Shown here: in pieces, positions 1 through 64,000 of the stretch
Layout of the letters: every line of letters begins with the position of its first letter
How positions within the stretch are numbered: position 1 is the first letter of the stretch
Source of the DNA: a virus
Lineage: Duplodnaviria; Heunggongvirae; Uroviricota; Caudoviricetes
Length of the DNA stretch: 64,000 bases
Strand: one strand, 5' to 3'
IMG/VR virus record: IMGVR_UViG_2861084961_000001
Translations under genes and position numbers: made by a program
Notes under the pieces: model-generated
The model's input: only the letters and a program-made list of their open reading frames with translations
The model's database searches: none
Told to the model about the DNA's origin: nothing

Positions 1-251
1 AGTTCAGGTTGGCGTTCTTCCAGCACCATCATCATAAGACGACTTGGCTCAATACCCAGCGCCAGCGCCAGCGGACGAACCTTATCGATAGGCAAAGGAA
101 TTTTGCCACTTTTAATTAAAGAAAGGTTGTTGGCATTTTTATAACCAATAAGTCTGGCTATTTGGGCCTGACTCATAGGTGAGGATTCAATCAGCCCTGC
201 GATAAAAGCAGCATAGCGACTTTCTATAAATTCAATCTTGTTGTCAGACAT
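1..251 (-). CDS. XRE-family helix-turn-helix transcriptional regulator, partial (runs off window start)
   Basis: Reverse-strand ORF starting at ATG 251-249 (MSDNKIEFIESRYAAFIAGLIESSPMSQAQIARLIGYKNANNLSLIKSGKIP...), HTH_XRE-like pattern; not in ORF track because it is truncated by the window edge. Confidence 0.5.
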   Translation of the reverse strand, partial: MSDNKIEFIESRYAAFIAGLIESSPMSQAQIARLIGYKNANNLSLIKSGKIPLPIDKVRPLALALGIEPSRLMMMVLEERQPE

Positions 252-502
252 TGTTACAACCTTTGCGCGTTTAATTCTCTCTGGTAAGTGCTTACCGATA
301 TTACATCAAAGGTTAGGGTTGTAAAGCTATTATCATTTTTTTCGGCAGGCACTTGTAAGACCGAGCAAAGGTCCATGCATGGAGAAAAACTAGCCCCAAA
401 TAGGTAAGAAAATTAACTTGCATCTGATATGGATGTATTCAGTATTGATACAAATTTTAGTAGTATTCCTTACCATAGTATAAGTTAGAATGGATTGATT
501 GA

Positions 503-715
503 ATGAAAACCACTATTTCCAGCCTAATCGCTCTTGAGATCGGACACGTACAGAAATTAGCTGATGAGTGTGTAGCTGACATCCTCACCGATCTACCGAA
601 TGAGCAGATTCAGGTTGGTGTGAATGACACAACTGGCTTTATATTCGAACTTAACAACAAACGCTTCACACTTCTCAATACCGGCTCCGGGTCTTTAGCC
701 ATCAGAATCTGTTAA
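503..715 (+). CDS. hypothetical small protein (70 aa)
   Basis: ORF track only; no recognisable motif. Confidence 0.3.
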   Translation: MKTTISSLIALEIGHVQKLADECVADILTDLPNEQIQVGVNDTTGFIFELNNKRFTLLNTGSGSLAIRIC

Positions 716-813
716 CCCCTCTTCTCCCTGCGCGAATGGCTTAGTTCCCTGTTCGCGCAGTGCTACATTAAACACACTAGTAAATAATTTGTTTTCATAA
801 CAAAGGATTAGCC

Positions 814-2921
814 ATGTCTAAAAAACGTTCCATCAAAGAGGTTCAGGACTTCCGTGACAGTGTAAAACGAGTAGTCGCTCTCCTTTCAGGTAAAAACATC
901 CCTGTTGCAGAACGAGGGGACGACGCTTATGTACGCTATAACGATGATGGAGAGCCAATTCTCGTAAACATCCCATCAATCCCGGATAACGCAACACCGG
1001 CATTGATGAATGCTGTGCGCGGATTTCTCGATCATGAGGTTGCTCACATTTTGTTTACCGATATTCGTGTGTCCAACAAAATGAGAGAAAAAGGACGCGT
1101 TCCTTCCTGGTCACTATGGAATGCCTTAGAAGACGTGTTCATCGAGCGAAAAATGGGGCAGGTCTTTAACGGAACGAGACGTAATCTGATGGCAACTCAG
1201 CGCCTTATAATCGAAAAAGTCTTTAAACCAAAGGCTTCAGAGGCTATTGATTATTGTGGCAAAGATCAGCGCGCGCTTTTTCTAAACTTCTTTCTCTGTC
1301 CGGTTGTAAGAGCCTGGGATGGCCAAGCACCGTTCGTAGATTTCATGGATGAATACTGGCCTGTCATTGAGAAACCAATTTCATTATTAAAAGAACATGG
1401 TATCGATGTGGCCGTGCGTAACATGTCTTGCACCGAGGATTGTGTAAAGGTGGCTGCGACCATAGCTAAGATCCTCAAAGACACTGAAAGTGAAAGCAAA
1501 GGTAAGGAGTCAGCTCCGGGAAAAACTTCCGATCCTTCAGATACTGACCAAACGGATGCCTCTGGAGAAAACAATGAAGACAACGAAGATCATGAGACAC
1601 CCTCAGCGTTAGATAATCACAAATCTATCGAATCAGAATCACACAGTAAGCACAAACATGATAATAACGACAGTGATGATTCAGATAATTCTGAATCATC
1701 AGAAACAATATTCGATGATACAGAAAATGATAAAGAGGTATCAGATTCTGATGCTTCTGATAACGCGGCGTCAGAATCATTAACCGCTGACCACGAAAAA
1801 AGAAAAACGACAGAAGACGGCTCTTCAGATATTCCAACTCCGTCAAAAATGAGTCTGGAAGAGGCTTTAGAGGAGCTGGATAGCATAGAAGATGAAGTCG
1901 GAGGCATGACAGAAGATGCTCTATCCGAAACGATTAAAAGCGAGTTAACAGAAAGCTCGAAAGCGAATACAGGCCATACAATCGCTCATACGACTTCATC
2001 GGCTCGATTGATCAGGCAGAAGCCCATATCAAACGGCTTATTAAAACATTCTCCGATATTGATTTAGGAGGATATCCAATCAGCCGCTATCGCATCGTTC
2101 CTGAAGGCAACCAGCTCTTCGACAAATATATTGAAAAGCATCTTTCGTCAGGTGTTTCGTCGACGCTGGCAAAAGACCTGGAGCGAGCAATAGCAAGCAG
2201 AAACAGAGTTCAGTTTATACCGGGCCAGCGTCGGGGGCGCATTCATGGTTCTAGTATCTACAGATTAGCAATGAATGATGATCGCGTGTTTCGTAAAAAA
2301 GAAGAATCTAAAGCCGTTAACGCCTGTGTTCAACAAGTGATTGATTTATCAGGTTCAATGAGTGGTATAACGATACAATTGGCTCTTGCAAGTGCATATA
2401 CCATCGCCGATGCCCTTGATCGAATAAATGTTCCCAACATTATCACCGGCTTCACTACATTTGGTAGTCATATGGCGGCAGGAGAACTTAAGGCTGTCAA
2501 GTATGAGTTCTCTCGCTTTGAATCTTTAATGCTACCTATCATCAAAAATTGGAATGAAAAGGCAAATTCTCGCGAAGTTCGCTCACGTATGGGGTGCGTA
2601 GGCTACACATTCCCACTTCTTAATAACGTGGATGGTGAAAGCATAGCCAGCCTTGCATCGTTATTTTCTGGTCGCATGGAGGACAAGAAGATCATGCTTG
2701 TTCTAAGCGATGGCGCGCCGTGGGCTGTTGGGAGAGGTTTTGACGCTCATTTGCGTTCGGTTGCGAAGCAAATTGAAACGCAGACTGACATTGATTTGAT
2801 GGCAATTGGCATCATGACTGACGCACCGGAGAGATTTTACGCAAACCATGCCCTGGTAACGAGCGTTGATAGTCTTGGTTCATCTGTAGTTACTGAACTA
2901 TCTCGTATCATTTTGAAGTGA
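814..2921 (+). CDS. CobT-like protein: N-terminal domain, D/E/S-rich acidic linker, C-terminal vWA domain (DLSGSMSG MIDAS motif); split by a frameshift near 1935
   Basis: ORFs 814..2067 and 2271..2921; the frame of 2271 is open back to about 1938 and reads as natural protein, junction at an A-run. Confidence 0.5.
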
Positions 2922-2938
2922 TTAGAACAGCCTTAATG

Positions 2939-2959
2939 ATAAGTAATCACTTACGTTAT
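2939..2959. promoter_or_regulatory. motif A palindrome (ATAAGTAA-N4-TTACGTTAT)
   Basis: Intergenic, upstream of 3017 gene. Confidence 0.4.
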
Positions 2960-3016
2960 TTGATGGTATATTTATATAAGAAGTTGAAAGCTCATTAGAA
3001 AACAAAGGAAAAACGC

Positions 3017-3289
3017 ATGACTACTACTGCACTGCAAAATGAAAAAAATCCTTCTGATTACCTTGTTTGCAAGTGGTGCGGAAAATCATTTCACTATTTT
3101 AAGTCCCATGTAGCCAATGGTAATTGCGAGGGCATTCCTGAGTCAGTAAAAGATGCCGATCCTGACACCGTACTGAAAATGTACACAACGCAGTTTCCAG
3201 ATGAGCCAACGCTATCGAAAAAGGCACTTGATGCAATTCAAGCTAAACGTGCCGAGCAAAAAGCGAAATGGCCAAATCATCTGGCGTGA
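3017..3289 (+). CDS. hypothetical Cys/His-containing small protein (90 aa), possibly an N-terminal extension of the downstream ATPase
   Basis: ORF track; CxxC...H...C pattern; preceded by AGGAAAAACGCATG start context. Confidence 0.3.
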   Translation: MTTTALQNEKNPSDYLVCKWCGKSFHYFKSHVANGNCEGIPESVKDADPDTVLKMYTTQFPDEPTLSKKALDAIQAKRAEQKAKWPNHLA

Positions 3290-4251
3290 CCAATAGCCCA
3301 GGCTATACAGGCACAGTTGAGTACAAGACAGATCTGGTCGCAGCTCACGAACTGCTAAATGTAACGGTGAAAGAACTCGGAACAAAACGTGGGACGCCGC
3401 TCATGGTTAGCGTCAACGTCAATACGCCGTTTCCAGAGTTCGTTCCAGAAGTGAAGAAGGGATACGTATATGGCGACTTCGAACTGATCAAAGACATTTT
3501 CATGATGCTTGAACTTGGCATACCAGGCTATTTGTGGGGTCATGCAGGAACAGGCAAATCTTCATTGCCTACACAACTATGTGCTTTGCTCAATCGTCCG
3601 TTAATCCGTGCCCAACATACAGCATCAATGGAAGAGGCTCATGTTACGGGACAAATTCTGGCGCGTGATGGCTCTACGTATTTCGAGCCTGGCTTGCTTG
3701 CGCTCGCAATGAAGCATGGCTGGGTTTACCTCGCGGATGAATACGACTTTGCGTTTCCACAGATTCTTGGCGTGTATCAGCCAGTGCTGGAAGGTGAAGC
3801 GTTGGTCATCAAAGAGGCGACTCCAGAATGGCGTCGCATTACTCCGCATGAACGGTTTGCTTTCATTGGCACTGGCAACACGAACGGATCTGGTGATGAA
3901 ACCGGCTTGTACCAGGGTACAAACATCCAGAACGCCGCTAACTTTTCGCGTTTTGGCATCGTTTCGAATGTGAAATACATGAGCAAAGAGGCAGAGATCA
4001 ACATGTTGATAAATGCCGGCATCGTGGATGAATACGCTGAAAAGATGGTTAAGTTTGCCGGTATCGTTCGCGATGGATACGAAGAACACCTGATCAGTCA
4101 GCCGATTGGCCCTCGTGAACTTTTGTTGTCGGCCAAGATTGGAATGATGCGAGGCGACTTTGTGACAGGTATTGAGCGTTCTTTCATTAACAAACTCCCT
4201 TCAGCTTCTGCGCAAGCGGCACGTGAAGTTGTTCAAAAAATATTTGGTTAA
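3268..4251 (+). CDS. MoxR/CobS-like AAA+ ATPase
   Basis: Walker A GHAGTGKSS, Walker B-like VYLADEYD, about 327 aa, adjacent to vWA partner. Confidence 0.65.
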   Translation: MAKSSGVTNSPGYTGTVEYKTDLVAAHELLNVTVKELGTKRGTPLMVSVNVNTPFPEFVPEVKKGYVYGDFELIKDIFMMLELGIPGYLWGHAGTGKSSLPTQLCALLNRPLIRAQHTASMEEAHVTGQILARDGSTYFEPGLLALAMKHGWVYLADEYDFAFPQILGVYQPVLEGEALVIKEATPEWRRITPHERFAFIGTGNTNGSGDETGLYQGTNIQNAANFSRFGIVSNVKYMSKEAEINMLINAGIVDEYAEKMVKFAGIVRDGYEEHLISQPIGPRELLLSAKIGMMRGDFVTGIERSFINKLPSASAQAAREVVQKIFG

Positions 4252-4430
4252 TCGTGCGTAAAGGATGTTTCGGCTCTCTTATCGCTGCTTCTGAAACTGG
4301 CAAGGCTTGTCTGGTGTGTCCAGACAAGCCCGATTGTCACCAATCAGCAAAAGAAGTTGCGATTTCGATGTATGGGAAGTTCGTAGGCTTCCCCAATGAC
4401 AAAATCAAAAAACCAGAAAGGTAAAAACAC

Positions 4431-7400
4431 ATGAAGGCTCTGATGGTTCGAACTGACTTCTCTCTTGGGGAGTCGGCTCTAAAAGCAGAAAACGCGGTGA
4501 AGATTGCCAGAGAAGCTGGCTACACCGCTGTAATTTCGGCAGATAGCATGAATATTGCGAGTGTTATTCCACTACAACGTGCCGCTGGTGACGACATGGC
4601 GGTTATTTGTGGTGTGAAACTAAACATTGTTGATGATCCCACATACGAGCACCGGGCTAAACTTGCTAAAGAGTCTATGGGATGTATGGAATCATTAGAG
4701 CGTGGGCGGAACTACTCCTTTACCGCTCTAATTAAAAATGAGCAGGGATATCGAGACATCTGCGAACTAATGACGGCGGCCAACACACGAGAACAGTTCT
4801 ACTTTGTACCGCGTCTCTCGCTCGAACAGTTGGTTTCTACATATGCCAAAGGCAACATCATCCTGCTAACTTCCGACATCGGTAGCGTGTTCCAACGCAA
4901 CGATTTTGCAAAAATCATAAGCTCACTGATTACAGCGGGTGGAAAAGACAACTTCTATAGTGTGGTTTATCCGCACCCTACCCATTCTACGACCAGATTA
5001 ACGTCCGGGCGATGAAAGTCGCCAGCGCACTGAAAATAGAGCCAGTAGCGTTCTATCCCGCTTATTACGAATCGATCGACGATGCAGACATTAAAGACAT
5101 TGCGCACATGGTTACGAACAACATCAAAATCGACCAGCCGCATCGTCTGCGTATCCCCACCAGCGAGATAACGCCGTCAATTGTCGCCGCCATCTCCTTG
5201 AGGCGCTGAAAGCCTTCTCCGTTCGCATGGATGTGCCGGTAACAGCTGCAATGGCCTCAACAACGCAGGATACCATTATCGATGCCTGCACATGGCGCTG
5301 GCATGAATTGCCACCAGCACTGCCAAAGATGGCAGACGACGAGCCTGCAACTCTGATGAAACTGGCCGTTGCTGGGCTGCGTAAACGTCTTACCACAAAA
5401 GAGTTTGGCTACACACCACCGGCTTCTGAGAACAGGGTTTATGTTGAGCGACTTAAGTACGAAATGGATACGCTGACTCGCCTGGGATTCTGTGGTTACT
5501 TCCTGATGGTGCGCGATCTGATGAATCATAGTCGTGAAACTGGCATTCCCGTTGGGCCTGGTCGTGGTTCCTCTGCTGGCTCTTTGGTGGCATGGTGCAT
5601 AGGCATAACCAACGTCGACCCAATCCGTCACGGTCTTCTGTTTGAACGTTTCATCAACCCTGAGCGTCTCGACTTGCCGGATGCGGATTTGGACTTCAGC
5701 CAGGCACGTCGCCATGAAGTGATCGAGTATCTGAATGAACGCTACGGCGAAGATTACGTTGCGGGTATTCCGAACTTCACATATCTGGGCGCAGCCTCTG
5801 CACTACGTGACACCGCTCGTATTTATGGTGTGGAGTCCGCAGATATGGCGGTATCAAAGAACTGAAGAACGTCGAGGATGATAGCCTTCCATTGGAAGAA
5901 CTGCGCGAACAACTGGCAAGTCTCGACAAATACGCAACAAAATATCCTGATGCATTCAATGCAGCCTGCAAGTTACAAAGCCTTATGCGTGGCTTTGGTA
6001 GACATGCGGCAGGGATGATCGTAGCAGGTGTTCCTCTGACAGAACGTACACCGGTTGAACGACGTGGTGACGCGCGTTGTATCGCATTTGACAAGCGTTA
6101 CTGCGAGGCTATGGGCCTAATTAAGCTGGACGTGCTTGGCCTGGCAACTCTCGATTTGCTCGATAGTGCAAAACGCTACATAAAAGAGAACACAGGTGAA
6201 GATATCAATCTTGATGCCATTTCTCTTGAAGATCGCAAGGTGCTGGATGGTTTTGCTGCTGGGTACACTCAAGGTGTTTTCCAGCTTGAATCAGGCCCAA
6301 TGCGCAAGCTGCTTAAAGATTTAGGTGGTGGAATTGAGCCAATGAGCTTTAAAACGGTCGTCGCTACGACTGCGCTCTTCCGGCCGGGGCCAATTCAGTC
6401 AGGCATGTTGGATGACTATGTTTCTGTAGCCAAAGGCTTTATGAAGCCGGAATCATTACACCCCGTTCTTGATGAACTTACCGCAGAAACAAATGGCGTG
6501 ATTCTCTATCAGGAACAGACGATGAACGCGACTCGATTGCTTGCTGGCTTCACAATGGCTGAAGCTGACGGTGTTCGTAAAGCGATCGGCAAAAAGGACA
6601 TGGAAAAATGAAGAGCATGGGCGAGAAGTTCATCGTTCAGGCTCAAGCTGGCTGGATAGACGTTGAGCTGGAAGATGGCACTACACAGCGCATTCACCGT
6701 GCGGAACATTTTAAATGCGAAGACGGAACTCTGAAAACTGTCGAAGAGGCACTTGAGTACGGCGCAAAACTACCTATAAACGCAGTACGCGTTACAGCGT
6801 CACATCCAGGGCTATCAGAGATGAAAGCGAAGGAGATCTGGACCGCATTCGAAAAAAATGGAGCCTACCAGTTCAACAAATCACACTCTGTTGCTTACTC
6901 CTTAATCAGTTATCAATCTATGTGGTTGAAAACTCATTATCCCGCAGAGTTTTCGCTGCTGCTCTCACTATTCTTGGCGAAGATAAACACCAGGGGCTGG
7001 TTAAAGATGCGCTGACCTATGGTATTCGCGTATTGCCACCAGACGTTAACGTGTCATCTAACCGAATCGAGATCCGCACGCTTGAAGATGGCAGCCAGGT
7101 GCTGTATGCGCCCTTCTCTGCTGTGAAGGGGTGTTCTGAGAATGGCTGCCAGGCCATCATGAGAGCGCGAGAAAGGGTTGGCGGCAAATTCGAGTCACTG
7201 GCGCAATTCGAAGAAGCTGTCGAGAAACGTGCCTGTAATAGTCGAGTGCGCGAATCACTGCAAAAAGTAGGTGCGTTTGCGTCCATAGAGCCAGGTAGTC
7301 TGCCAGCAACTGATCCAGAGCGTCTCCGCGACCAAGCAGAATTGATGGGAAACCTTGTCATAGATGCAGTTAAAGCCTCACGTCCGTTTGAGATGAACCC

Positions 7401-7506
7401 CAAACGTTCGGCTGAGATTAACGTGCTCATGACACGGATGGCGGCTGAAATGGGCTTAGGTGATGAACTAATCCGCCCAGCATTGGTATTAAGCCGAAAA
7501 TCATGA
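4431..7506 (+). CDS. dnaE: DNA polymerase III alpha (DnaE-like), fragmented into six ORF pieces by frameshifts
   Basis: PHP domain at N-terminus; motifs GIPVGPGRGSSAGSLVAWCIGIT, GHAAGMIV, KLDVLGL, GVFQLES, ALFRPGP, ILYQEQ, YQFNKSHSVAYSLISYQSMWLKTHYPAEF in successive ORFs 4431..5015, 5012..5209, 5227..5865, 5892..6611, 6608..7015, 6922..7506. Confidence 0.75.
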
Positions 7507-7943
7507 TCATTCTGGACAATGCGAACGGCAATGATGCTCGAACCGGTTACTTCATGGAGAACGGATACGACGATTTTAAGGCCAAGCTATTGACGGCTGG
7601 AGATTTACGCATGGGCGATCTCTATGTCACAGGCGTTTGCAAAAAGGTGAAAGACAAAGAAAAGGACTACACCAAAGACGAGATCGGCCAGTTCACCGAC
7701 TTTATGCGTGAAGAGATCAATCTGGTGCGTCCGACCTATGTGCTGACGTGTGGCAGCCGGGCAACGGCATTGTTTAACAACAAAAACAAGCCATCCGATT
7801 TGGTCGGCAGGAAGGAGTATCTTCCAGACCTTGACGTTACTGTCTTTTACGGGTTTAACCCCAACATTCTTTACTTCAGACCTGAAGAGGGAGAACGACT
7901 AGAAGCGATATTAGCCGACGTAGCAGAAACTATTAAGACGTGA
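7503..7943 (+). CDS. uracil-DNA glycosylase-fold (family 4-like) protein, possibly fused to DnaE in the true sequence
   Basis: Weak pattern match to UDG family 4 blocks (YVTGVCKK, LVRPTYVLTCGSRATALF, FYGFNPNILYFRP); no Fe-S cysteines. Confidence 0.35.
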   Translation: MIILDNANGNDARTGYFMENGYDDFKAKLLTAGDLRMGDLYVTGVCKKVKDKEKDYTKDEIGQFTDFMREEINLVRPTYVLTCGSRATALFNNKNKPSDLVGRKEYLPDLDVTVFYGFNPNILYFRPEEGERLEAILADVAETIKT

Positions 7944-8046
7944 TCCAATAAACATGGCCATAAAGGCCATGTTTTCCCTTATCCCCTCACATCCCCCTAT
8001 CTTCAAGCTCATTGCCTCATCATTACAATGATATAATCAATACAAA

Positions 8047-8502
8047 ATGATAAGTGATAAGGAAATGCGCATGATCGCCGATATTTACGAGAAAATAATG
8101 TCTGATCTCGAGTTTGACCGAGACAATCTGGAAGAAGTCTGGCGTAGACAACCCCGCCTGTTGATGGAATATGGCTCAAAACTCGCTCATGCAGAAAAAA
8201 GTGTCGCAGAGGCAAAACTTAACCTTGAAGCTGTTGAAGCAAAGCTATACGACACAGAGCGTAAGAACTTGAGTATGAACGGCATTAAGTTCAACGAGTC
8301 TGTACTGGACGCTAAGGTTAAAACAAACCCACAGTATCTGTCTAAACGGCAGAAGTTGGATGAAGCACGGCACATCGCAGACATATACAAACATGCTGTC
8401 GCCGCCTTTTCGCATCGCCGAGACATGATCGTTCAGGCGTCGAAGATGGCCATTGTTGAATTGGAGCGATTAGGCTCCGAACGCTTTATTACTCCCCGTT
8501 GA
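8047..8502 (+). CDS. hypothetical protein (151 aa), coiled-coil rich
   Basis: ORF track; no motif. Confidence 0.4.
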   Translation: MISDKEMRMIADIYEKIMSDLEFDRDNLEEVWRRQPRLLMEYGSKLAHAEKSVAEAKLNLEAVEAKLYDTERKNLSMNGIKFNESVLDAKVKTNPQYLSKRQKLDEARHIADIYKHAVAAFSHRRDMIVQASKMAIVELERLGSERFITPR

Positions 8503-8619
8503 TTTTTGATAGATAATAAGTAAGTACTGATCTATCATTGAGCAGCTCGAAAGAGCCACGAATGAACGAAAGCCCAACGCGCATAGCGCCATCGGCCAAA
8601 TCACAACAAGGAGAAACAC

Positions 8620-9648
8620 ATGTCTAAGACATTACTTGATTTGCTTAACAAAACTCGTGAAGACATTGCCGCCAAACGTGGTAACAACGTTGATCTGACT
8701 CGCTTAAAAGATGGCGTCAACTATATCCGTATCTTCCCGAATAAGGACGACCCAAACGGTAAGTTCTTCCAGACTTTCGGTATGCACTACGTTAAGTATC
8801 AGAACGAGGACGGTAAAGAAGCAACCAACGCTTATATTTGTGAGCAACATACTCACGGTCGCGCTTGTCAGCTATGCGAAATGGTGATGGAAGGTCGCGC
8901 TCGTCACAAGGGTAACAAAGCAATGGAAGAACGCATCGGTCAAATGCGTGCCACTCCTCGCTACCTGGTCAACGGCATTCTTTCAGCTCGTGAGGATTTC
9001 GCCGATGCAGAGAAATGCCAGTTAATCGAACTGCCTTCCACTGTATTCGATGATATCTGCAAAGCAATCACCGAAGACATCGCTGATGATATCGGTAATC
9101 CACTGAGCAAAGAGGAAGGCTACGCATTCCTGATTAAACGTACTGGCTCTGGTCGCGATACCAAATATGACGTCTCGCCTAAGCGTAAAGTCTACAAAGG
9201 CGATATCGAAGATAAATTCTGGAATACCCAGCATGATCTGATCGCATACGCAAATCAGGCTGATGAAACTCGTCTTCTCTCGACAGTTCGCACTATGGGC
9301 CGTCTGATTGGCATCGCAGCACCAACTGCCTCTGCATCTGCACCAGCAATTTCCTCTACCGCGAAAACATCGGCCGCGGCACTGCCTGGATTTGGCTCTG
9401 TCACTGGTCATACGGAGGGTGCGACTGCTGTAGCAACCGCTCACACCCCAGCATCTGAACCAACCAGTCTGGTTGATGAAGAAATCCTCCGAGCCGTTGA
9501 AACTGAATTTAAACCAGAGGCAAGTTCCGCTGCCGTTGCCGTATCAGTCAAAGAGTCTGAAGCAGTCGCAGCGACATCTGTAGCAGCCGCATCTGCGACG
9601 GAAGATGAAGGTCTGGATGATCTACTGAGAGAGCTTGACTCTCTGTAA
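8620..9648 (+). CDS. putative ssDNA-binding protein (Zn-binding Cys/His cluster, Ala-rich linker, acidic C-terminal tail)
   Basis: CEQHTHGRACQLCE cluster and terminal EDEGLDDLLRELDSL; AGGAGAAACACATG start context; position among replication genes. Confidence 0.35.
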   Translation: MSKTLLDLLNKTREDIAAKRGNNVDLTRLKDGVNYIRIFPNKDDPNGKFFQTFGMHYVKYQNEDGKEATNAYICEQHTHGRACQLCEMVMEGRARHKGNKAMEERIGQMRATPRYLVNGILSAREDFADAEKCQLIELPSTVFDDICKAITEDIADDIGNPLSKEEGYAFLIKRTGSGRDTKYDVSPKRKVYKGDIEDKFWNTQHDLIAYANQADETRLLSTVRTMGRLIGIAAPTASASAPAISSTAKTSAAALPGFGSVTGHTEGATAVATAHTPASEPTSLVDEEILRAVETEFKPEASSAAVAVSVKESEAVAATSVAAASATEDEGLDDLLRELDSL

Positions 9649-9666
9649 TCCCATTACGTGACCAGT

Positions 9667-9693
9667 AAGGCGTCTACGGACGCCTTACTTTTT
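9667..9693 (+). terminator. rho-independent terminator hairpin AAGGCGTC-TACG-GACGCCTT followed by T-run
   Basis: Perfect 8-bp stem plus ACTTTTT directly after the 8620..9648 stop. Confidence 0.55.
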
Positions 9694-9708
9694 GGAAGGA
9701 ATGTACCG

Positions 9709-10653
9709 GTGAATTATCTCTTCGTAGATGGCAATAGCCTGGGTTATTACCACCAACAATCTGACAAATTGCACAACGGCGAAATGGAAGTACAGGCTGC
9801 TTTCGGCTTTGTTAAGAACGTCCGTCGTTATGCCTCCATCCTCCATGCCCGACCTATGATTCTTTGGGATGGATTTAGTGACAAGCGTCGCGACTTTTAC
9901 CCGGACTACAAAGCAAATCGCGACGACGATCCTGATATGAAAAAGATGAAGGAAGGCTTTGCTATCCAGAAGCCATACATCCTCAAAATGATGACCGCGC
10001 TTGGAGTTACCCAACTCATTGCAAAAGATGCAGAAGCGGATGATCTGGCCGGGCTGCTGGTATCCCGCATGGCACCGCAGCCAACCGTTGAACACATCTA
10101 TCTGTTAACAGGCGATAGCGACTGGCTTCAGTTAGTTCGTGAAAACGTAAGCTGGGTAAGCCTGCGTGAAGACGCCAAAAACAAGCAGGTTAATTTTGAG
10201 CAATTTGCGAAGCTGACAGGATTCGCCACGCCTCGCGCATTTTTGGAAGCAAAAGCATTACAAGGCGATAACTCGGACAACATTAGCGGTGTTGGTGGCA
10301 TTGGTGCTGGCGGTGCGAAAGAGCTGCTGCATGAATGGGGAAGTGTCGCAACGATGGTACGCGGCATCAACGACGGCTCAATCGTGGTTAATAAAGGGCG
10401 TCATAAGACCGCCTTCAACAAACTAGCGAAGAATGCCTTCAACGAGAAAACAGGCTGTCGAATGCTCGAAGCGTTCAAGAGAAACATCACGCTAATGAAC
10501 CTGATTGAGACGAAGTTTCCGCCTACCGAAATCGAAACAATCAAAGGCAATCGTGACGTGAAAGCATTCGAGCAACTGTGCTACGAGCTGAATTTCCGTT
10601 CGTTCCTTGAAGACCTTGAAGTGTTTGTTCTTCCATTCGAAAGGTATTGCTAA
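9709..10653 (+). CDS. 5-prime to 3-prime exonuclease / flap endonuclease (PIN plus H3TH)
   Basis: LFVDGNSLGYY, DGFSDKRRDFYPDYKANR, LLTGDSDWLQL, GDNSDNISGVGGIG; start moved to in-frame GTG 9709 after the terminator with GGAAGGA RBS (track ORF 9658..10653). Confidence 0.65.
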   Translation: MNYLFVDGNSLGYYHQQSDKLHNGEMEVQAAFGFVKNVRRYASILHARPMILWDGFSDKRRDFYPDYKANRDDDPDMKKMKEGFAIQKPYILKMMTALGVTQLIAKDAEADDLAGLLVSRMAPQPTVEHIYLLTGDSDWLQLVRENVSWVSLREDAKNKQVNFEQFAKLTGFATPRAFLEAKALQGDNSDNISGVGGIGAGGAKELLHEWGSVATMVRGINDGSIVVNKGRHKTAFNKLAKNAFNEKTGCRMLEAFKRNITLMNLIETKFPPTEIETIKGNRDVKAFEQLCYELNFRSFLEDLEVFVLPFERYC

Positions 10654-10919
10654 TGCTTAAATCGATTATTAATGGCGCTACAACCACCCCTGCCCAACTG
10701 GCAAAAGAGATTGTCTTTTATCACGGTGAGTACGCTGTCATCGCACTGCCGTCAATTCTAGGCACTGCCGGAATGAAAGCGACAGATCGCGAGTTTGGAT
10801 TAGTCAGCGAGCAGGTCGTAAAAATCCTCGCTCGTGTATCCAGACTCCTTAACCACGATGCGATTGTATTCGACGAATCCGCCGCTTTAAAACGAATCAA
10901 CGAAACAAAAGGAGCCTGA
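10647..10919 (+). CDS. hypothetical protein (90 aa)
   Basis: ORF track. Confidence 0.35.
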   Translation: MLMLKSIINGATTTPAQLAKEIVFYHGEYAVIALPSILGTAGMKATDREFGLVSEQVVKILARVSRLLNHDAIVFDESAALKRINETKGA

Positions 10920-10921
10920 TC

Positions 10922-11995
10922 ATGGCAAAAGGAAAATCCGCACTGGCACTTGCTCTGAAAAAGAAAATCGGTAGCAACGACGAAATTCAGAAAGTAACTC
11001 ATTGGATTGACACAGGCTTTCCTCCGTTAAACAAAGCTATTTCCGGTCGTTACGATGGCGGTTTCCCATGTGGTCGTATCGTCGAAGTATTCGGGCCGCC
11101 AAGCGCGGGGAAAACTTTTTTGGCAACGGCAGCAATGATCTCCGCTCAGAAACAAGATGGCCTGGCGGTATTCCTCGATCATGAGAACAGTTTTGACGTT
11201 GGCCTGGCTGTCGCCAATGGTCTGAACGCAGATGAGGATGACGGCCAGTGGGTATACAAGCAGCCTGATACCTTCGAAGACTCTGTAGAGTTGATCGGCA
11301 CAATACTTAAATTGGTACGTGATGAAGAGCTTATCCCTGAATCAGCACCTATCTGTATCGTGGCTGACTCACTTGCGTCTATGGTTCCGAACTCCAAAGC
11401 CGAGAAGTTCGAAAAGATGGCTGAAGGCACTGCCAAAGACAAAGATCAGCTAAACATGAACGACAATACGGCGCTGGCTCGTGCAACGAGTGCGAACTTC
11501 CCCACTCTGGCTTTGTGGGCACGCAAATACAACGCCTGCATCATCTTCTTGAATCAGGTTCGCACAAAAATCGGTGTAATGTTTGGCGACCCTACTACGT
11601 CACCAGGCGGCGATTCACCGAAGTTTTACGCTTCTGTGCGCATCCGTCTCGGTGCATCGGTGATGAAGGATGGTAAAGAGAAGATCGGTCAGGACGTAGG
11701 CGCAGAGTGCATCAAAAACAAAGTTGCACCACCGTATGGCAAATGCACCTGGAAATTCTACTTCGATCCTACTCGTGGCCTCGACGTTATCGAGTCGCTC
11801 GTCGAGTACATGCTGGAAGAAGGATACCTGCCAAAGAACGCCAGCGGTCGAGTAGAAATTGGTGACAAGAAATACACCAAATCACAGATCGTCGAGATGT
11901 ATCGGGAGAAGCCACTAGCTGAAATCATTGCAGCTTTACAGGCAATCGACGACCGGAGAGCAAAAGATACCCCCACCGAGTCAGTAGAAGGGTAA
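10922..11995 (+). CDS. RecA-like recombinase
   Basis: Walker A GPPSAGKTFLA, 357 aa, RecA-like layout. Confidence 0.6.
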   Translation: MAKGKSALALALKKKIGSNDEIQKVTHWIDTGFPPLNKAISGRYDGGFPCGRIVEVFGPPSAGKTFLATAAMISAQKQDGLAVFLDHENSFDVGLAVANGLNADEDDGQWVYKQPDTFEDSVELIGTILKLVRDEELIPESAPICIVADSLASMVPNSKAEKFEKMAEGTAKDKDQLNMNDNTALARATSANFPTLALWARKYNACIIFLNQVRTKIGVMFGDPTTSPGGDSPKFYASVRIRLGASVMKDGKEKIGQDVGAECIKNKVAPPYGKCTWKFYFDPTRGLDVIESLVEYMLEEGYLPKNASGRVEIGDKKYTKSQIVEMYREKPLAEIIAALQAIDDRRAKDTPTESVEG

Positions 11996-11999
11996 ACAC

Positions 12000-12026
12000 A
12001 AGGCGTCCATAGGACGCCTTTTTTAT
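12000..12026 (+). terminator. rho-independent terminator AGGCGTCC-ATA-GGACGCCT plus T6
   Basis: Directly after the recombinase stop. Confidence 0.6.
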
Positions 12027-12039
12027 CTCTTGAAAATAT

Positions 12040-12055
12040 ATAAGTACTTACTTAT
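12040..12055. promoter_or_regulatory. motif A palindrome (ATAAGTA-CT-TACTTAT)
   Basis: Intergenic, upstream of 12088 gene. Confidence 0.4.
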
Positions 12056-12087
12056 TATTTTCGCATAACAACCACATAGGAAAACAC

Positions 12088-12288
12088 ATGATCAAAATCT
12101 ATCTATTGGCAGTAGCCACAGGCCTTTCTGTGGCTCTCATCTACGGATTACTGGTTCCGTCGCTGATTTCTGCAAAGAGTGATTTGGCCGTCATGCTTGG
12201 AGTTCTCGTTGGTTTTGGCACTCCTGTAATCGGTCTTATTGCTGGTCGTAAGTTTATTAACTCATTAATCAAAGCAAAGGGGAAATAA
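12088..12288 (+). CDS. small membrane protein (66 aa, two hydrophobic segments)
   Basis: ORF track; hydrophobic composition; AGGAAAACACATG start context. Confidence 0.4.
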   Translation: MIKIYLLAVATGLSVALIYGLLVPSLISAKSDLAVMLGVLVGFGTPVIGLIAGRKFINSLIKAKGK

Positions 12289-12291
12289 GTA

Positions 12292-13121
12292 ATGAAGAAA
12301 GGTTTACTTGCAGTTGCTCTGGCGGCTATTTGCACAATGGGTCTTACTGGCTGTGATCGCGTGGAGCCTGGATACGTTGGCATCAAAGTAAACAAATTAG
12401 GTGAAGACAAAGGGATTGGTGAAGTGGTTGGCGTTGGTCGCCAATGGACAGGTCTTAACACCGAACTTTACGTATTCCCGACCTTCAAACAAATGAAGAC
12501 CTACGACGAGCCGTTCACATTCCAGATGAGTGACGGTACTGCTATTGGTCATAAAATTGGCGTTGCGTATCTGGTTAATCGTGACAAGGTAACGACGGTG
12601 TTCCAGACCTATCGCAAAGGCGTAGACGATATCACCGAATCAGATCTGCGTCAGAAAATTGCCGACTCTCTAAACCGTTTGGCCAGCCGTATGACCACTG
12701 ACTCATTTATCGACGGTGGTAAGGCGCAATTGCTGGACAACGCACTGAAAGATATTCAGAAAGAGATGTCTCCGGTTGGTATTGAGGTACTGAGCCTATC
12801 ATGGGTTGGAAGCCTGATTACCCAAAAACCGTCATTGAATCTATCAACGCCAAAGTAACGGCTAACCAGCGTACTCTGCAACGTCAGCAGGAAGTCGAAC
12901 AACGTAAAGCTGAGGCGAATATGCTGCGTGAACAGGCTAATGGTGAAGCTGATGCTATTCGTGCTCGTGCGCAAGCAGAAGCAGACGCTATTCGTCTGCG
13001 CGGTGAAGCTCTGCGTCAAAACCCGAACGTTATGGAACTGGAAGCCATCAATAAATGGAATGGCCAGTTACCGCAGTACATGACTCAAGGGGCTAACACT
13101 CCTTTCATTACAGTGAAATAA
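12292..13121 (+). CDS. SPFH/band-7 domain lipoprotein (frameshift near 12810-12850)
   Basis: Lipoprotein signal MKKGLLAVALAAICTMGLTGC (lipobox LTGC); C-terminal Ala/Glu/Arg-rich coiled coil AEANMLREQANGEADAIRARAQAEADAIRLRGEA typical of SPFH proteins; ORFs 12292..12858 and 12801..13121. Confidence 0.5.
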
Positions 13122-13139
13122 CTCTCTTTAAGAAGATCA

Positions 13140-13163
13140 GGCGTCCAGTTGGACGCCGTTTTA
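13140..13163 (+). terminator. rho-independent terminator GGCGTCCA-GT-TGGACGCC plus T-run
   Basis: Perfect stem plus GTTTT. Confidence 0.55.
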
Positions 13164-13216
13164 TTCTCGTTATTATCACACACAAGAAAACAATTTGTTA
13201 AAAGGTTAAGTTAATT

Positions 13217-14041
13217 ATGCCCAACCACATTACAAACGAAATCCGAGTCATAGGTGGTACAAATAAACAACGCTTAGATTTCATACGTGCCATAACTAAC
13301 AAAAAAGGTCTAATTGACTTTAATACCATTTGCAGACGTCCGAAAAGTATAGAAATGGAAGAAAACAATCATATCAGGCGCATGGCCTCTGCAATGGCGG
13401 GCGAAACAGTTTACGACTACATGTTCGGTGAATTAAAGACTCCAGAACAGGTCGAATTAGCTATGCGTGAATCTGGAATGACACGCAAGGAAATTCGCAA
13501 AATCAAAGAGCAGGCTCTTATGCGGCTTGAGAATTATCGTCGCTATGGCTATTACTCATGGTTTGACTGGTCGCGAGCTAATTGGGGAACAAAATGGAAT
13601 GCCTACAACATCGAAATGCCCGTAAAACGTATCCCTACACGTATTAAGTACGGCCATAATTTCCGCCATACACACGTTCGAGCATATGCAAAACGAATCT
13701 ATAAAAAACGTCTTGCAAGACATGCCGCAACTGGTGGTGAGTTGGTGATTCGCTTTGAAACAGCCTGGTCTATGCCAAAACCAATTTATCAAGCGATGGC
13801 TAGAAAGTTCCCGCACCTTGAATTTGTAATACGTTATGCAGACGAAGACTTCGGCAATAACTGCGGATTCATTTTACTTCGCAACGGCAAATGGGAATAT
13901 GACTACATTGCACCGGCGAATAACGAACAATCGTCAGAAGAAAAAATCAAATGGCGCAAGTTCGCCTTTGAGTTATGTTGTCCTGGTATTACTCCACAAG
14001 AATACGGTCTAAATGAAGAATACGAATACGCCGGATATTAA
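13217..14041 (+). CDS. hypothetical protein (274 aa)
   Basis: ORF track; no assignable motif. Confidence 0.45.
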   Translation: MPNHITNEIRVIGGTNKQRLDFIRAITNKKGLIDFNTICRRPKSIEMEENNHIRRMASAMAGETVYDYMFGELKTPEQVELAMRESGMTRKEIRKIKEQALMRLENYRRYGYYSWFDWSRANWGTKWNAYNIEMPVKRIPTRIKYGHNFRHTHVRAYAKRIYKKRLARHAATGGELVIRFETAWSMPKPIYQAMARKFPHLEFVIRYADEDFGNNCGFILLRNGKWEYDYIAPANNEQSSEEKIKWRKFAFELCCPGITPQEYGLNEEYEYAGY

Positions 14042-14166
14042 AAAATTGTCATTTAGCTTTACGCATGAAGCATAGAGGTTAATAAGATGAAAAGAAAATT
14101 GAAGAACCAAAAACAACCCTTAATAAACATGGGGAAAAAATTCAAACACATCCAGCGTTCGGTCTT

Positions 14167-14826
14167 GTGAAAACAAGCCGTGTTAGCACAACTGGCATTC
14201 GCCTATTTGATTCAGAACTGGAACATAGAGACTATATTGAAATAGGCGTTTACGAGGCAGAGCTGTCCTTAGACAATGAACGAACCCGGCCACAAAGAAG
14301 TAGCAATAGACGGCCTTTAGTTGAAATTAGACTTAGCCAGGCACAATGGGCTGCTATGGTTAGCAGTTTTGGTGTGGGCGAAGGTGTGCCATGCACTATT
14401 TCATATAAAACCATTGGCGACTCAATTAGAGTTCATGATATTGCCGAGCAAAAAAGTATTCGGCAAAAATTCAACGATCAAATAAAGGCAGCTACGAATA
14501 GTGAGATTGATCGACTTAATCAGCAAGTTTCAGAGCTAGGTGAGCTTGTGAAAAAAGGAAGAGCTGGAAAACGTGACCTTGAAGAACTATATAGAAAACT
14601 TGCATCTGCTGTAGCTAACCTTCCTGAAAATCTGTGCTTTGCTACCGAATTAATGCAGGAGCAAATGGATGAAATTGTCTCATCTGGAAAGGCGGAGATT
14701 GAGGCGTATGTTGCAGGCACTGTTATGCGTAAAGGATTAGCAGCATTAGGTACAGAATCATGCATTAACGATGATCCTACAGTCTCTATCACCAAAATGG
14801 AAAGCGGTAAAGAATTACTGCCATAA
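14167..14826 (+). CDS. hypothetical protein; true start probably ATG 14087 with an A-run indel
   Basis: Frame is open from 14086; ATG 14087 sits one frame off next to an A-run. Confidence 0.4.
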   Translation: MKTSRVSTTGIRLFDSELEHRDYIEIGVYEAELSLDNERTRPQRSSNRRPLVEIRLSQAQWAAMVSSFGVGEGVPCTISYKTIGDSIRVHDIAEQKSIRQKFNDQIKAATNSEIDRLNQQVSELGELVKKGRAGKRDLEELYRKLASAVANLPENLCFATELMQEQMDEIVSSGKAEIEAYVAGTVMRKGLAALGTESCINDDPTVSITKMESGKELLP

Positions 14827-14893
14827 ATGTATCTGAGGTACTGACAATGCTTTTAATTCAACCTGGGTTCGGTTTAAAGATAAAAAAGGACAT

Positions 14894-15235
14894 ATGTTTG
14901 GTGAGAGAGATTCCAAACGAAAAATTCTGTCTATTCGATTGCCATTTATCACCATTCATTGGTTAAACAGAGAGTCAACCGATTATTGGTATAAATGTGC
15001 AAGAGCAGCATTTAACGACCCTGACTGGTTTATAGAAAACCACCACGCGGTTCGTCAGGCAAAAAGAAAGGCAAATACGACATATATGAAGGCATATCAG
15101 GATGCCTGGGAAGAACATCGTGGTCGATACCAAAAAAACATTGAAAAACTTGAATCTGAAAATATGGACCTAAGAAGAAAACTCGGTGAAGCACGGCGAG
15201 ATATTGAAGCATATAAACGTCTTGTATCGGAGTGA
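14894..15235 (+). CDS. hypothetical protein (113 aa)
   Basis: ORF track. Confidence 0.4.
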   Translation: MFGERDSKRKILSIRLPFITIHWLNRESTDYWYKCARAAFNDPDWFIENHHAVRQAKRKANTTYMKAYQDAWEEHRGRYQKNIEKLESENMDLRRKLGEARRDIEAYKRLVSE

Positions 15236-15397
15236 ATATGACTTTACATTGTTTTTCAAAGGGCATTGCTTTTCACTATACAGAAACAGAAATAATAATG
15301 GGGCATTCTACATATGTAGTAAATGTGGCAGAACAAAATATCTTCCAGATGTCAAATTTGAAGGTCCTTAAATGTTTGCATTAAATGGGCAATACAG

Positions 15398-15814
15398 ATG
15401 ATCGCAACAGACTTTTCTAAATTAAGTGATTTTGAAATTAACAGACGAGTATGTGAGGCTTTAGATATGGAGGAGTATTTCTTCATACCTGATGACGAAG
15501 CAGATTTCGATTCGGAGATCCCCACTGATGAAAGAGGTCCTGTTTGGCAAACGTCAAAAAGGGATATTAATGGCTTCCGTGCTTCAAACGGAAATTGCTT
15601 CAATCCTTGCAACAATCCGGCAGACGCAAAGCCTATTATCGTAGAGAATAGAATTGGCATCATTCCAGCGCCAGAAAATGGATTATGGAAGGCTGCGCAT
15701 AGAAAGGTTGGTAACGATAATACTCCATACCATATGACTCAAAATGTAAATCCACTCCGCGCCGCTATGATTGTCTTTCTGATGATGAAAGAAAGTGAGA
15801 GTTGTACCGATTAA
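15398..15814 (+). CDS. hypothetical protein (138 aa)
   Basis: ORF track. Confidence 0.4.
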   Translation: MIATDFSKLSDFEINRRVCEALDMEEYFFIPDDEADFDSEIPTDERGPVWQTSKRDINGFRASNGNCFNPCNNPADAKPIIVENRIGIIPAPENGLWKAAHRKVGNDNTPYHMTQNVNPLRAAMIVFLMMKESESCTD

Positions 15815-16112
15815 TGAATATATACGATTTTTTAAAAAACCTAACACATGTGTCAGAAAAGGGTATAGACCGTCAGTCATCGATTGCTGGTCGCTATCAG
15901 CAAATAATCTCAACAATGTATTCAAAATGCATTGGGAGTTTCTTTGTGAAGCGCGCGGCGTTCTCGACATGACAGTCAGAGAAGCAATTATCTGGATTCT
16001 TTGGTTTCCGGTAAGAACATTTATGACTCTGACGTACCCATTTACCTTCTGGATTTGGGGAACCGTCCTTTATTTCATATTAAAAGGAGAAGTAAAACAT
16101 GGCAGCAATTAA
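15795..16112 (+). CDS. hypothetical protein (105 aa)
   Basis: ORF track. Confidence 0.3.
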   Translation: MRVVPINEYIRFFKKPNTCVRKGYRPSVIDCWSLSANNLNNVFKMHWEFLCEARGVLDMTVREAIIWILWFPVRTFMTLTYPFTFWIWGTVLYFILKGEVKHGSN

Positions 16113-16524
16113 GAAACTCTACGATGCCGCAAACGCGGCTCTGAATGTTATTGATGATGAAGTATCAAAAGGCTTTCCTGAACCTGATTGGGCGCATCAG
16201 CTACGAAACGCTATCGCCGAAATGAAGCCACCAGCTCCGACCACCGACGAGACAGACTGGCAGCGATTTATCCGTATGTACGCTCAGGAAATAGGTCCAA
16301 CGCCAACGGCAGAGCAAGCAATGCTGCTGAAATACTTCAAAGAGGCGGGAGAGGATTTACCAATTGATGACTCAGCATATTGGTTCCACTGCGCATGGCG
16401 TAAATATGACGTGATATTCACACAAGGCATGGGGAGCAAAGATATGGTTGTGTGGCATCTACTCCATATAGACACAGCCGTTGACAGAGTTATTGAACAG
16501 TTTTTCCCTAAACAAGAAGATTGA
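16099..16524 (+). CDS. hypothetical protein (141 aa)
   Basis: ORF track. Confidence 0.4.
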   Translation: MAAIKKLYDAANAALNVIDDEVSKGFPEPDWAHQLRNAIAEMKPPAPTTDETDWQRFIRMYAQEIGPTPTAEQAMLLKYFKEAGEDLPIDDSAYWFHCAWRKYDVIFTQGMGSKDMVVWHLLHIDTAVDRVIEQFFPKQED

Positions 16525-16579
16525 TCGCCTATTCATAACTAACAAAATAAGTAAACACTAACCACAAAAGGAAAAACAC

Positions 16580-16855
16580 ATGAGAGTTTTAGTTCGAATC
16601 GTTACCAGCACTGTCTATGACGTGTTTCCGCTTTTTATGGTCAAAGCCGATGGCCTTAACGACGAAGAAACTGACGCACTGATCCAGCGTATTCTCGTTG
16701 AATATACAGGTCATGACGCTGATTCAGTGATGGTTGATGATGATGGTGTTTGTTGGCATAACGGCAACTGTTGGTACGTAGAAGAGACTCAACAAATCAG
16801 TGATGAAGATGCCGCACATCTTGAGCGTATTCTAAGCATCAGCACTTTTGAGTGA
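16580..16855 (+). CDS. hypothetical acidic protein (91 aa)
   Basis: ORF track; AAAGGAAAAACACATG start context. Confidence 0.4.
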   Translation: MRVLVRIVTSTVYDVFPLFMVKADGLNDEETDALIQRILVEYTGHDADSVMVDDDGVCWHNGNCWYVEETQQISDEDAAHLERILSISTFE

Positions 16856-17069
16856 GTTTACAGTAAAATTTATATAAGTTAGTATCTACCTATCATGAAG
16901 ATTTTATTGAATACTTGTTGCTCATCGTGTCAATAGCTTTTGTCATCGACTGCATTTTCACTGGTGTCATTCGTAAAGTCTTTTCCCCGGTGAACGACGT
17001 AGTCATAAACGCTTTGGCTATCGTGCTCGTATTTAATTCAGCATTTGATGTAATCAAAGAGGTGGCAGC

Positions 17070-17405
17070 ATGAAGGCCATCCCATTCGCGCTGTTGTTCC
17101 TTTCTTCGATCGTTGTGGCCGACACCACTGTTTATCAGTGTGAAATGTCTGTAGCCGACGTTAAGAATGGCGCTCTTACCGACGTCATAAAAGCACCATA
17201 TGGAGCGATGGTCGTAGACAGCGGCGACCAGTTCTATGTTGTGCGTGACGATCGAGTATTGTCATCCCCATATCTCACAAACCGTAATGGCAAATTAACC
17301 GGCGTCGGAGAAGACCACTTCGTATACAACAAATACAAGGGCTTCTATGGCGTTCACGCTTCTCAGCAAAGCTACCTTTTCGATGACTGCAAGGAGGTTG
17401 GATAA
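17070..17405 (+). CDS. secreted protein with N-terminal signal peptide (111 aa)
   Basis: MKAIPFALLFLSSIVVA signal-like N-terminus. Confidence 0.45.
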   Translation: MKAIPFALLFLSSIVVADTTVYQCEMSVADVKNGALTDVIKAPYGAMVVDSGDQFYVVRDDRVLSSPYLTNRNGKLTGVGEDHFVYNKYKGFYGVHASQQSYLFDDCKEVG

Positions 17406-17617
17406 TGGCATTAACACTAGCAGGTCTGGAAATCGAGAAAACAAGCGGATACTGGCGTGCTAAGGGTTTCAAGCAGCCTGGCGTTCTTGAGCGTCTGGAG
17501 CGTGAAGATGGGTATATCGTCCACCAGCGGCGTGAATGGCGCATGTACGATCCAGAAACAGGAAAACTGACTACAAAAGCCGGAACACTTTGGGGTCTGT
17601 TAAAGAAAATACACTAA
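17405..17617 (+). CDS. hypothetical protein (70 aa)
   Basis: ORF track; followed by hairpin GACTGCGG-CTCGTT-CCGCAGTC at 17627-17648. Confidence 0.35.
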   Translation: MALTLAGLEIEKTSGYWRAKGFKQPGVLERLEREDGYIVHQRREWRMYDPETGKLTTKAGTLWGLLKKIH

Positions 17618-17663
17618 ATGCAAACTGACTGCGGCTCGTTCCGCAGTCATATTTCATAGTCGT

Positions 17664-18195
17664 CACCGCTGACAGCATACACAATCAACTGCCGCTGATA
17701 GCATATCGAGAGTCTATCTCACCGCTCACAGCATACTTTACTCGATTTTTACCGCTGACAGCATACTTAAGGCATTGCATGAATAATGTGTACCGGTATG
17801 GGTATAACCAGAACAAAATTACCGCTGGCAGCATACGAAGGTCTGACATATGCCATTAATTACCGCTGATAGCATATCCAAACAAAATTCCTCAATAAAA
17901 CACCGCTGACAGCATACGTTCTATCAGGGAGCAGCAGGCAATAAATGCCTTTCACTACAAGTAATCAGCGCAATGGCAATAGAATGTTAGTGAGCGCAAA
18001 CCTATATGGAATGCACTCTTCGAGGTTAGTAACCACTGGGGAGGTATAAAAGAGCATTGAGTGGTGATAGATGATTTACCGCTCACGGCATACGTTCATC
18101 TCACTATACCGCTGGTAGCATATCTTTAACCGTTCACAGCATACTTTTCAGAAAAATAGCCGCTGATAGCATACATTTCACCGCTGACAGCATAT
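17664..18195. repeat. iteron array: 12 direct copies of CCGCTGACAGCATAC-like 15-16 bp repeats downstream of repA (incA-like copy-control locus)
   Basis: Copies near 17666, 17692, 17722, 17752, 17822, 17863, 17903, 18079, 18109, 18130, 18160, 18181, same orientation. Confidence 0.8.
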
Positions 18196-19288
18196 CAAAG
18201 CAGTTTGAGACTATTGGAAAGGATCTCAATCATCTTGATATTTTCAGGCGTCAAATTCTGTGAAAGTTCGGTTATCTTATTGATAATGTTCTGTTTGGCA
18301 TCAATTTCCCCGGCTTTCTCATCTGGTTTTTTGGGTTCGATGTCTTCAGGTTTTGGCGGTGCGACTTTGAGTTTTGGATTGCGGCTGTGAATCTGGATAT
18401 AGATCGACCGCCCTCGCTTAATCTCGCTGTATTCGAGATAACCCAAATCTTGGAGAGCTTTTAAGCCGTTACGTATAGTCTGATTCTGCGAGCTGACATT
18501 CCTGCTACTCAAATTGAGTCGCGCACGCAATCGAGCAAGCGATACCGGCGCAGGCTTGGTTGGAAGACTTTCGATGAAGGTGTACAGAGCCTGTGCTGTT
18601 TCTTTGCGTGGTAGCTTATTGATAACCTTTAACTGTAAAAGAACCTTATGGTCAAAGCGATATAGTTCGGCCAGCTTCGGTTCTGCATAGAACACCACCG
18701 TATCTTTCTGCTCGTTGTAGTCCACGCTATTGATGAGGTGCACCATCAGAAGCGAGATCTTGTTAGAGCCGTCGACATTCTTTTCTTCATACGTTCTCTG
18801 GAAAGACAGAGTGGTACGCATAATCTTCAAAAGACTGTTTGTAAGCCGGTCGCGGAGTGTTTTGCGGATCTGTGACGATGGATAGCCACAAAACTTCGCA
18901 AATTTCGTGATGCTTAACTCGACACGACCGTTAGGTTCGCCGTATTCTGCCAGCGAACGCACAACGCCCACCCACGTTTTGAAATCATGATCCATGTCGA
19001 GACGAGGACCGGTTATCTTGATATCGGAATAGCCTTCAGAACGGGCTACTTCGAGCTGAACAAGCTCCTTTGAAGCATCGATCTCATTTGGCTTGTTACG
19101 CTTGCTGTATTTTGTCCCTTGAGCGTTGGCACGAACAACCCCAGCCGCATCAACGCAATTGGTTGGACTGTATTGTTGCTATTAGGGACAAGTTCCCCTG
19201 TGTACAATTCAAGGGAACCTTCTTCAAAGTTGTCGAGATTATCTTCTACTTCTTTGTTATTTTTACCTTTTTTATTTTTTGTGGACAT
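18195..19288 (-). CDS. repA: RepA replication initiator (P1 RepA / RepFIB family), one frameshift near 19125-19140
   Basis: Blocks match recalled P1 RepA: NSNNTVQPIALMRLGLFVP, KITGPRLDMDHDFKTWVGV, LPRKETAQALYTFIESLP, HSRNPKLK; ORFs 18195..18995 and 19046..19408 in different frames. Confidence 0.8.
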
Positions 19289-19309
19289 GTGGACACCTTT
19301 GTCATTCAA

Positions 19310-19410
19310 CCGCTGACAGCATACTTGATTTGCCGCTGGCAGCATACCAAAAACAGTTGGCAGCATACGGCGAACCGTTGACAGACTATCAATTACCGCT
19401 GGCAGCATAC
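19310..19410. repeat. five iterons of the same family spaced about 21 bp upstream of repA (origin)
   Basis: Copies near 19310, 19334, 19354, 19374 (degenerate), 19396. Confidence 0.8.
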
Positions 19411-19450
19411 ATGAACATGGCTTCAGACCAGTCGTGGCGCGGCTTACAGC

Positions 19451-19523
19451 GATCGGGGATCTTATTTGATCTATACAAGGATCTATCTATGGATCTCTTT
19501 ATTAGGATCTATCCTGTGGATAT
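19451..19523. promoter_or_regulatory. origin-associated cluster of six GATC sites in short repeats plus DnaA-box-like TGTGGATAT
   Basis: GATC at about 19451, 19458, 19468, 19480, 19492, 19506; TGTGGATAT at about 19515-19523. Confidence 0.55.
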
Positions 19524-19608
19524 GTAATAATTAAAACAGGCATTTACTACCTTCGGCGCACCTGGTGGGTTATCGTTGCCTCGGCTAACAATCACAGAAA
19601 AATGACAT

Positions 19609-20253
19609 ATGGATCTAAAACGCACGCGCTGGGTTCGTCGTCTTGAAGACGGCTCCTACACTATCGAATCAAATTCCAACCTGAATAAGCAGAAGCTGCT
19701 TTGTGACATCTGCGGTATAGCGGCGAAGTGCCCGATCTACGAAACCAGAATTAAACTTGATAAGGCTGGTGTGAATTTTCATTTAAACAGTTGCATCAGG
19801 TACGTTCCATTGCTCGCATTTCGTAAACCGATCATCGGATTGGATGCCCCCTACTTCAACACACTCCGTTCAGGTGTGACGTGGCGAGATCGTTTATCAC
19901 CAGACAAGCTGATTTGCCTTGTATCCGCAGACACAGGGAAAATCATCCGTTTTGGGAAAGTAGACAAGGTTTACTCAGGTCCAGTAGACGAAATGTTGCG
20001 GAAACACAGCCGGTTTAATCATCTCTGTATGGGGGGTGAGAAAATCGAAAAGGTGGAAGAAGTGATCCGTAAATCCTACGGACACTTCCTGACCAAAGAT
20101 AGCCTGCTCACCGCAATCTACATCAGACATGTAAAACGTGAGTTCGACCTCGAATACCACAGTGAAGAAGAGCTTAACCTTGTTGACCCACGTCCAAAAG
20201 CTGGCGTCATAAGCATAAACGCAGCGCGTAAAAAGCCCACTGACGCGCTGTAA
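19609..20253 (+). CDS. hypothetical protein (214 aa)
   Basis: ORF track. Confidence 0.4.
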   Translation: MDLKRTRWVRRLEDGSYTIESNSNLNKQKLLCDICGIAAKCPIYETRIKLDKAGVNFHLNSCIRYVPLLAFRKPIIGLDAPYFNTLRSGVTWRDRLSPDKLICLVSADTGKIIRFGKVDKVYSGPVDEMLRKHSRFNHLCMGGEKIEKVEEVIRKSYGHFLTKDSLLTAIYIRHVKREFDLEYHSEEELNLVDPRPKAGVISINAARKKPTDAL

Positions 20254-20375
20254 CCCTCCAGATCGCATATTGGCGTAGATAGAATCTACGCCCCCTCAAA
20301 ATAGCTCTCATAGCGTTCTACAGTGATTCTGTCTTATTTTTAGTCATACAGACAAGCAAAGTTGCGCCACGATAA

Positions 20376-20395
20376 ATAGGTATATACTTACTTAT
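20376..20395. promoter_or_regulatory. motif A palindrome (ATAGGTA-N5-TTACTTAT)
   Basis: Intergenic, upstream of the SbcD-like gene. Confidence 0.4.
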
Positions 20396-20507
20396 AAATT
20401 TTGTATATTAAGACGCTCGTTTCATTCCTAACATACCGTTATGCATAGTTGTTTACCTTCTCATTGCTCTTAAAATTTGTATCAAAATAACCACAAAGGA
20501 AAAACAC

Positions 20508-21409
20508 ATGACTTTGCCATACGGCGTCATTTCTGACTGCCACTACCACAAATGGGATGCGTTCTCCACGACGAACGCTGAGGGGCTTAACTCCAGACTT
20601 GAAATACAGTTGGAAGCAACGAAAGAAGCAGCCATCGCCATGAAGAAGGCCGGTTGTAAGTACATGTTGGTTGCCGGTGATACATTTCACGTCCGAGGAA
20701 CTGTGTCCCCTTCTGTTTTGCATTACGTAACTGAAACGTACAAGTGGATTATCAACGAGCTTGATCTGACAGTAGTAATGCTGGCCGGTAATCACGATCT
20801 TGAAACCAACGATTCAGTATATAGCGCCAACGCAGCAGCATCGCTGAGTTCTATCGGCGTGGTAATCGTATGTGGCAAGCGCCCACACTCAATAAAAATT
20901 GGTGATGTCACTGTCCACCTGATTAGCTGGCGTAACAATCATGCGGAGCTTATCAGCGATCTGAAAGCATTACGTAAGAGCGTAGAAGGTGATAATCATG
21001 ACGTTGTTATCCATACATCCATTAACAAAGCCATTCCAACAATGCCTGACGTCGGTATCGATGCGCAGGAGTTAAAGGATATCGGCTTTCGTCTCGTGCT
21101 TAGTGGGCATTACCACAACCACAAAGAGGTCATTCCTGGAGTTATCAGTGTCGGTGCACTGACCATCAAAATTGGGGAGATGTTGGATCTCTGGCTGGTT
21201 ACATGATCGTAAACCCGGACGGCAGTTTCAGTCACTACGAAACCAGTGCGCCTAAATTCATTAACCTGGAAGATTATGTTGCCGATGATCAAATTCGCGG
21301 CAACTACGTGCGTTTCCGCGCCGTAATGAGAACGATGAAGAAGGCATTAAGTACCAGAACATCCTCAAAACAATGGGTGCAAAGGTGTTGTGTGCAACTT
21401 CATCCGTAA
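20508..21409 (+). CDS. SbcD/Mre11-like nuclease (calcineurin-like phosphoesterase), frameshift near 21195
   Basis: SDCHYH, AGDTFH, LAGNHD, SGHYHNH; CAAAGGAAAAACACATG start context. Confidence 0.65.
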
Positions 21410-21823
21410 GTCATCAATGATGGAAGGGACAGCAAGCACAACGGAAACCAGCAAAATCGATAGCCTGGGAGAGTCGGTATCTGCTTATTGCAAGATTGTC
21501 CACGATACTGACGGCGGATTTGATCTGAGCAAGTTGGATATTTTGTGTCAGGAAATCCTCACCGAAGCGGAGAGTTCGGAGGCTGTGTGAGGCAAAGTCG
21601 TTATGGGAGCTTTCGAGACTTTGCCATCACGATGAAAAGACTTGAACGAGGCCAGACGGTGATGTTTCACAAGCCCTACCCGCCACAAGGAAATCCCGTA
21701 GCGTTTTATCTTGGAAGGTTAACCAGAAAAGGCGTATTGAGGCGCAGATCCTTCCCGGCGCATACGGAGTTCAGATTGAAAGAAGGTCAAAAGCTAACAC
21801 ACGGTATCAAAGGTGTTATATGA
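21390..21823 (+). CDS. uncertain ORF fragments, possibly the C-terminal part of the SbcD-like protein
   Basis: ORFs 21390..21590 and 21545..21823 in alternating frames. Confidence 0.2.
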
Positions 21824-23733
21824 AGTTTTTAAAACTCCAGGTTGAGAATTTTATGGCTATCGCCAGCGCGGAGGTCGAGTTAGATCAGCGTGGTTTAGTG
21901 CTAATTCAGGGCATTAATAGTGATGATAGTTCCGCATCAAGTAATGGCTCTGGAAAGTCAACTCTAATGAATAGCCTGATGTGGTGTCTTTATGGCGAAA
22001 CAGCTCATGGTGTGAAGGGTGACGATGTGTTGTCTACCGACCATGAAAAGAACTGTCGTGTTGCAGTAACCATCGAGGATGAAGGCAAGAGATATGCGAT
22101 CATTCGTCACCGTAACACAAAGAGTTCAAAAATCGTCTTATCGTTCGTGGTGAAGATGGCGATATGACGAAAGGCAAAGATGCGCTGACGCAGGAGTTCG
22201 TCGAGCGTCTGATCGGTGCATCTAAAGAGGTTTTCATGGCTTCCATCTATGCGAGCCAAGAAGCTATGCCAGATCTACCTGGAATGTCCGACAAAAACCT
22301 CAAAACCATCGTAGAAGAAGCCGCTGGCGTTGACAGACTGACACGCGCCTACGCTATTGCTCGTGAACGAGCTAACGCAGCTGCCGCACGCATGGACGTG
22401 GTTAAAACCAAATTGGAGTCGACAATCTCGACCATTGAGGCAACACAGTCAGAAATTGAGTCCGCGAAAGCCTCCTCTGAATCATGGGAACAAGAGCGTT
22501 CTAAACGTTATGACGATGCCCTAGCTGGGCTGGCAAGTGCCGAAGTTGAGTTAACGGAAGTTGAACTTGAGATCCGCACTCTTCCCGAACAGATCCGTGA
22601 TACCGAGAAGGCAATCGAAAGTGAGCGCAAAAAGTTAGCCTCAAAAGAAGAACATGATGCCAAGTTGCTCAAAGTGCGTGGTGCGATAACTGATATTCGG
22701 GCAAGCATCAAAGCTACAGAAATAGTCAGGCTGATGCAATGAGCCGCGCGCGCAATTTTAAGACCAAAGCAGAAGAGGTTGGTACTAAAGTAGGATCACC
22801 ATGCCCTACTTGTGGCAAAGCCTACTGCGAAGAAGATCTATCAACGGTGAAGGAGAATTTCATTGAACAAGCACGTCAGGAAATTGGTCAGGCGAAGACA
22901 CTTGCAGAGGCAATGGCTAAACACAAAACGAATCTTGAGAAGGCGTTAAGCATTGAGTCTGCCCTTGTTAAAACGACACCTGATGTAACGGCTATCATTG
23001 CCCGGATTGAAGAGCTTACTAAACAACTTTCATCTTTGCGTCATCGTGAGAAGGAGGTTGTTGCTATTGAGTCTCTTGTGACTCGTGCTCGTACTGAGGT
23101 CGATCGTATATCAAAAGAGATTAATCCGTTTATTGCTCTTATCGCCAGACACGAAGATAACCTGGTATCCAGTAAGTCTACCTTCAAGTCCTTAAAAGAT
23201 GAGTTGAAGGCTATTCAGGAACAAACGTTGCTATTGGAAAAAGCTCGTCAGGTCTACTCTCCTGCCGGGGTGCGTTCTCATATTTTGACGTCTGTTACGC
23301 CTTTCCTGAATACACGCACTGCCGAGTATCTCAATACGTTGTCTGACGGGAATATTACTGCTGAGTGGTCGACGATGGATGTCACTAAAAAGGTGAGTAT
23401 CGCGACAAATTCAACATTAGTGTGCAGAAGAAAGGTTCAAGTAAGTCGTTCCAAACCCTCTCTGGTGGTGAGAAGCGGAAGGTTCGCATTGCGTGTTCTT
23501 TGGCATTGCAGGATCTGGTTAGTAACCGGGCGAGTAAAAACATCGATTTGTTTATCGGCGACGAAATTGACGATGCACTCGATACAGCCGGTCTTGAACG
23601 CCTCATGGGTATTCTGGAGTCCAAAGCTCGCGAGCGAGGTACTGTGCTGATTATCTCCCATAAAGAGATGAAGTCATGGTTCCGGGAAACTATTACGCTG
23701 GAAGTTAAAGAGGGGCGCAGCTATGTCGTTTAA
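21820..23733 (+). CDS. SbcC/Rad50-like ATPase, split in four ORF pieces
   Basis: N-terminal FLKLQVENFMAI...GINSDDSSASSNGSGKSTLMNSLMWCLYGE, coiled-coil middle, C-terminal FQTLSGGEKRKVRIACSLAL...LFIGDEIDDALD; ORFs 21820..22167, 22164..22742, 22739..23650, 23422..23733. Confidence 0.65.
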
Positions 23734-24465
23734 ATTAAGCCGCACGCAGTTTTTGCAGGTATTTGCAGTGATGCAGTCGATAAAACTGATCAATGGGCAT
23801 ACTTCCAATGGTGCGGCTCCACGTATTCTGTGGGGCAGCAACAATATTGACGGAGTACAATTCGCCGCGTTGCTTGGTCTAATATCCGAGACACCATTGA
23901 TGCAAAGTTTGAAATCACTACCACCTGGATGTATTGCGCCGATCCTGATTAATCCTTTTGTTGAGGGGGATATCTTCCCAACGTCGGGCCTGGGTTTATT
24001 GCATCCCATGAAACTGAAGATCTTAACATTAATAGCGAAGGGTTCTTTGGGGGAATGGGTGCGCATCACTGTATGGCTTTCACGAACCTTATTCGACTTG
24101 CCAATAAGCGGGTGGATAGTTTGGCATCTCCAGGTGATGCTTTTACTGATTTCCTTATCCAAAGGAGGGATAAAAAGTACAGTGCGGACAAACTACAGTT
24201 TATTGGTAAGTATGGAGAAATGGTAGAAATCGAACTTCAGCTCCCTCATGTTTTAGCAAACGATAGTGCAGACAGTCGGAGGCTGTTGGGCATCATGCGT
24301 CATTTCATAGCAAGTGGCGTTAAACATGCCGTAGATAAACGTGTCACGCAGGAAAATGAGTATTCAGACTTTGCAAACTATCCCCAACCAACGTTGCAAA
24401 CGGCAATAATAGCCAATTCGTTGGAGGCGAGATTATTGGAAAACCCTATATGGGGAACATGGTAA
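23723..24465 (+). CDS. hypothetical protein (ORFs 23723..24226 and 24055..24465, likely one gene)
   Basis: ORF track; overlapping frames. Confidence 0.3.
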
Positions 24466-24511
24466 GGAGACTATATGAGTAAAAAATCAGCGTAGTTGGT
24501 GTTGATCCTCA

Positions 24512-25041
24512 ATGAGTAACTTTGGGCTTGCTGTGGGCACTTTAGACCTTGAAACGGACGAACTTGAGATTCACGGCCTTACTCTTGTTGAGACTAAAGC
24601 GGGGAGTAACAAAAAGACAGTTCGTGTGAACAGCGACGATCTGCGCCGTGCCAGTGAAATATGGCGTGTTGCGAAGCCAATCATTGATAAGGCAAATATG
24701 GTTTTTTGTGAGCTACCGGTTGGGAGCCAAACTCTCGTTCGCAGACGTCTTACGGAATTTGTATCGGTGTACTTGCGTGTGTGGATAAGCCATTGATCCA
24801 GGTTACTCCAAACGAAATTAAGCATTTTGTCGGCAATAAACTTACTACATCGAAAGAAGAGATTATCCAGTGGGCTACGAAAAAACACCCTAAAGCACCG
24901 TGGCTGCGTCGTAAGCAATCTGGACAGGATGTTCTCGTGAACAAAAACGAACATTTGGCTGATGCGGTGGCTGCCATCCATACCGGTATGCAAACGGATC
25001 AGTTCCGCCAGGTGCGCGATGTTCTTAAGTCTCTCATTTGA
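24512..25041 (+). CDS. RuvC-like Holliday junction resolvase (frameshift near 24785)
   Basis: N-terminal LAVGTLDLETDE and C-terminal NEHLADAVAAIHTG resemble RuvC blocks; ORFs 24512..24796 and 24781..25041. Confidence 0.4.
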
Positions 25042-25049
25042 TTTCATTG

Positions 25050-25069
25050 ATAGGTAAGTGCTTATCTAT
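25050..25069. promoter_or_regulatory. motif A palindrome (ATAGGTAAG-TG-CTTATCTAT)
   Basis: Intergenic, upstream of nrdA. Confidence 0.4.
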
Positions 25070-25114
25070 TAACATGGGCCACTATATTTAGTGGCCCTCT
25101 TTATTTGGTGATAC

Positions 25115-27430
25115 ATGATAAGCATCGTAAAACGTAACGGCCAAACAGAGCCGTTATCCGAAGAAAAATACAACCGCGTCGTAATGTATGGCGTAGAAGG
25201 CATTCGTGGTGTAAGCGCATCCGCTGTAGCAATGGGAGCTGCGGCCAGCATTTTTGATGGGATTACCACCAGCCAGTTGCATGAGGCTTTGGTTAAATCT
25301 GCCGCTGATTTGATCTCACCAGATGCACCAAATTACTCACAGGTGGCTGCCCGCCTGAACATTTTTAAAATCCGCAAAGATGCCTTCGGTCGTTACGACT
25401 ATCCGAACTTCTACCAACACATTGTCAAGAACGTTAACAAGGGCGTTTATGACAAGGATTTGCTGACACATTATTCGTTTGAAGAGATCGAAGAACTCGG
25501 CAATTACATTAAGCCTAAACGTGACGATCTTTTTGGCTATGCAGCTACGGTGCAATTGCAAAGCAAATACCTCGTTCAAAACCGTGTTACTGGTGAGATT
25601 CATGAGGGGCCGCAACATATCTATATGCTGGTAGGCATGTGTCTGTTCCAGAATTGGGAAGACGACTGCGCTGGCAAAACACGTATGGAGATGGTCAAAG
25701 GTTTCTATGACGTTACAAGTACGTTCAAACTGTCTCTGCCCACACCAATCATGGCCGGCGTCCGTACTCCAACCCGTCAGTTCTCCAGTTGTGTGCTGAT
25801 TGAGTCTGGCGATAGTCTGAAAGGGATTAGCGCAGCTTCAGCCGCAATTATCGACTACGTTTCACGTCGTGCTGGAATTGGTATTGGTTTTGGCCGTATC
25901 CGTGCGCTGGGCAGTGAGATCCGCAATGGTGAAGCCACCCATACCGGAGTTATTCCATTCCTGAAGCATTTCCAGACGGCTGTTAAATCTTGCTCGCAAG
26001 GTGGTGTCCGTGGTGGCGCAGCAACAGCGTTTTACCCGATTTGGCATCTTGAAGTTGAAAGTCTGCTGGTGGTGAAAAATAACCGTGGTATCGATGAAAA
26101 CCGCGTTCGCCATCTTGATTACGGTGTCATGAGTAACCGTCTGATGTACCGTCGACTCGTCAGAAGCGAGAACATCACTCTGTTCAGCCCGCATGATGTG
26201 CCTGATATGTACGAAGCCTTCTTCACAGACCAGGATCTGTTTGAAAAGCTGTACCATAAATACGAAGCCGATGATTCAATTCGCAAGAAGTCAGTGCCTG
26301 CCATTGAGCTGTTCTCATCTCTGATGCAGGAACGAGCGTCCACGGGCCGAATTTATATTGCGAACGTCGATCATATTAACGAGCATGGCGCTTTCATTCC
26401 TGCTCTTGCACCTGTCCGCCAGTCAAACCTGTGTATGGAGATCACCCTACCCACCCGTCCACTGACATTTACCGACGACCCGAACGGTGAGATCGCGCTT
26501 TGCACTTTATCCGCTTTTAACCTCGGAGCCATCCGTTCACTGGAGTCTCTTAAAGAGGTGGCGTTCTATGCCGTCGCTGCACTGGATTCGTTACTGGATT
26601 ATCAAGACTATCCGATGGAGGCAGCCGAAGTGCCTGCCAAAGCTCGTCGTAGCCTGGGAATCGGTGTAACCAACTTTGCTTATTACCTGGCAAAGAATGG
26701 CGTTCGTTATTCTGATACCGCTGGCAATAAACTGGTGCATGAAACGTTCGAAGCTATCCAGTATTACCTTCTCGATGCCAGCTGCCAACTTGCTGAAGCT
26801 AAAGGTGAGTGTGACTGGTTTGAGCAGACCAAATACGCAATTGGTCAGTTGCCGATCGACCATTACCGTTCTTCATTAGACGAAAGTGGTGAAACCAACT
26901 TTGAGTTAAAGATGCCGTGGGAAGAACTGCGTGAACGTATTGCAAAATTCGGTCTTCGCAACTCCACACTGACGGCACAAATGCCATGCGAGACTTCCAG
27001 CCAGATCACTAATTCCACCAACGGCATCGAACCGCCTCGTGGACCGGTGTCGGTGAAATCTTCTAAGGACGGCATCGTTAAGATGGTCGTGCCTGAGTTT
27101 GAAAAACTGAAGGAACAGTATGAATACCTGTGGGATATGCCGGACAACCGCGGCTATCTGACAAAGGTGGCGATCATCCAGAAGTTCTTTGACCAGGCTA
27201 TTTCAGCCAATACCAACTATGACCCTTCTCGCTTTGAAGGCGATAAAGTCCCAATGATGACGCTACTGTCAGATTTGCTTCTCGCCTACAAGATGGGAGT
27301 TAAAACGCTTTACTACCACAACACCAGAGATGGGGCAGGAAAGCGTGATGACGACGAACCGCAGAATCCACTGACGCAAGCTGTAGCCGTCGAGCCAGAA
27401 GATGAGTGCGACGGAGCCTGCAAAATCTGA
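25115..27430 (+). CDS. nrdA: ribonucleoside-diphosphate reductase alpha subunit (class Ia)
   Basis: 771 aa intact ORF; N-terminal ATP-cone-like region, active-site region NLCMEITLP, C-terminal CxxC tail. Confidence 0.9.
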   Translation: MISIVKRNGQTEPLSEEKYNRVVMYGVEGIRGVSASAVAMGAAASIFDGITTSQLHEALVKSAADLISPDAPNYSQVAARLNIFKIRKDAFGRYDYPNFYQHIVKNVNKGVYDKDLLTHYSFEEIEELGNYIKPKRDDLFGYAATVQLQSKYLVQNRVTGEIHEGPQHIYMLVGMCLFQNWEDDCAGKTRMEMVKGFYDVTSTFKLSLPTPIMAGVRTPTRQFSSCVLIESGDSLKGISAASAAIIDYVSRRAGIGIGFGRIRALGSEIRNGEATHTGVIPFLKHFQTAVKSCSQGGVRGGAATAFYPIWHLEVESLLVVKNNRGIDENRVRHLDYGVMSNRLMYRRLVRSENITLFSPHDVPDMYEAFFTDQDLFEKLYHKYEADDSIRKKSVPAIELFSSLMQERASTGRIYIANVDHINEHGAFIPALAPVRQSNLCMEITLPTRPLTFTDDPNGEIALCTLSAFNLGAIRSLESLKEVAFYAVAALDSLLDYQDYPMEAAEVPAKARRSLGIGVTNFAYYLAKNGVRYSDTAGNKLVHETFEAIQYYLLDASCQLAEAKGECDWFEQTKYAIGQLPIDHYRSSLDESGETNFELKMPWEELRERIAKFGLRNSTLTAQMPCETSSQITNSTNGIEPPRGPVSVKSSKDGIVKMVVPEFEKLKEQYEYLWDMPDNRGYLTKVAIIQKFFDQAISANTNYDPSRFEGDKVPMMTLLSDLLLAYKMGVKTLYYHNTRDGAGKRDDDEPQNPLTQAVAVEPEDECDGACKI

Positions 27431-27474
27431 CATATGGTGGGGGGTATCCCACCTTCTCTTTGATTTGTAAGCCT

Positions 27475-27508
27475 TGTTTAAACAAATAAGATAACAACTT
27501 GTTTAAAC
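27475..27508. promoter_or_regulatory. motif B palindromes (TTGTTTAAACAA and AACAA-C-TTGTT)
   Basis: Upstream of nrdB. Confidence 0.4.
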
Positions 27509-27534
27509 ACATCAAAAAGCAAAAGGAAAAACAC

Positions 27535-28677
27535 ATGTCATATTCAACGTTCCGTTTGGGTGCTAATGATGCAACCAAAGAGCCTATGTTCCTCGGACAA
27601 TCTGTCAACGTGGCACGTTACGATCAGCAAAAATACCGTGATTTTGAAAAGTTGATTGAACGTCAATTGTCTTTCTTCTGGCGGCCGGAAGAAGTTGATA
27701 TTTCGAGCGATCGTATCGACTTCAACACGAAGCTGCGGGACCACGAACGTCACATTTTTCTGAGCAATCTCCGTTATCAAACGTTACTCGATTCAGTTCA
27801 GGGACGTAGCCCAAATGCAACGTTGCTGCCGCTTATCTCTATTCCTGAACTGGAAACGTGGGTTGAAACATGGTCTTTCTCTGAGACTATCCATAGCCGC
27901 AGCTACACCCACATTATTCGTGGCATGGTGGACGATCCGAGCATTGTTTTTGACGGTATTGTTACGGATGAAGAAATCATCAACCGAGCGATCAGTATCT
28001 CTGCTGAATATGACAGGCTTTATGGGATGACCTGCGAGCGCCAGTCGTTAGGTGAGAAGGAGTTTGAACGTCTGTACGTAAATGAATATGGCTGGGAGCC
28101 ATACCCTTTGCACCGTCAGCTTTTCCGCACGTTGGTGTCCATTAATGCGCTTGAGGCGATCCGTTTCTATGTAAGTTTTGCATGTACGTTTGCCTTTGGC
28201 GAACGGAAGTTGCTTGAGGGTAACACCAAAATTATGCGCTTTATTGCCCGTGATGAAGCTCTGCATTGCGAAGGAACTGAACGCATGATCCGCTTCATGC
28301 GTACCGGTCGCGAAGGTTTATTGTGGAAAGAGATTGCTGCTGATGAAGAAAATGTCATTTACGACACCATGAAATCAGTCGCCGAACAAGAAATGAACTG
28401 GGCAGACTATCTCTTCAAAGACGGTTCGATGATTGGTTTAAACGCGGATATTCTGAAGACCTATGTAAAATACCGCACCAATCTGGCTATGAATCGTCTT
28501 GGCCTGAAGGCTTTATTTCCAGAGGTTACCACCGATCCGCTGATCTGGATGAACAAGTGGTTGTTAACCGACACACTGCAAATTGCACCACAAGAGGCAG
28601 AGCAAAGCACATATCTGGTAGGTCAGATCGATTCTACCGTGGATAAGGCTTCTCTAAGCCAGTTTGCTGACCTGTAA
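27535..28677 (+). CDS. nrdB: ribonucleoside-diphosphate reductase beta subunit
   Basis: 380 aa; di-iron/tyrosyl-radical R2 pattern; start at ATG 27535 behind AAAAGGAAAAACACATG (track ORF starts at upstream TTG 27499). Confidence 0.85.
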
Positions 28678-28754
28678 ACCGATACAAAGCATTATGTGGC
28701 CTGGCAACGCTGGGCCACAATGGATCACAAGAATTAAGAAGGAACAAAACTAGC

Positions 28755-29624
28755 ATGAACTTTACCAAACTGACTGACCACCTGAAACTTGCCACCGATC
28801 GACTCATTGGATTTAAACCAGAACCATATGAGTTGCATGAAGGTCATGGTGTAGCTACTGAAAGTATTTACAAGATGGTCGATCAGTTTCATGAACTCTT
28901 CCAGCATCCGAGACGCGTTATGCCGACACCAGAGCTGCTTCGTCTCCGTGCAAGCCTGATTCATGAAGAAGCTGTAGTGGAAGGTATTCCAGCCGCAATG
29001 AATGGGGATATTGAGCAACTGCTGGATGCAATGGCCGACTTTTTATACGTTGGTGTTGGTACGATGGTCGCCATCAAAGGTGGTATTTCTACCGGCATGA
29101 CCTATTACACGCAGGAACAGAGCATTGATCGCTTTATGCAGACAATTTTTGTGCCTGGTAACACTGTTTTCGATGATATGGCAATGCCATTTCAGGAAGC
29201 TCGTGAGGCGTCATGTATGCTCGAAGAGCTGGCAGATAAACTTGAGAACAAGACTGTTAAGGATTCTGAGCTGATTCAGGAACTGCGCCGTGTCATGAAC
29301 AAAATCTATGTGGCGTGCATGATGACCTATCGACTGGCTGATTTCCTCGGTATCAATGTCGTCGAGCTGGTTGGCGAAATTCATCGGTCCAACATGACAA
29401 AATTATGGCCTGCAGATGCCGAAGAGCGTCGCCATGCTGTGGCCAACTGCAAATACGACTCTTCTGACCTGGGATTTCGCCATGCTGATGGCACCGATAA
29501 GATGATCGGTTTTCGAATTTCCGATGGAAAAATTCTGAAGTCTCCAACCTATAGTGATGTCGATTTATCCTCCTTTGTTGAGCAAGCTAAAGCCTCAGCA
29601 ATGTACGGAATGATCAAAAAATAA
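28755..29624 (+). CDS. putative MazG-like nucleoside triphosphate pyrophosphohydrolase (two-lobed)
   Basis: Weak: two helical blocks with acidic clusters (LIHEEAVVEGIPAAMNGDIEQLLDAMADFLYV and LVGEIHRSNMTKL); position in nucleotide-metabolism cluster. Confidence 0.3.
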   Translation: MNFTKLTDHLKLATDRLIGFKPEPYELHEGHGVATESIYKMVDQFHELFQHPRRVMPTPELLRLRASLIHEEAVVEGIPAAMNGDIEQLLDAMADFLYVGVGTMVAIKGGISTGMTYYTQEQSIDRFMQTIFVPGNTVFDDMAMPFQEAREASCMLEELADKLENKTVKDSELIQELRRVMNKIYVACMMTYRLADFLGINVVELVGEIHRSNMTKLWPADAEERRHAVANCKYDSSDLGFRHADGTDKMIGFRISDGKILKSPTYSDVDLSSFVEQAKASAMYGMIKK

Positions 29625-29764
29625 TTGTAGGTAGTTATCTATCTATGTATATTGTGTCGGCGCGTTAAATTTCTGAAACAACTATCCGTTTTTGGTGGCC
29701 TATGGCCACCATTTTTTTATCTATCTGGTCTTGTTCTCTCAATAAATGTAAACTCACACGATGA

Positions 29765-29780
29765 ATAAGTAATTACTTAT
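29765..29780. promoter_or_regulatory. motif A palindrome (ATAAGTAATTACTTAT, perfect 16-mer)
   Basis: Intergenic, upstream of thyA. Confidence 0.45.
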
Positions 29781-29850
29781 CTCTGTGAGGTTTTTGTGTC
29801 ACTCCTTTTGAATCGTGAGCATACGAACGGTCAGGTAACAAACGCATCGT

Positions 29851-30898
29851 ATGCAAAAGTTATTGAGACGGTGCTTAAAGCGGCGTGCAGGCTGATGATC
29901 GCACAGGCACTGGTACTTTAAGCACCTGCTACGTTCCCTCTTACTACATGCTTACTGGTGGGACTGTGCCGCTTATTTCTGGAAAGGCGGTAAATCTTAA
30001 GCCACTACTTGTCGAACTTGAGTGGTATCTGAAAGGCACGGGTAACATCCAATTTCTCAAGGATAACGGCGTGAAGATTTGGGACGCATGGGCCGATGAG
30101 AATGGTGATTTGGGGCCGGTTTACGGCAAGCAGTGGCGTCGCTGGGAAGATACCCGCATCGTGAGCCATAGTGAGTATCTGAGCAAGATCGATACGTTCC
30201 GTGAACGCGGGTACAAAGTCGAGGGATACCTGGGTATCAGTGAAGATCGCGTAGTGCTGTCCCGTGAAATCGATCAGCTACAGCGTATTGTCGATACACT
30301 GCGCACGAACCCTACCGATCGTCGCATCATGCTTAACGCATGGAACGTAGGCGAGCTTGAGGATATGAAACTGCCACCTTGCCACTTTGTCTTCTCTTTG
30401 TGGAGTCGTGAGCTTGATTTTGAAACCCGTTTAACGATGGCAACTGACATTGGTCTTCAACACAGTCGCCTCGGTTACGAGTCTATCTATACCAAGATGC
30501 TATACGATCTGGAGATGGTCGGCAGTGTTACTGAAACTGAACTGGATGAACTTGGAATCCCCAAACGCATCCTCAACTCCTGCCTCGTACAGCGTAGCGT
30601 AGACACTTTTGTTGGTATGCCATTCAATATTGCTGGTTATGGCATTCTCACTCATTTTCTCGCGAAGATTACGGGTCACATGGCCGGTGCCTTTGTGCAT
30701 TTTGGCTTTGACGTGCATTTGTACAACAACCACATGGAAGGTGTGTGTGAGCTAATGAAACGACAGGCTCCAGAGCATTCAGATCCGGTCGTTATTTTCC
30801 CTCATGAATGGTCAGAGTTGGATGATTTCAAATGGGACGAGGTTCTAATTCTTGGCTATGCCCCTCTACCGTGGATCAAGGTTCCAGTGGCGGTGTGA
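29851..30898 (+). CDS. thyA: thymidylate synthase (frameshift in first about 12 codons)
   Basis: DRTGTGTLS, DENGDLGPVYGKQWRRW, PPCHFVFSLW, QRSVDTFVGMPFNIAGYGILTH; ATG 29851 reads 14 codons then stops, GTG-started ORF 29885..30898 carries the rest. Confidence 0.85.
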
Positions 30899-30899
30899 T

Positions 30900-31313
30900 A
30901 TGGCAAGAGGTATGTATGTCTTATGCGAAATTGAAGGTGTGCTGGCAAATACCAGCCATCGTAAATCTGTATCTGACGCGGATGCAGGCCAGCTCATTGC
31001 CGGTGATGAACTCATTTTCCCCACCAGCCGTATGTTGCGTGGTTTTGCTCGCTCAGGGGCTGAAGTGGTGCTTATCAGTAGCCGCTCTGAAACTCTTGAA
31101 GCGCCCACTAAACGATGGCTGAAAGATTTTGGTGTTGATTACGACTGGCTTCATCTCGTACCGAATGGCATCAGTTATGAGAAGCATATTAAGCGCACAT
31201 TAGCGGAGCATAAAGGCGATCTGCTTATCGCTGCGCTGGTGCACGATCCTCGACTCCGTGCCGCTTTAGCTGACTCTCATCATAGACCGGTCATCTATGA
31301 GGTGGGCAAATGA
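30900..31313 (+). CDS. hypothetical protein, possibly HAD-like hydrolase fold
   Basis: ORF track 30852..31313; internal ATG 30900 directly after thyA stop; weak HAD-like blocks. Confidence 0.3.
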   Translation: MARGMYVLCEIEGVLANTSHRKSVSDADAGQLIAGDELIFPTSRMLRGFARSGAEVVLISSRSETLEAPTKRWLKDFGVDYDWLHLVPNGISYEKHIKRTLAEHKGDLLIAALVHDPRLRAALADSHHRPVIYEVGK

Positions 31314-31785
31314 AGATGATAGCTGCTGTTGGCCGTAACTATGAGATCGGCATAGCGAACGAACTGCCCTGGCGTTGTTCTACCGATCTGAAGCTATTTA
31401 AGAGACTCACCAAAAACGCCACTGTCGTTATGGGCGTAAAACGATGGAAAGTCTCAAACGTCCTCTTCCAGAGCGTCATAACCTCGTTTTGACGCGCTCT
31501 CATGGCTTTGTACCAAATGGATTCTACCCTGCTGGTGTGGATGATGTGTTGCGATTACCAGAGCCTGTGTGGGTGATTGGCGGGGAACAAATTTACTCGC
31601 TATTCATGCCGCATGTTGAAGAGATTTGGCTCTCCCACATCGGCGTTGATGTACCAAACGCTGATGCATTCTTCCCGGCAAGCATGATGCGTAACTTAGG
31701 CTTTGTGCCTGTTGAAACAGCTTATACCCAACGAGCCAGCGAGGAAGAGCCTGGCTTTTCGCAGATCGTATACAGAAGGTCGTAA
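31310..31785 (+). CDS. folA: dihydrofolate reductase (frameshift near 31440)
   Basis: MIAAVGRNYEIGIANELPWR, VVMG, LPERHNLVLTRS, WVIGGEQIY across ORFs 31310..31492 and 31444..31785. Confidence 0.75.
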
Positions 31786-32428
31786 TGGATTACCGGATTG
31801 GGATCACTGGTGCTCAGGGCAGTGGGAAAACAACCCTGGCTAAATATATCGACAAACATTACGGAATCCCTTACGTGGATGCTGGTGTCGGAAGTTTGAT
31901 GAGCCGCCTCGGTGTTCGAGTAGGTGAGTCTATGCCTCTATATGAGCGGCTTCAGATTCAAATGGAAATAGCAAAGCATATAGAGCTACTTACGCGTGGT
32001 GTTGAAGGCTTTGTTATCGATCGCACACCTGCTGATGTTATGGCCTACACGTTGGATTTGGTCGGTCATACCAATGAAGATCGGTGTATTGAGTTAGCCC
32101 TCGATATCGAAAAGTTTTGCCACAAAACTGCTATTTCAAACTTTAACGCCATTGCTGGCCTACGCCCGGAGTCGCTCTCACAGAGCGAGATTACTTGCGA
32201 TCACAACGAGCATCATTAGACCGTCTGTATGTTGCTCGTATTGATGCGTTGATGTGCGGGGAACTGACAAAAATTCACCTGCATCCGCAAAGGGGAGATC
32301 TGCAAACCTTCGTCGTTTCCAACCGATATCGCACGGTTGAAGCAAGAGCCAGATCAGTGATGAGAATGCTAGATAACGCTGTAGAAAAGATAGAAAACCG
32401 GTTCTGTGGCCGAGTGACCGTTCATTAG
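31785..32428 (+). CDS. P-loop nucleotide kinase (dNMP kinase-like), frameshift near 32200
   Basis: Walker A GITGAQGSGKTTLAKYI; ORFs 31785..32219 and 32195..32428. Confidence 0.45.
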
Positions 32429-32489
32429 AAATTGTTCGCCTCTTCTACATTGCGACAATAAAACTCTCAAAATGGGTTAAGGATAAAAA

Positions 32490-32909
32490 ATGTTTAGTGA
32501 AATGTTGCTTGAAGATGAACTGGATCGGAAAACAACAGAGGCTTTGATTCGTGTAGCGGACGAACATTCCCGGTCGCTTATGACCGATCGAGAGGCTCGT
32601 CTGGCTATTCGAGCCATATTCGAAACTGCGCAGGGGCTTGTTGGCGCACAAGTAGGTGAAGCCATTAACATCGCCATGTCTCAGTTCAGTGAAGGCAGTA
32701 AAAAGCCTCTGTTTCCTATGCATTTGATGCTGGCTGGTGGCACGGTGCTTTATATCTCTGTTTGTCTGGATAGCAACCAAATCAACATTCTCAACACAGC
32801 ATCAGGTAAGTGGAAAGATCCGATTGTCTGTGAAACCAGTGAAGAAACTTTGAAAAAAGCGGCTCAATTTGTACGTAGCGCACTACTTAAGGGCGCTAAG
32901 AAGTTGTAA
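32490..32909 (+). CDS. hypothetical protein (139 aa)
   Basis: ORF track. Confidence 0.4.
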   Translation: MFSEMLLEDELDRKTTEALIRVADEHSRSLMTDREARLAIRAIFETAQGLVGAQVGEAINIAMSQFSEGSKKPLFPMHLMLAGGTVLYISVCLDSNQINILNTASGKWKDPIVCETSEETLKKAAQFVRSALLKGAKKL

Positions 32910-32918
32910 GGAGTTCTG

Positions 32919-33475
32919 ATGACAACGATTGTTGCAGGCATCGATATCGAGTCTACGGGACTGGATTTCCTTGCTGGTCATAAAATTATTGAAATCGCAA
33001 TTACCCGCTATGAACTGGAGACACAGAGACATATTGATAGTCTGGAGATGCGTTTTAACCCTCGCAGAAACATAGATCCGAAAGCTCAAGCCGTTCATGG
33101 CATTTCATTGGAACAGCTCGCAGCTGAACCTTTGTTGTCAAATCATGCCAGCGAAATTGGCGCTTATATGGGGGCATGTAGTGCGTGGATTGCTCATAAC
33201 GGCGAAGCGTTTGATATACCATTTATTCGACACGAGTTTTCAGGGTATGGAGTAAGACTGCCAGACGTTCCTGTTATAGATACTATGTTATCGGGATTGT
33301 GGCCACAGAAGACGGTAAACGTCCCCGCCTTGAAGAGTTGGCCTTCTCTCTTGGCTTTATATACGATCATGCCAAAGCACATAGTGCCTTATATGACACA
33401 AACTTAATGATGCAATGCTTCTTTAAGGCACGTAATAAGTACGGATTTTTTAAATTACCCTCTGAAATTGTGTAA
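32919..33475 (+). CDS. DnaQ-like 3-prime to 5-prime exonuclease (DEDDh), frameshift near 33300
   Basis: Exo I GIDIESTGLD, Exo II HNGEAFDIPFI; Exo III HSALYD appears in the alternative frame after 33310. Confidence 0.65.
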
Positions 33476-33635
33476 AGCAAAAGCCTACTTTAAAGAGAGT
33501 TTAAAGTAGGCTTTCTTTTAAAGAACAGTCGCCTTTCAATCATTTCCTGCCTGTATTTAATACTTTTCCGCCTGATAGGTTTAGTCAAAATATAGCCATC
33601 GAAACGCAAATGTAACCAAACAGAAGGAGACTTAC

Positions 33636-34058
33636 ATGAGTTCGGTTGAAAATGTAATGACAAATGATGATCTGGACGAACTGACAGCTATGTTGCAATC
33701 ACTTGATGAACCGGTAAAAAAAGCTGCACAGGTTGAGAATACTGATGATATTGACGATCTGCTTCTAGGCCTCGATGCTGGCGTAGCCATGAGTTCTGAT
33801 GATGTTGCCGAAGAACTGTTCAATGAAGAAAAAGCAGGTGATTTTAGCTCCGCTTTAAATGAGTTGGAGTTAGCGCATGAGCCTATAAACGTAATTAACG
33901 CTGAAAGTGGTGAAGCTGCCGAAAATGAGCCAGAACAGTTGGGGATCATTGAGGTTGAAGAGTGTGTTGAGGTTAATGATGAATTAAAAGTTCAACAGTC
34001 AAATGATAGCAATACAAATAAAAAGCTCGTGCTGCAAGAGGTCCTCGTTTTACTTTAA
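33636..34058 (+). CDS. highly acidic protein (140 aa)
   Basis: Very high D/E content, strong RBS GAAGGAGA. Confidence 0.4.
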   Translation: MSSVENVMTNDDLDELTAMLQSLDEPVKKAAQVENTDDIDDLLLGLDAGVAMSSDDVAEELFNEEKAGDFSSALNELELAHEPINVINAESGEAAENEPEQLGIIEVEECVEVNDELKVQQSNDSNTNKKLVLQEVLVLL

Positions 34059-34216
34059 GTGATAAAGATGATTCGTTTTTCAATAAAGCAGGCTTAGAAA
34101 AAGATATTTTCTTAGACGCTTATGAAAACGCGCCTGTCAAAGCGAAGGATAAGATATTAAACCTTCTTAATTGGTTTAGCGGAGGTCCAGATATTAGTGT
34201 TTACACGGTAATTTCC

Positions 34217-34444
34217 ATGAGACACCTTCTCACAGAAAAGAAGGCTACAAGTAATAGTATTAAGATTGCTTTAATGAGCAATCCAGAAAAACCGTATCCG
34301 CTTAACACTGCGTCAACTCAGGCTGGGCAAATGATGGCTGTATTTCCAGCTACAGGAATTGCCGTTAGAGACGGTGGAAATCTAACATTGAACGAAGAAT
34401 CACCGATCGTTAAGAAGTTTGTCGCGGAGTACACTATTGGATGA
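34217..34444 (+). CDS. hypothetical protein (75 aa)
   Basis: ORF track. Confidence 0.35.
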   Translation: MRHLLTEKKATSNSIKIALMSNPEKPYPLNTASTQAGQMMAVFPATGIAVRDGGNLTLNEESPIVKKFVAEYTIG

Positions 34445-34518
34445 CGTTCCCCTACTGAAAATAAAGCCCATAGAGAGCTTTATAGTGCTGGGTAAGCTAA
34501 CCCATACCCAGCACCACA

Positions 34519-34566
34519 AAAACGCGCCAGAGAGCTTCTTGTTCGCATTTCTGGCGCGTTTTATTT
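34519..34566 (+). terminator. terminator hairpin AAACGCGCCAGA ... TCTGGCGCGTTT
   Basis: 12-bp inverted repeat with T-rich tail. Confidence 0.5.
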
Positions 34567-34597
34567 GATTGCCATACATAAAATCAAATGCAAAAAT

Positions 34598-34617
34598 AGG
34601 TAATCACTTACCTATTG
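34598..34617. promoter_or_regulatory. motif A palindrome (ATAGGTAA-TCAC-TTACCTAT, perfect arms)
   Basis: Immediately upstream of the Dam-like methyltransferase start. Confidence 0.45.
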
Positions 34618-34626
34618 AGAAAGAAG

Positions 34627-35220
34627 ATGATTGCAGCCGAAAAAATCAAACAGCGAAAGCGCGACAACTCTCTTCGTGACCTCTGGAGAACACCTGATTG
34701 GCTGTTTTCTGCCATTCAACGTTATCTTGGGGTGACATTTGATGTTGACGTTGCCTGCAACAAGGACAATGCAAAGCTGCCTAATTTCATAGGCGTTGAG
34801 CGTGATGCTTTGAAATCTGAATGGGGACAGCCAGGTACAATTGCCTTCCTCAATCCACCCTACTCCAAAATCTCCCCCTGGATTGATGCTGCTATACGTG
34901 AGCAGGCTCGCGGAGTTACAACAGTGATGCTAATTCCTCAATCCCTCGATACAAAGTGGTATGAGCGTGCAACAGAGTATGCGAATGAGACGATTATTCT
35001 GTCTGGTGGCCGCGTAGCGTTTGTCGAGCCTGACGTCAATTTGGGTCAGGTAGAAGTAAACATCAACCCCGGTGGCAGTATGCTCGTTGTTTTTCGAGGA
35101 TTCTGTCAGGACGCTGGGCACTCTATAAGCAAGATCCCTTTGGACGTAATGAAAAGTCTGGGAGGGTATGATCCTGCGAATGTGGTCAGGAAAAAAAGAC
35201 CATCAAAGAAGGCTGCTTAG
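34627..35220 (+). CDS. DNA methyltransferase, NPPY motif (likely N6-adenine, phage Dam-like)
   Basis: FLNPPYSKISPW; start ATG 34627 (track begins at an alternative start 34615). Confidence 0.55.
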   Translation: MIAAEKIKQRKRDNSLRDLWRTPDWLFSAIQRYLGVTFDVDVACNKDNAKLPNFIGVERDALKSEWGQPGTIAFLNPPYSKISPWIDAAIREQARGVTTVMLIPQSLDTKWYERATEYANETIILSGGRVAFVEPDVNLGQVEVNINPGGSMLVVFRGFCQDAGHSISKIPLDVMKSLGGYDPANVVRKKRPSKKAA

Positions 35221-35405
35221 TTTGTTCTGGCGAGTGTAATTAACCTGCTTCTGTATATAAATAACTACATATTAATTATTAATATACGGAAGCAGGCTGT
35301 TTTGTATCAGAGACTCCCAGACCTGAACACCACTACAGAATCCACTAGAACCCCTTCTCAGACGCTTTAAAATCGATTTTATGAACCACTTTAAGGAAAA
35401 CTAAC

Positions 35406-35636
35406 ATGTCATACCCGACCAATGTTGTTGCGCTCGTAGAGAGCGATTTTCTGGCTAAGGCTCGTGAAATGATGAAAGATCGCGAGCAGGCTTTCAACTT
35501 GTACGAATGGGCAATTAAGTGCTTGCATCTTGGGGAGCATCGCGAACTTGTTGAACAGCTTTTAGGTGAGTTGATCAACGAGGTGTTTGCCTTGAATGTT
35601 CAACTACATGGTCGAGAAAATAACCAATCGAAATGA
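35406..35636 (+). CDS. hypothetical protein (76 aa)
   Basis: ORF track. Confidence 0.35.
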   Translation: MSYPTNVVALVESDFLAKAREMMKDREQAFNLYEWAIKCLHLGEHRELVEQLLGELINEVFALNVQLHGRENNQSK

Positions 35637-36217
35637 TAGATAAGTACAAACTATTCATAAGATGGATTGTAAGTGCTAAGATCTGATAGTTTCCAGTCGT
35701 AGACTGGAGACTCGACCTGATGGGTGGGGGTAAGCGTCACTGGCGTCAGGTTTAAAAAAGCTCACTACCAGCGTAGAACCGGTGCCGTTTAGGTGTCGGG
35801 GAAGGGGGAACCAAAGTGAGCGGAGACAAGGGTCACTTTATGATTGTCGAGTCTGGGATGTTTCGAGAGGTTGAATCCAGTACTCCCCTTCATAAAGTGT
35901 GGGAAGATCTCGGTTCTGGGGTGCTGTCATCCATAACTTCCCAAGTCTAAGCTGGCAGTAGACTTAGACCATAGCTTTTCAGGTTATGAAACGACCAGGT
36001 TGGTGAGGAATTTTATACTCACCTCCCTGGGAGAGTATTACCTGAAAAGACAACCTCTCACTTCGTTCGAGGTGAACTTCACTCACTTCGTTCGTTCAGT
36101 TCAGGTTTATAAAAACCTGTACTGGGAAGTAATTTGTTTATTTTAATAATTATTACACGCACGCGTGTGCGCACGCGCGAGGAAAAAATCGGCGCGGCGC
36201 TTGATTCAGGAGTTTAT

Positions 36218-36808
36218 ATGACGTCGAAGACACCAGCCCGGTCGCAAGCAAAAACTCGCAAAAAAGACAAAAACAAAAATTCTCCCCGCACCAATCCCAC
36301 AACGCCTGTCGTAGAGTTCAATCCCCAGCTTAAAACCGTGAAAATCTTCAGTGATGGCTCTTGCCTTAAAAATCCGGGTGGCCCGGGCGGTTACGGTATA
36401 GTTCTCCAGTATCGTGGTGAGGAACGCGAGTTCTCAGATGGTTTTCATAGCACCACCAATAACCGCATGGAGATGATGGGGGCACTTATCGGGCTGGAGC
36501 GTTTGAAATATCCATGCAACGTTATTTTGCACTCTGATAGCCAGTATCTGAAAAACGGCATGACACAGTGGATGAAATGGTGGAAACGCAATGGATGGAT
36601 GACTTCTGACAAAAAACCGGTAAAGAATGTTGATCTGTGGAAGCGTCTGGATGAGGCCGCAAGTCGACATAATGTTCGCTGGAAGTGGGTTAAAGGTCAC
36701 GCCGGGCATCGTGAAAATGAAATATGTGATCGACTCGCGAAGATCGCAGCTTTTTCCGCAGCAGATATGCCTCACAAGAAAGATATTGGTTTTGTTTATA
36801 ACAAGTAG
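36218..36808 (+). CDS. rnhA: ribonuclease HI with about 45-aa basic N-terminal extension
   Basis: [91 protein letters not shown]; ATG 36218 inside track ORF 36134..36808. Confidence 0.85.
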
Positions 36809-36827
36809 TAAGTAAGTGTTTACCTAT
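36808..36827. promoter_or_regulatory. motif A palindrome (GTAAGTAA-GTGT-TTACCTAT)
   Basis: Intergenic, after rnhA. Confidence 0.4.
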
Positions 36828-36956
36828 CATTTTAAATCATGTATCTTATCGGCGTCAGGATGACAATGTGTCGGTAAGACACAGTTCCAGGATGGAACGA
36901 GAAAGGCGGCTGGCAATCGCCAGCCGCAACTCTTTCTGACACTGGATGGAGTCCAC

Positions 36957-37464
36957 ATGGCACGTCAAACCTATTTCACTTCTGCAACTAAACGTCCTCG
37001 TTCTTTACGTCAAATTTTGGCCGAATTATTTAGCGGTCGTGTTATGTCACGTCTTGATGAACTAGAGACTACCGTTCGGTTGCTGAATGAACGTTTAGAT
37101 AATCAAGCGTCAGTTGTTGCGAACGTGGGGGCGATTGTTGCCTCTGGTTCTTCACGCGAAGCGAAAAGTACACGGCCTTTAGTGAAGGAGAAAAACAACA
37201 AGGACAGTTCGAATGGAAAATTTTCAAAGAAAGAGGCTGAAACCAATGGCCTACGTTCTCATTATAGTTTCACTGGCGACGGTAGCCGTTCCAGCCGGCC
37301 AGAGCCTTTTGATGCCGGATTCATCCATCACCACACCTTCGTCGACGACAATTACCACCACTCCAGTGGAGCGTCCTGTCACTCTGGATGGGATGGCGGT
37401 GGATGCGATACCTCAAGTTCATCCAGTTACTCAGGATCATGCTGTGACTAAGGCGGTTGTATGA
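36957..37464 (+). CDS. hypothetical protein(s) with C-terminal transmembrane segment; frames 36957.. and 37213.. probably one gene
   Basis: ORF track; hydrophobic AYVLIIVSLATVAVPAG in second frame. Confidence 0.3.
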
Positions 37465-37649
37465 ACTGGTTTTCAAATCACTTTGGAAAAATTTGGCTGG
37501 CAATTCTTGCCCTCATGGCCGCCGGTTGGGTATCGAACATTATAAAACTTGTTTGCTCTGGCGATCTCCAGTTTCAGGCTGGCATGACCTTGGCTCGTGT
37601 AGTTGGGATTTTTGTTTTTCCAGTTGGTTCGGTACTTGGTTATTTCTGA
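37461..37649 (+). CDS. small two-helix membrane protein (62 aa)
   Basis: ORF track; hydrophobic segments. Confidence 0.4.
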   Translation: MNWFSNHFGKIWLAILALMAAGWVSNIIKLVCSGDLQFQAGMTLARVVGIFVFPVGSVLGYF

Positions 37650-37704
37650 CGGCTGTTAGTGCATATGCATTGACCATCTCTGCGTAAGCAATTTATGTAA
37701 TTAG

Positions 37705-37719
37705 AAAACAACTTGTTTT
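37705..37719. promoter_or_regulatory. motif B palindrome (AAAACAA-C-TTGTTTT)
   Basis: Upstream of TerB-like gene. Confidence 0.45.
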
Positions 37720-37742
37720 GACAAATAATAAAAGGAAAACAC

Positions 37743-38167
37743 ATGTTAGGTTTCTTCAAAAAGAAAACTCGTAAAGCTGTTATCGAAGTCAAAAAATGGA
37801 GAACCGTGATGCGGTTGAGGCCACCGTGTGGGGCGCGTACATGATCTCCTATGCCGACGGCACATGTGACGCAAAAGAAATTGCCATTCTTGAGAAGACA
37901 ATTGCAGCTCTGCCTGCGTTTTCTCCGTTTGCTGGTGAAATTGCCCAAATGAGCGCCAATATCCGTGCTCGTTACGAAGCGTCCCCTCGTTCTGCTAATG
38001 CACAGGCTATTCGTGAGCTGTCTGATATTGCGGGTACTCCAGAGGCGGTCGATGTTCTGTGTCTGTGCCTTGATATTGCCGATCAGGACGGCATTGGTGA
38101 ACAAGAAGAGCAGGCACTGAAAAAGATCGCCCAGGCGCTTCAGTTGTCACTGGATGCTTATCTCTAA
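37743..38167 (+). CDS. TerB-like domain protein (frameshift at an A6 run near 37790)
   Basis: TerB-like helices with acidic motifs (DGTCDAKEIAILEKTIAAL, LCLCLDIADQDGIGEQEEQALKKIAQAL); ATG 37743 behind AAAAGGAAAACACATG is out of frame with ORF 37796..38167. Confidence 0.45.
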
Positions 38168-38328
38168 TGCTTGAGAGATTCCGGCTTGTGATCGTCATTG
38201 CTCTTCTGGTGATGGCGGTGTTGGTGGATTTACGGGAAAGATGATGTCTGTCATTTCTGATGGCGTCCTCATTGGTTTGGCGATCTACTTCGCTTATCCG
38301 TTAGTTCGTAAAGCAAAGTGTTAATGAC

Positions 38329-38352
38329 AAGGGCCAAATGGCCCTTGTGTTT
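38329..38352 (+). terminator. rho-independent terminator GGGCCA-AA-TGGCCC plus T-rich tail
   Basis: Hairpin after two small hydrophobic ORFs. Confidence 0.5.
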
Positions 38353-38431
38353 CGTTGACCGAAATAGAGAGTTTGCACCTTTACGTTTAGCTTGCTCCCC
38401 TTTTATGCCACATCACAATAAAGCCAATAAG

Positions 38432-38445
38432 AAAACAACTTGTTT
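38432..38445. promoter_or_regulatory. motif B palindrome (AAAACAA-C-TTGTTT)
   Basis: Upstream of 38464 gene. Confidence 0.45.
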
Positions 38446-38463
38446 AAGCATTAGGAAAAACAC

Positions 38464-39030
38464 ATGTGCAAGAAATGCAAAGCGATAGCTGATGAACAAA
38501 ACGCCTTATTCGAAGAAATGGATGCTAATGAACTGGTCAAAATGTTAGCCATTCTTCGAGGAATAGAAGACGTTTCCATATTTGAGAGAGTGGTTACAGC
38601 ACTTAATTTTGAGTCCACCTTTGAAGAGCCAACTCAGGTTGTAGCTTTAGCACATCATTTCGGTGTTCATTATCTTGCTGAAAAAGAGAGAGCTGATAAG
38701 TTGCAAGCGACTTTGGATATGGTGAGCGAGACTCAAGGAACTCATGACGGTAACAAAAGTGAGACGATTATTGCCAGCAAAGATCGTGAAATTGCCGGGC
38801 TTAAATCCTCTCTAACGATGTTGATGTCTGCAATTAACCTTATGTCTTCTAAAGCAGGTTATAAAATGCCATCACTAAACAGCGACGATCCGATGGCCGT
38901 TCGCCAGCTTTTAGGTGCAATGGCCGACCAGCTCGACGACACAAAGAGTCGCCTTGAAGACATGATGCGGGAGCTCACGCATCGCCATGACTTGAATAAG
39001 CAGCCACACAAAACGCAATACGCACTCTAA
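38464..39030 (+). CDS. hypothetical protein (188 aa)
   Basis: ORF track; AGGAAAAACACATG context. Confidence 0.45.
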   Translation: MCKKCKAIADEQNALFEEMDANELVKMLAILRGIEDVSIFERVVTALNFESTFEEPTQVVALAHHFGVHYLAEKERADKLQATLDMVSETQGTHDGNKSETIIASKDREIAGLKSSLTMLMSAINLMSSKAGYKMPSLNSDDPMAVRQLLGAMADQLDDTKSRLEDMMRELTHRHDLNKQPHKTQYAL

Positions 39031-39047
39031 TACTGCACCAGTCGACA

Positions 39048-39069
39048 GGGGGCGAAAGCCCCCATTTTT
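39048..39069 (+). terminator. rho-independent terminator GGGGGC-GAAA-GCCCCC plus T5
   Basis: Perfect stem plus ATTTTT. Confidence 0.6.
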
Positions 39070-39127
39070 ACGCCTTAAATCTGCTGTAACGCCTATGAAT
39101 GCAGCTTTTATGCCTTTTCAAGTTTGC

Positions 39128-39173
39128 GATAATTACACCAATAAGAAAACAAATTATTTAATGGTGTAATTAT
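39128..39173. promoter_or_regulatory. 12-bp perfect inverted repeat ATAATTACACCA / TGGTGTAATTAT enclosing a degenerate motif B; right arm overlaps the methyltransferase start codon
   Basis: Arms at about 39129-39140 and 39162-39173; ATG at 39172. Confidence 0.4.
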
Positions 39174-40857
39174 GAATACAGCCCTTTCCATCATCGACGA
39201 TGCCAGCTCAAACACGGCTATCGACTATCGTCAGGAAATGAATGTCATCCACGAAATCGTGGACGAGTGCGAGAAAGAGATCGCCTTCATGTATCAGGTA
39301 CACGACTTCGTTTATGGCGACGAACGCCACAACATGATTAATCGCCTGCTGAGACTAAACCATCGACCAGATGAAGATCGCTCGCGTTTAAATCGAGGTT
39401 GGTTGGATAAAGTTGATCTGGAATGGGTGAAACAGAATATTTGGGCCGAGTACTGGAGGAAGGTCACGGACATGACTAACGTTTTGCTGATCATGCCAGC
39501 TTCCCGTCGAGATGAGTGGCGCGAGCAGTTTATAGAGGGCAAACAGGAAGTCATCAAAACTGACAGAACCGGCTACCAGATGAAGGTTAAAGAGTTCGTT
39601 GGTGTACCGGAGTTCAAAGCAGAAACGGTCATACCCACGATGCTTAATTTGCTGAATGACAGGCACAAATATCTCTCTGAGCGCGTGTATGGCTTGTTTA
39701 AGGCGCTGAGTCCTGCGCACAAGACAAATAAGACAAACGGTTTCAGCGAGCGTCTGATAATCGCTGACTGCATTTCTGATTTCTGGCGGGACAGCGTTAG
39801 CGTGAACTATCGCAAAGAGGACTACATCGACGATCTGCGTGTCTTGCTTCATTTCTTCGCGCACAAAGAATTTATTACCATCAACCGCACTGCTGAGGTG
39901 CTATCAGCTGCGTATCGGGCAAACGACTGCCAGACCGGTGACTGGATGAACGTCGATGGAAATCTGATGCGCGTGAAGATGTTCAAGAACGGCAACGTTC
40001 ACTTTGAAATACATCCTGACGTGGCCTGGAAGTTGAATGAGGTGCTGGCTTACAGTATGCCTGCTGCAATCCCCGCGCCATGCCGAACTGCGCCAAAAAC
40101 ACGGGCACCAAAGCAGTTCGGTTTAATCCAGAAGACGATCTCCGTGCCGGTTCGCACTGCGCTTCGTGACGGGCGATTGAGCAAAGACAAAGGCGTATGG
40201 TACTTCTCTGATTCAGCTCTCCAGAAGTCGCAGGTGGAAGAGCTTGAGCGCACACTGAGCTTCATTGGCGGCGTGCAGGAGAAAAAGCACTGGCAGTTCC
40301 CGTATGACATCGGCCATACGCTAAATACGATTGTGGCTACCGGTTTAATACCGGATACAAAATCACACCAGTTCTACCCTACCCCACGCTTGATTGCTGA
40401 GTACGTTGCCAGAGCCACTGAATTGAAGCCTGGTGAGAAGCTGCTTGAGCCTCACGCCGGACGTGGGGATCTTCTGGCCTATATTAACGCCGATCTGGAA
40501 GATGTTACCTGCATAGAAATCGCACCTCTCTTCGCTGATATCCTGCGTGGAAAAGGGTATACGAACACGATTTGCTGCGACTTCATAAAGTGGTCTGAGG
40601 ACAACGCAGGTTATCAGTTCGACAAAATCGTTATGAACCCGCCGTACTCGCTTGGTCGTCATAGGGAGCACACGATGGCTGCGCTGGGGCATCTGAAAGT
40701 CGGCGGGCGTCTTGTAGCAGTATTGCCGGGCACTGCGCCAATACTGGACTGGATGACGATGGATAATTACGTTTATGCCAGAGGGAAGTCGTTTACCAAC
40801 GAGTTTGAAGACACAGGGATCACAGTCAGCGTATACGTTTTCAAACGCGTTAAATGA
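39172..40857 (+). CDS. DNA methyltransferase with about 400-aa N-terminal domain of unknown function and C-terminal NPPY-type catalytic domain
   Basis: LEPHAGRGDLL (SAM-binding-like) and DKIVMNPPYSLG; 561 aa intact. Confidence 0.6.
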   Translation: MNTALSIIDDASSNTAIDYRQEMNVIHEIVDECEKEIAFMYQVHDFVYGDERHNMINRLLRLNHRPDEDRSRLNRGWLDKVDLEWVKQNIWAEYWRKVTDMTNVLLIMPASRRDEWREQFIEGKQEVIKTDRTGYQMKVKEFVGVPEFKAETVIPTMLNLLNDRHKYLSERVYGLFKALSPAHKTNKTNGFSERLIIADCISDFWRDSVSVNYRKEDYIDDLRVLLHFFAHKEFITINRTAEVLSAAYRANDCQTGDWMNVDGNLMRVKMFKNGNVHFEIHPDVAWKLNEVLAYSMPAAIPAPCRTAPKTRAPKQFGLIQKTISVPVRTALRDGRLSKDKGVWYFSDSALQKSQVEELERTLSFIGGVQEKKHWQFPYDIGHTLNTIVATGLIPDTKSHQFYPTPRLIAEYVARATELKPGEKLLEPHAGRGDLLAYINADLEDVTCIEIAPLFADILRGKGYTNTICCDFIKWSEDNAGYQFDKIVMNPPYSLGRHREHTMAALGHLKVGGRLVAVLPGTAPILDWMTMDNYVYARGKSFTNEFEDTGITVSVYVFKRVK

Positions 40858-40876
40858 TAGGTAAATACTTACTTAA
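40857..40876. promoter_or_regulatory. motif A palindrome (ATAGGTAA-ATAC-TTACTTAA)
   Basis: Intergenic, upstream of 40919 gene. Confidence 0.4.
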
Positions 40877-40918
40877 TTTATGTAAGAATGTAGTAACTAA
40901 ACGATAAGAGAAAAACAC

Positions 40919-41623
40919 ATGAGCAACCTCCAGTTAGAGCATTTTAACGTCACAGGCCATTCCGATTTTCCTTTCAAGTTTACATTGAAAGGTTATGCGG
41001 AGGATGCGGTAGGCCAGATCATTATTGATAAAGGTATCGTTAAGTTTGAGGGGAATTTTGATGAATCCGCGAAAACATTCATAGACTTCGTTGCCAAACG
41101 TTGGAGCGAGCAATGGAAAGACCTGGAAAAGCGCGCCAATGAGTTTGATCGGTTCATGGATGCAATGGATACAGCAAAAGAGGCTCTGGCTGCCGGGACT
41201 CCGTTAGATCTGGAGTCACTTTTCAACGGCACAATGGCCTCTGCGATGTTCGCCACCATGTTCGCGGGTGAGTTCGTCCGCAGCGGTGCCAAAAACTACC
41301 TTGAGCTGGATTACAACGTCCCTGAAATTGGCGATTTCGTCGTTACCATCCAACGAAAAGAAGGTAAGACGCCAGGTGAACGCGTCGCAGAACTTGAGGC
41401 CGTTGTGGAGCAGCGTAACGGCGAGTGCGTTCGTTTGATCAACGAACGTAATGCTCTTCGTGAAGAAAAAATATGCACAGGTAGCAATACACGTAATGCA
41501 GCGGATATCTACTTCCAGTTAGTTGAGGAATGCCAGATTCCACCAGGTGGCTCTCTTGTCGATTACGTCAGACATTTAATGGCGGAAGTTAACTCCAGCC
41601 ATAAAGATGGTGAGGTGCGCTGA
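40919..41623 (+). CDS. hypothetical protein (234 aa)
   Basis: ORF track; GAGAAAAACACATG context. Confidence 0.45.
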   Translation: MSNLQLEHFNVTGHSDFPFKFTLKGYAEDAVGQIIIDKGIVKFEGNFDESAKTFIDFVAKRWSEQWKDLEKRANEFDRFMDAMDTAKEALAAGTPLDLESLFNGTMASAMFATMFAGEFVRSGAKNYLELDYNVPEIGDFVVTIQRKEGKTPGERVAELEAVVEQRNGECVRLINERNALREEKICTGSNTRNAADIYFQLVEECQIPPGGSLVDYVRHLMAEVNSSHKDGEVR

Positions 41624-42003
41624 TGTTTGGCATTGATGCACAGCGTATAGCAGCTTTTGCAAAAAGCCCTCTTGATAATCCCTTGTCTCGTAGTGAGCAA
41701 ATGGAGCTGGCAAGGCTTTTTCTTCACATTCAAAAACAGGCAGACGTTTTCAATAACATGCCTGATCAACCTATTCTGGATGGTCACATCCAGATGGTCA
41801 TTAACAGTCATGAGAAAGGCTGGGCTGCAATCGTCCCCTGCACAATTACATACAAGTTGGCGAAAGAGGTTCAAGAGTTTCGAAAAGCCAGTGTCGAATC
41901 GGAGTCTACCAAAGCCGCAATAAACACTCTTATTCGCATGGGGTTCACATGGGACGGTGGAGTTTACTGGCAAGCACCTCAACCCATTTTATCCGGCAAT
42001 TAG
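41623..42003 (+). CDS. hypothetical protein (126 aa)
   Basis: ORF track; start overlaps previous stop. Confidence 0.4.
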   Translation: MFGIDAQRIAAFAKSPLDNPLSRSEQMELARLFLHIQKQADVFNNMPDQPILDGHIQMVINSHEKGWAAIVPCTITYKLAKEVQEFRKASVESESTKAAINTLIRMGFTWDGGVYWQAPQPILSGN

Positions 42004-42062
42004 GCGCTACAAATCCTTCTGCATGAATAAATAAAGGCCATAACTTATGGCCTTAAATAAAT

Positions 42063-42113
42063 TGTTTTCTACCTTTTCTTATTTGTGAAAATAACCACAA
42101 CTAGAAAACAACG
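42063..42113. promoter_or_regulatory. motif B half-sites as inverted repeat TTGTTTTCT ... AGAAAACAA
   Basis: Upstream of the HD-hydrolase gene. Confidence 0.35.
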
Positions 42114-42122
42114 GAGTTAAGA

Positions 42123-42764
42123 ATGTCTAGTATTTCCGAAGCTCATATGTTCGCCGCTGGCGCTCATGGTGGCGTTGGTCAGAAAAGAAAATATACCGGC
42201 GAAGACTACATCAACCACCCGGTTGCTGTACGAGAGATTGTTGCATTGCATGACGGAACCGTGGATATGCAAATCGCGGCGCTTCTGCATGATGTGGTCG
42301 AAGACACCCATGTAACCATAGAGATGGTTCGTGATCACTTCGGTGAGCGCGTAGCTGAAATGGTTCAGGCTCTGACCAACATTGCAAGGCCAGAAGACGG
42401 CAATCGAATACAGCGTTTCATCATCAATGTCCGGGAGCTGGAGCAAAATCTCGACATGCAGACGCGCATGATCAAGCTGGCTGACCTGCTCGACAATACC
42501 TCTTCTATCGTGAGTCGCGATCCTGAGTTTTCAGCTATCTACCTTGCAGAGAAAGAGCTGATGCTGGACGTACTTTTTAACGGGAAGGAGATTGGTGCCA
42601 ACGCTGATGTTGTCGAGTACATGGAGAGGATAGGTATAGAACACCCGTTGCTATTAAGCGCAATGGCGAAAGTCACTGAAGGTATTGCGCTTCTGAAACC
42701 GGAACACATCAAACGTTATGAAAAACACAAATCGCTGATCTGGAGCGCGTGGGAGGCTGCATGA
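42123..42764 (+). CDS. HD-domain phosphohydrolase resembling the RelA/SpoT (p)ppGpp hydrolase domain
   Basis: AHGGVGQKRKYTGEDYINHPVAVREIVAL...AALLHDVVEDT matches the SpoT-type HD signature; 213 aa, no synthetase domain. Confidence 0.55.
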   Translation: MSSISEAHMFAAGAHGGVGQKRKYTGEDYINHPVAVREIVALHDGTVDMQIAALLHDVVEDTHVTIEMVRDHFGERVAEMVQALTNIARPEDGNRIQRFIINVRELEQNLDMQTRMIKLADLLDNTSSIVSRDPEFSAIYLAEKELMLDVLFNGKEIGANADVVEYMERIGIEHPLLLSAMAKVTEGIALLKPEHIKRYEKHKSLIWSAWEAA

Positions 42765-42907
42765 AGGTAGAAAAAATAGATGTTCTTTCCTTTGTGCTGA
42801 CGGATCTGGAACGTCTCGATCCGGTTCGAGTGATGATTGAAAACTACGAACCTGGTAAGGGAAGAATCACCATCACCTGCTACGGAAAAGCGTGGACTGC
42901 GGCTTAG
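42761..42907 (+). CDS. small ORF (48 aa) coupled to HD gene by ATGA overlap
   Basis: Read from sequence; below track length cutoff. Confidence 0.25.
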   Translation: MKVEKIDVLSFVLTDLERLDPVRVMIENYEPGKGRITITCYGKAWTAA

Positions 42908-42913
42908 TTTGCT

Positions 42914-43303
42914 ATGGGCGGTGATGATGTGCAGACGTTCATCAAGCGAGTTAGCAACGACTATCTAATCGACAATTTCGACCCTCAACTGCTAAGCACG
43001 GTCGACGATGACAACGATGCAAATCTGCTTTTCGTGAAGTCAGAAATCATAAAGTTACGAAGAGAGAGAGAAATCGACGCCGTACTAGCTCGTGAAATGT
43101 GGGACGAGGCGGAAAACGCCGATGACGTAAAAGAAAGCTGCTGTTGTTTCGGCGTCGGTAACAAACTGTTGAATCTCTTTGGTGATGATCCGTGGTATGC
43201 CGACTGGCCAACTGTACCAAACCCGAAATACCAGTATCTGGAACGCATTGTGAACGCGGTACGTGAAGGGCTGAAAGAGTTAGACAAGTTAGAGGCATCG
43301 TAA
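42914..43303 (+). CDS. hypothetical protein (129 aa)
   Basis: ORF track. Confidence 0.4.
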   Translation: MGGDDVQTFIKRVSNDYLIDNFDPQLLSTVDDDNDANLLFVKSEIIKLRREREIDAVLAREMWDEAENADDVKESCCCFGVGNKLLNLFGDDPWYADWPTVPNPKYQYLERIVNAVREGLKELDKLEAS

Positions 43304-43758
43304 TGAGAGAGAAAATCAAGAACCCGGTCGTCGTATTGTATAAACGGGAAACCAGCGATTCTTATGCGGTATCCATCACTGATGGAAGCCAGAACATGCA
43401 CGATGGTCTGCTAATGGCCGCCGTATCTCCTGATGATTCGGACTACCCTTTCGCCACTTTCGCTATGGTTGGTTACTACATGGCTGCCGAAATTGAGAAG
43501 TTGCGGGCGCAGAGAGACGCATTAGCGGCGGAGAATGCAGCCCTGAAAGAATCTGAGCGAGCATTCGATGCGATGTGTGCCGAGGAACACGGAGATAATT
43601 GGGTTAGCGAATTAACGGAGACTCCAGCCACCGATGCTTTTCTGGCTGAAGTACGTGCGCAGGGCGTGGAGATGTTTGCGGAGTGTGCATACACACTTGA
43701 ACATCATGATCACGCAGTAGCTTTTGCCGCCGAGCTACGTAAAGGAGATAGACAGTGA
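43303..43758 (+). CDS. hypothetical protein (151 aa)
   Basis: ORF track. Confidence 0.4.
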   Translation: MREKIKNPVVVLYKRETSDSYAVSITDGSQNMHDGLLMAAVSPDDSDYPFATFAMVGYYMAAEIEKLRAQRDALAAENAALKESERAFDAMCAEEHGDNWVSELTETPATDAFLAEVRAQGVEMFAECAYTLEHHDHAVAFAAELRKGDRQ

Positions 43759-44228
43759 GTGAGATTAACTACCTGGCGTTACGTGAGCGTTATTCACCAA
43801 AACCAGCGCCTAGATGCTCTGTTTGTGGCGAGGAAATGTCAATACAGCGCATATCTGGAGCACATGTCGTTTATGCCTGCTCCGGTGAGGGTGATGACGG
43901 ATATTTTAAGATAGGACGTACTTTTGCAGACGAACATTATGAAAAATCACGCGTAACAGTAGTTGATGATAGTGATCCCGATGTGATTGCACTGCTGGAA
44001 GAACTGGATAAAAGACGACATTACATCGGACGTCTTGAGCAGGAGAACGTAGAGATGGCCCTAACGCTTGAGAAGCTGCGTGTTGAGATGAAGGCAGCCA
44101 AATCAAAACTCAACGAGCAGCGTGAGTATTACGAAGGTGTTATCTCGGATGGAAGCAAGCGCATAGCCGCTCTTCTTTGCAAGGACAATCTTGTCAGCAC
44201 CACGAACATTGAAGGTGAAAGAAGATGA
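43755..44228 (+). CDS. hypothetical protein (157 aa) with N-terminal CxxC...C cluster and coiled coil
   Basis: ORF track. Confidence 0.4.
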
Positions 44229-44548
44229 CCACATCGCATTCTGCTATTACCCAGGAAAAAGCCTTCAACATACTCGAACGACTAGAGACGCTCGCTACGG
44301 AGGAGGAGATATCCCTGGAGAAACTGGTTGAGTTCAGCCGTGTGATATTGCGTCGCAAGAACGATATGGAGCGGCTGACATCTGGCGCTCCATCCTTATC
44401 AGCCAGGCGAACACTTTGTTGCAGCTTCTGCAACAAATCCCAGTACGCCGTCAAAAAGTTAATTGCTGGGGACGCCGTTTTCATCTGCGACGAGTGTGTG
44501 GATGTGTGCAACAGAATTATCCGGGGAGAGAAAGAGGGATCAGCATGA
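44225..44548 (+). CDS. small protein with ClpX-type zinc-binding domain at C-terminus
   Basis: [35 protein letters not shown] matches the ClpX N-terminal C4 zinc-finger pattern. Confidence 0.5.
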
Positions 44549-45096
44549 AATTTTCCAAATTTTCTGAGTCGGTGAATCGTATTTTGTCCAACAACCACAG
44601 CCATCGTCGCGATATGGATGTAACGATCGTTGTTCATTCGCCTGGTCGCATCGGTTCAACACCATCAGTTGAGGTTCAGTCAATTCAGGCGGGTTTTGAT
44701 TGGGATGCCGGGCAAGTGATGATTTTTCCAGCACAGCCACTGACCACGCTAACACCGGAGCAGGTTGCTGATATTACTGAAAGTGTGCACAAAGGCCAGT
44801 CATGGCACGCGTATCAGGAATACAAGAAGCATAAAGAGCAGTTGGAAAAATTGTCGATGGAGTTGGAAGCCGCTAAACAGAGGGAAAAAGATCTGTTTAT
44901 GGAAAATGTTCGACTTAAGTCAGGTATAGCCGGTCTGATACACCTCGGTATTCGATATGCGGATGTCGAGGTCATGAAAATAGCTGGAGATGCCCAGCTT
45001 TCTACTCCCTGTACTGACAGCATCATAAACAGTATTGCATCAGGCGTTTTCACCAAAGAGGGTCAGCATGATGAGAACAGTAGAAGTTCGCGCTGA
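44545..45096 (+). CDS. hypothetical protein (183 aa)
   Basis: Internal ATG 44545 overlapping upstream stop inside track ORF 44416..45096. Confidence 0.4.
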
Positions 45097-45256
45097 AGAT
45101 GTAACCCCAGGCGATGTGGTCATAACATCTAAAGGCAAACGATGTGCGGTTAAATCTTTCTGGATGAACGGTGAAAAAGTGACTCTGTTCGGTACGGATG
45201 GTTCCGAAACTGATTATGACTACGACGAATTGCTTGTTGTTGAGAGAGCTACCTAA
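45068..45256 (+). CDS. hypothetical small protein
   Basis: Track ORF 45035..45256, RBS-supported internal start. Confidence 0.3.
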   Translation: MMRTVEVRAEDVTPGDVVITSKGKRCAVKSFWMNGEKVTLFGTDGSETDYDYDELLVVERAT

Positions 45257-45792
45257 TGACCACCTTTACCAAAGAACAGTTAATCTCCCATGCACGCGAA
45301 AGCGTTAGTTATCTGGAAGACTTGAAAGGACGTGTTAGTAAAGAAGGAGCGGACTGCAAAGTTGTTCATGAGATGGTTGAACGAGATCTAAAACTGGCTC
45401 GAATTGCGCTGACCTCACTGGAGGCAGAGCCAGTGGCGTGGCAGGTAACACTCACAAAAAACGATCAGGAATCAGTCTCTATTATTTACCGTGACTGTGC
45501 AGAGAAAGATACATGGGTTCGGATATATGAGTCACTCGGTTCTGTCGCACATGTTGCCCCGCTTTACATGGCGCAGCCAGAACCGTCGAAGGAGGAGAAA
45601 GGACGTTCAGTCATCCAGGGTAAAGCCGATAATTCACCATTGCCGCGCTACCAGGTTATCGAATTAACAATGCTGGTTAAACAATTGGTCAGCCAACTGA
45701 AAAAAGCAAAACCTGATTGCAAATTACCGGATAGGGCGATGGATTATCTTTTGCGGAACGGACTGCTAAGTGTGGAGGATGCCTTACGATGA
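45256..45792 (+). CDS. hypothetical protein (178 aa)
   Basis: ORF track. Confidence 0.4.
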   Translation: MTTFTKEQLISHARESVSYLEDLKGRVSKEGADCKVVHEMVERDLKLARIALTSLEAEPVAWQVTLTKNDQESVSIIYRDCAEKDTWVRIYESLGSVAHVAPLYMAQPEPSKEEKGRSVIQGKADNSPLPRYQVIELTMLVKQLVSQLKKAKPDCKLPDRAMDYLLRNGLLSVEDALR

Positions 45793-46067
45793 TTGAAATG
45801 ACAAAAGAAGAACTAACACAGGCAACAAAGGATTACGGAAAAATGCACATCGCACATCGTATGGCGAATGTGTTACTGGCCTTGTCTGAACAAAAGCCAT
45901 CTGCGTTTGTAATGAAAGATGATTTGGCCGATCCGGCAATTGTTTCGACTCCGGCATATTTAGATATTGAGGATGCGGAACAAAAAACGATTGGGATATT
46001 GTCGCGCTTTATGCCGATCCCTTTCCTGTCATCGGCGACACTACTGCTCTTGTGGACGATATTTTAA
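45789..46067 (+). CDS. hypothetical protein (92 aa)
   Basis: ORF track. Confidence 0.35.
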   Translation: MIEMTKEELTQATKDYGKMHIAHRMANVLLALSEQKPSAFVMKDDLADPAIVSTPAYLDIEDAEQKTIGILSRFMPIPFLSSATLLLLWTIF

Positions 46068-46375
46068 ACATTCTCGCGCTTCTTGAGGCTGGCGATTGGT
46101 CAGAACATTGCACTAAAACGGAGTTAGGCGGTCGGCTTGAAAGAGAGATTACACAACTTATTGGTGATGCCCAAAATGATTTGTCACCTGAGCATCTCCC
46201 CTGCGATGTAGTCCTTGTGCCAGGGATGAGGATACACGAAGGCGTCAGAACGAAAACATTATTAACCGCATTACAGAGAAGAGCCGAACTAAGCTCGCGG
46301 ATAAAGTTGATGCCATCCAAAATATTTGATGTCGTCAAATTTACGCCATCGCAACATACTGAGAGAGATAAATGA
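46052..46375 (+). CDS. hypothetical protein (107 aa)
   Basis: ORF track. Confidence 0.35.
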   Translation: MDDILNILALLEAGDWSEHCTKTELGGRLEREITQLIGDAQNDLSPEHLPCDVVLVPGMRIHEGVRTKTLLTALQRRAELSSRIKLMPSKIFDVVKFTPSQHTERDK

Positions 46376-46998
46376 GCACGGTAGCGAAAGATCTCACAGA
46401 AGATATTCTCAATGAAATTATTGTTGGTGCAAATACCTCGCTTGAGCAACTTCTTGCGTTAGCACTGAGAGCCGAACGTCGAGACAGAAATCGTTTTTAT
46501 GAGCGATTACCTGGGAAACGACCAGATAGATCAGATGAAGAAGGTTGCGATATAGACTACATGGAGCCTTCAGAGATTTATCAACTTGGTAAAGATGACG
46601 GCTGGAACGCTTATCACGATGCTGTGATGAAGTTGGATGAAAAAGTTAAACCTCTTTCTCGAACGGTAGATCACGGTTTCCGCGATAACTGCGAATGCTC
46701 TAGTTGCCAGACCACGGCCCGTATTTGTTCCGAATTGACAGATAAATCCAGCCTAATCTACGAAGTTAATGTAGGCGGTAATACATGGGTCGAATGCACA
46801 AGAGCTGCATACGTAAGAGCAAAAGACAAGGGTGAATTAACCAGAGTTGTTGCCCATCACCCAAATAATGAGCTTAAAGATCACCAAATTCGAGAACTGG
46901 TGAACGAGTTGAGGGATATTGCGGTTCAGTACCACGGAACGCAGCAATTGCGGGAGAAGATTGCCAGAGCAGTGAACAACTCAGTCCGTAAAAAATAA
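46372..46998 (+). CDS. hypothetical protein (208 aa)
   Basis: ORF track; followed by hairpin AGGCCCCAT...ATGGGGCCT at 47006-47030. Confidence 0.45.
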   Translation: MSTVAKDLTEDILNEIIVGANTSLEQLLALALRAERRDRNRFYERLPGKRPDRSDEEGCDIDYMEPSEIYQLGKDDGWNAYHDAVMKLDEKVKPLSRTVDHGFRDNCECSSCQTTARICSELTDKSSLIYEVNVGGNTWVECTRAAYVRAKDKGELTRVVAHHPNNELKDHQIRELVNELRDIAVQYHGTQQLREKIARAVNNSVRKK

Positions 46999-47440
46999 GC
47001 AATAGTACGATAAAGAGGCCCCATGCTCTTGATGGGGCCTGTAGCAACTAGCGTTATGGACGCTGGTTTACGTACTCAATGATCGCTTTGATAATCGCGA
47101 ACATCGGCGGCACGATTTTGAACAGTAAGTTAACCATAACAGGCCTCACTTAGTTTTATCGCGCCTAGCTGCAAATACCTTTGGGCTTGCCTTTGCAGTT
47201 GCAATATCTGTAGTCGCCAGATACTTACGGCACGATTTCGAGTTAAGGTAAGGTTTTAGAGTCACCAAAAACCTGGACTTAAATCTTCTTTGAGAACAAC
47301 GATGTTTAGTAAATGGTCATTATTACCTGGTATGACCACTCAACGTTTCTTGATGAATCCAGTACATTCGGTTAATCTTAATTCAGTCGCCAGATACTTA
47401 TGGCTCAGGAACAGAGCCGCAAACTCTGTTTCCTTTTAAA

Positions 47441-47469
47441 AAGCCCAGCCTAGTCAACTGGGCTTTTTA
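47441..47469 (+). terminator. rho-independent terminator AAGCCCAG-loop-CTGGGCTT plus T5, preceded by a second hairpin at about 47408-47433
   Basis: Stem-loops with T-run inside a 760-bp non-coding stretch. Confidence 0.5.
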
Positions 47470-47763
47470 ATGTCTATTTTTAACCCAATGAACCTTCAAT
47501 ACCGCAACATCAGTGTCTTGCGAATTAAGATAGTGTGTATAGGTTATACATGCAAGTGCATAACTCTGTGGATAACTCAGGAAGGAAAAAGTAGCTTCCG
47601 CGCAATTTAGGCCAGACAAGGCTTTCGCAAAAATCAACGGAGAGAAAAAAATTTGTTAAAAATAACGTTTGTTGGAATTGTATATATTTATGCCTTTCAA
47701 TAGTTAGCATCTTATTAACATCTTTTTTAAGAGATAGAGTTCAAAAATATATAGCTTCAACAT

Positions 47764-47783
47764 ATACTGTATGCATATACAGT
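47764..47783. promoter_or_regulatory. LexA (SOS) box TACTGTATGCATATACAGTA
   Basis: Perfect CTGT-N8-ACAG palindrome about 17 bp upstream of the umuD-like start. Confidence 0.7.
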
Positions 47784-47800
47784 ATTAAGAGGCGAGTATT

Positions 47801-48190
47801 ATGGGCTTCCCTTCTCCTGCGGCGGATTATGCTGAGAGCCGTATTTCTCTTGATCAGCAGATAATTAGACATCCTTCAGCGACCTACTTCTTGAGGGCAG
47901 CTGATAGCCATCATCGTGAGGGAATATTGCAGGGTGCATTGCTGGTGGTCGATTCCTCACTCACTCCTGTTGATGGATCTCTTCTTGTATGTGCTCTGGA
48001 TGGGGAATATCGCGTAAAAAGATACCGGAAGTATCCACGTCAGCATCTGGAGGATTTAAGAACTGGTAAGAAGGAAGCATTGCCAAAGGATGATGATGGA
48101 TGCACGGGCAGCAATGCCGTGTTTGGTGTGATCACTCACATTATCAACGACGCAAGAAGTGGCGAGTTTGATGATTGTCCTGTGATGTAG
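47801..48190 (+). CDS. umuD: UmuD-prime-like protein (S24 peptidase fold, begins at the position matching the UmuD cleavage product)
   Basis: MGFPSPAADYAESRISLDQQIIRHPSATYFLRA...DGEYRVKRY matches the recalled UmuD core from residue 25 onward. Confidence 0.65.
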   Translation: MGFPSPAADYAESRISLDQQIIRHPSATYFLRAADSHHREGILQGALLVVDSSLTPVDGSLLVCALDGEYRVKRYRKYPRQHLEDLRTGKKEALPKDDDGCTGSNAVFGVITHIINDARSGEFDDCPVM

Positions 48191-48201
48191 GAGAACTGTT
48201 T

Positions 48202-48222
48202 AGGTGGTGCATTGCACCACCT
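48202..48222. terminator. perfect palindromic hairpin AGGTGGTGCA-T-TGCACCACCT between convergent umuD-like and mrp
   Basis: 10-bp perfect stem; T-run on plus strand. Confidence 0.45.
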
Positions 48223-48227
48223 TTTTA

Positions 48228-49328
48228 TCACACTGCGCGGAATGCGATTTCGCCAGGTATTACTTCACCTTGCCAATACATTTGGGCAGCAACGCGATCT
48301 GCGAGGTCACGATAAATAGCCGTAAATTCGCTATCTGGACGACTAATAACGGTTGGTGTTCCGTTATCCAGATCCTCACGAAGAGAGATATGAAGTGGCA
48401 TTTGGCCTAACAACTGCGTGTTGTATTTCTCGGCCAGTTTCTGTGCGCCACCGGTGCCAAAAATTGGCTCGTGATGACCGCAGTTACTGCAAATATGCAC
48501 ACTCATGTTTTCGACGATACCTAGTACCGGCACTTCGACTTTTTCGAACATCACAATGCCTTTCTTCGCATCGATCAGCGCGATGTCTTGCGGCGTAGTT
48601 ACCACAACCGCACCAGTTACAGGAATGTTCTGCGCCAGCGTCAATTGAATATCACCAGTGCCCGGCGGCATATCGAGAACGAGATAGTCCAGATCAGGCC
48701 ACAGTGTTTCCTGCAACATCTGCATCAGCGCCTTGCTGGCCATCGGTCCACGCCACACCATTGCATTGTCGTCGGTGACCAGATAACCAATAGAGTTGGT
48801 TGCCAGGCCATGAGACATGATAGGTGCCATGTGAGTACCGTCCGGTGAGGTTGGACGTTGGTTTTCCGCACCCAGCATGGTTGGAATTGATGGACCGTAG
48901 ATATCGGCATCCAAAATACCAACTTTCGCACCTTCAGCAGCCAACGCCAGTGCCAAGTTTACTGCTGTGGACGATTTGCCTACACCGCCCTTGCCTGAGC
49001 TGACGGCGATGATGTTCTTAACGCCATTAATGCCTGGTTGGTTTTTGACGCGCTTAAGCGTGGCAATGTTGTACGACAGCTTCCAGTCGATAGCCTTTGC
49101 GCCAGTGATACGGAGCAGATCACCACTACATTGCTCTTTCAGGTCTTCAAAAGGCTTATTCCACACGAAAGGCATGATTAGTTCGACATGCAGTGTGTCA
49201 TCCATCAACGCAACATGGTGTAACGCTTTAAGCGTAGTCAGGTTGTGCTTCAGGGTTGGGTGCTGAAAATTAGCCAGCGTACCGGCTACCATTGCTCTCA
49301 GGGCATCCGGCGATTTGGACTCGCTCAT
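48228..49328 (-). CDS. mrp: Mrp/ApbC Fe-S cluster carrier ATPase, intact, host-type
   Basis: 366 aa; deviant Walker A SSGKGGVGKSSTAVNLA, CxxC motif; near-identical to recalled E. coli Mrp. Confidence 0.9.
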   Translation of the reverse strand: MSESKSPDALRAMVAGTLANFQHPTLKHNLTTLKALHHVALMDDTLHVELIMPFVWNKPFEDLKEQCSGDLLRITGAKAIDWKLSYNIATLKRVKNQPGINGVKNIIAVSSGKGGVGKSSTAVNLALALAAEGAKVGILDADIYGPSIPTMLGAENQRPTSPDGTHMAPIMSHGLATNSIGYLVTDDNAMVWRGPMASKALMQMLQETLWPDLDYLVLDMPPGTGDIQLTLAQNIPVTGAVVVTTPQDIALIDAKKGIVMFEKVEVPVLGIVENMSVHICSNCGHHEPIFGTGGAQKLAEKYNTQLLGQMPLHISLREDLDNGTPTVISRPDSEFTAIYRDLADRVAAQMYWQGEVIPGEIAFRAV

Positions 49329-49485
49329 CCCGTCTCCTTTATTTTAATTTGCGCAATTGTCGCCTTGTAGTGTACTCCAGCTACGACATTTAATCATTTA
49401 TGAGAAATGCTGTTATCACATGGCAGACATAAGGCCATTTTGTTACTATCAAGCCCCTTTTCACTACAAAGAAGTAATGCCTACT

Positions 49486-51519
49486 ATGACCCAAGTCGCG
49501 AAGAAAATTCTGGTGACGTGCGCGCTGCCGTACGCTAACGGCTCAATCCACCTCGGCCATATGCTGGAGCACATCCAGGCTGATGTCTGGGTTCGTTACC
49601 AGCGAATGCGCGGCCACGAGGTTAATTTCATCTGTGCCGACGATGCCCACGGTACGCCGATCATGCTGAAAGCACAGCAGCTTGGTATCACACCGGAACA
49701 GATGATTGGCGAAATGAGCCAGGAACACCAGACTGATTTCGCAGGCTTTAACATCAGCTATGACAACTATCACTCGACGCACAGCGAAGAGAACCGCCAG
49801 CTGTCTGAGCTTATCTATACTCGCCTGAAAGAGAACGGTTTTATTAAAAACCGCACTATCTCTCAGTTGTACGACCCGGAAAAAGGCATGTTCCTGCCGG
49901 ATCGTTTTGTGAAAGGCACCTGTCCGAAATGTAAAGCGCCAGATCAATACGGCGATAACTGTGAAGTTTGCGGCGCGACCTACAGCCCGACTGAACTGAT
50001 TGAGCCGAAATCGGTAGTTTCTGGCGCTACGCCGGTAATGCGTGATTCTGAACACTTCTTCTTTGATCTGCCCTCTTTCAGCGAAATGTTGCAGGCATGG
50101 ACCCGCAGCGGTGCGTTGCAGGAGCAGGTGGCAAACAAAATGCAGGAGTGGTTTGAATCTGGTCTGCAACAGTGGGATATCTCCCGCGACGCACCTTACT
50201 TCGGTTTTGAAATTCCGAACGCGCCGGGTAAATATTTCTACGTCTGGCTGGACGCACCGATTGGCTACATGGGTTCCTTCAAGAATCTGTGCGACAAGCG
50301 CGGCGACACTACCAGCTTCGATGAATACTGGAAGAAAGACTCCACCGCCGAGCTGTACCACTTCATCGGTAAAGATATCGTTTACTTCCACAGCCTGTTC
50401 TGGCCTGCCATGCTGGAAGGCAGCAACTTCCGCAAGCCGACCAACCTGTTTGTTCACGGCTATGTGACGGTGAACGGCGCGAAGATGTCCAAGTCTCGCG
50501 GCACCTTTATTAAAGCCAGCACCTGGTTGAATCATTTTGACGCTGACAGCCTGCGTTACTACTACACCGCCAAACTGTCTTCGCGCATTGATGATATCGA
50601 TCTCAACCTGGAAGATTTCGTTCAGCGCGTGAATGCCGATATCGTGAACAAAGTGGTTAACCTGGCCTCCCGTAATGCGGGCTTTATCAACAAACGTTTT
50701 GACGGCGTGCTGGCAAGCGAACTGGCTGACCCGCAACTGTACAAAACCTTTACTGATGCCGCTGAAGTGATTGGCGAAGCATGGGAAAGCCGCGAATTTG
50801 GTAAAGCTATCCGTGAAATCATGGCATTGGCTGACCTGGCTAACCGCTATGTCGATGAACAGGCTCCGTGGGTGGTGGCGAAGCAGGAAGGACGCGATGC
50901 CGATCTGCAGGCGATTTGCTCTATGGGCATTAACCTGTTCCGCGTGCTGATGACTTACCTGAAACCGGTACTGCCGAAACTGACAGAACGTGCGGAAGCA
51001 TTCCTCAATACGGAACTGACCTGGGATGGCATCCAGCAACCGCTGCTGGGCCATAAAGTGAATCCGTTCAAAGCACTGTATAACCGTATCGACATGAAAC
51101 AGGTGGAAGCATTGGTGGAAGCGTCTAAAGAAGAAGTGAAAGCTACTGCCGCGCCAGTTACTGGCCCGCTGGCAGACGACCCGATTCAGGAAACCATCAC
51201 CTTTGACGACTTTGCCAAAGTTGACCTGCGCGTGGCGCTGATCGAAAACGCAGAGTTTGTTGAAGGTTCTGACAAACTGCTGCGCCTGACGCTGGATCTC
51301 GGCGGTGAAAAACGTAATGTCTTCTCAGGCATCCGTTCCGCTTATCCAGACCCACAGGCACTGATTGGCCGTCACACCATTATGGTGGCTAACCTGGCTC
51401 CGCGTAAAATGCGTTTCGGTATCTCCGAAGGCATGGTGATGGCTGCTGGCCCCGGCGGGAAAGACATCTTCCTGTTAAGCCCGGATGCTGGTGCTAAACC
51501 TGGCCACCAGGTTAAGTAA
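49486..51519 (+). CDS. metG: methionyl-tRNA synthetase, intact, host-type
   Basis: [29 protein letters not shown] (HIGH-type), KMSKS, C-terminal tRNA-binding domain; start at ATG 49486 inside track ORF 49357..51519. Confidence 0.95.
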
Positions 51520-51540
51520 TTAAGCAACCATTCTTCACAA

Positions 51541-51566
51541 TGCCCGGCAATACGCTGGGCATTTTC
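51541..51566 (+). terminator. rho-independent terminator after metG
   Basis: TGCCCGGC-AATAC-GCTGGGCA plus TTTT. Confidence 0.6.
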
Positions 51567-51602
51567 ATATAGACACAATCCCTTCTGACTTTAACAAACC
51601 CT

Positions 51603-51668
51603 AAAACAATTTGTTTTCTGCCTTTTGTTGATTGAGATAATAAGCCACATAAGAAAACAAATTGTTTC
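51603..51668. promoter_or_regulatory. two motif B palindromes (AAAACAA-T-TTGTTTT and GAAAACAAATTGTTTC)
   Basis: Immediately right of the metG terminator, upstream of 51681 gene. Confidence 0.45.
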
Positions 51669-51680
51669 GGAGTGGTTGAA

Positions 51681-51980
51681 ATGTTGAACATTACCCAAGC
51701 CTACCAGGTGGCATTGATCAGTTCATCTCATACATCAGAGGAAGATGCTCGCCGATTCATGATCGCAAGCAATGAGCTGGATTGGGTTTCGCAAATTGAC
51801 GGCGGTTGTATTGTCCACGCCGGGTTACAGGATGATGTCTGGAAAGACGACTTGCGTCGATATGGTATATCCGAAGGCGCGATTGCTAACATTCAGAAAG
51901 TACTTGATGTAGGCTTTGACTCTGTACATTTTGATTGTGGTGCGCCGGTCGTTGAAGGGCTTGAGTGCTGGAACTGGTAA
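51681..51980 (+). CDS. hypothetical protein (99 aa)
   Basis: ATG 51681 within track ORF 51672..51980; motif-B sites upstream. Confidence 0.4.
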   Translation: MLNITQAYQVALISSSHTSEEDARRFMIASNELDWVSQIDGGCIVHAGLQDDVWKDDLRRYGISEGAIANIQKVLDVGFDSVHFDCGAPVVEGLECWNW

Positions 51981-52025
51981 CAGATATTAAAGCATTGGTA
52001 GTTTGTTTTTAGGATTATCAAAGAA

Positions 52026-52759
52026 ATGAAAAAGTTGAAAAGTTTAGAAATCCCTGGGACTGGTTATAAATTCTTTATGGACAACGCGGAGTGTGCGCCT
52101 AACGCGTTGGAAAAAATACAAAGTCTTATCAACAGCCTTACTGAAGAAGCGAAAGAACTGAAGAGCGAGGCGACAAAGGACAATACAGCTAAAATCCAAT
52201 GCTTAAATCTCGTCTCTTATTGTTTATATCAAGTATCCAAAACACTGATTAAAGGCAATATCTATTACGACGATGAAGACACCTCGACACCTGAAGAAAA
52301 GATAGCGATGAAGAACTCTATGAAGATATCTCTACTAGTGCGGGTCACGCTGCCTTCGATGCTATGGGTAAATCGTCAGGCATCAGATCATTTGTTGAAC
52401 AGAACAATTCGACAATAATGATTGAGTACTGTGAACAAACAAGCTCCAAGGCCATACATGTTCTTCACGATGTTGCTGCAGGGGTTCGTTGTGAGGCTGA
52501 AGCGGTAAGAAAAGATGTATTTGGTGCAGACAGTAATACCGTGAAAGCGTTTATCAACAGTGCTCTGCTAAATTCTTACTCAAACCTTATAGTCAATGCG
52601 GCACTATGCGCAAATTCAGGTGAAGAACACATTGTCATAACCGAAACCAAACATGAGCATCAACAGTCACCAACCATAGAAGAGGTAACTGCATTGGCTA
52701 TCAAACAGGCGAGTGAAATTAGTGATGAAATTCTCTCTCTGCTAAACAAAACTAGGTAA
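52026..52759 (+). CDS. hypothetical protein (ORFs 52026..52418 and 52364..52759, probably one gene)
   Basis: ORF track; overlapping frames. Confidence 0.35.
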
Positions 52760-52869
52760 AACATTGATAATGGCGGTCACAATTTGATTCTTTTCTATAA
52801 GAATCCGTTGATCGCCACTACTCCCCTTCCATACCTGCAATCACATCCTTAAATATCAATAGGTTGTAG

Positions 52870-53660
52870 TTGTTTATACAAACAAGAAAACAACTGAATA
52901 ACAGATCAACGAAACGTCAACGCTTTCACCCGATTTGGTCTAAAAAATTGACGTTTTCACACATCACTTCTTATACCCGCAATCCTACGCAGCAGACAGC
53001 GCCACAGCGTCCAATTTTCACCACAGACGACCCAACACACCACCAACAAAAACACACGCTCAAAATCGCTCTCGTTGCGTTACATAACCATATAAACAAC
53101 TTATTTTCAGGCATAACAAAACAACTAAATAACACATACGCAATTCCCAAAAACAACCAACCTCTTTATTGCAGGCTACCGAAAAGACCCACCTCTTCTT
53201 CCCAGGCTACCGGACAACCAACCTAACTTTCACAGGCAATCCGAAAACATTCATGCGCGCGATACCCACGACACGCCATTCCCCAAACAGCGAAGAAACA
53301 CCTGAACCACCGAAACCCCAACGAAGCCTGTAACCGCAAGGATTCTCTCAATCCCAAAAGACACGAAACATAACAATCACGGGAAACGCCATTACCCAAT
53401 ACACGAATAACTACAAAAGCCTTTCACACACTCCAGACAAACAACTCAAACACAATAACGAAAGGAATCGCCCACCTGCCATTACTCCATACACGGAGAA
53501 GAACAAGCACCAAAACGACGAGAACATCCCACAGAAGAACCACCGCAAAACTAACGAAACCATTTACACCGACAGAGAGAACAACACACCCAATTCACCA
53601 ACAGAATTAGTCGCCGTATAGAACGTTCTGGAAGGAGTGAGCATTAACGTCCATAGAGAG
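52870..53660. repeat. strand-asymmetric CA-rich non-coding region containing CAGGCTACCG-type direct repeats
   Basis: Plus strand almost free of G or T runs for about 800 bp; only ORF there is low-complexity; repeats near 53170, 53200, 53235. Confidence 0.45.
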
Positions 53661-53779
53661 GTTGAGACAGATAAAACACGAAGAAAACACAACATGTATA
53701 GCGAAGAAGCCAGGTATGTATAAGTGGGGAGGGAAGGAGGGGTGTCGCCTCCTTTTTCGTATTTATTCAACTCCTGATT

Positions 53780-53960
53780 TTATCCCCCGTAACACCCCTA
53801 CGGTCAGCCTTCGGTCCATACAGGGAAAGGCTGCATCCCGCTACAGAAACGGCTGGGTTGCCTTTGGGGAACGGCTGGAGGTTTTCAGGGAAACGGTCGA
53901 GTTGCCTTTGTGGATTTCGGGAAAAGGCTCGATGCCGGTTCAGGAACGGCGGCGTACCGG
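53780..53960. repeat. array of about six GGGAAACGGCT-like direct repeats spaced 22-30 bp
   Basis: CAGGGAAAGGCTG, CAGAAACGGCTGG, GGGAACGGCTGG, GGGAAACGGTCG, GGGAAAAGGCTCG, CAGGAACGGCGG. Confidence 0.45.
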
Positions 53961-54286
53961 TATAGCGAGAGGGAGAGTTGCGGCTACCCACCTGTAATGT
54001 GCGGGAAGAAGAGAGGCGCTCACGTGCAGGCGGACTTGCTTACCGCTGGATTCCCTCTGAATGCCCAGCTACAGCGTAATTGTGCCAGACAGCCAACGGG
54101 TCACGATCGATTTCAGTAGGTTTTCGGGGAGAGGATTATTCTGTCCACCAGCCACCTTCGGCCACTAAATCAGAATAATGTAAAAAGTGTACTCGGTACT
54201 GAACCTGAAAACTCACTGCCAAAACCACATTCACCGGAATAAAATCCTTTTTCGCCTGTGCGTTATTGCGATAATAACACCAACAA

Positions 54287-54301
54287 GAAAACATGTTGTT
54301 T
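54287..54301. promoter_or_regulatory. motif B palindrome (GAAAACATGTTGTTT)
   Basis: Upstream of 54314 gene. Confidence 0.4.
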
Positions 54302-54313
54302 AAGGATTGCTTT

Positions 54314-54643
54314 ATGTTTGCACATATCGACATCAACCAAATTAAGAAATTGACTCAAAAAGAGTTTGACCAGTTCTATGAGCTGGAAGGTTGGTCTTCC
54401 ACTCTGATTAATTCAAGATGGGTGCTGGAGCTGATGACTCGTGATGACGCACCTGCTTTGATGATTAGCGACCTGGGTGAAGATGCTGACTTTATGGATA
54501 TGAGCGAATTTTGTGTGGACACATACAACCGCAGCCAGAAGTACTACTTCACATGCGATAGCGAGAATGACGTGATTTCTAAGGTCTATCTTCACCTCGT
54601 CCAGCATTGGGACGTTCAGGAGTTTCTTGAGGTATTCGCGTAA
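54314..54643 (+). CDS. hypothetical protein (109 aa)
   Basis: ATG 54314 inside track ORF 54293..54643; motif-B site upstream. Confidence 0.4.
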   Translation: MFAHIDINQIKKLTQKEFDQFYELEGWSSTLINSRWVLELMTRDDAPALMISDLGEDADFMDMSEFCVDTYNRSQKYYFTCDSENDVISKVYLHLVQHWDVQEFLEVFA

Positions 54644-54769
54644 ACCAATCAAAGCCAGCATTGCTGGCTTAATTTCTCTATAGCCGCAGGGAGGAACCTG
54701 CATATCGCTCATGCACCTGATCAATATGCTTTGTAGCCGTTTTCTTACTGGTATTATTTACGCCATTGA

Positions 54770-54783
54770 GAAAACAAGTTGTT
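54770..54783. promoter_or_regulatory. motif B palindrome (AAAACAA-G-TTGTTT)
   Basis: Upstream of 54796 gene. Confidence 0.45.
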
Positions 54784-54795
54784 TACGGAGTTGTG

Positions 54796-55107
54796 ATGAA
54801 AAAATCATTGGTTCTTGGTCTGGACAAAGACCAGAAGAGAAAAGAGAAGCCTGCACTGGTTGCTCAATTAACTTTGCTGGACATCGTTGCCAATGGAACC
54901 TCTATTCGTCTGTTCCGTGAAACAGCGGTGTCTTTCGATAAAAACACCTTTACTCGTTATGTAATGAATGTTCGTCGCCAGCGTGGAAAAGGCTGGGTGG
55001 CATTTCAAAGAATGTGGCCGGAACATCAGCTCGAACTGGCTTTGATGGAAGTTAACCGCGTGGCCCAGCAAGAAATTCAGAGAGCATCAGTGATGGCAAT
55101 AGCCTGA
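54796..55107 (+). CDS. hypothetical basic protein (103 aa)
   Basis: ATG 54796 inside track ORF 54766..55107; motif-B site upstream. Confidence 0.4.
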   Translation: MKKSLVLGLDKDQKRKEKPALVAQLTLLDIVANGTSIRLFRETAVSFDKNTFTRYVMNVRRQRGKGWVAFQRMWPEHQLELALMEVNRVAQQEIQRASVMAIA

Positions 55108-55140
55108 TAATGTGCAAGTGGTAATTAGTCGACAGTACGA

Positions 55141-55171
55141 CAGCCCCGCCATCCTTACGGGGCTTTTTTGT
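55141..55171 (+). terminator. rho-independent terminator CAGCCCCG-loop-GGGGCT plus T6
   Basis: Stem plus TTTTTT. Confidence 0.6.
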
Positions 55172-55233
55172 ATTGTAAGTACATACCTACGACTATAAAA
55201 TAGAAAAATAACCAATACACTACGGAGAGTGAA

Positions 55234-55629
55234 ATGACCGTTAAACGCGAAAAACTGACAGTTGATGTTTACTATGCCTCTGAAACTGCCGAAGGTAAGA
55301 ATGTGGCAAAAATCACCGTTGTTACGTACAACACCGAAACTGGTGCCGAAGTCCAGGCCAGTACGATCGTGCGTAAAGGTGATGCCTCCGGCGGCGAGTA
55401 CGCGACTCAATACCAGTCCATTCTCGATGCAACTGACCCACTGCTGCTGAAAATCGAGAACTACTTCCGCCAGGTTGATGAAGAGGTGTTTGAAACCATG
55501 ATGAGTATGGTTAATTCCGTATTCACCTCCAGCCTGAACACTAGCACCACCTGGATTGGCCAGTACGGTCTGCGCATTACCTCCGGCATTCCTGCTGACA
55601 CCTTAATCCCTGAAAGCGTATTCGCTTAA
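55234..55629 (+). CDS. hypothetical protein (131 aa)
   Basis: ORF track; RBS GGAGAG. Confidence 0.45.
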   Translation: MTVKREKLTVDVYYASETAEGKNVAKITVVTYNTETGAEVQASTIVRKGDASGGEYATQYQSILDATDPLLLKIENYFRQVDEEVFETMMSMVNSVFTSSLNTSTTWIGQYGLRITSGIPADTLIPESVFA

Positions 55630-55638
55630 TCCTCTTTA

Positions 55639-55664
55639 AATGGCGCGTAAACCGCGCCATTTTC
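55639..55664 (+). terminator. rho-independent terminator AATGGCGCG-TAAAC-CGCGCCATT plus TTC
   Basis: Perfect 9-bp stem. Confidence 0.55.
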
Positions 55665-55673
55665 TTATGCCCG

Positions 55674-55690
55674 ATAACAATTTGTTTTCT
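55674..55690. promoter_or_regulatory. motif B palindrome (AACAA-T-TTGTT)
   Basis: Upstream of 55747 gene. Confidence 0.4.
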
Positions 55691-55746
55691 GCCTTATCTG
55701 ATTTGTGAAAATGATTTCACTGAAGCAACTTAATAAGGAAACCATC

Positions 55747-56121
55747 ATGGGACTTGATATCTATATCGAGACGCAGCCTAAAAACGATCTGAATAACGAG
55801 GCATCCAGAAAGCGGGTTGCTTACTTCCGTAAGTTCAATGCGCTCGTTGGGTGGATGGAGCGCAACGTAGGTGAAGTCGAAAATTGTGAGCTTTTAGAAT
55901 TAACGATGAATGACATTTGTTTTCTGAAGGCTCATTTGATGCACATAAATGAAAGTAATTGCGAAGAGTACTTGCCTACCCGGGAAGGTTTTTTCTTCGG
56001 CAGTCAGGAGTACGATGAAGGTTACTGGCATGACGTGGATAAGCTGAAAAAACTTGTGGAAGACCTGATCATGAACCACGACTTTCACAATAACAGACTG
56101 ACCTTCTGCGCCTGGTGGTAA
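55747..56121 (+). CDS. hypothetical protein (124 aa)
   Basis: ATG 55747 inside track ORF 55705..56121. Confidence 0.4.
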   Translation: MGLDIYIETQPKNDLNNEASRKRVAYFRKFNALVGWMERNVGEVENCELLELTMNDICFLKAHLMHINESNCEEYLPTREGFFFGSQEYDEGYWHDVDKLKKLVEDLIMNHDFHNNRLTFCAWW

Positions 56122-56124
56122 ATA

Positions 56125-56268
56125 TGGGCGATTTCAAGAAACGCCTGAAGGAAAGAGCCGAGATGGTCAGAAAGCGAAACGCCTATTCTGTCATCAGATA
56201 CGCAAGGCAGTTTAGTCGCAACAACAAATCAGTTGAGGAAAAGATCCTTAGCGTAATCGGGCGATAAT
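56125..56268 (+). CDS. small basic ORF (47 aa)
   Basis: Read from sequence; followed by hairpin AAGACCACC-AGCAT-TGGTGGTCTT at 56273-56296. Confidence 0.25.
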
Positions 56269-56436
56269 TATTAAGACCACCAGCATTGGTGGTCTTAAAT
56301 GACCATCCTGTTTCCCGCAGGCTAAAAACACCAACCTCTTACCTCCAGGCAACCGACAAACCCACCTGTTCCCGTCAGGCTACCGCAACTTTCCACTTTG
56401 ACGCCTTATTCGTACAACGATAATTAACGCCAACAA

Positions 56437-56451
56437 GAAAACAATTTGTTA
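56437..56451. promoter_or_regulatory. motif B palindrome (GAAAACAATTTGTTA)
   Basis: Upstream of 56472 gene. Confidence 0.4.
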
Positions 56452-56471
56452 TTTACGATAAGGAATTAATC

Positions 56472-56954
56472 ATGAATTTTATCGCTACTGTAAACGCACC
56501 CGCACATGGCAATATCGCTGTAACGTTCTCTGACATTGAAAAACGAGTACTTGGTGCCTGGCGTCACAATGAGACGGTAGAACTGTCAGCACAAGAAAAA
56601 TGCATTATTGCACGCGACATCATTGGCAATCGTCGTTACTCGCGGGTATTTGAGAAAGCGTATGTGGTAAATTCTGGATTCGGAACGTTCGTCTTTCCGG
56701 TGCGCTCCGGGCGATTCTGCCAGTCCAAGCTGATTGAGTTCGCTACGCAGATTTCTGTCTGGATTAAAACTCAATCGTCGTTCAAATTTTCCGACGATGA
56801 AGCAGTATCGCAGGGGATGCGGATCGCCAACAATGCAATTAAATGCAAAAACATTACGTATACCGCTGGCGTTGATACATGGAAACTGTTTTGCGCTAAC
56901 TTTATGCTGAATGTATACGCAAGCAACCGCATCCACATCCTTGATGGCGTGTAA
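56472..56954 (+). CDS. hypothetical protein (160 aa)
   Basis: ORF track; motif-B site upstream; followed by hairpin AGGGCC-AGAAAC-GGCCCT. Confidence 0.45.
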   Translation: MNFIATVNAPAHGNIAVTFSDIEKRVLGAWRHNETVELSAQEKCIIARDIIGNRRYSRVFEKAYVVNSGFGTFVFPVRSGRFCQSKLIEFATQISVWIKTQSSFKFSDDEAVSQGMRIANNAIKCKNITYTAGVDTWKLFCANFMLNVYASNRIHILDGV

Positions 56955-57570
56955 CTGAGAAGAGGGCCAGAAACGGCCCTTTCTCTATAGCCACCAGCTG
57001 CCGCAGGGAAATTTTCAGAAACGGCGAGGAACGTATTCATGAGCCGACGGGAAACGGCCAGGATTTTTTTCGGGAAACGGCTGTATTCGCCTTTATGTAG
57101 AAAAACATCGGGAAGCTGGTGGAATCCAACCAGCGGTTGTCGGACAGGTGAGCGGGGAAAATTATAATGACTTTCGTCGCCTGAGACATCCAGATTTCTT
57201 TCGTAGCATAATCACATACGTGATTAAGTGGTGTGATTATGTGAAAAATCACGCGCACATAATACGCGATCGGACACAGAACAAAACAAAATGCCGATCC
57301 GCACCGACAAATACACGCTGATCACATAGCAAGACTAAAAGCCAATGATTAACCATACTCTATAGCGCAATATAACGCGCTTTAAGCGCGTTAATGTGTT
57401 AAGTAATGGGTATGTACTGGCGAGGATATAAAAGCGCGACTATGGCGTTATTTTGGCGCTTATTTTTATGTTGTTGGAGTGAGTTAAAGACAATAAATAA
57501 CGCGCCAATGATGGCGCGTTATGGTGGGAGTATTGGAAACGAAAAAAGCGCCCATAGTGGGCGCTCGATT

Positions 57571-57798
57571 TTATTTATGTAAACTGATTTCAAATCCCAT
57601 TTCTACGAACGCTTTTAACATTAAAAATATATCAGCGTCGTTCACGTCTGCTTTTTTTCGCTCCTGGTCGCTCAATAAGTCAATTTTGCGCGTCGTTTCA
57701 TCTATAAGCTCAACAGATCCAGCGTAACCAGCGATCCCAGCAATATCATTAACACAATATTCATTGTGGACGTTAACGCCAGCGATAAGAACAAACAT
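57571..57798 (-). CDS. hypothetical protein (75 aa)
   Basis: ORF track; followed on minus strand by hairpin AGCGCCCA-TAG-TGGGCGCT and T-run. Confidence 0.35.
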   Translation of the reverse strand: MFVLIAGVNVHNEYCVNDIAGIAGYAGSVELIDETTRKIDLLSDQERKKADVNDADIFLMLKAFVEMGFEISLHK

Positions 57799-57819
57799 GA
57801 TTAAGCTCCTTAAAAAAAA

Positions 57820-58023
57820 TTAAATAGAATTTTGAAGTTTTCCGATTAATGCGCTTAAGCGTAAGTATTCACGTTTGCGCTTGCAATCTCGCTTGCTGTT
57901 AAGCAAATCAGAAAACGTAAAATTTAATTGGTCGCGTTGCGCGATCAAATCATCGATTAATTCCAGTTTGTAAGCGCGATACTTTGCGCGATATTCCGCG
58001 CGGATCTTGTCATAGCTGACCAT
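57820..58023 (-). CDS. hypothetical protein (67 aa)
   Basis: ORF track; strong AAGGAG RBS. Confidence 0.35.
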   Translation of the reverse strand: MVSYDKIRAEYRAKYRAYKLELIDDLIAQRDQLNFTFSDLLNSKRDCKRKREYLRLSALIGKLQNSI

Positions 58024-58070
58024 TTTAAAGCTCCTTTAAAGCGCCCATAGTGGGCGCTTGATTCCATTAA

Positions 58071-58720
58071 TTACGCTTTGAAAGCATCAGCTAGATAATT
58101 GTAGAAATCATTCTTGATAAAGCGATATTGCTGCGTACCAGCTTTGGCGCTTCCCATTCCTTTGACTTTCTCAACAAGTCCAAGACGTTCGCAAAGATTG
58201 ATCAACTGGTTGGCTTGAGTATAGCCAGCGTCCAATTTAATTTCGCACGCTTTTTTAGCTTCATTCATCAAATCGAAAACAGCGCCATTAGTGAACGTGT
58301 CGATCTCGTCGTTAATCATATCGATTAAAGCGAATACACGAGATCCAGACATATCAGCGACGGAATAAACACATTTACCAGCTTTAATGGATTTAACCAG
58401 ATAAACCAGTTTTCCAGTGAATAACTATTAGTCATAGCATCACGGAAAAATACTTCTGGCGCTTGTTTGCTTGCTTTAATCGCATAGTAGAAAACAGAGC
58501 ATAATTTTTCGTCTTCTACAGCGTTTACAACGTTGTTGATGAAGTAAGCAAGTTTAGTGGTCGCAGCTTGCATATTTGCTTTGTCTGCTTTAGTGTGCGT
58601 ACCATTTTTATAATGTTCGTTATATGTTTGAGTTGCCAGATCTGCTTTTTCGCGCAGCTCGTCGGATACAATAGATGCAGCTTCAATGATGGACTTTTTA
58701 GAAATGATAATGTTAGCCAT
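58071..58720 (-). CDS. hypothetical protein (ORFs 58325..58720 and 58071..58352, probably one gene)
   Basis: ORF track; overlapping frames. Confidence 0.35.
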
Positions 58721-59001
58721 GATAATTTTTCCTTATGTAAATTTAAAATTTATTGTCGTTAGCGTCTTCGCTTTCGACGAGTTCAATTATCGATATGCGA
58801 AAAAAGATTGCAAGTATTTTTTTTAAATTTTTTGCAGGGATGAAAGTCCTAGAAATAAAAGCGAGATCGTCGAAGGTGTTCCCTAAATAAATAATCGATT
58901 CCGGCTTTCGACCTTATATATTTAGGTTGTTTGATTTATAGATATAAAGAAGTGATGTGAAAAATAATAACCGGACTTAGCCGGTTATTAACCTTATAGA
59001 T

Positions 59002-59310
59002 TTATTGAACAGACTCTACAGCCTTACGATTGGTGTCAAATAGCGCATCAACGAACTGTGCCGATGACTCGCTAGATTCGCAATCCAACATTGCCCGTTC
59101 TTCATTTGCCACTTTCTTACACAGTTCCACATTCTCACCTATCGCTTTTCCTGCTTTTACGGCTGCCGAAAATTGATACATGCAAACTGATACATTCTGA
59201 GATGTTGAGCACACGTCATTCATCAGCGACTGAATGACAGGCTTATAGTCCATTGCATTTGCTGCAACTGAGCAAAGTAAAAAAAATGGTGGTAACAATA
59301 TCGATTTCAT
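59002..59310 (-). CDS. secreted Cys-containing small protein with signal peptide
   Basis: MKSILLPPFFLLCSVAANA signal-like N-terminus. Confidence 0.4.
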   Translation of the reverse strand: MKSILLPPFFLLCSVAANAMDYKPVIQSLMNDVCSTSQNVSVCMYQFSAAVKAGKAIGENVELCKKVANEERAMLDCESSESSAQFVDALFDTNRKAVESVQ

Positions 59311-59353
59311 AACTCAAAAAGGCAAAATTCGCTCAACCCAATCGAACAAATAA

Positions 59354-59836
59354 CTATTTTTCTACCGTTCTCGACACGTAGTGTAACCTGACAAGCATCT
59401 GCGCCTGCTGACACCCCTCAATTTCACGGCCATCCGCCATGTACACTCTTATAGATTTGTTTGCTTTATAGGCTTGGTTGCAAATAGCAAAAAAATCGCG
59501 GCGTGATGGCCGATTATCGACATAATCAGGATGAACTGTTAATCGACCTTTGAAATCGTGAGCGATACTGTCAACCACACCTGATTCAATTGTACTAATG
59601 CGTTCAAGTGGGAGCCTTATACGATTTTCTTTGTCAAAAGGGGCTGGGCAAAGGTCAACTTTGTTACGAGATGGCATGAGGCCATAAACGTACATGCAAA
59701 ACGCCTGGCCATCTTCCAGAGTGGCCCTTACAGGAATTTGTTCTCTGCGCCAGAACATCAGTAGTTTTTCAACGTTAGTGTAATCTCGCGGCCAGAGTTC
59801 AGCTTGGATACCGTAGGTAATATCTTTGGTTGTCAT
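59354..59836 (-). CDS. hypothetical protein (160 aa)
   Basis: Internal ATG 59836 directly after the upstream stop inside track ORF 59354..59914. Confidence 0.4.
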   Translation of the reverse strand: MTTKDITYGIQAELWPRDYTNVEKLLMFWRREQIPVRATLEDGQAFCMYVYGLMPSRNKVDLCPAPFDKENRIRLPLERISTIESGVVDSIAHDFKGRLTVHPDYVDNRPSRRDFFAICNQAYKANKSIRVYMADGREIEGCQQAQMLVRLHYVSRTVEK

Positions 59837-59840
59837 GTCA

Positions 59841-60305
59841 TCACAGAGTTGTTGGCAGAATGTCGATGTCGCCAGAATTGCTGGTGAACACCCTGAACGC
59901 TTTTGTGTCTCCATTCTTCAGAGTCGTTTCTCGCTCTTGACGAGCGGGGTTTAGAGCACATAAACCTGCACCTTCAAGAGATGCACCCACAATTAATTCT
60001 CCGGCATTTAAATGGAAAGTCGCTTTTTCGCCTGTAGCCAGTTTTGCGACAGTTTCGCCGTTGATGAAAATGGAAGCATCACATCCAGCTCCTACAAAAC
60101 CTGTGTCTCTCATTACCACCAACGTAGCTGGCGCTGCGCTTTGATACTTGAACACTTTGGCCTGCGGTGCTGGTTTGGCGTCATGGATTGATATTGGGCG
60201 TGATTGGCACGCGGTAAGCATCAACACTGGTAACGTTAGTAGAGGGAGAAGCGAGTATTTCATGATAGTTTTAGAACAGAAAGTGAACAGTATGGGAGAC
60301 TTCAT
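59841..60305 (-). CDS. lipoprotein (lipobox LTAC), Gly/Ala-rich beta-type
   Basis: MKYSLLPLLTLPVLMLTAC signal with lipobox; RBS AGGGAGA before ATG 60305. Confidence 0.5.
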   Translation of the reverse strand: MKSPILFTFCSKTIMKYSLLPLLTLPVLMLTACQSRPISIHDAKPAPQAKVFKYQSAAPATLVVMRDTGFVGAGCDASIFINGETVAKLATGEKATFHLNAGELIVGASLEGAGLCALNPARQERETTLKNGDTKAFRVFTSNSGDIDILPTTL

Positions 60306-60331
60306 CTTTGTCTCCCTAATTGATAGCGTGA

Positions 60332-60610
60332 TTATTTTAATCTGCTTAATAGCGTTTCGAGATCTTCCTTTGTCATATTAGAGTTCTCATAGATACGCAT
60401 GATTTTCTCACGAGTCTTAGCGGAAGCCCCGACAGAAGATATAACCTTGTCAAAGTCGGCCATTGTCAATTGTTCCAGAATGGTATTTATGACTTCAGCC
60501 TTAGACATTTTGATATTTTTTTCTTTTAGTTTCACTTGAAACTTTCCAAGTTTGTCATTGGCCTTATCAGACAATGCTACCTGACAGTAAGTTGTTTTCT
60601 TTTCACTCAT
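60332..60610 (-). CDS. hypothetical protein (92 aa)
   Basis: ORF track. Confidence 0.4.
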   Translation of the reverse strand: MSEKKTTYCQVALSDKANDKLGKFQVKLKEKNIKMSKAEVINTILEQLTMADFDKVISSVGASAKTREKIMRIYENSNMTKEDLETLLSRLK

Positions 60611-60612
60611 AA

Positions 60613-62172
60613 CTAATCTCGTTTCAGAACCCCAAAATCGAATGCTCCATCAATAGGCAATACACCTTCTGCAAAGCCAGGTGTGGTGTCGATGATGTGT
60701 TTTCGCTCATAAGAGTGAGACAACAGGTATTTGTTGCTAATGTCAATGAAATCAGTGATAAAACACACGTTTGCCTGATTTTTTTTGGCTCGTAAGCCAC
60801 GACCGACACGCTGTCTCATTTCAACTTCTGCTTTCCCACCACCAGCAAGAATGACCGCACCAACGCTTGGCACATCAACACCAACATCCAGAATAGTCGA
60901 GCCTATTAAAACATCTATTTCACCAGACGCTAAACTGTTCAGCTTTGCTTGCCTTGTCGTCTGGTTAGATTCCCCATAGATGAAATCAACTCTAAGACCT
61001 GACTCCTTCATCATCTCCATCAGGATTTGCCCGTGGCGTTTAAGACGAACCAGAGTCATGCAGTTGAGTGAATGTTGCTTATAAAGCAATGCCTCGCGCA
61101 CTATGGCCTCGTTACGTCCCAAATTATACACGATCCCCAACTGATAAGCCTTTTGGTAGGCGGTGCTCATACCAACTCTAAAATTGAGGTGTTTGTTGGC
61201 AAGTTCGGCCTTGATTCTGGCCTCGTCTGGTTTGTAGGCAACTTTATGATAAAGGAAGTACGGCTTTGCCAGAATGCCTCGATCAATCAGGTACTTTTCT
61301 GTGACTTTAATTTCAATTCGCCCGGCCACCGCCATCAGGCGCATGTTGGCTTCCGTCGAATCCTTCATGAACGGCGTGGCTGTAAGCGCCAGACGATAGT
61401 CTGCGTTCACACATAATCTGGCGATGTCATAGAAATTTGAGCCTGAAGACTCATGCGCCTCTTCCAGAATAAGAAGAGAGACACTTGAAAGGAAGCGTTT
61501 CACCAACTCCCGACGTTTGAGGTGGTAGCTCTTCTTATCTGGAGTTGCATCGCGTGGTGGTTCTTCAAGGAAACTTGCCAGAGTTTGAACTGTAGCGACG
61601 TTGATATGTCGTGATACCTGGAACTCACCCGAGCCAATTACTCCAACCTTTTGGTCTTTTAACCACGGTTCGCCATTTTCGGCGCGGTAGTCGATGGATC
61701 TCTGGAAGTTTTCGGCCATCTGAAACATCAGAACAGAGCGGGTTGTTAAAAATAATGTCATTCGACCGATACGTGCAGCTGCTTTGCAGGCAACATTAGA
61801 TTTCCCGCCACCAGTAGCGATCTGCGCAATCATCATTCCCTCGCGAACTAGCGTTTCCACAGTCTGATCCTGATACGCATAATCAGGATTGTATGGGAAT
61901 GGGTTAACCGCCGGATTTGGCTTTCCAAGCGCCGGGGCTTTGTCTTTGCGGATATGAACACATTTGATGCCCGCCTTGTTCAAGTTCGCCGCTACAGGCT
62001 TGGCAAAGCCAGCAGGGAACGAGTTTTTACTCCAGTTGAACATTGTGCTTGTGCCCTTCCAGTCGCCAGTCTCGACTTCGTAGCTCAACATCTGTTGCAC
62101 CAGTTGCTTTACCTTGTCATCTGCGCCAGAAATAAGCGCATTAACTGCGTTAGATACAATCCGAACAGTCAT
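60613..62172 (-). CDS. superfamily-2 DNA/RNA helicase
   Basis: Motif I ATGGGKS, motif II LEEAH, motif III TATP, motif VI QRVGRGLR; 519 aa intact. Confidence 0.7.
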   Translation of the reverse strand: MTVRIVSNAVNALISGADDKVKQLVQQMLSYEVETGDWKGTSTMFNWSKNSFPAGFAKPVAANLNKAGIKCVHIRKDKAPALGKPNPAVNPFPYNPDYAYQDQTVETLVREGMMIAQIATGGGKSNVACKAAARIGRMTLFLTTRSVLMFQMAENFQRSIDYRAENGEPWLKDQKVGVIGSGEFQVSRHINVATVQTLASFLEEPPRDATPDKKSYHLKRRELVKRFLSSVSLLILEEAHESSGSNFYDIARLCVNADYRLALTATPFMKDSTEANMRLMAVAGRIEIKVTEKYLIDRGILAKPYFLYHKVAYKPDEARIKAELANKHLNFRVGMSTAYQKAYQLGIVYNLGRNEAIVREALLYKQHSLNCMTLVRLKRHGQILMEMMKESGLRVDFIYGESNQTTRQAKLNSLASGEIDVLIGSTILDVGVDVPSVGAVILAGGGKAEVEMRQRVGRGLRAKKNQANVCFITDFIDISNKYLLSHSYERKHIIDTTPGFAEGVLPIDGAFDFGVLKRD

Positions 62173-62217
62173 AAACCTCTTTCCTTAGTGCCTTTTGTAT
62201 GTTATTTGGCTATTATA

Positions 62218-62237
62218 ATAAGTAAGTGATTACTTAG
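62218..62237. promoter_or_regulatory. motif A palindrome (ATAAGTAA-GTGA-TTACTTAG) in the divergent helicase / ParB-like promoter region
   Basis: Between 62172 (minus-strand start) and 62255 (plus-strand start). Confidence 0.4.
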
Positions 62238-62254
62238 TGGATTGTAGCAATAAA

Positions 62255-62935
62255 ATGGATGTAAAAATCACGATTTTGCAGGTTGATGTTGCCAACCTTC
62301 GCCCGAATACCTGGAACACCAATTCGGTTGGTGCGCAGAATTTTGAAAAACTGAAAGGTTCTATCGAAAAATTGGGCTTTTTTAAGCCAATTTTGGCTCG
62401 TGAACTTGAAGATGGATTTTTTGAAATCCTCGGCGGCGAACATCGCTGGCGTGCCGCTATTGAGCAAGGAATTTCAATGGTTCCAGTGCTTTCTGTGGGC
62501 AAAATTAGCGATGTCGTAGCTAAACAGATGTCACTGGTGGACAACGAGCGATACGGTGAAGACGACCAAATCGCATTGCAACGCTTCATTGAAGAAATTC
62601 AGTCAGAACTTGACTATCAACTGTCTGAAATCGCCCCGTATGACGACGAAATCTCGATGGTTTTAGCAAAAGAGGCGGCAATCGACCTTGAAGCACTGGA
62701 GGCGTTGTCTCGTGGTAGTGATGAGCCTGTCGATACCGACAAACGAGAGAAAACCGAACGTGTGGGGGCGGAACATCAGACCATGCGCTTCAAAGTAACT
62801 TTCGATGCGTCAGATCGTGTTGCAGAAACCATAAAAAACATCATCAAAGAGCAGGCTATTAACACCGGTAATGAAATGGAGAACGCTGGTGAGGCTCTGG
62901 TGTGGCTGGTCGACTACTACAAGGAGCGTATGTAA
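62255..62935 (+). CDS. ParB/Srx-fold nuclease-domain protein
   Basis: LRPNTWNTN...GFFKPILARELEDGFFEILGGEHRWRAAIEQGISMVPV; ATG 62255 within track ORF 62237..62935. Confidence 0.55.
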   Translation: MDVKITILQVDVANLRPNTWNTNSVGAQNFEKLKGSIEKLGFFKPILARELEDGFFEILGGEHRWRAAIEQGISMVPVLSVGKISDVVAKQMSLVDNERYGEDDQIALQRFIEEIQSELDYQLSEIAPYDDEISMVLAKEAAIDLEALEALSRGSDEPVDTDKREKTERVGAEHQTMRFKVTFDASDRVAETIKNIIKEQAINTGNEMENAGEALVWLVDYYKERM

Positions 62936-63602
62936 TGACCAAAAAGTTTGAAATCGTATATCGCGACCCGGCAGATCTTATTCCCTATGAGATGAATGCC
63001 AAAAAGCATGATGAACAGCAGATCCGAGATCTGGCCGCAGCCATTAAAAGCGCGGATTTGACCAGCCAATTACGGTCGATAAGAACGACGTAATTATTAC
63101 TGGCCACGGCCGCCGTGAGGCTGCAATTTTTGCTGGACTTGAGCGCGTACCGGTTATTGTTCGCGATGATCTCAGTGATGACGAGGTTCGTGCGAAGCGC
63201 CTTGAAGATAACCGACTTGCCAGCATTGATTACGATGCAATTAAGCTACAGAAAGAACTTGAGTCGCTTGTTCTGGACGATATCGAGGTTTTCGGCTTTG
63301 AAGAGCGGGAGTTGAATGTTCTCGTTGGCAGCATGACAGAAGAAATGGACACCGACTCGCTAGTTATCGATCTGGGCGAAGAAACTAAACGACAGAAGGA
63401 TGAACACACCGAGATCAGTCGTGAAGTTGCAGCGGAAGAAGTACGTGTTGTCGACGTATTGGGCTTTAAAACGCTCCCTGCTGGCTCTGCCATTGTTGTT
63501 GGTGATTTGCTTGCCCACATGGAAGAAATGACGGGAGAAAGCGGGGTAGACGCATTTGTGGCATATGCGGAGAAGATCTCTTCCGGGGAGATGGCTGCAT
63601 GA
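62935..63602 (+). CDS. second ParB-like domain protein (frameshift near 63050)
   Basis: IVYRDPADLIPYEMNAKKHDEQQIRDLAAAIKSA then, in the other frame, FDQPITVDKNDVIITGHGRREAAIFAGLERVPVIV. Confidence 0.5.
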
Positions 63603-64000
63603 GCAAATACATCATCAACGTATCGTTTCAGACACGCGTAAATAAAACCACGCGCACGTTGGAAATCGCTGAGTCGTTCGGGCTTGGCCTGGACGAAAAA
63701 GAGTGGACGCTTTACGACAATCTGGAGCTGGAAGTGAAGCAGGCGATGTGGTGTACATCACCGGCCAATCCGGTTCAGGTAAATCCGTTGTGTTGCGCGA
63801 GTTGCAACGCCAGATGAAGGATGAAGGGCTTTCTGTAGCTTCTATTGATGACTTTACCTTCGATAATGAGGTTAACGTCATTGACCAACTGGGCAAAACT
63901 ACCAGTGATGCGCTTGGGTTGTTATCTATGGCAGGTCTGAACGATGCATATCTGTTTGTTCGCAAGCCTTCTGAAATGTCAGACGGTCAGAAATATCGTC
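63599..64000 (+). CDS. P-loop ATPase (ABC-like), partial at window end, frameshift near 63745
   Basis: Walker A GQSGSGKS and SDGQKYR in the frame following ORF 63599..63817. Confidence 0.4.

Follow-up and report, generated by a model that had tools for sequence, protein, structure and literature searches.

The closest described relatives of the gene pair reported here are the CobS and CobT subunits of the cobaltochelatase of Brucella melitensis, in whose structure a 'shaft' of CobT enters the CobS ring and whose crystallised N-terminal domain, CobT_N, was described as M48C-like (bioRxiv 10.64898/2026.07.21.739949). Related pairs also occur in viruses, and have been interpreted in two ways. 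One is that they raise the supply of cobalamin, as suggested for archaeal and bacterial tailed viruses (Liu et al. 2021) and for phage ICP2 (Seed et al. 2011). The other is a role in virion assembly, which Iyer et al. (2021) proposed for T4-like jumbo phages with a MoxR ATPase and a peptidase-vWA partner, and which has been shown in Acidianus two-tailed virus for its MoxR/vWA pair p618/p892. Virome studies regularly list cobS and cobT among cobalamin 'auxiliary metabolic genes', and cobS is one of the core genes of T4-like cyanophages. Our literature search found no paper on the pair of SSU5/pHCM2, on a fusion of a MucR-type finger to an AAA+ ATPase, or on CobS/CobT with Pol III in phages.

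We have analysed such a pair in a window of 64,000 nucleotides of viral DNA (IMGVR_UViG_2861084961_000001; "the window" refers to this whole stretch). The element belongs to the SSU5/pHCM2-type phage-plasmids and shares 98-99% identity with known E. coli plasmids, 98.3% with Escherichia phage Cyrano and 75% with SSU5. It matches 469 plasmid records and is found in 244 of 5426 complete E. coli genomes (4.5%), always on plasmids. The gene pair itself is not new, being ordinary and already widely sequenced and annotated; the new detail lies in the intact HExxH...E zincin signature of one protein, the putative Ros/MucR-type finger on the ATPase, and the placement of the pair in a replication cluster in 10 of 11 contexts. 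The annotation of the pair in the Cyrano record contains outright name confusion.

As read, the region 814-4251 contains four ORFs (814-2067, 2271-2921, 3017-3289 and 3268-4251), but these are only two genes, one CobT-like and one CobS-like (Table 1). Three-frame translation follows the CobT-like frame into the -1 frame from about 1960, and alignment to Cyrano locates single-base deletions in two A-runs, AAAA to AAA at 1960 and AAAAAA to AAAAA at 3258. Adding one A at each site yields intact proteins of 702 and 411 aa, respectively about 98% identical to Cyrano CYRAN_47 and 99.8% identical to CYRAN_48. The shortened runs occur in none of about 90 related loci, of which 29-32 have the same flanks and one more A; a search with the single CobS-like protein had returned SSU5-group loci only. 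The same type of homopolymer error breaks dnaE at least five times, and over 51 kb of comparison with plasmid NZ_CP031294 the window has 61 one-base deletions and 33 insertions, with 29 of the deletions in runs of at least four. Since such undercalls occur throughout the window, the frameshifts look like sequencing errors, that is, an artefact of the assembly rather than decay. Programmed frameshifting, by analogy with chlD (Antonov 2020), was also considered and ruled out, the one-base losses in A-runs being private to the window and of an error type found all along it. That the genes are decaying pseudogenes of a defective phage-plasmid would account for the interruption of dnaE and of both genes of the pair, but is hardly credible: every frameshifting change checked in the operon is a one-base homopolymer loss of the recurrent kind, the shortened runs are found in this sequence only, and the two genes have neither nonsense mutations nor larger deletions and retain 98-99.8% amino-acid identity to intact relatives.

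Table 1. Features of the CobT-like/CobS-like locus and its operon neighbours (window coordinates).
Feature	Position	Strand	Remarks
orf70 (70-aa ORF)	503..715	+	First operon gene downstream of the divergent repressor gene; PHROG 2627
CobT-like gene	814..2921	+	702 aa with the missing homopolymer base (1 nt) restored; PHROG 1576, E 1.5e-300
CobT_N domain	814..1488	+	aa 1-225
HEVAH (H74-E75-x-x-H78)	1033..1047	+	Zincin metal-binding/catalytic motif
NALEDVFIE	1120..1146	+	Invariant E106, D107, E111; candidate third zinc ligand ('glutamate helix' of gluzincins)
Acidic low-complexity linker	1489..1968	+	aa 226-385; net charge -37
Shortened A-run splitting the CobT-like gene	1960..1962	+	One base fewer than in all relatives
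Segment equivalent to the CobT 'shaft'	2196..2306	+	aa 462-498; inferred by position and alignment only
vWA domain	2307..2921	+	Complete MIDAS (D511, S513, S515, N605, D633); Pfam CobT_C
CobS-like MoxR-clade AAA+ ATPase gene	3017..4251	+	411 aa with the missing homopolymer base (1 nt, ~3258) restored
Putative Ros/MucR-type zinc-finger domain, N-terminal	3062..3220	+	C18, C21, H31, then C37; conserved Y56, P61, S67
Shortened A-run splitting the CobS-like gene	3253..3257	+	One base fewer than in all relatives
AAA+ core and lid	3436..4251	+	aa 141-411; alignments to CobS
Small Cys-rich ORF	4254..4424	+	67 aa after A-run repair at ~4408; PHROG 6337; between the ATPase gene and dnaE
dnaE	4431..7943	+	Pol III alpha with C-terminal UDG-family domain; downstream operon partner; at least 6 ORFs here (homopolymer deletions)

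In the CobT-like protein, an acidic linker connects an N-terminal zincin-like domain with a vWA domain. Its first ORF (814-2067) matches Pfam CobT (PF06213, E 2.5e-28, aa 9-294), the frame continuing to 2921 matches CobT_C/vWA (PF11775, E 3.4e-84), and a profile comparison with the Brucella CobT of 9uka gives E 1.1e-63. The MIDAS residues align with D422/S424/S426/N518/D546 of 9uka_G, and the DxSxS motif is present in all 127 relatives. For the N-terminal domain, single-sequence phmmer against the PDB returned chance matches only (e.g. HLA chains), so that a profile was required; homologues were collected by an exhaustive search of representatives, a word-indexed search having given mostly fragments. 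The predicted fold comprises one helix, a three-stranded sheet and a helical bundle, with a topology like that of the Brucella domain, and a Foldseek comparison of the model with the PDB gave no significant match. The HExxH motif is kept in 127 of 127 full-length relatives (representatives of 50%-identity clusters), in which D73, H74, E75, H78, E106, D107 and E111 are invariant, whereas the genuine CobT proteins of S. meliloti and Cereibacter have DSMALR or DAFALR in its place. PHROG 459, 'peptidase', matches aa 72-128, and the HExxH...E signature is common to the proteins of P-SSM4, ICP2-like and Rhizobium phages. We lean slightly towards an N-terminal domain that is an active metallopeptidase. 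In Pseudomonas phage ZY21, HExxH is lost (DSEISK) while the pair and its synteny are kept; proteolysis is thus not indispensable to the core function.

The ATPase matches PHROG 249 (E 2e-106) and, through ORF 3268-4251, Pfam AAA_5 (PF07728, E 1.4e-15); among structures, it matches Brucella CobS (9ujv, E 1.8e-25). With motif definitions taken from the Brucella CobSTN preprint (bioRxiv 10.64898/2026.07.21.739949), the alignments show every catalytic motif to be intact: Walker A G175-S182, Walker B D241-E242, sensor-1 N288, Arg finger R312 and sensor-2 R367. The region for the helix-2 and pre-sensor-1 inserts aligns with CobS, which has both. Purifying selection is strong, with pN/pS of 0.057/0.75 in the AAA+ core and 0.15-0.17/0.82-0.85 in both CobT-like domains, between which the linker evolves fast (pN 0.44 vs 0.15-0.17). 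The N-terminal region of the ATPase resembles a Ros/MucR zinc finger: Pfam ROS_MUCR is found in 10 of 38 homologues (best E 1.7e-5), the profile of the domain retrieves Ros 2jsp_A first from the PDB (E 1.3e-4; second match 0.13), and hhalign aligns it to a MucR profile with a probability of 94.7% (E 5.9e-8). All four zinc ligands (C-x2-C/D-x9-H-x4-H) are present in the family consensus, whereas the window ATPase has C18, C21 and H31 but N36/C37 where the consensus has the fourth-ligand His; its own sequence matched zf-C2H2_6 only, at E 0.07, so that a finger in this particular protein is weakly supported. Alternatively, a finger of the Ros type could serve to contact proteins instead of DNA.

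It is virtually certain that the two proteins form a MoxR-vWA pair of the CobS/CobT family. The original prediction, made from the DNA sequence, had named a CobT-like vWA protein and a CobS/MoxR-like ATPase, and searches of Pfam, NCBIfam, PHROGs and the PDB agree with these identities, the profiles placing the pair in the CobT and CobS/MoxR-clade families and not in an unrelated one. Both genes lie at the coordinates given there, with matches much stronger than chance would produce, and the acidic linker was correctly described (160 aa, net charge -37). The prediction had overlooked the frameshifts in both genes and hence where each gene really starts and ends, as well as the intact zincin motif of the N-terminal domain and the putative finger of the ATPase.

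The gene order is divergent repressor, orf70, cobT-like, cobS-like, small orf, dnaE, UvsY-like, gp32-like SSB, 5'-3' exonuclease and RecA, which bears out the earlier placement of the pair at the start of a replication gene block. Both genes of the pair belong to the operon that comes first after the repressor; dnaE follows closely downstream, and the structural module is more than 20 kb away. A conserved small ORF occupies the orf70 position in relatives. In the published transcriptome of the Cyrano lysogen, the repressor and hicAB are listed as expressed and orf70, cobT, cobS and dnaE are not listed (PMC9928086), which fits lytic-phase expression. Promoter, terminator and tRNA scans of the region gave nothing informative. 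A PADLOC search for defence systems returned only DrmE, which we rejected as noise (E 0.0015).

We compared 11 contexts, comprising phage lineages and relatives found as metagenome or bacterial-genome contigs, and the pair is inside a replication/recombination cluster in 10 of them. The arrangement helicase-primase-ligase-[cobT-cobS-small orfs]-dnaE-SSB-exonuclease-RecA recurs in SSU5-likes, Nickievirus, Rhizobium RHEph10-likes, a Stenotrophomonas phage and the metagenomic and bacterial-genome contigs. The pair adjoins DNA polymerase and primase/helicase genes in Cobavirinae, lies upstream of the helicase and PolA in ICP2-like phages, is found as gp47-gp46-[peptidase-cobS]-gp45-gp44-gp62 in T4-like cyanophages, and adjoins ssb and bet in a Salmonella island. 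In Roseobacter phage CRP-810 it is near endonuclease V and integrase genes, with no polymerase nearby. Xanthomonas phage JGB6 was dropped from the examples, its record being itself fragmented by frameshifts and the match weak. This synteny may reflect the shared ancestry of one large replication module in DnaE phages and, in small genomes, may simply reflect placement among early genes.

Taken together, the intact protease motif, the putative DNA-binding-type zinc finger and the fixed place by a DNA polymerase point to an ATP-driven protein-remodelling device of lytic replication. The explanation that we favour, to which we give an even chance, views the two proteins as a phage-type paralogue of the cobaltochelatase motor that acts as a DNA-associated AAA+/vWA/peptidase remodelling machine for lytic replication; that the function of the pair serves DNA replication or a DNA-bound target we hold to be equally balanced. 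By analogy with Brucella CobSTN, the ATPase would form a hexameric ring into which the pre-vWA segment inserts as a shaft, the N-terminal domain would dock on the ATPase lid, and a client protein would be gripped between the MIDAS face and the N-terminal domain, in the place that CobN takes in the chelatase. After derepression, the zinc finger would bring the complex to DNA and the MIDAS site would capture an acidic residue of a DNA-associated client, which ATP hydrolysis would remodel and, where the HExxH site is intact, cleavage might also process. Such remodelling would clear or mature a component needed for lytic phage DNA replication. A bolder version, which we put forward as speculative and rather unlikely, would make the pair an accessory factor that is widespread in phage replisomes but has so far escaped recognition. 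Tethered to DNA, this AAA+/vWA/zincin machine would remove or cleave a protein obstacle bound there (e.g. a repressor, a nucleoid silencer, or a part of the host replisome that has stalled or is competing) before phage DNA synthesis or as it begins, and would have been kept beside three polymerase families (DnaE, PolA, and gp43 with gp45/44/62) in phages from those of enterobacteria to those of cyanobacteria.

Several other functions have to be weighed against this explanation. Genuine cobaltochelatase subunits would hijack the CobN of the host and boost cobalamin for B12-dependent enzymes, a reading encouraged by the clear homology with CobS and CobT, which extends to the MIDAS site and the shaft region, and by the presence of CobN in some hosts of related phages (Rhizobium, cyanobacteria). 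To our knowledge, however, E. coli has neither CobN nor a corrin pathway, and enterobacterial hosts use the CobN-independent anaerobic route to B12 or none; the strong purifying selection on the pair in enterobacterial elements is difficult to reconcile with a chelatase. De novo B12 synthesis in E. coli needed about 30 heterologous genes, including cobN/S/T (PMC6249242). The original prediction had noted that such pairs occur in phages and plasmids without the rest of a cobalamin pathway, and this holds here: neither CobN nor any other B12 gene was found among the 122 features of a near-identical annotated plasmid and the ORFs specific to the window; the ribonucleotide reductase of the element is the B12-independent class Ia. 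The scores against the NCBIfam equivalogs are 7-11 times below the cut-offs, at 68.3 bits against 759.05 for CobT (TIGR01651) and 84.8 bits against 558.55 for CobS (TIGR01650). Nor are the intact protease motif, the added putative zinc finger and the reversed gene order (T to S here, S to T in bacteria) features of a chelatase, and the ATPase has 411 aa against 331-345 aa for CobS of the bacteria compared. Hence we consider the chelatase reading very improbable; the pair is, in all probability, not a cobalt chelatase in this host.

A virion-assembly chaperone combined with a maturation protease would have the same domain architecture, a peptidase-vWA protein with a MoxR ATPase, and MoxR/vWA pairs are generally assembly chaperones. 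Nevertheless, the location of the pair in replication/recombination clusters in nearly all sampled contexts, its distance from the structural module, the operon that it shares with dnaE directly after the repressor and the putative DNA-binding-type finger on the ATPase make this role improbable. Host takeover or counter-defence deserves more attention, though we still regard it as unlikely. Here, the pair would be an early machine that captures a host protein (e.g. a transcription factor, a nucleoid silencer or a protein of a defence system) and degrades or inactivates it, separately from replication itself. Early, repressor-controlled expression, as inferred from the position of the operon, and the combination of an intact zincin motif with a protein-capturing MIDAS domain would suit such a device, and the putative finger, whose Ros/MucR-type fold is also that of xenogeneic silencers, could direct the machine to the AT-rich DNA at which host proteins of this kind are found. 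This proposal overlaps with the explanation that we favour, from which only the purpose of the client sets it apart. Against it, PADLOC gave no match to known defence or anti-defence families, and the adjacency to polymerase, clamp and helicase genes is conserved across phages of unrelated hosts with unrelated nucleoid and defence proteins.

If a role of the pair in replication or protein processing is true, many ecological interpretations and automatic annotations will need revision; if it is the accessory factor suggested above, the 'cobS auxiliary metabolic gene' of marine cyanophages is misassigned. As SSU5-type elements are common in clinical Enterobacteriaceae and can infect E. coli K-12, they provide a tractable system in which to look for the client of a phage MoxR/vWA/peptidase machine.

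The pair shares with Brucella melitensis CobSTN (PDB 9ujv, 9uka) a homologous AAA+ core, in which every residue of the nucleotide site aligns, and a homologous vWA domain with an identical MIDAS pattern; common to both are also an acidic disordered linker and, judged by position and alignment, a pre-vWA 'shaft' segment. The N-terminal domain has the same predicted topology as CobT_N, but keeps the HExxH...E motif that CobT lacks, and the ATPase differs from CobS by an N-terminal extension of about 100 aa with the putative zinc finger. There is also no CobN partner here, the order is T to S, and the pair is embedded in a phage replication operon. The pairs CbbQ/CbbO, NorQ/NorD, RavA/ViaA and ATV p618/p892, and Mg-chelatase BchI/BchD, share the logic of a hexameric AAA_5-type ATPase with a client-gripping vWA-MIDAS adaptor, and weak sequence matches link the window ATPase to CbbQ and NorQ and the CobT-like protein to NorD; however, their adaptors have no active peptidase domain, their ATPases no DNA-binding-type finger, and their clients are metabolic enzymes or virion parts. 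At the N-terminus of the ATPase, ~45 residues can be aligned with the zinc-finger core of A. tumefaciens Ros (PDB 2jsp; PF05443), C-x2-C/D-x9-H-x4-H...Y, and the Cys-to-Asp variant at zinc ligand 2 is common to the Ros/MucR and CobS-like finger families. Unlike in Ros/MucR, the putative finger is joined to an AAA+ ATPase instead of the oligomerisation domain of MucR, and it corresponds to a Ros DNA-binding domain with a shorter second half; in the E. coli lineage the fourth-ligand His is replaced, possibly by C37. The cobS + peptidase/cobT pairs of T4-like cyanophages, ICP2-like phages, Cobavirinae podoviruses and haloviruses have the same two-gene architecture, a MoxR-clade ATPase with a zincin-vWA protein containing HExxH, and likewise lie among replication genes, but the identity is only 25-31% and the neighbouring polymerases belong to other families. 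The ATPases of cyanophages, ICP2 and Cobavirinae are without the Ros/MucR finger proposed here, and the long N-terminal extensions of the Cobavirinae CobS-like proteins matched no known Pfam domain. The published readings of these phage pairs, B12 supply and virion assembly (Iyer et al. 2021; Liu et al. 2021), differ from the one favoured here, a remodelling machine that would serve lytic replication.

Based on the alignments, profile searches and gene neighbourhoods assembled here, the window encodes a CobS/CobT-family AAA+/vWA pair whose ATPase and MIDAS sites and zincin signature are intact, and whose placement in replication clusters is conserved. As listed, the region comprises four ORFs (see the table); in three-frame translation, the first reading frame stays open in the -1 frame from about 1960 and enters the vWA-encoding ORF via the motif DLSGSMSG. 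The first part of this CobT-like gene matches Pfam CobT (PF06213, E 2.5e-28), its -1-frame continuation the CobT vWA domain CobT_C (PF11775, E 3.4e-84), and the fourth ORF AAA_5 (PF07728, E 1.4e-15), which bears out the original prediction of a CobT-like vWA protein next to a CobS/MoxR-like AAA+ ATPase at 814-4251. Escherichia phage Cyrano (OV696614) is 98.3% identical across the pair's stretch, and its equivalent DNA is annotated as two genes, of 702 aa and 411 aa. Within the two genes, the window and Cyrano differ in length only at 1960 and 3258, where an A-run of the window has lost one base; putting one A back at each site yields proteins about 98% (CobT-like) and 99.8% (CobS-like) identical to those of Cyrano.

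We treat the breaks in both genes as homopolymer undercalls of the assembly, because similar one-base changes break the downstream dnaE into at least six ORFs, because one-base deletions are in excess across the window, and because the short runs are private to it. Against NZ_CP031294, the closest complete plasmid (99.2% identity over the queried stretch 500-4500), there are 61 one-base deletions, 29 of them in homopolymer runs of at least four, and 33 insertions over 51 kb. The shortened A-runs are absent from all of the roughly 90 related loci compared, 29-32 of which have identical flanks and an A-run one base longer. Pseudogenisation was rejected, the frameshifts being undercalls seen in none of these loci, as was programmed frameshifting, the shifts being private one-base losses in A-runs of a kind that occurs window-wide. 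Many genes are fragmented, and an ORF-based reading of any part of the window requires frameshift repair. The record of Xanthomonas phage JGB6 (OQ436456) is heavily fragmented too, with several CDS each for dnaE, helicase, primase and the SbcCD-like genes, suggesting uncorrected indel errors of the same kind.

Features of the window and of related loci (L-numbers), with their positions
Feature	Sequence	Position	Strand	Remark
First ORF	window	814-2067	+	as listed
Second ORF	window	2271-2921	+	as listed
Third ORF	window	3017-3289	+	as listed
Fourth ORF	window	3268-4251	+	as listed
One-base homopolymer deletions	window	1960, 3258, 4408, 4981, 5155, 5856, 6952, 7482		examples; excess across 1-64000
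Divergent intergenic region	window	259-500		repressor / orf70-cobT-cobS-dnaE
Palindrome GGTAAG-tg-CTTACC	window	283-296		candidate operator
Half site GGTAAG	window	404-409		candidate operator
Half site CTTACC	window	469-474		candidate operator
67-aa ORF	window	4254-4455		after repair of A-run at about 4408
PF03167 domain of dnaE	window	7503-7943		separate 146-aa ORF (frameshift)
Rep3-type initiator	window	18195-18995	-	window-specific segments
DUF4942 protein	window	39172-40857		window-specific segments
HD_4 domain protein	window	42123-42764		window-specific segments
No counterpart in closest reference plasmid	window	13210-16080, 17617-19422, 39619-47763		probably variable cargo
Sigma-70 region-2-like gene	L085	10209-10844		between cobS-like and dnaE
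Sigma-70 region-2-like gene	L095	10182-10856		between cobS-like and dnaE
Sigma-70 region-2-like gene	L097	10254-10877		between cobS-like and dnaE
Intein in RecA gene	L097	17375-19188		Ectothiorhodospira-borne relative

The window is part of a phage-plasmid of the SSU5/pHCM2 type. The pair's stretch matches 469 plasmid records, chiefly from Escherichia, Enterobacter, Yersinia, Salmonella and Citrobacter (446 predicted non-mobilizable), and 244 of the 5426 complete E. coli genomes, every time on a plasmid. RefSeq names the proteins 'cobaltochelatase CobT-related protein' and 'AAA family ATPase', and both genes are a 'putative porphyrin biosynthetic protein' in SSU5. The names in the Cyrano record (6315-9754), 'dimethylbenzimidazole phosphoribosyltransferase' and 'cobalamin synthetase', confuse Salmonella CobT/CobS with the like-named but unrelated chelatase subunits of the Pseudomonas type; no Pfam domain fitting either name was found in the pair. 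The pair is common, has been annotated before and already figures in the literature as a puzzle, so in itself the feature is ordinary. The window-specific segments also hold a NinX-like protein, together with several ORFs that match nothing in Pfam.

The N-domain of the CobT-like protein contains HEVAH at aa 74-78. When 1.84 billion cluster representatives were searched exhaustively, 1122 relatives of this domain were recovered at E <= 0.001; all 127 full-length proteins drawn from the best 150 combine HExxH in the N-domain with DxSxS in the C-terminal part, and aligning 56 of them shows no variation at D73, H74, E75, H78, E106, D107 and E111. The true CobT proteins of S. meliloti and Cereibacter have DSMALR and DAFALR in place of HExxH and retain the two Glu residues, whereas the cyanophage 'peptidase' adjoining cobS, the ICP2-type CobT and the Rhizobium phage CobT have kept HExxH, as in the window. 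Its loss in the CobT-like protein of Pseudomonas phage ZY21 counts against our proposal. In a confident AlphaFold model (pLDDT 90.6, pTM 0.86), aa 1-225 are predicted to fold with the topology published for the crystal structure of Brucella CobT_N, a structure likened by its authors to an M48C peptidase (bioRxiv 10.64898/2026.07.21.739949). Judging from these residues, the N-domain of the phage pair appears catalytic, unlike that of real CobT.

The ATPase appears to carry an added Ros/MucR-like finger, for which structural and own-sequence support is modest. At E <= 1e-10 it has 1595 relatives, mostly of 380-435 aa, and their common N-terminal block follows the consensus I-x-C-x2-C-G-x3-H-x-I-x2-H-L-x3-H-P...Y-x3-F-P-x-A-P-x-L-S. 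Ten of 38 family members match Pfam ROS_MUCR (best E 1.7e-5), a profile of the block ranks Ros (2jsp) first in the PDB (E 1.3e-4; second match 0.13), and hhalign pairs it with a profile built from six MucR proteins over 43 columns (94.7% probability, E 5.9e-8). The second Cys is Asp in some family members, as it is in MucR proteins.

In the E. coli elements, the gene order is integrase, divergent HTH repressor, orf70, cobT-like, cobS-like, a 67-aa Cys-rich ORF, dnaE, UvsY-like, gp32-like SSB, 5'-3' exonuclease and RecA, with DnaB-like helicase, primase and ligase upstream of the block; the pair does open a replication gene block, as had been proposed. The block recurs in Pseudomonas Nickievirus phages, Rhizobium phages, a Stenotrophomonas phage, an uncultured phage contig, and Ectothiorhodospira and Photobacterium assembly contigs, these last two also bearing chromosomal-type genes; ATPase identity is 35-57% where measured (ZY21, Rhizobium phage, contig relatives). 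Elsewhere, two small genes separate the pair from DNA polymerase and primase/helicase (Cobavirinae), helicase and PolA lie downstream of it (ICP2-type phage), gp46/gp47 and gp45/gp44/gp62 flank it (P-SSM4, S-PM2), or a CobT_N-like gene lies close to ssb and bet (Salmonella island). Among the contexts sampled, only Roseobacter phage CRP-810 has no replication gene near the pair. Shared descent, rather than function, may account for this synteny. The Cyrano lysogen transcriptome lists the repressor and hicAB as expressed and does not list orf70-cobT-cobS-dnaE (PMC9928086), which fits an operon silent in the plasmid state and turned on in the lytic cycle. A comparison of Cyrano with SSU5 shows strong purifying selection on both genes (pN 0.057 and pS 0.75 for the AAA+ core; 0.15-0.17 and 0.82-0.85 for the two CobT-like domains), and the acidic linker evolves fast (pN 0.44).

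Several other features of the neighbourhood were observed. The divergent intergenic region contains a palindrome and two extra half sites, which are candidate operators. The 67-aa ORF lying between the ATPase gene and the start of dnaE, which it overlaps, is assigned to PHROG 6337 (unknown function). Its product contains four Cys and a single His (C5, C19, C22, C28, H29) and may be a small partner protein that binds zinc. In this phage group, Pol III alpha has a C-terminal uracil-DNA-glycosylase-family domain (PF03167; also in the related loci L095, L097 and L098). A Rhizobium phage and two metagenome or bacterial-genome contig relatives have a sigma-70 region-2-like gene at a site where the enterobacterial elements have small ORFs alone. 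The RecA gene of L097 is interrupted by an intein (Pfam Intein_splicing flanked by two RecA_N matches). Pol III alpha, a theta-subunit homologue and a 3'-5' exonuclease are all encoded on NZ_CP031294 itself. Its annotation includes neither a sliding clamp nor a clamp loader, so the element presumably relies on the host's clamp system.

The ATPase core (aa 141-411) matches CobS of the Brucella chelatase (PDB 9ujv) at E 1.8e-25, and the vWA part matches its CobT (9uka_G) at E 1.4e-16 as a single sequence and 1.1e-63 as a family profile. Every functional residue defined in the 2026 CobSTN structure preprint (bioRxiv 10.64898/2026.07.21.739949) aligns with an identical residue in the window pair: Walker A (Brucella G71-S78, window G175-S182), Walker B (D141-E142, D241-E242), Sensor-1 (N186, N288), the Arg finger (R210, R312), Sensor-2 (R271, R367) and MIDAS (D422, S424, S426, N518, D546; D511, S513, S515, N605, D633). 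The Pfam, PHROGs, NCBIfam and PDB matches keep the pair in the CobT/CobS families, as expected from the original prediction. Despite the aligned motifs, the pair is not orthologous to the CobS/CobT chelatase, since the NCBIfam equivalog models score 84.8 bits for CobS (cut-off 558.55) and 68.3 bits for CobT (cut-off 759.05), the proteins fall into phage families (ATPase, PHROG 249, 'porphyrin biosynthesis', E 2e-106; CobT-like, PHROG 1576, unknown function, E 1.5e-300), the order is the reverse of the cobS-cobT of genuine chelatases in two bacteria, and the 411-aa ATPase is longer than their CobS (331-345 aa).

That the pair is nonetheless a true chelatase is exceedingly improbable. Its homology, down to the MIDAS and ATPase-site residues, speaks for this reading, and viral CobST has been hypothesized to borrow the CobN of the host (PMC8651126; PMC3037004). 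However, the fully annotated sister plasmid NZ_CP031294 has no CobN or other cobalamin gene and its ribonucleotide reductase is class Ia (B12-independent); the ORFs of window segments differing from it add none, so that the predicted lack of the rest of a cobalamin pathway holds. Moreover, de novo B12 synthesis in E. coli takes about 30 genes from other organisms, cobN, cobS and cobT among them (PMC6249242). Together, these points argue that borrowing of host CobN cannot apply to this element, and chelatase function in an E. coli host is as good as impossible. 

By analogy with the CobSTN structure, the ATPase would form a hexameric ring into which a shaft is inserted, and a client would be gripped by the MIDAS face on one side and the N-domain on the other; the pair may act as a DNA-associated, ATP-driven device that remodels, and probably also cleaves, a protein client and would be needed early in lytic replication. 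A virion-assembly chaperone/protease, as proposed for the same zincin-vWA plus MoxR ATPase architecture in T4-like jumbo phages (PMC7824862), is unlikely here, and a host-takeover protease not tied to replication is a doubtful possibility. E. coli is a tractable system in which the points added here yield testable predictions: a catalytic-looking N-domain, a putative zinc-finger fusion, a recurrent polymerase neighbourhood and a host in which chelatase function is hardly conceivable set the phage variant apart from the chelatase.

Follow-up and report, generated by a model that had tools for sequence, protein, structure and literature searches.

In phage P1, about 17-20 operators are scattered over the genome, with Oref, Omat, Ossb and Olpa among those annotated at promoters; the P1 repressor C1 is not known to be an XRE-type protein. 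Tens of sites in short intergenic gaps of early and late regions are also known for the gp71 stoperators of mycobacteriophage L5 and for the Streptomyces phiC31 repressor. The phiC31 sites are conserved inverted repeats before early genes, and the L5 stoperators are asymmetric, orientation-dependent 13-mers; the hosts and protein families of these systems differ from those described here. Regulators of the XRE/Cro-CI fold act as dimers on palindromic operators, often at their own promoters. Here we analyzed a palindrome dispersed over a 64,000 nt stretch of DNA (the window) from an E. coli SSU5-like phage-plasmid of the SSU5/pHCM2 type. A literature search covering papers other than the original SSU5 reports found none on SSU5/pHCM2 regulation or lysis-lysogeny control, and a search for the palindrome as a text string gave nothing relevant; the regulator and the operator set appear to be previously undescribed.

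The initial annotation had listed at least nine copies of the palindrome with half-sites separated by 0-5 nt. All nine are present in the window sequence, but the variable spacer is a misregistered reading. When spacers of 0-6 nt were scanned, coherent matches were obtained at 4 nt only, and the spacer-0 matches proved to be misaligned readings of N4 sites. In its true register, the motif is a 20-bp palindrome of fixed length, ATARGTAA-N4-TTACYTAT, in which the spacer is always 4 nt. Two of the listed coordinates need correcting, from 12040 to 12036 and from 34598 to 34596, while the others stand, and two more copies, at 8516 and 16874, were missing from the list. The 11 matches with at most 2-3 mismatches are far above chance, as 0.08 ± 0.27 were expected from 100 dinucleotide-preserving shuffles, none of which reached 11. 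A weight matrix built from these same sites gave them 18-28 bits and the remainder of the window at most 15 bits. Beyond the 11, a degenerate further copy with a perfect core was found at 280-299. The candidate operators, hereafter operators, and the associated features are as follows.

1..251, minus strand: 5′ part of the XRE-type HTH regulator gene, comprising the N-terminal 83 codons and truncated at the left edge of the window
280..299: variant, weaker operator TCTGGTAAGTGCTTACCGAT with the perfect core GGTAAGnnCTTACC, 11.1 bits, directly after the −10 of the regulator promoter
298..325, minus strand: sigma-70-like regulator promoter TTTACA, 16 nt, TAATAT, from a consensus scan
2939..2958: operator ATAAGTAATCACTTACGTTA, the weakest (3 mismatches, 18.1 bits), between CobT-like and CobS-like genes
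8516..8535: operator ATAAGTAAGTACTGATCTAT, 13 nt after a UvsY-like gene and 84 nt before a gp32-like SSB gene
12000-12020: terminator preceding the site at 12036
12036..12055: operator ATATATAAGTACTTACTTAT, filling the 17-nt spacer of promoter-like TTGAAA-N17-TATTAT (12030-12058)
16874..16893: operator ATAAGTTAGTATCTACCTAT, with the next start codon 1 nt downstream; 20/20 identical in SSU5
20376..20395: operator ATAGGTATATACTTACTTAT, upstream of an SbcD-like gene
25050..25069: operator ATAGGTAAGTGCTTATCTAT, 8 nt after a RuvC-like gene and overlapping promoter-like TTGATA-17-TAACAT (25047-25075)
25076..25097, plus strand: terminator hairpin GGGCCACTATATTTAGTGGCCC with a T-run, immediately following the −10 of site 25050
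29765..29784: operator ATAAGTAATTACTTATCTCT (alternative register 29761-29780), upstream of thyX
34596..34615: perfect operator ATAGGTAATCACTTACCTAT, 11 nt before the start of an adenine-methyltransferase gene
36808..36827: operator GTAAGTAAGTGTTTACCTAT, overlapping the stop codon of an RNase H gene
40857..40876: operator ATAGGTAAATACTTACTTAA, overlapping the stop codon of a DUF4942 gene, with an ead/Ea22-like gene 42 nt on
62218..62237: operator ATAAGTAAGTGATTACTTAG, in the gap between the divergent genes for a UvsW-like helicase (minus strand) and the first ParB_N-domain protein (plus strand)

All 11 sites lie between ORFs, 1-129 nt upstream of the next start codon, which bears out the proposed bias toward gene starts. 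They do not form a local operon set; the regulon postulated earlier holds in a wider sense, being genome-wide and including late genes outside the window. The operator-preceded units inside the window are replication, recombination and nucleotide-metabolism genes, and those elsewhere in the genome are head, tail and lysis genes; nrdA, thyX, ssb, recA-like, sbcD and methylase genes are all preceded by sites. The annotated genome of the related phage Cyrano contains 20 sites, of which 19 are intergenic although intergenic DNA makes up 13% of the genome (binomial P = 3e-16), and there the motif also precedes the morphogenesis and lysis genes that lie outside the window.

The motif is better conserved than its surroundings. 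At nine orthologous sites in SSU5 (Salmonella), it is 91% identical versus 71% for the flanks (P = 6e-9); the counterpart of site 8516 is 19/20 identical and that of site 12036 is 20/20 identical. The motif also occurs at syntenic positions in distant relatives with 30-58% protein identity and 42-66% GC, where site calls carry roughly 1 false positive per 17 kb; for instance, site 62218 has a syntenic counterpart in a 60% GC relative (L100). As the palindrome is always transcribed as intercistronic sequence, sometimes adjoins a ribosome-binding site and could form an 8-bp stem, it might instead act in RNA, the hairpin serving as a processing site, a stabilizer or a translational operator. We regard this as hardly tenable. 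On the sense strand, G.U and A.C combinations are equally frequent (38 versus 38), positions 4 and 17 vary independently among enteric sites (Fisher P = 0.54), and primary sequence beyond pairing is conserved from 42% to 66% GC. There were no Rfam matches and no compensatory pattern, so the RNA hairpin was rejected. Independent variation of the half-sites without RNA-type compensation indicates a DNA-binding dimer, in agreement with the operator set for a dimeric regulator suggested initially.

The candidate put forward for this regulator was the XRE-family protein encoded at the window start. The full-length protein has 128 amino acids and is the orthologue of CYRAN_45, a ′putative repressor′. 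The protein homologue search covered relatives of at least 55% identity, and the Cyrano, PhiR41_1 and CMS-2020a proteins share 97-100% identity with the regulator. Its match to Pfam HTH_19 is weak (19.7 bits, under the cut-off of 30.2), and no sequence-level match to it was found among solved structures. In an AlphaFold model of moderate confidence (pLDDT 72.5), the best structural matches of the N-terminal domain found with Foldseek were XRE-fold regulators, namely the R-M controller proteins C.BclI, C.AhdI and C.Esp1396I, SinR, HigA and the SaPI repressor Stl, with TM-scores of 0.6-0.8 normalized to the target, E-values of only about 0.01 and 14-25% identity. The C-terminal helical half had no clear counterpart among these structural matches, and the protein is devoid of an S24 peptidase domain, though the element is ciprofloxacin-induced. 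Of 80 diverse loci, 62 have the regulator gene in the syntenic position immediately upstream of CobT. Some GC-rich relatives carry it in the same direction as the lytic genes, with a full operator in the regulator promoter, a layout that is less usual for a lysogeny repressor.

The regulator and the palindrome covary. The HTH contains Gly36-Tyr37-Lys38-Asn39, and residue 39, at the start of the recognition helix, tracks operator position 7 in 55 of 56 diverged loci, with the sites identified independently of operator positions 3 and 7. Asn39 goes with A at position 7 (14 loci) and a non-Asn residue with C (41 loci); all 29 loci with Lys have C there, and all 8 with Arg or Gln have C at position 3 as well as at position 7. 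At least five independent motif switches, each coincident with a residue switch, were counted on an NJ tree of one neighboring gene, a count that recombination could inflate. The regulator also has a variant operator of its own. The arrangement TTTACA-N16-TAATAT-CGGTAAG(C/T)ACTTACCA is kept in Klebsiella pJN2-26 while the flanks diverge, and site 280-299 is, judged from its sequence and position, presumed to be an autoregulatory operator. On these comparative grounds, the binder of the palindrome is very probably the 128-aa XRE-type HTH protein, which upholds the earlier candidate.

Dispersed sites for ParB-family proteins are used by N15 and IncP plasmids, and two ParB_N-domain genes directly follow a conserved site (62218 in the window) in all relatives examined. 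The palindromes could then be bound by another conserved protein such as these two ParB_N-domain proteins, in the manner of KorB OB sites or dispersed centromeres. This reading would leave the covariation of the operator with the recognition helix of the HTH regulator and the variant site on that regulator′s promoter to be accounted for. Moreover, the ParB-like genes are in a block with terminase genes and stay silent in the lysogen (5.0 and 9.5), the state in which partition would be required. We consider this reading very unlikely.

The HTH protein itself is expressed in the lysogenic state. In RNA-seq of an LF82 lysogen, CYRAN_45 stands at 95.8 against a background of 9.8, and the 19 operator-adjacent genes have a median near 8 (PMC9928086, S1 Table). 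The regulator gene is absent from the searched 100 kb of the 103-kb genome of SSU5, a virion isolate, which keeps 23 sites. The expression of the regulator with its targets silent, together with the retention of sites in SSU5 without the gene, points to a repressor, and the absence of the gene would explain the lytic-phage behavior of this isolate. We consider it probable that the palindromes are operators of a phage-plasmid maintenance repressor, the 128-aa XRE-fold HTH protein, that silences lytic genes.

The position of the operators relative to promoters was analyzed in this context. At sites with recognizable hexamers, the operator variously occupies the 17-nt spacer, extends over the −35 or sits on the start site. 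The promoter-like sequence filled by site 12036 matches the consensus at 10/12 positions and is the second best in 20 kb, and at site 8516 promoter-like TAGATA-17-TATCAT is in register. Site 34596 is just downstream of promoter-like TTGCCA-17-AAAAAT (34569-34597), so that the predicted start site is covered; at site 62218, a TATAAT hexamer adjoins the operator on the minus strand. In distant relatives, both hexamers match at ≥4/6 in the gene direction at 11 of 44 sites versus 0 in mirror orientation, with a −35 asymmetry of P = 9e-5. In the enteric genomes, −35/−10 matches did not improve when read in the gene direction rather than in mirror orientation, the asymmetry not being significant, and the apparent TATnAT occurs on both sides of the palindrome; promoter scans overall showed no enrichment over shuffles. 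Given these enteric and overall scan results, promoter function is well supported for a subset of sites only. The placement in promoter regions described earlier applies to this subset, in recognizable sigma-70 promoters; other sites follow a stop codon, coincide with a ribosome-binding site or precede a terminator hairpin. At site 25050, the terminator hairpin and then nrdA follow, and the predicted start site is within the 5′ arm of the hairpin; the same operator-then-hairpin order is found in SSU5 and at other sites in relatives. Strong hairpins directly downstream were present at only about 12 of 93 sites, and the mean hairpin energy downstream versus upstream of sites showed no significant overall difference (P = 0.31).

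Many enteric sites lack a recognizable −35, and certain relatives of the XRE fold, R-M controller proteins for example, are capable of activation. The palindrome might thus be a positive promoter element that replaces a good −35, through which the same HTH protein, acting as an activator, or a P1 Lpa-like protein turns on all lytic promoters; the P1 late promoters share the general layout of a palindrome centered near −22 followed by a −10. When six annotated P1 late promoters were compared, their element, AAGTkACTT-N4-TAnnAT, was unlike the motif in sequence and spacing, and tblastn with P1 Lpa found no homologue in the window, Cyrano or SSU5 (best E = 0.73). Early as well as late genes are preceded by sites, and several distant sites already have a near-consensus −35/−10 with a 17-nt spacer. 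The operator register relative to the promoter-like hexamers is not fixed, and this variation fits a repressor better than an activator. Moreover, lysogens transcribe the regulator with its targets remaining silent, and SSU5 propagates as a phage without it. Activation is thus quite unlikely.

Repression need not occur at initiation. Of the 19 intergenic sites in Cyrano, 12 begin ≤18 nt past the preceding stop codon, and the ends of 7 are ≤21 nt from the next start codon, so that about a third of the sites leave no room for a normal leader; others are internal to the long late operon, such as those separating terminase from portal or following the capsid gene. These positions would suit the same repressor if its sites served mostly to block elongation or to insulate units, in the manner of the L5 stoperators, rather than as promoter operators. 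Consistent with such a role, expression drops 9-fold, from 54.6 (CY30) to 6.2 (CY31), across site 31296, located between the parA operon and the replication genes (PMC9928086, S1 Table). In contrast, a leaky promoter is suggested at the weaker site 34730, past which expression climbs from 10.6 to 43.7, and a subset of sites is in clear promoters in fixed register and in the gene direction. The sites are also symmetric, unlike the L5 stoperators. As the main function of the sites, roadblocking is unlikely, but the two roles are compatible and not mutually exclusive.

The maintenance repressor would bind as a dimer to ATA(A/G)GTAAG-N2-CTTAC(C/T)TAT at about 20 operators in short gaps before almost every lytic transcription unit. 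A dimer bound in the spacer, at the −35 or over the start site would exclude RNA polymerase, and sites immediately behind a stop codon or on a ribosome-binding site would also stop read-through from plasmid-state genes. The weaker operator over the repressor′s own start site would provide negative autoregulation. Naming a master regulator and roughly 20 operators yields a testable map of the lysis-lysogeny switch, predicts cross-immunity between phage-plasmids of different genera, and offers a small natural set of repressor-operator pairs with a simple specificity rule.

Clinical E. coli, Klebsiella, Salmonella, Enterobacter and Yersinia pestis commonly carry phage-plasmids of the SSU5/pHCM2/pMT1/pKpn group, for which matches were obtained in about 800-1000 plasmid records. 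A tblastn search with the regulator matched 994 plasmid records, and genus by genus the counts agree with those of the element. As a tentative extension that we judge doubtful at present, the SSU5 superfamily could share one ancient master repressor with only about three operator specificities, set largely by a single residue, and carry operator-promoter-terminator cassettes at many operators. Such a superfamily may include pHCM2, pMT1, pKpn, the Acinetobacter AB group and many environmental relatives, and the specificities may depend largely on one residue, with Asn39 for TAAGTAA, Lys for TAAGTCA and Arg or Gln for TCAGTCA. Transcription from the cassettes may start within the 5′ arm of the terminator. 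If specificities are so few, all enterobacterial members would be homoimmune across genera; if the cassettes are real, every lytic unit would be insulated from upstream read-through and also repressible.

The described systems resemble this one in different respects. The L5 stoperators are similar in their placement within operons and differ in symmetry. The late promoters of P1, which depend on Lpa and SspA, likewise have a palindrome upstream of the −10 with little or no −35, and AAGT..ACTT is loosely similar; however, the P1 element is a 9-bp AAGTkACTT located 4 nt before the −10, whereas the palindrome here spans 20 bp and overlaps the −10, and the sites here extend beyond late genes. The late genes of P1 have a separate Lpa-dependent promoter class, whereas one symmetric operator precedes early and late genes here. 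The P1 operators of C1 are asymmetric 17-mers annotated as ′monovalent′, in contrast to the two-fold symmetric motif of this element. In overall design, P1 C1 is nevertheless alike, in that a plasmid prophage has one repressor and many dispersed operators overlapping lytic promoters.

The initial annotation listed nine intergenic copies of a palindrome with a spacer of 0-5 nt. All nine were found in the window sequence; scanning spacers of 0-6 nt replaced the variable spacer with a fixed 20-bp unit, ATARGTAA-N4-TTACYTAT, the spacer-0 matches being identical sites read in the wrong register. At up to two mismatches the window holds 11 matches vs 0.08 expected from 100 dinucleotide shuffles, none of which attained 11. 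The copies at 8516 and 16874 are additions, and every site falls between ORFs, as had been noted for the nine.

Motif starts in the window: 2939 (3 mismatches), 8516, 12036, 16874, 20376, 25050, 29765, 34596, 36808, 40857, 62218

A weight matrix derived from these same 11 sites scored them at 18-28 bits and all other window sequence at 15 bits or less. The stretch from ~42000 to 62000 has no operator copy; its genes are lambdoid ead/ea22-like, MetRS, MinD-like and small unknown ORFs. The Cyrano counterpart encodes an FljA-like 'repressor of phase-1 flagellin' (PF03614, E = 1e-80), and window ~59004-60357 gives no alignment to Cyrano over this gene.

At 97-98% identity the window matches three E. 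coli phage-plasmids, CMS-2020a, PhiR41_1 and Cyrano; its identity to Salmonella phage SSU5 is ~79%. Some 800 plasmid records also match, the genera being Klebsiella, Escherichia, Enterobacter, Yersinia, Salmonella and Citrobacter. The window aligns with 42.3-106.9 kb of Cyrano, the half of the element given to replication, recombination, nucleotide metabolism and accessory functions. Two genes that are single in Cyrano are split in the window; as both regions lack 1 nt relative to Cyrano, the splits are frameshifts or sequencing errors.

814-2067 and 2271-2921: ORFs of the split CobT-like gene (702 aa in Cyrano)
3017-3289 and 3268-4251: ORFs of the split CobS-like gene (411 aa in Cyrano)

Cyrano has 20 sites, some of which lie outside the window before portal, scaffold, tail, tail-fibre and holin genes; 19 of the 20 are intergenic, vs an intergenic share of 13% of the genome (P = 3e-16). 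At Cyrano 38252, beyond the window, what follows the copy is three clustered tRNA genes, not a protein-coding gene. SSU5 carries 23 sites in orthologous places, and across nine orthologous SSU5 sites the motif is 91% identical vs 71% in the 40-nt flanks (P = 6e-9). The consensus is the same in Klebsiella pJN2-26. An exact-pattern scan found 4-9 copies per 11-15 kb in viral contigs of 58-64% GC, which share gene order with Cyrano at 30-58% protein identity and have syntenic sites before ParB-like genes, in the terminase/portal gap and after the capsid gene.

An RNA element was rejected as an explanation of the palindrome. Sense-strand mismatches comprise G.U and A.C equally (38 each), positions 4 and 17 are independent in the enteric sites (Fisher P = 0.54), and an Rfam search of the window returned no match. 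These results indicate that the two halves act as independent half-sites of a DNA-binding dimer.

The candidate regulator is an XRE-type HTH protein of 128 aa, whose gene is cut by the left edge of the window.

1-251, minus strand: 5′ part of the regulator gene, first 83 of 128 residues (orthologue of CYRAN_45, 'putative repressor')

It matches HTH_19 weakly in Pfam. Its AlphaFold model (pLDDT 72.5) has an N-terminal domain with five helices, and the best PDB matches of the model are dimeric regulators of the XRE fold, namely R-M controller proteins, HigA, SinR and Stl; a sequence search for related solved structures found none. By tblastn, 994 plasmid records carry the regulator gene beside the integrase, and regulator and element counts are equal in Enterobacter (92), Yersinia (63), Salmonella (49), Citrobacter (25) and Cronobacter (10).

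The regulator and the operator covary. Around the adjacent CobS-like gene we gathered 80 diverse loci (44-100% identity to a 59% GC relative); the lineage reaches as far as contigs of 100-120 kb with 42-66% GC. Nearly all loci contain the core AGTnA-N4-TnACT at 4-9 copies per 17 kb vs ~1 in shuffles, and 62 of the 80 have a syntenic regulator. Three half-site classes were distinguished: TAAGTAA, TAAGTCA and TCAGTCA. Phage-plasmids of Acinetobacter are of the TCAGTCA class. Operators are shifted in related phage-plasmids: ATCAGTCAGTACTGACTGAT occurs in L130, the Acinetobacter baumannii plasmid NZ_CP155459.1, and TAAGTCA-type half-sites were found in most environmental relatives (L130 and loci L211-L290 surveyed). 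The class follows residue 39 of the regulator, the third after the conserved Gly36 and just ahead of the predicted recognition helix 41-47: Asn39 accompanies A at operator position 7 (14 loci), Lys39 accompanies C there (29/29), and Arg or Gln39 accompanies C at both position 3 and position 7 (8/8). Of the 56 loci whose motif was called confidently, 55 show agreement between residue and operator, under a site-finding rule that did not use positions 3 and 7. An NJ tree built from the neighbouring gene shows at least 5 changes of the motif and only 6 of the combined state, so that motif and residue switches coincide. Recognition of A:T by Asn, and of an opposite-strand G by Lys or Arg, are common readout patterns, which the observed pairing fits. 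Together with the independence of the half-sites, this covariation supports the original proposal of operators for a dimeric regulator, with the XRE-family protein at the window start as a candidate.

Several observations favor a repressor over an activator. The position of the operator relative to promoter-like hexamers varies, as is usual for repressors and not for activators: it occupies the spacer at 12036 (TTGAAA-17-TATTAT) and 8516, at 25050 overlaps both -35 and spacer, and covers the start site in two cases, 34596 and the promoter of the regulator itself. Among 44 sites of distant relatives, 11 carry both hexamers with at least 4/6 matches when read in the direction of the gene, and none does in the mirror orientation (-35 asymmetry, P = 9e-5); such promoters should be active unaided, which again favors repression. 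Two results weaken this case: in the enteric genomes hexamer matches are symmetric, the gene direction being no better than the mirror orientation, and promoter scans gave no overall enrichment. In RNA-seq of the LF82 lysogen the regulator is expressed (95.8 vs background 9.8) while the median of the 19 operator-adjacent genes is near 8 (PMC9928086, S1 Table), as expected for a repressor. In the same data, expression drops at site 31296, from 54.6 before it to 6.2 after it, and climbs from 10.6 to 43.7 past the weaker site 34730 (PMC9928086, S1 Table). Moreover, the regulator gene is absent from SSU5 (100 kb of the 103-kb genome searched), and propagation of this phage without it likewise favors a repressor. 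Alternatively, the palindromes could be bound by ParB_N proteins, whose genes lie directly downstream of one conserved site; however, these genes are silent in the lysogen, and operator specificity follows the HTH regulator. The palindromes are most likely the dispersed operator set of the XRE-type repressor.

Some sites may act as roadblocks or be served by unusually short leaders, considering that a third lie too near the start codon to allow a normal leader and 12 of the 19 intergenic Cyrano sites start within 18 nt past the upstream stop codon. Directly after ~12 of 93 sites lies a strong terminator hairpin, and the predicted start site would fall in its 5′ arm.

Operator and -10 followed by a strong terminator hairpin:
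25050-25097 in the window
5443, 15529 and 22448 in Cyrano
11001 in L100, 8650 in L043, and L040 (loci of relatives)

Transcription starting ~7 nt past the -10 would begin within the 5′ arm, so that upstream transcripts would terminate and local ones would not; this arrangement suggests an insulating design.

The regulator may also control itself. Directly after the TAATAT of its promoter, at 280-299, lies CGGTAAGCACTTACCAG, a degenerate operator whose core is perfect, and this layout is kept in Klebsiella though the surrounding sequence has diverged. We presume from the sequence that it is an autoregulatory site.

Ahead of the regulator gene, minus strand: sigma-70-like promoter TTTACA-16-TAATAT (hexamer scan)
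503-715: divergent 70-aa ORF, CYRAN_46 orthologue, opposite the regulator gene across gap 252-502
47765-47784: perfect LexA box TACTGTATGCATATACAGTA, 17 nt 5′ of the UmuD-like gene
47801-48190: ORF of the UmuD-like S24 peptidase, CYRAN_98 orthologue

The gap also contains a lone half-site, ATAGGTAAG, at 400 and, near 463-487, CTTACC...ATAAGTTAG with half-sites in swapped order. CYRAN_46, strongly up in macrophage samples (PMC9928086, S1 Table), might serve as a Cro-like or anti-repressor partner. As the repressor has no peptidase domain, an SOS-controlled partner might, speculatively, couple DNA damage to induction; CYRAN_98 reaches 148 vs background 9.8 in the LF82 lysogen (PMC9928086, S1 Table).

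The literature on SSU5, on pHCM2, on repressors and operators of phage-plasmids and on the motif itself, with older papers partly covered, gave no account of the regulator or its sites. The P1 late promoter was rejected as a counterpart: the overall layout is shared, but sequence and spacing differ, and no Lpa homologue was found. Conceptually the set resembles P1 C1 and L5 gp71, where one repressor acts at dispersed sites, but here the protein belongs to a different family and the sites are symmetric.

Follow-up and report, generated by a model that had tools for sequence, protein, structure and literature searches.

The SSU5 group of phage-plasmids of Enterobacteriaceae (PMC7969092) includes Salmonella phage SSU5, pHCM2, E. 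coli p09EL50, pEC881_2 and phage Cyrano. The 64,000-nucleotide stretch of DNA analysed here (the window) has the same gene order and content, with CobT-like, dnaE, gp32-like, RecA, RepB, SbcCD and NrdAB genes and further matches in ThyA, DHFR, Dam, RNase H, apbC–metG and ParB. Apparent frameshifts are the sole difference from the group, and gene content is that of two sister elements, GCA_012600915.1 and GCA_023797875.1. A second class of known systems concerns assemblies rather than replicons: Nanopore assemblies are known to suffer systematically from frame-shifting homopolymer indels, with deletions in excess after Racon polishing (PMC8011154, PMC12007338), and repair tools that compare such assemblies with homologues exist, namely Homopolish and Kastor (PMC12007338).

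Identity of the element and its closest relatives

Synteny and identity with SSU5 and p09EL50 place the window among the SSU5-like E. coli phage-plasmids, as do its Rep3-type initiator, its pair of ParB genes, DnaE and NrdAB of its own and the apbC–metG module. Phage structural genes, which in relatives adjoin this region, are beyond the limits of the window. Many public E. coli plasmids are 98–99.9% identical to the window, with lower values for Cyrano (96%) and SSU5 (79%); pEC881_2 and p09EL50 (98% each) and pEA26_1 (99%) are all annotated with intact genes. No match of more than 99% identity over the window length was present in PLSDB, INPHARED or the RefSeq complete E. coli genomes, and the near-identical sisters were located by exact-protein look-ups. 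Over 22.3 kb, sister L010 (GCA_023797875.1) has 5 mismatches and 23 gaps relative to the window, and over 21.7 kb sister L029 (GCA_012600915.1) has 1 mismatch and 8 gaps, a difference of 1–5 substitutions per 22 kb but 8–23 one-base gaps, and every gene is full length in both. When the nearest sister is taken for each 2-kb bin of positions 1–50 kb, the window shows 11 mismatches, 42 one-bp deletions and 0 insertions. A preliminary description of this DNA had proposed comparison with orthologues as a check on its frame-split genes, and near-identical sisters with intact genes are what that comparison returned.

Frame-split genes along the window

Mapping of the 77 annotated pEC881_2 genes onto the window, together with tblastn using sister proteins, identifies 25 frameshifted genes, more than the preliminary description had listed. 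Six shifts fall in dnaE, three each in sbcC, sbcD and a hypothetical gene at 24475–25041, two in a Flag1_repress-type regulator and one in each of the others. The affected span had been given as 4431–63800; the splits themselves are confirmed, although the first lies further upstream, at 1960 in the CobT-related gene (814–2921, plus strand; A4 to A3), a −1 shift common to 0 of 19 relatives. It is followed by a −1 shift at 3258 (A6 to A5) in an AAA_5 ATPase gene (3017–4249, plus strand) and by an intergenic deletion at 4407 (A7 to A6).

The gene for the Pol III alpha subunit, dnaE (4431–7943, plus strand), contains −1 shifts at 4981, 5155, 5856, 6604, 6950 and 7476, so that an earlier count of about five was right as to multiplicity and one short in number. 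DnaE is consequently read as seven fragments in frames 3, 2, 1, 3, 2, 1 and 3, each with 97–100% identity to the intact sister protein by tblastn. The junction singled out previously near 6605 is exact: positions 6604–6608 are A5 in the window and A6 in 19 of 19 relatives, and the translation reads KKDMEK and a stop, then MKSMGEK. A 44-mer spanning this junction with the A5 allele had no match in viral, metagenome or genome DNA collections, where the A6 allele is present.

Downstream of dnaE, single −1 shifts on the plus strand affect an SPFH/Band_7 gene (12292–13121; 12810, A3 to A2) and two hypothetical genes (14087–14826; 14095, A5 to A4; and 14847–15235; 14882, A7 to A6). The interval 15251–17884 holds private 1-bp deletions, mostly non-coding, at 15251, 15828, 16902, 17745 and 17884; that at 15828 (T7 to T6) falls at about codon 5 of a hypothetical 99-aa ORF starting at 15815. 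The RepB/Rep3 replication initiator (18195–19408, minus strand) is shifted by −1 at 19115 in a C-run, with an intergenic deletion beside it at 19526. On the plus strand, the SbcD-like metallophosphoesterase gene (20508–21590) has three −1 shifts (21163, 21327 and 21381), and the SbcC-like AAA ATPase gene (21820–23733) has the three reported previously (22114, 22720 and 23387). Two hypothetical plus-strand genes follow, with −1 shifts at 23965 (G6 to G5; gene 23723–24465) and at 24481, 24507 and 24729 (gene 24475–25041); the RuvC-like label used in the preliminary description is unconfirmed, since its two candidates, the hypothetical genes beside sbcC, gave no Pfam match. A private 1-bp deletion at 27446–27448 lies between nrdA and nrdB, both of which are intact.

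Further genes on the plus strand each carry one −1 shift: the thymidylate synthase gene thyA (29796–30898; 29877, A4 to A3), a folA-like, dfrA51-like DHFR gene (31310–31785; 31432, G4 to G3), an AAA_28 kinase-like gene (31785–32428; 32165–32168) and a DnaQ-like 3′–5′ exonuclease gene of the RNase_T type (32919–33475; 33301, G3 to G2). The same holds for a hypothetical 269-aa gene (33636–34444; 34020, A6 to A5), for TerB-like (37791, A7 to A6) and DUF3927 (38229, T4 to T3) genes, both within 37743–38324, and for hypothetical genes of 195 aa (45789–46372; 45993, G4 to G3) and 244 aa (52026–52756; 52297, A5 to A4). Private single-base changes between 53823 and 58023 that lie in intergenic DNA or on the margins of genes comprise three deletions (53823, 57101 and 58023) and the sole private insertion, at 57064 (T6 to T7). 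The minus strand then contributes a hypothetical 216-aa gene (58071–58720; −1 at 58410, T5 to T4) and the Flag1_repress-type regulator (59317–59836; −1 at 59348 and 59414), and the plus strand a ParB/Srx gene (62935–63602; −1 at 63046, A5 to A4) and an ABC-domain gene that extends past the window end (63599–64000; −1 at 63742, G3 to G2). The splits previously listed in sbcD, repA (RepB), thyA, folA, dnaQ-like, CobT-like, TerB, nucleotide kinase (AAA_28) and ParB-like (ParB/Srx) genes are thus all borne out.

Number, privacy and spectrum of the single-base events

Comparison with up to 29 relatives yields about 47 private single-base deletions and 1 insertion in the window; a first tally gave 42 deletions and 1 insertion, common to 0 of 5–29 relatives, and 5 more were added later. 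Nearly all private indels are therefore −1 (deletion:insertion 42:1) and most lie in runs, which answers the earlier question of whether each shift is a single-base change at a homopolymer. Consistent with this, a 4-way alignment assigns 43 one-bp deletions and 4 insertions specifically to the window. Lineage-specific changes in that alignment amount to 252 substitutions and 47 one-bp indels for the window versus 1446 and 26 for the three references together, an excess of indels over substitutions with an odds ratio of 10.4 (P = 1.5e-20). As a negative control, eight other assemblies carry 0–2 private indels each per 21 kb (4 in about 219 kb), whereas the window has about 47 in 63 kb.

The rate of contraction rises monotonically with ancestral run length, from 0.003% for single bases through 0.05%, 0.44%, 1.9%, 4.3% and 15.7% for runs of 2, 3, 4, 5 and 6 to 26.7% for runs of 7 or more, in agreement with the earlier statement that junctions fall at homopolymers; a few deletions lie outside runs (19526, 54677 and 58023). 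Coding and non-coding DNA are hit at equal rates (11 non-coding deletions observed, 10.5 expected), and essential genes are not spared, RepB, dnaE and ParB being among those frameshifted. Deletions of A outnumber those of T on this strand (23 versus 8), an asymmetry explained by its greater number of A runs. Among the 7 private substitutions within 1–50 kb, too few for a signature, none lies at the methylation motifs CCWGG or GATC. One private substitution, at 42906, creates an in-frame nonsense codon and could be a real mutation.

Events show mild over-dispersion along the window (P = 0.02 by chi-square simulation), with an excess in dnaE and sbcCD and a nearly clean stretch of about 14 kb (38300–52200) that has 1 deletion versus 8.0 expected (post hoc P = 0.003). 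This stretch includes apbC (mrp; 48228–49328) and metG (49486–51519), which the preliminary description had called host-type genes and contrasted with the split ones. Neither carries a shift, as stated, although both are plasmid-borne in all relatives, and the contrast lends no support of its own: 0 shifts versus 1.2–1.4 expected (P = 0.24–0.31) is not significant alone, and the main conclusion is unaffected.

Origin of the frame splits

Taken together, the indels are private, biased to deletion and more frequent in longer runs; they fall on coding and non-coding DNA alike with no footprint of selection, exceed those of normal assemblies and far outnumber substitutions (36:7 within 1–50 kb, the opposite of what any biological process yields), a pattern that upholds the earlier preference for systematic indel errors over decay. 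We are highly confident that errors of sequencing or assembly in the deposited consensus account for the frame splits, and that the true molecule would be an ordinary, intact SSU5-like E. coli phage-plasmid, the support being comparative rather than direct. Sequencing or assembly would have dropped about 47 single bases, mostly by under-calling homopolymer length, at an error level of about 0.7 per kb (about Q32). Each base lost within a gene would shift the frame by −1, so that gene callers see fragments.

Consensus assemblies with homopolymer errors, whether from Nanopore or PacBio CLR or from Ion Torrent or 454, share with the window length-dependent single-base indels and frameshifted false pseudogenes whose counterparts in close relatives are intact, and Racon-polished ones show a similar deletion excess (PMC8011154). 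The best fit is an insufficiently polished long-read consensus, such as low-coverage PacBio CLR or Nanopore data polished in the manner of Racon, because the deletion bias is near-exclusive, errors occur in 2–4-base runs and the substitution:deletion ratio is near 0.2; the sequence alone cannot decide between long-read and flow-based (Ion Torrent or 454) platforms. The window differs from such assemblies in that its errors are spatially uneven, with the 14-kb clean stretch, and about a quarter of its deletions fall in runs no longer than 3 bases. Over-dispersion counts against a uniform error process, whereas uneven coverage or partial polishing would predict it.

Genuine decay, in which this copy is a degraded, non-functional remnant with real frameshifts, is very unlikely. 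Many genes are hit, several more than once, the nonsense codon at 42906 is private, and defective phage-plasmids occur in nature (PMC12977533). However, alignments to the near-identical sisters are single collinear HSPs that show neither large deletions nor IS insertions, the 36 private deletions in 50 kb stand beside no more than 7 private substitutions, and DnaE, SbcC and RepB fragments retain 96–100% identity to intact orthologues, with no relaxed constraint. All frameshifts are singletons among up to 29 relatives and hence not inherited, and a 42:1 ratio of deletions to insertions is not a known natural spectrum. Moreover, a plasmid with a broken RepB initiator could not replicate, yet the full plasmid layout is present.

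It is extremely unlikely that the deletions are real and stem from a −1 slippage burst confined to this phage-plasmid, in which, for example, the element might have been replicated by its own DnaE after loss of the DnaQ-like exonuclease and the freshly shredded copy kept only by host-driven replication or integration. Also extremely unlikely is a real burst of −1 slippage at runs, whether in a mismatch repair (MMR)-deficient host or after the element had lost proofreading by its DnaQ-like protein. Such mutators do produce ±1 indels concentrated in mononucleotide runs at a rate rising with run length (PMC8510543), and the element's own DnaE and 3′–5′ exonuclease genes are both hit. MMR-defective E. 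coli lines, however, accumulated 5,324 indels and 30,061 substitutions (1:5.6; PMC8510543), from which the 36:7 ratio of the window (0.19 substitutions per indel) departs about 30-fold (binomial P = 2.6e-23), and +1 events are nearly absent here. A rate of 0.7 indels per kb would also mean more than 3,000 frameshifts in the host genome, and the equal coding and non-coding rates would imply that selection was wholly absent, even for RepB.

Programmed recoding, by which ribosomal frameshifting or transcriptional slippage would restore full-length proteins, has a negligible chance of being correct: the junctions do coincide with A/T runs, classical slippery sequences, but in all relatives the run is one base longer and the same proteins are read in one frame throughout, true recoding sites should show conservation whereas these are private, dnaE would need six efficient events for its six consecutive −1 shifts, and deletions are equally common in non-coding DNA.

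Consequences for the deposited record

Attribution of the splits to consensus errors matters as quality control only and implies no new biology. For about 25 genes, including the replication initiator, the polymerase and a dfrA51-type trimethoprim-resistance DHFR, any annotation, pseudogene count, dN/dS value or gene-content comparison based on the record would be in error. The remainder of the assembly probably carries a similar error density, and the record should therefore be polished or replaced by a clean sister (GCA_012600915.1 or GCA_023797875.1). A protein look-up gave no entry for the truncated products of dnaE and the regulator gene, and nine of ten truncated products have no match among about 15 billion proteins. 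The tenth, the 120-aa N-terminal remnant of RepB, is identical to GenBank entry ASJ37143.1, found on one 109,613-bp E. coli plasmid that is presumably the source record.

Identity and layout of the element

When 24–25 kb pieces were compared by Megablast with collections of phage, plasmid and E. coli sequences, the window proved to be an SSU5-type phage-plasmid, a group described previously (PMC7969092). Among phages, its identity is 96% with Escherichia phage Cyrano and 79% with Salmonella phage SSU5; among plasmids it is 97.7–98% over 97% of the query with pEC881_2 (NZ_CP019027.1), p09EL50 (NC_018651.1) and other E. coli plasmids, and ∼99% with E. albertii pEA26_1. Its gene order is that of the plasmids: CobT-like, AAA_5, dnaE, gp32-like, 5′–3′ exonuclease, RecA, SPFH, RepB, SbcD, SbcC, NrdA, NrdB, ThyA, DHFR (dfrA51 in RefSeq), AAA_28, 3′–5′ exonuclease, Dam, RNase H, TerB, DUF4942, HD, Ead/Ea22, S24 peptidase, apbC, metG, DEAD helicase and two ParB genes. 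The underlying element is of a well-known kind, and the splitting of its genes is a sequence-quality artefact.

The stretch 51000–58000 is a mosaic, more variable part of the element; no near-identical sister was found for it, and it shows 23–46 mismatches per 2 kb to its best relative and contains 25 private substitutions (alleles found in the window alone).

Frame-split genes

Mapping of every annotated pEC881_2 CDS within the window revealed 20 genes with frameshifting gaps, every gap being −1. Five more emerged from tblastn with proteins of closer sisters: the Flag1_repress regulator, which is shifted twice, three hypothetical genes (195, 244 and 99 aa) and an ABC-domain gene at the window end. 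The splitting of conserved genes reported in the preliminary description is thus real and involves 25 genes, the affected span beginning at 1960 instead of 4431. DnaE, credited with about five shifts, is indeed split but carries six −1 shifts, giving seven fragments in frames 3, 2, 1, 3, 2, 1 and 3 that are 97–100% identical to the intact 1,172-aa sister protein (tblastn). Three shifts apiece were found in SbcC, as first described, in SbcD and in the hypothetical gene 24475–25041, and the replication initiator RepB (404 codons) is interrupted at codon 98. In the genes with at least three shifts (4431–7943, 20508–21590, 21820–23733 and 24475–25041) the counts of 6, 3, 3 and 3 are multiples of three and the gene ends regain the original frame, which is probably a coincidence because stops fall between the shifts.

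The folA-like gene (31310–31785) is 99.6% identical at the DNA level to the RefSeq-annotated trimethoprim-resistant DHFR DfrA51 (PMC12217456), and resistance-gene screens would overlook it owing to its false frameshift.

Indels derived in the window

A four-way MAFFT alignment (57.9 kb) of the window and three complete plasmids was used to count lineage-specific events. The window lineage accounts for 252 substitutions and 47 one-bp indels (43 deletions, 4 insertions), against 162 and 1 for pEA26_1, 399 and 6 for pEC881_2, and 885 and 19 for p09EL50 (indels versus substitutions, window against pooled references: odds ratio 10.4, Fisher P = 1.5e-20). Exact-protein look-ups with intact proteins of the window (NrdA, RecA, DUF4942, the helicase, the gp32-like protein, MetG and a 154-aa protein) yielded 55 more loci in draft genomes and metagenomes, all with full-length neighbouring genes. 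Two of them are near-identical sisters: GCA_023797875.1 (L010) differs from window 15132–37424 by 23 gaps and 5 mismatches, and GCA_012600915.1 (L029) from 29179–50856 by 8 gaps and 1 mismatch. Over the first 50 kb, comparison with the nearest sister per 2-kb bin gives 42 one-bp deletions, no insertion and 11 mismatches.

Over all relatives, the private events comprise 42 one-bp deletions, a single one-bp insertion (57064, T6 to T7) and one in-frame 3-bp deletion, the imbalance of deletions over insertions being highly significant (P = 1e-11). At these sites the window allele occurs in 0 of 5–29 covering sequences; five further deletions (17745, 45993, 53823, 57101 and 58023) are private or nearly so. 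The polarity of a few indels within 51000–58000 is less certain because that region is variable and no near-identical sister was found for it. Of the 32 private substitutions, only 7 lie in 1–50 kb; the others fall in 51–58 kb, a part lacking a close sister in the sample. As a negative control, the identical procedure applied to eight other assemblies returned 0–2 private indels each, 4 in ∼219 kb.

Indel signature

The probability of contraction rises monotonically with ancestral run length, from 0.003% for single bases through 0.05% (2), 0.44% (3), 1.9% (4), 4.3% (5) and 15.7% (6) to 26.7% for runs of 7 or more, which bears out the earlier placement of junctions at homopolymers. The junction first cited, KKDMEK* followed by MKSMGEK, is exact and spans an A5 run at 6604–6608. 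No copy of its 44-mer occurs in the viral, metagenome or genome contig collections. The A6 counterpart was searched in the viral collection alone and does occur there. Deletions are not depleted in genes, since the 11 non-coding ones match the 10.5 expected from run content. An excess of A over T deletions on the plus strand merely reflects more A runs there. Error density is 0.69 per kb (∼Q31.6).

Along the window the deletions are modestly over-dispersed (simulation P = 0.02): run content predicts 8.0 for the 14 kb at 38.3–52.2 kb, where 1 was observed (post hoc P = 0.003), while an excess marks the regions of dnaE and sbcCD. Uneven coverage or partial polishing would explain this nearly clean stretch and the enriched regions, and the over-dispersion does not favour a biological origin. 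The preliminary description had set apart mrp (apbC) and metG as unshifted host-type genes. They do contain no deletion, but 1.2–1.4 were expected and P = 0.24–0.31 makes the contrast weightless by itself; moreover, gene order matching that of related plasmids makes them part of the element, which carries them in all relatives, rather than of the host chromosome.

Consensus errors versus biological lesions

The frame splits are almost certainly consensus errors; the sequencing platform we only infer. Frame-shifting homopolymer indels that inflate pseudogene counts are a documented systematic error of Nanopore assemblies (PMC8011154; PMC12007338), and Racon-type polishing leaves a deletion excess (PMC8011154). 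Genuine decay of the element predicts shared lesions of mixed type and relaxed substitution. Here, by contrast, no frameshift recurs in any relative, the sisters align collinearly with the window with neither an IS nor a large deletion intervening, private substitutions are few, and the fragments match intact orthologues at up to 100% identity. In addition, a real lesion at codon 98 of RepB would abolish plasmid replication. The preference for indel error over decay is therefore upheld. A mutator origin would yield more substitutions than indels, as in mutation-accumulation lines of mismatch-repair-defective E. coli (30,061 substitutions, 5,324 indels; PMC8510543), whereas the private events in 1–50 kb are 36 deletions and 7 substitutions (binomial P = 2.6e-23). 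The orthologues, each read in a single frame with one extra base per run, exclude programmed recoding.

Neither the DnaE N-terminal fragment nor the regulator fragment is on record, and 9 of 10 shortened products are absent among ∼15 billion proteins. The tenth, a 120-aa RepB remnant (19046–19408, minus strand), is identical to GenBank ASJ37143.1, 'hypothetical protein ACJ76_25870', which occurs once, on an E. coli plasmid contig of 109,613 bp. That plasmid is presumably the record behind the window; the PLSDB and RefSeq collections that were searched do not contain it. The window sequence itself needs polishing and should not serve for inferring pseudogenes or gene content.

Other variants and features of relatives

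Codon 49 of a gene for 180 aa (42761–43303; PF26211, Phage_phiTE_072 family) reads TAG in frame (42905–42907) owing to a private substitution at 42906, whereas all 6 relatives that cover the gene have it intact. Either a substitution error or a genuine nonsense mutation could account for this. In gene 57571–57798 (minus strand), private substitutions at 57712, 57715 and 57718 adjoin the private in-frame 3-bp deletion, and this small divergent patch (57712–57719) has the look of genuine variation or of a local fault in the consensus rather than of a homopolymer error.

Some relatives (L019, 5124–5858; L045, 12303–14642; NZ_CP027369.1) carry selfish insertions within or near replication genes, of which the window has none. 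These are a dnaE-splitting HNH endonuclease ORF, a RecA intein with LAGLIDADG and, close to dnaE, a homing endonuclease of LAGLIDADG type. In some assemblies the phage-plasmid segment lies on chromosome-sized or very large contigs (L051, VCZV01000001.1, 4.89 Mb; L053, CP043541.1, 5.57 Mb; L057–L063, 0.2–0.57 Mb), either because the element is integrated or because the contigs are misjoined. In GCA_006235245.1 (L061, 18960–20465) the plasmid-borne metG is called in three pieces of 320, 118 and 230 aa, so that this public assembly of the element seems to suffer from frameshifts as well.

Follow-up and report, generated by a model that had tools for sequence, protein, structure and literature searches.

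Does this element replicate its own DNA, and how much of the machinery for doing so does it encode? The question is raised by positions 4431–33475 of a 64,000-nucleotide stretch of viral DNA (the window; IMG/VR record IMGVR_UViG_2861084961_000001), a region that begins exactly at the start of dnaE and ends exactly at the stop of a dnaQ-like gene. The original prediction for it was an unusually self-sufficient replication and dNTP-synthesis module on a plasmid-borne element. We consider it highly probable, taking all three points together, that the region holds the early DNA-metabolism genes of a phage-plasmid of SSU5/pHCM2 type, that the element would replicate in two modes, and that the frameshifts breaking up its genes are artefactual.

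Gene content

Intact genes were scanned against Pfam and PHROG directly from the window, and broken genes as repaired translations in which an X marks every deletion. Homology searches bore out the motif-based calls of DnaE, DnaQ-like, FEN-type, RecA-like, SbcCD, RuvC-like, NrdAB, ThyA and DHFR proteins (Table 1). RNase HI, which had been placed inside the region, is a real gene but lies ~2.7 kb beyond it; it is part of the replication module despite that position.

Table 1. Features of the DNA-metabolism region and its surroundings, with one-base deletions in the window and product lengths in relatives
Feature	Coordinates	Strand	Evidence	State in window (relatives)
dnaE, C-family DNA polymerase	4431..7943	+	Pfam on repaired translation, PDB phmmer, NCBIfam	7 frame segments; deletions at about 4981, 5155, 5856, 6604, 6950, 7476
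DnaE C-terminal UDG-like domain	7503..7943	+	AF2 model, Foldseek, weak sequence matches	
UvsY-like recombination mediator (weak assignment)	8071..8502	+	phrog_231 'UvsY-like' 1.6e-4	intact
T4 gp32-like single-strand DNA-binding protein	8620..9648	+	Pfam gp32 1.6e-66; phrog_1192 2e-115	intact
FEN-type 5'-3' exonuclease	9709..10653	+	5_3_exonuc_N 2.5e-24, 5_3_exonuc 6.2e-12; phrog_107 1.5e-63	intact
RecA/UvsX-like recombinase	10922..11995	+	Pfam RecA 2.2e-42; phrog_97 'UvsX-like' 1.2e-91	intact
Iteron array, 12 copies of ACCGCTGACAGCATAC-like 16-mers, downstream of repA	17665..18195	+	repeat search	
repA, Rep3/RepB-family iteron-type plasmid initiator	18195..19408	-	Rep3_N 5.4e-9 (repaired translation)	deletion at about 19116 (intact, 404 aa)
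SbcD/gp47-like nuclease subunit	20508..21590	+	Pfam Metallophos 8.4e-10	deletions at 21163, 21327, 21381 (intact, 361 aa)
SbcC/gp46-like SMC ATPase subunit	21820..23733	+	AAA_23 3e-15, SMC_N 1.2e-13, SbcC_Walker_B 6.5e-4	deletions at 22114, 22720, 23387 (intact, 638 aa)
RuvC-like Holliday junction resolvase	24475..25041	+	phrog_159 1.9e-54; no match in Pfam scan	deletions at 24481, 24507, 24729 (intact, 189 aa)
NrdA, class Ia ribonucleotide reductase alpha, ATP-cone	25115..27430	+	Pfam; NCBIfam NF006578 1302 bits, cut-off 813	intact
NrdB, class Ia ribonucleotide reductase beta	27535..28677	+	Ribonuc_red_sm 4.5e-46; NF006576 608 bits, cut-off 346	intact
MazG-like nucleoside triphosphate pyrophosphohydrolase	28755..29624	+	PRA-PH 1.3e-8; phrog_671 1.1e-47	intact
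ThyA thymidylate synthase	29795..30898	+	Thymidylat_synt 5.2e-74 (ORF 29885-30895); TIGR03284 205 bits, cut-off 108	deletion at 29877 removes first ~30 codons (367 aa)
Small HAD/PNKP-phosphatase-like protein (weak assignment)	30900..31313	+	HAD_PNKP 4.2e-5, under Pfam cut-off; phrog_415 2.2e-8	intact
Dihydrofolate reductase	31310..31785	+	Pfam DHFR_1 6.1e-33	deletion at 31432
P-loop NMP-kinase-fold protein	31785..32428	+	Pfam AAA_28 2e-9	deletion at 32168
DnaQ-like DEDDh 3'-5' exonuclease	32919..33475	+	Pfam RNase_T 2.8e-21; phrog_192 4.9e-50	deletion at 33301
RNase HI	36218..36808	+	Pfam RNase_H PF00075 1.2e-44; phrog_531 2.2e-80	
SF2 helicase (UvsW-like)	60613..62172	-	Pfam ResIII, DEAD, Helicase_C; phrog_16 4.5e-93	

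Polymerase and proofreader

DnaE runs in the order PHP, Pol3 core, fingers, HhH and then a UDG-family-4-like domain at the C-terminus. Pfam finds PHP, DNA_pol3_alpha (1.3e-73), finger and HHH_6 in the repaired translation, and PDB phmmer aligns residues 8–953 to the Taq, E. coli and Mtb DnaE proteins with the catalytic Asp motifs matched. Against NCBIfam TIGR00594 it scores 629 bits (cut-off 434); it passes the superfamily cut-off only and stays under the DnaE equivalog cut-offs. The OB domain and the C-terminal tau-binding domain are absent from the protein, and the UDG-like domain stands in their place; in the window it looks like an ORF of its own (146 aa) solely owing to the deletion at 7476. 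Its AF2 model (pLDDT 72.8, pTM 0.71) predicts a UDG4 fold: each of the top 36 Foldseek matches in the PDB is a family-4 UDG or a UdgX (E 6.5e-6, TMq 0.65–0.76). There are also weak sequence matches to UDG4, and distant homologues of the domain carry PF03167. The architecture of a DnaE with a C-terminal UDG-like domain was published in 2014 (PMC3919608). This DnaE is a distinct lineage, not a copy of the host dnaE.

The DnaQ-like protein, whose PHROG family is annotated 'DNA polymerase exonuclease subunit', is likely the proofreader. Compared with the E. coli Pol III core, the window's alpha homologue shares PHP, Pol3, finger, HhH and the catalytic aspartates, and the epsilon homologue shares the DEDDh exonuclease fold. 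E. coli alpha, however, has OB and tau-binding domains where the window DnaE has the UDG-like domain, and E. coli epsilon has an alpha-binding tail whereas the homologue stops at ~185 aa. No beta-clamp-binding motif was recognised by eye in DnaE, and theta, the further subunit of the E. coli core, was not found. Since DnaE is without the OB and tau-binding domains and the DnaQ-like protein is without the epsilon tail, we infer, and go no further than inferring, an alpha–epsilon 'Pol III core' complex.

The predicted Pol III-type replicase core stands as far as alpha and epsilon homologues, but not as a complete replicase. A DnaB-type helicase, primase, beta clamp and clamp loader were not found in the window, nor in the Cyrano annotation (record 34757–108379), and 'self-sufficient' was an overstatement. 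These parts come from the host or from unrecognised proteins. The sole helicase detected in the window is the SF2 enzyme, whose Cyrano counterpart is annotated 'UvsW helicase'.

Recombination and nucleotide-synthesis genes

The set of phage T4 genes comprising gp32, UvsX, UvsY, UvsW, gp46/47, RNase H, NrdAB, td, frd and gp1 has functional counterparts in the window for nearly every member. The T4 polymerase is the B-family gp43, whereas the window has a C-family DnaE and a separate DnaQ-like exonuclease; the T4 resolvase is endonuclease VII, whereas that of the window is RuvC-like. Counterparts of the gp45 clamp, the gp44/62 loader and the gp41/61 helicase-primase were not found in the window. 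The FEN-type exonuclease is of the T4 RNase H/Pol I 5' nuclease type. The putative UvsY-like mediator has its best PHROG match in a family annotated as of unknown function (phrog_2058, 1.6e-68), and its Cyrano counterpart is annotated UvsY. A protein identical to the RecA/UvsX-like recombinase is found in the public assembly index in 405 blocks.

NrdA and NrdB both exceed the NCBIfam class Ia equivalog cut-offs. The ThyX label in the Cyrano record is wrong, the protein scoring as ThyA (Thymidylat_synt, TIGR03284). By position, the DHFR gene is the counterpart of the SSU5 gene named dfrA51; DHFRs of SSU5 and of Klebsiella phage-plasmids give trimethoprim resistance when expressed (PMC12217456). 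The protein described as dNMP-kinase-like has a generic P-loop kinase fold, and its assignment as a dNMP kinase is weak: all the kinase models it matches are generic P-loop ones, each scoring under its cut-off. PHROG links it to 'thymidylate kinase' at 2.3e-10 and to 'clamp loader' at 4.3e-11, its best NCBIfam model is a (d)CMP kinase under the cut-off (27.9 bits against 102), and its PDB matches are at P-loop level only; T4 gp1, by comparison, is a dNMP kinase.

Relatives and identity of the element

The element is of E. coli type, with Escherichia as host. Ignoring indels, three public assemblies (L006, L007 and L016) are 99.5–99.98% identical to the window; in the three annotated collections no record reached 99% identity. 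The E. coli plasmid p09EL50 (NC_018651.1) has 97–98% nucleotide identity and the same gene order, phage Cyrano/pLF82 (OV696614) is syntenic at 95%, and SSU5 is syntenic at ~80% across 71% of a 20-kb query, so that the pHCM2/SSU5 comparison suggested earlier was the right one. With the E. coli SSU5_pHCM2 group (p09EL50, pLF82 and pECOH89) gene order and content are shared over the 64-kb window, but the window copy has ~1 single-base deletion per kb; its 45–47.8 kb segment has diverged from p09EL50 and is without the p09EL50 toprim-domain gene. Salmonella phage SSU5, S. Typhi pHCM2 and Y. pestis pMT1 share the family backbone (DnaE with UDG-like domain, RecA-like, SbcCD, RepA, NrdAB, ThyA and DHFR), while their accessory genes differ from those of the window.

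In PLSDB the dnaE gene has a match in 687 plasmids. Of 5426 complete E. coli genomes, 244 carry a match, each time on a plasmid, with no chromosomal match among them. Because it is this widespread on plasmids, the replication and nucleotide-synthesis block is typical of the SSU5/pHCM2 family, a conserved and already well-known part of its genome, and not unusual as had been proposed.

The element described as plasmid-borne is a temperate siphovirus persisting as a low-copy plasmid, unlike an ordinary plasmid. That it might instead be an ordinary large non-phage plasmid with chromosomal replication and nucleotide genes acquired from an enterobacterial host seems exceedingly improbable. Such an origin would fit the enterobacterial class Ia scores of NrdAB, the metG-apbC pair at 48228–51519 (~90% identity with the E. 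coli chromosome) and the typing of the window's relatives by MOB-suite as non-mobilizable plasmids. It does not fit the collinearity with the isolated phages SSU5 and Cyrano, which form virions with the same backbone, the phage-type gp32, UvsX/UvsY/UvsW-like and gp46/47-like SbcCD genes, or the lineage of DnaE. Cyrano, besides forming virions, is inducible with ciprofloxacin and is present at ~5.5 copies per cell (PMC9928086).

Interrupted genes

One-base deletions interrupt 13 genes of the region, dnaE and 12 more, among them sbcC, sbcD, ruvC, repA, thyA, the DHFR and kinase genes and the dnaQ-like gene. Aligned to its nearest public assemblies, near-identical and built from short reads (L007 for 922–13700, L016 for 15115–37430), the window shows 33 one-base deletions, 0 insertions and 9 substitutions in 35,096 columns; relative to L007, dnaE has 6 deletions and not one substitution. 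All but two of the deletions (31/33) fall within homopolymers of at least 3 bases, runs that make up 15.9% of bases (p = 7e-23), and the deletion rate climbs with run length from 0.01% at single bases to 23–33% in runs of 6–7. In 16 relatives fetched, dnaE, sbcCD, ruvC, thyA, DHFR and the dnaQ-like gene are uninterrupted wherever they lie inside the fetched stretch, with the sole exception of L004, where a homing endonuclease interrupts dnaE.

These frameshifts are almost certainly a sequencing or assembly artefact of homopolymer under-calling, not gene decay, and in the real element the genes are almost certainly intact; the artefactual fragmentation is one point new for this window. Genuine replication slippage likewise prefers homopolymers, so that the bias alone is insufficient, and the argument rests on the deletion-to-insertion (33:0) and deletion-to-substitution (33:9) ratios against near-identical relatives. 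A defective phage-plasmid in real decay, its polymerase, SbcCD, RuvC, RepA, ThyA, DHFR and proofreader inactivated while selection keeps NrdAB, RecA, SSB and FEN, is very unlikely. Defective phage-plasmids do have a precedent (PMC12977533), and two blocks of 4–5 kb (8066–12810 and 24729–29877) are without a coding frameshift amid the interrupted genes. Yet these blocks fit chance, not being significantly depleted of errors under a run-length error model (P about 0.06 each), and intergenic homopolymers are struck at a similar rate. There are no nonsense substitutions, larger deletions or IS insertions, and repA is hit as well, which would abolish plasmid maintenance.

Two proposed modes of replication

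Gene identities, synteny and prevalence are shown by the results above, and a division of labour between two modes, together with recombination-dependent replication, is suggested by homology. The searchable literature yielded no experiments on the DnaE, DnaQ-like or recombination genes of the SSU5/pHCM2 family, and the lytic-mode role is accordingly assigned by analogy. In that mode the element would use its own C-family DnaE, with the DnaQ-like DEDDh exonuclease as likely proofreader, surrounded by a toolkit for T4-style recombination-dependent replication: the gp32-like SSB, UvsX-like RecA, UvsY-like mediator, SbcCD (the gp46/47 analogue), UvsW-like SF2 helicase and RuvC-like resolvase. The FEN-type exonuclease and RNase HI would remove primers, and the class Ia NrdAB, ThyA, DHFR, MazG-like and P-loop kinase proteins may raise the dNTP pool during the burst.

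In plasmid mode the Rep3-family RepA would presumably recruit the host replisome. The array at 17665..18195 is the presumed plasmid origin; a further 4 iterons lie at 19309–19410, and all 16 matches in the window flank repA, against 0.43 expected by chance. ParB-type partition genes are found at the right end of the window.

The phage-plasmid family

By megablast, E. coli plasmids, p09EL50 (NC_018651.1) among them, match the window at 97-98% identity across 96% of a 20-kb query, Escherichia phage Cyrano (the same element as pLF82) matches at 95% nucleotide identity and Salmonella phage SSU5 at about 80%. The synteny comparison with pHCM2/SSU5-type elements that had been proposed as a check showed the expected agreement: in the SSU5, Cyrano and p09EL50 records the gene order is one-for-one that of the window. 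Judged from its sequence, the window is an SSU5/pHCM2-type phage-plasmid. In searches of phage and plasmid collections and of complete E. coli genomes the dnaE region matched best at 98.9%, with no substantial match at or above 99%. The virion structural and packaging genes of an SSU5-type replicon would lie outside the 64-kb window.

SSU5/pHCM2-type elements have been well described as a family of phage-plasmids (PMC7969092), and pLF82 was tied to pHCM2 and pMT1 in 2010 (PMC2941450). Cyrano produces virions, is induced 39-fold by ciprofloxacin and is kept at about 5.5 copies per cell; its morphology is predicted to be that of a siphovirus, with a tape measure protein of 1,525 aa (PMC9928086). 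Earlier work on the family covers its carriage of antibiotic resistance and its DHFR (dfrA50/51); the SSU5 counterpart of the window DHFR has been characterised as dfrA51 (PMC12217456).

The replication and dNTP-synthesis block had been called unusual for a plasmid-borne element. Of 5426 complete E. coli genomes, 244 carry the block on plasmids; in PLSDB it is present on 687 plasmids, from Escherichia, Klebsiella, Enterobacter, Yersinia, Salmonella and others. The gene content, order and domain architecture of the window show no departure from the family, and the finding is therefore already known. The biological gain is small: the block is conserved and annotated in a phage-plasmid family common in Enterobacteriaceae.

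Broken reading frames

The limits of the span, 4431 and 33475, are exactly the start codon of a dnaE homologue and the stop codon of the gene for a DnaQ-like exonuclease. When ORFs are simply listed, none is large enough for a polymerase; the dnaE interval appears as six ORFs of 135-239 aa, and the largest ORF is NrdA (771 aa). In the SSU5, Cyrano and p09EL50 records, a single 3519-nt dnaE gene (1172 aa) starts at the equivalent of 4431. Among the coding differences from p09EL50, about 30 are losses of one base in the window, and there are essentially no insertions. The span has thirteen broken genes: dnaE at six sites, sbcD, sbcC and ruvC at three each, and repA, thyA, the DHFR, kinase and dnaQ-like genes and four others at one each. 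For Pfam and PHROG scans the broken genes were given as repaired translations, with an X at each one-base deletion, and the intact genes were taken straight from the window.

To tell decay from error, public assemblies were searched for proteins identical to the RecA-like protein and NrdA of the window, which yielded 16 loci. In all 16 the genes were uninterrupted wherever they fell in the fetched stretch, with the sole exception of the dnaE of one relative (L004), which is split by a homing endonuclease. The two nearest loci are almost base-identical to the window: against them, window 922-13700 shows 4 substitutions and 10 one-base deletions (L007, a Logan short-read assembly), of which dnaE has 0 substitutions and 6 deletions, and window 15115-37430 shows 5 substitutions, 23 deletions and 0 insertions (L016, GCA_023797875.1). 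The pooled 35,096 aligned columns hold 9 substitutions, 0 insertions and 33 deletions. All but two of these deletions (31/33) fall in homopolymers of at least 3 bases, runs that make up 15.9% of bases (binomial p = 7e-23), and the deletion rate per run, 0.01% for single bases, reaches 23-33% in runs of 6-7. No nonsense substitutions, larger deletions or IS elements were found. This pattern is almost certainly homopolymer under-calling in an unpolished assembly, and genuine pseudogenisation of the broken genes is very improbable.

Two blocks, UvsY-RecA and NrdA-MazG, are intact, as they might be if selection were keeping them in a decaying element. A run-length error model expects 2.7-2.9 deletions per intact block, with P(0) about 0.06 for each, which is not significant. 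Chance absence is plausible, and because of this and the near absence of substitutions we rejected selection. One-base homopolymer deletions are seen at about 1 per kb across the whole window (e.g. 1960, 3258, 4407 and 34020); they also break the CobT-like and CobS-like genes, ParB/Srx and several small genes, and frameshift the ParB/ABC genes at 62935-63742. Readings of the window based on ORFs or pseudogenes would report false gene decay, split genes and novel small ORFs; the main useful output here is a quality-control warning on any window finding that relies on ORF integrity.

Features of the window, with profile matches and remarks
Feature	Coordinates	Evidence or remark
CobT-like (vWA)	814-2921	
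CobS-like (AAA_5/MoxR)	3017-4251	
DnaE	4431-7943	PHP, DNA_pol3_alpha 1.3e-73, finger, HHH_6 (Pfam, repaired translation)
gp32-like SSB	8620-9648	gp32 1.6e-66
FEN-type 5'-3' exonuclease	9709-10653	both 5'-3' exonuclease domains (Pfam)
RecA-like	10922-11995	RecA 2.2e-42; PHROG UvsX-like 1.2e-91
NinX-like insertion	15279-16070	P22 NinX-like gene and small ORF
ACCGCTGACAGCATAC-type iterons	17665-18195 and 19309-19410	n=16, both sides of repA
RepA	18195-19408	Rep3-type initiator (Rep3_N, repaired translation)
SbcD-like	20508-21590	Metallophos
SbcC-like	21820-23733	AAA_23, SMC_N, SbcC_Walker_B
RuvC-like	24475-25041	PHROG RuvC-like (phrog_159) 1.9e-54; no Pfam match at E<=0.01
NrdA	25115-27430	ATP-cone; NF006578 1302 bits vs cut-off 813
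NrdB	27535-28677	NF006576 608 bits vs cut-off 346
MazG-like	28755-29624	PRA-PH 1.3e-8
ThyA	29795-30898	Thymidylat_synt 5.2e-74; PF00303 249 bits; TIGR03284 205 vs 108
DHFR	31310-31785	DHFR_1 6.1e-33; PF00186 114 bits
P-loop kinase-fold protein	31785-32428	generic P-loop kinase models, all below cut-off
DnaQ-like exonuclease	32919-33475	RNase_T 2.8e-21; PHROG 'DNA polymerase exonuclease subunit' 4.9e-50
RNase HI	36218-36808	PF00075 1.2e-44; beyond span
apbC (minus) and metG (plus)	48228-51519	divergent, both intact
UvsW-like SF2 helicase	60613-62172	
ParB homologues	62255-63599	right end of window

Recombination and dNTP-synthesis genes

Homology searches bore out most of the motif-based gene assignments. 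Pfam profiles matched the DnaE-like polymerase, the separate DnaQ-like exonuclease, the FEN-type exonuclease, the RecA-like recombinase and the SbcCD-like nuclease, the last as neighbouring genes for a metallophosphoesterase and an SMC-type ATPase, as in SbcCD/Mre11-Rad50. The gene for a putative RuvC-like resolvase matched a PHROG profile and no Pfam one. NrdAB, thymidylate synthase and DHFR exceeded family or equivalog cut-offs, and NrdAB is assigned by profile to class Ia ribonucleotide reductase. RNase HI is real, although it lies outside the span in which it had been placed. The dNMP-kinase-like assignment was not upheld: the protein matches AAA_28 (2e-9), a (d)CMP kinase model (27.9 bits vs 102) and PHROG 'thymidylate kinase' (2.3e-10), its PDB matches span the P-loop only, and no specific family profile for a T4 gp1-type dNMP kinase or thymidylate kinase scored above cut-off.

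The ThyX label of the Cyrano annotation is ruled out by Pfam and NCBIfam, which both give ThyA. The ThyA homologue runs about 100 residues beyond the 264-266-position ThyA profiles, through internal insertions.

Polymerase and DnaQ-like exonuclease

DnaE has the make-up of a C-family polymerase, with PHP, Pol3 core, fingers, (HhH)2 and catalytic aspartates, and its Asp motifs PDADLDF and KLDVLGL align with Taq DnaE. Only the superfamily-level cut-off is passed (TIGR00594, NCBIfam, 629 bits vs 434), while the E. coli-type DnaE1 equivalog level is missed (NF004226, 676 bits vs 1002). Homology to solved DnaE1 structures stops at residue 953, and neither Pfam nor solved-structure alignment gave a match to a C-terminal OB fold or tau-binding domain. 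By eye, there is no convincing beta-clamp-binding motif downstream of the HhH domain and no HxH metal motif in the PHP domain; the latter is consistent with proofreading supplied in trans.

The DnaQ-like protein has a DEDDh exonuclease domain. In E. coli epsilon the C-terminal alpha-binding segment occupies residues ~190-243; the window protein, at only 185 aa in total, is therefore without a tail of that type. Of the Pol III-type core in the original prediction, the alpha and epsilon homologues stand and the OB/tau-binding end and epsilon tail are absent; DnaE and the DnaQ-like protein may nevertheless form a Pol III-style core complex.

The description of the module as self-sufficient also fails on the accessory proteins. 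Neither the window nor the stretches of Cyrano examined yielded a DnaB-type helicase, a primase, a clamp or a clamp loader, the window ORFs at 38-47 kb and 60-62 kb giving only the SF2 UvsW-like helicase, an HD-domain protein and DUFs. A counterpart of the p09EL50 toprim protein is absent from the window.

The last ~146 DnaE residues are modelled in a family-4 UDG/UdgX fold (AF2, pLDDT 72.8), and the top 36 Foldseek matches are all UDG4 or UdgX (E 6.5e-6, TMq 0.65-0.76). A family-4 UDG is recognised by GE[A/G]PG and HP[S/A] motifs, four Fe-S cysteines and the family score cut-off, and none of these is seen here. Motif A reads LDNAN and only 2 Cys are counted (by eye), the motif-B His is replaced by Asn (FNPN) in the HMMER alignment, and TIGR00758 (family-4 UDG) scores 27.7 bits vs 125. 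These degenerate motifs, with the low Cys count and score, make uracil-DNA glycosylase activity of the DnaE C-terminus doubtful. This architecture was described in 2014 (Timinskas et al.), and no functional study of a DnaE-UDG fusion was found in the literature searched.

In L004 (2712-7024) dnaE is split into a 787-aa N-part, a free-standing HNH homing endonuclease (244 aa) and a 389-aa C-part consisting of HhH and the UDG-like domain. DnaE N-halves of 785-790 aa (P0098-P0120) are very common in Klebsiella/Enterobacter elements (n=1105 in one cluster), and in E. coli plasmid H18 (NZ_CP027369.1) the annotated features under the 20-kb match include a LAGLIDADG endonuclease. Cyrano RecA is 779 aa, vs 357 aa in the window, which suggests that the Cyrano gene has an insertion too.

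The poxvirus UDG D4 is a processivity subunit. By analogy, the UDG-like domain, which stands in place of the OB and tau-binding end of DnaE, might be a DNA-tethering or uracil-sensing module of the polymerase and not a repair enzyme, which would make DnaE and the tail-less DnaQ-like protein a minimal replicase working without the host clamp or tau; we regard this as an unlikely, speculative reading. Within this reading, the splitting of dnaE by homing endonucleases in relatives suggests that the C-terminal part can also work as a separate subunit.

Proposed plasmid and lytic replication modes

The gene identities are established by their profile matches, and a division of the genes into two replication modes may be proposed from them. 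Plasmid maintenance genes are present, namely an initiator with iterons and partition genes. The plasmid mode would use the Rep3-family repA with its iterons, of which 16 are seen vs 0.43 expected by chance, and the ParB partition genes at the right end. The iterons are presumably a plasmid origin and a copy-control or incompatibility array. The lytic mode would combine the phage DnaE with a T4-like set for recombination-dependent replication: gp32-like SSB, UvsX-like recombinase, a weak UvsY-like mediator, gp46/47-like SbcCD and UvsW-like SF2 helicase, along with the RuvC-like resolvase, FEN-type exonuclease and RNase HI. NrdAB, ThyA, DHFR, the MazG-like protein and the P-loop kinase would supply dNTPs alongside.

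Other features

No tRNA genes are in the window; Cyrano has three upstream of the region. The CobT-/CobS-like pair (814-4251) lies directly upstream of dnaE, is conserved in all relatives and is variously annotated as porphyrin or cobalamin biosynthesis proteins. The NinX-like insertion, about 0.8 kb relative to p09EL50, is present in some relatives (L004, L005, L008 and L009) and not in L006 or L007. The stretch 45000-47800 is divergent from p09EL50, and its ORFs at 45256-45792, 46052-46375 and 46372-46998 have no Pfam match. The metG-apbC pair shares about 90% identity with the chromosomal metG-apbC locus of E. coli, and complete E. coli genomes have it at 223 plasmid places; it looks like an old capture of the host methionyl-tRNA synthetase locus, conserved in the phage-plasmid lineage.
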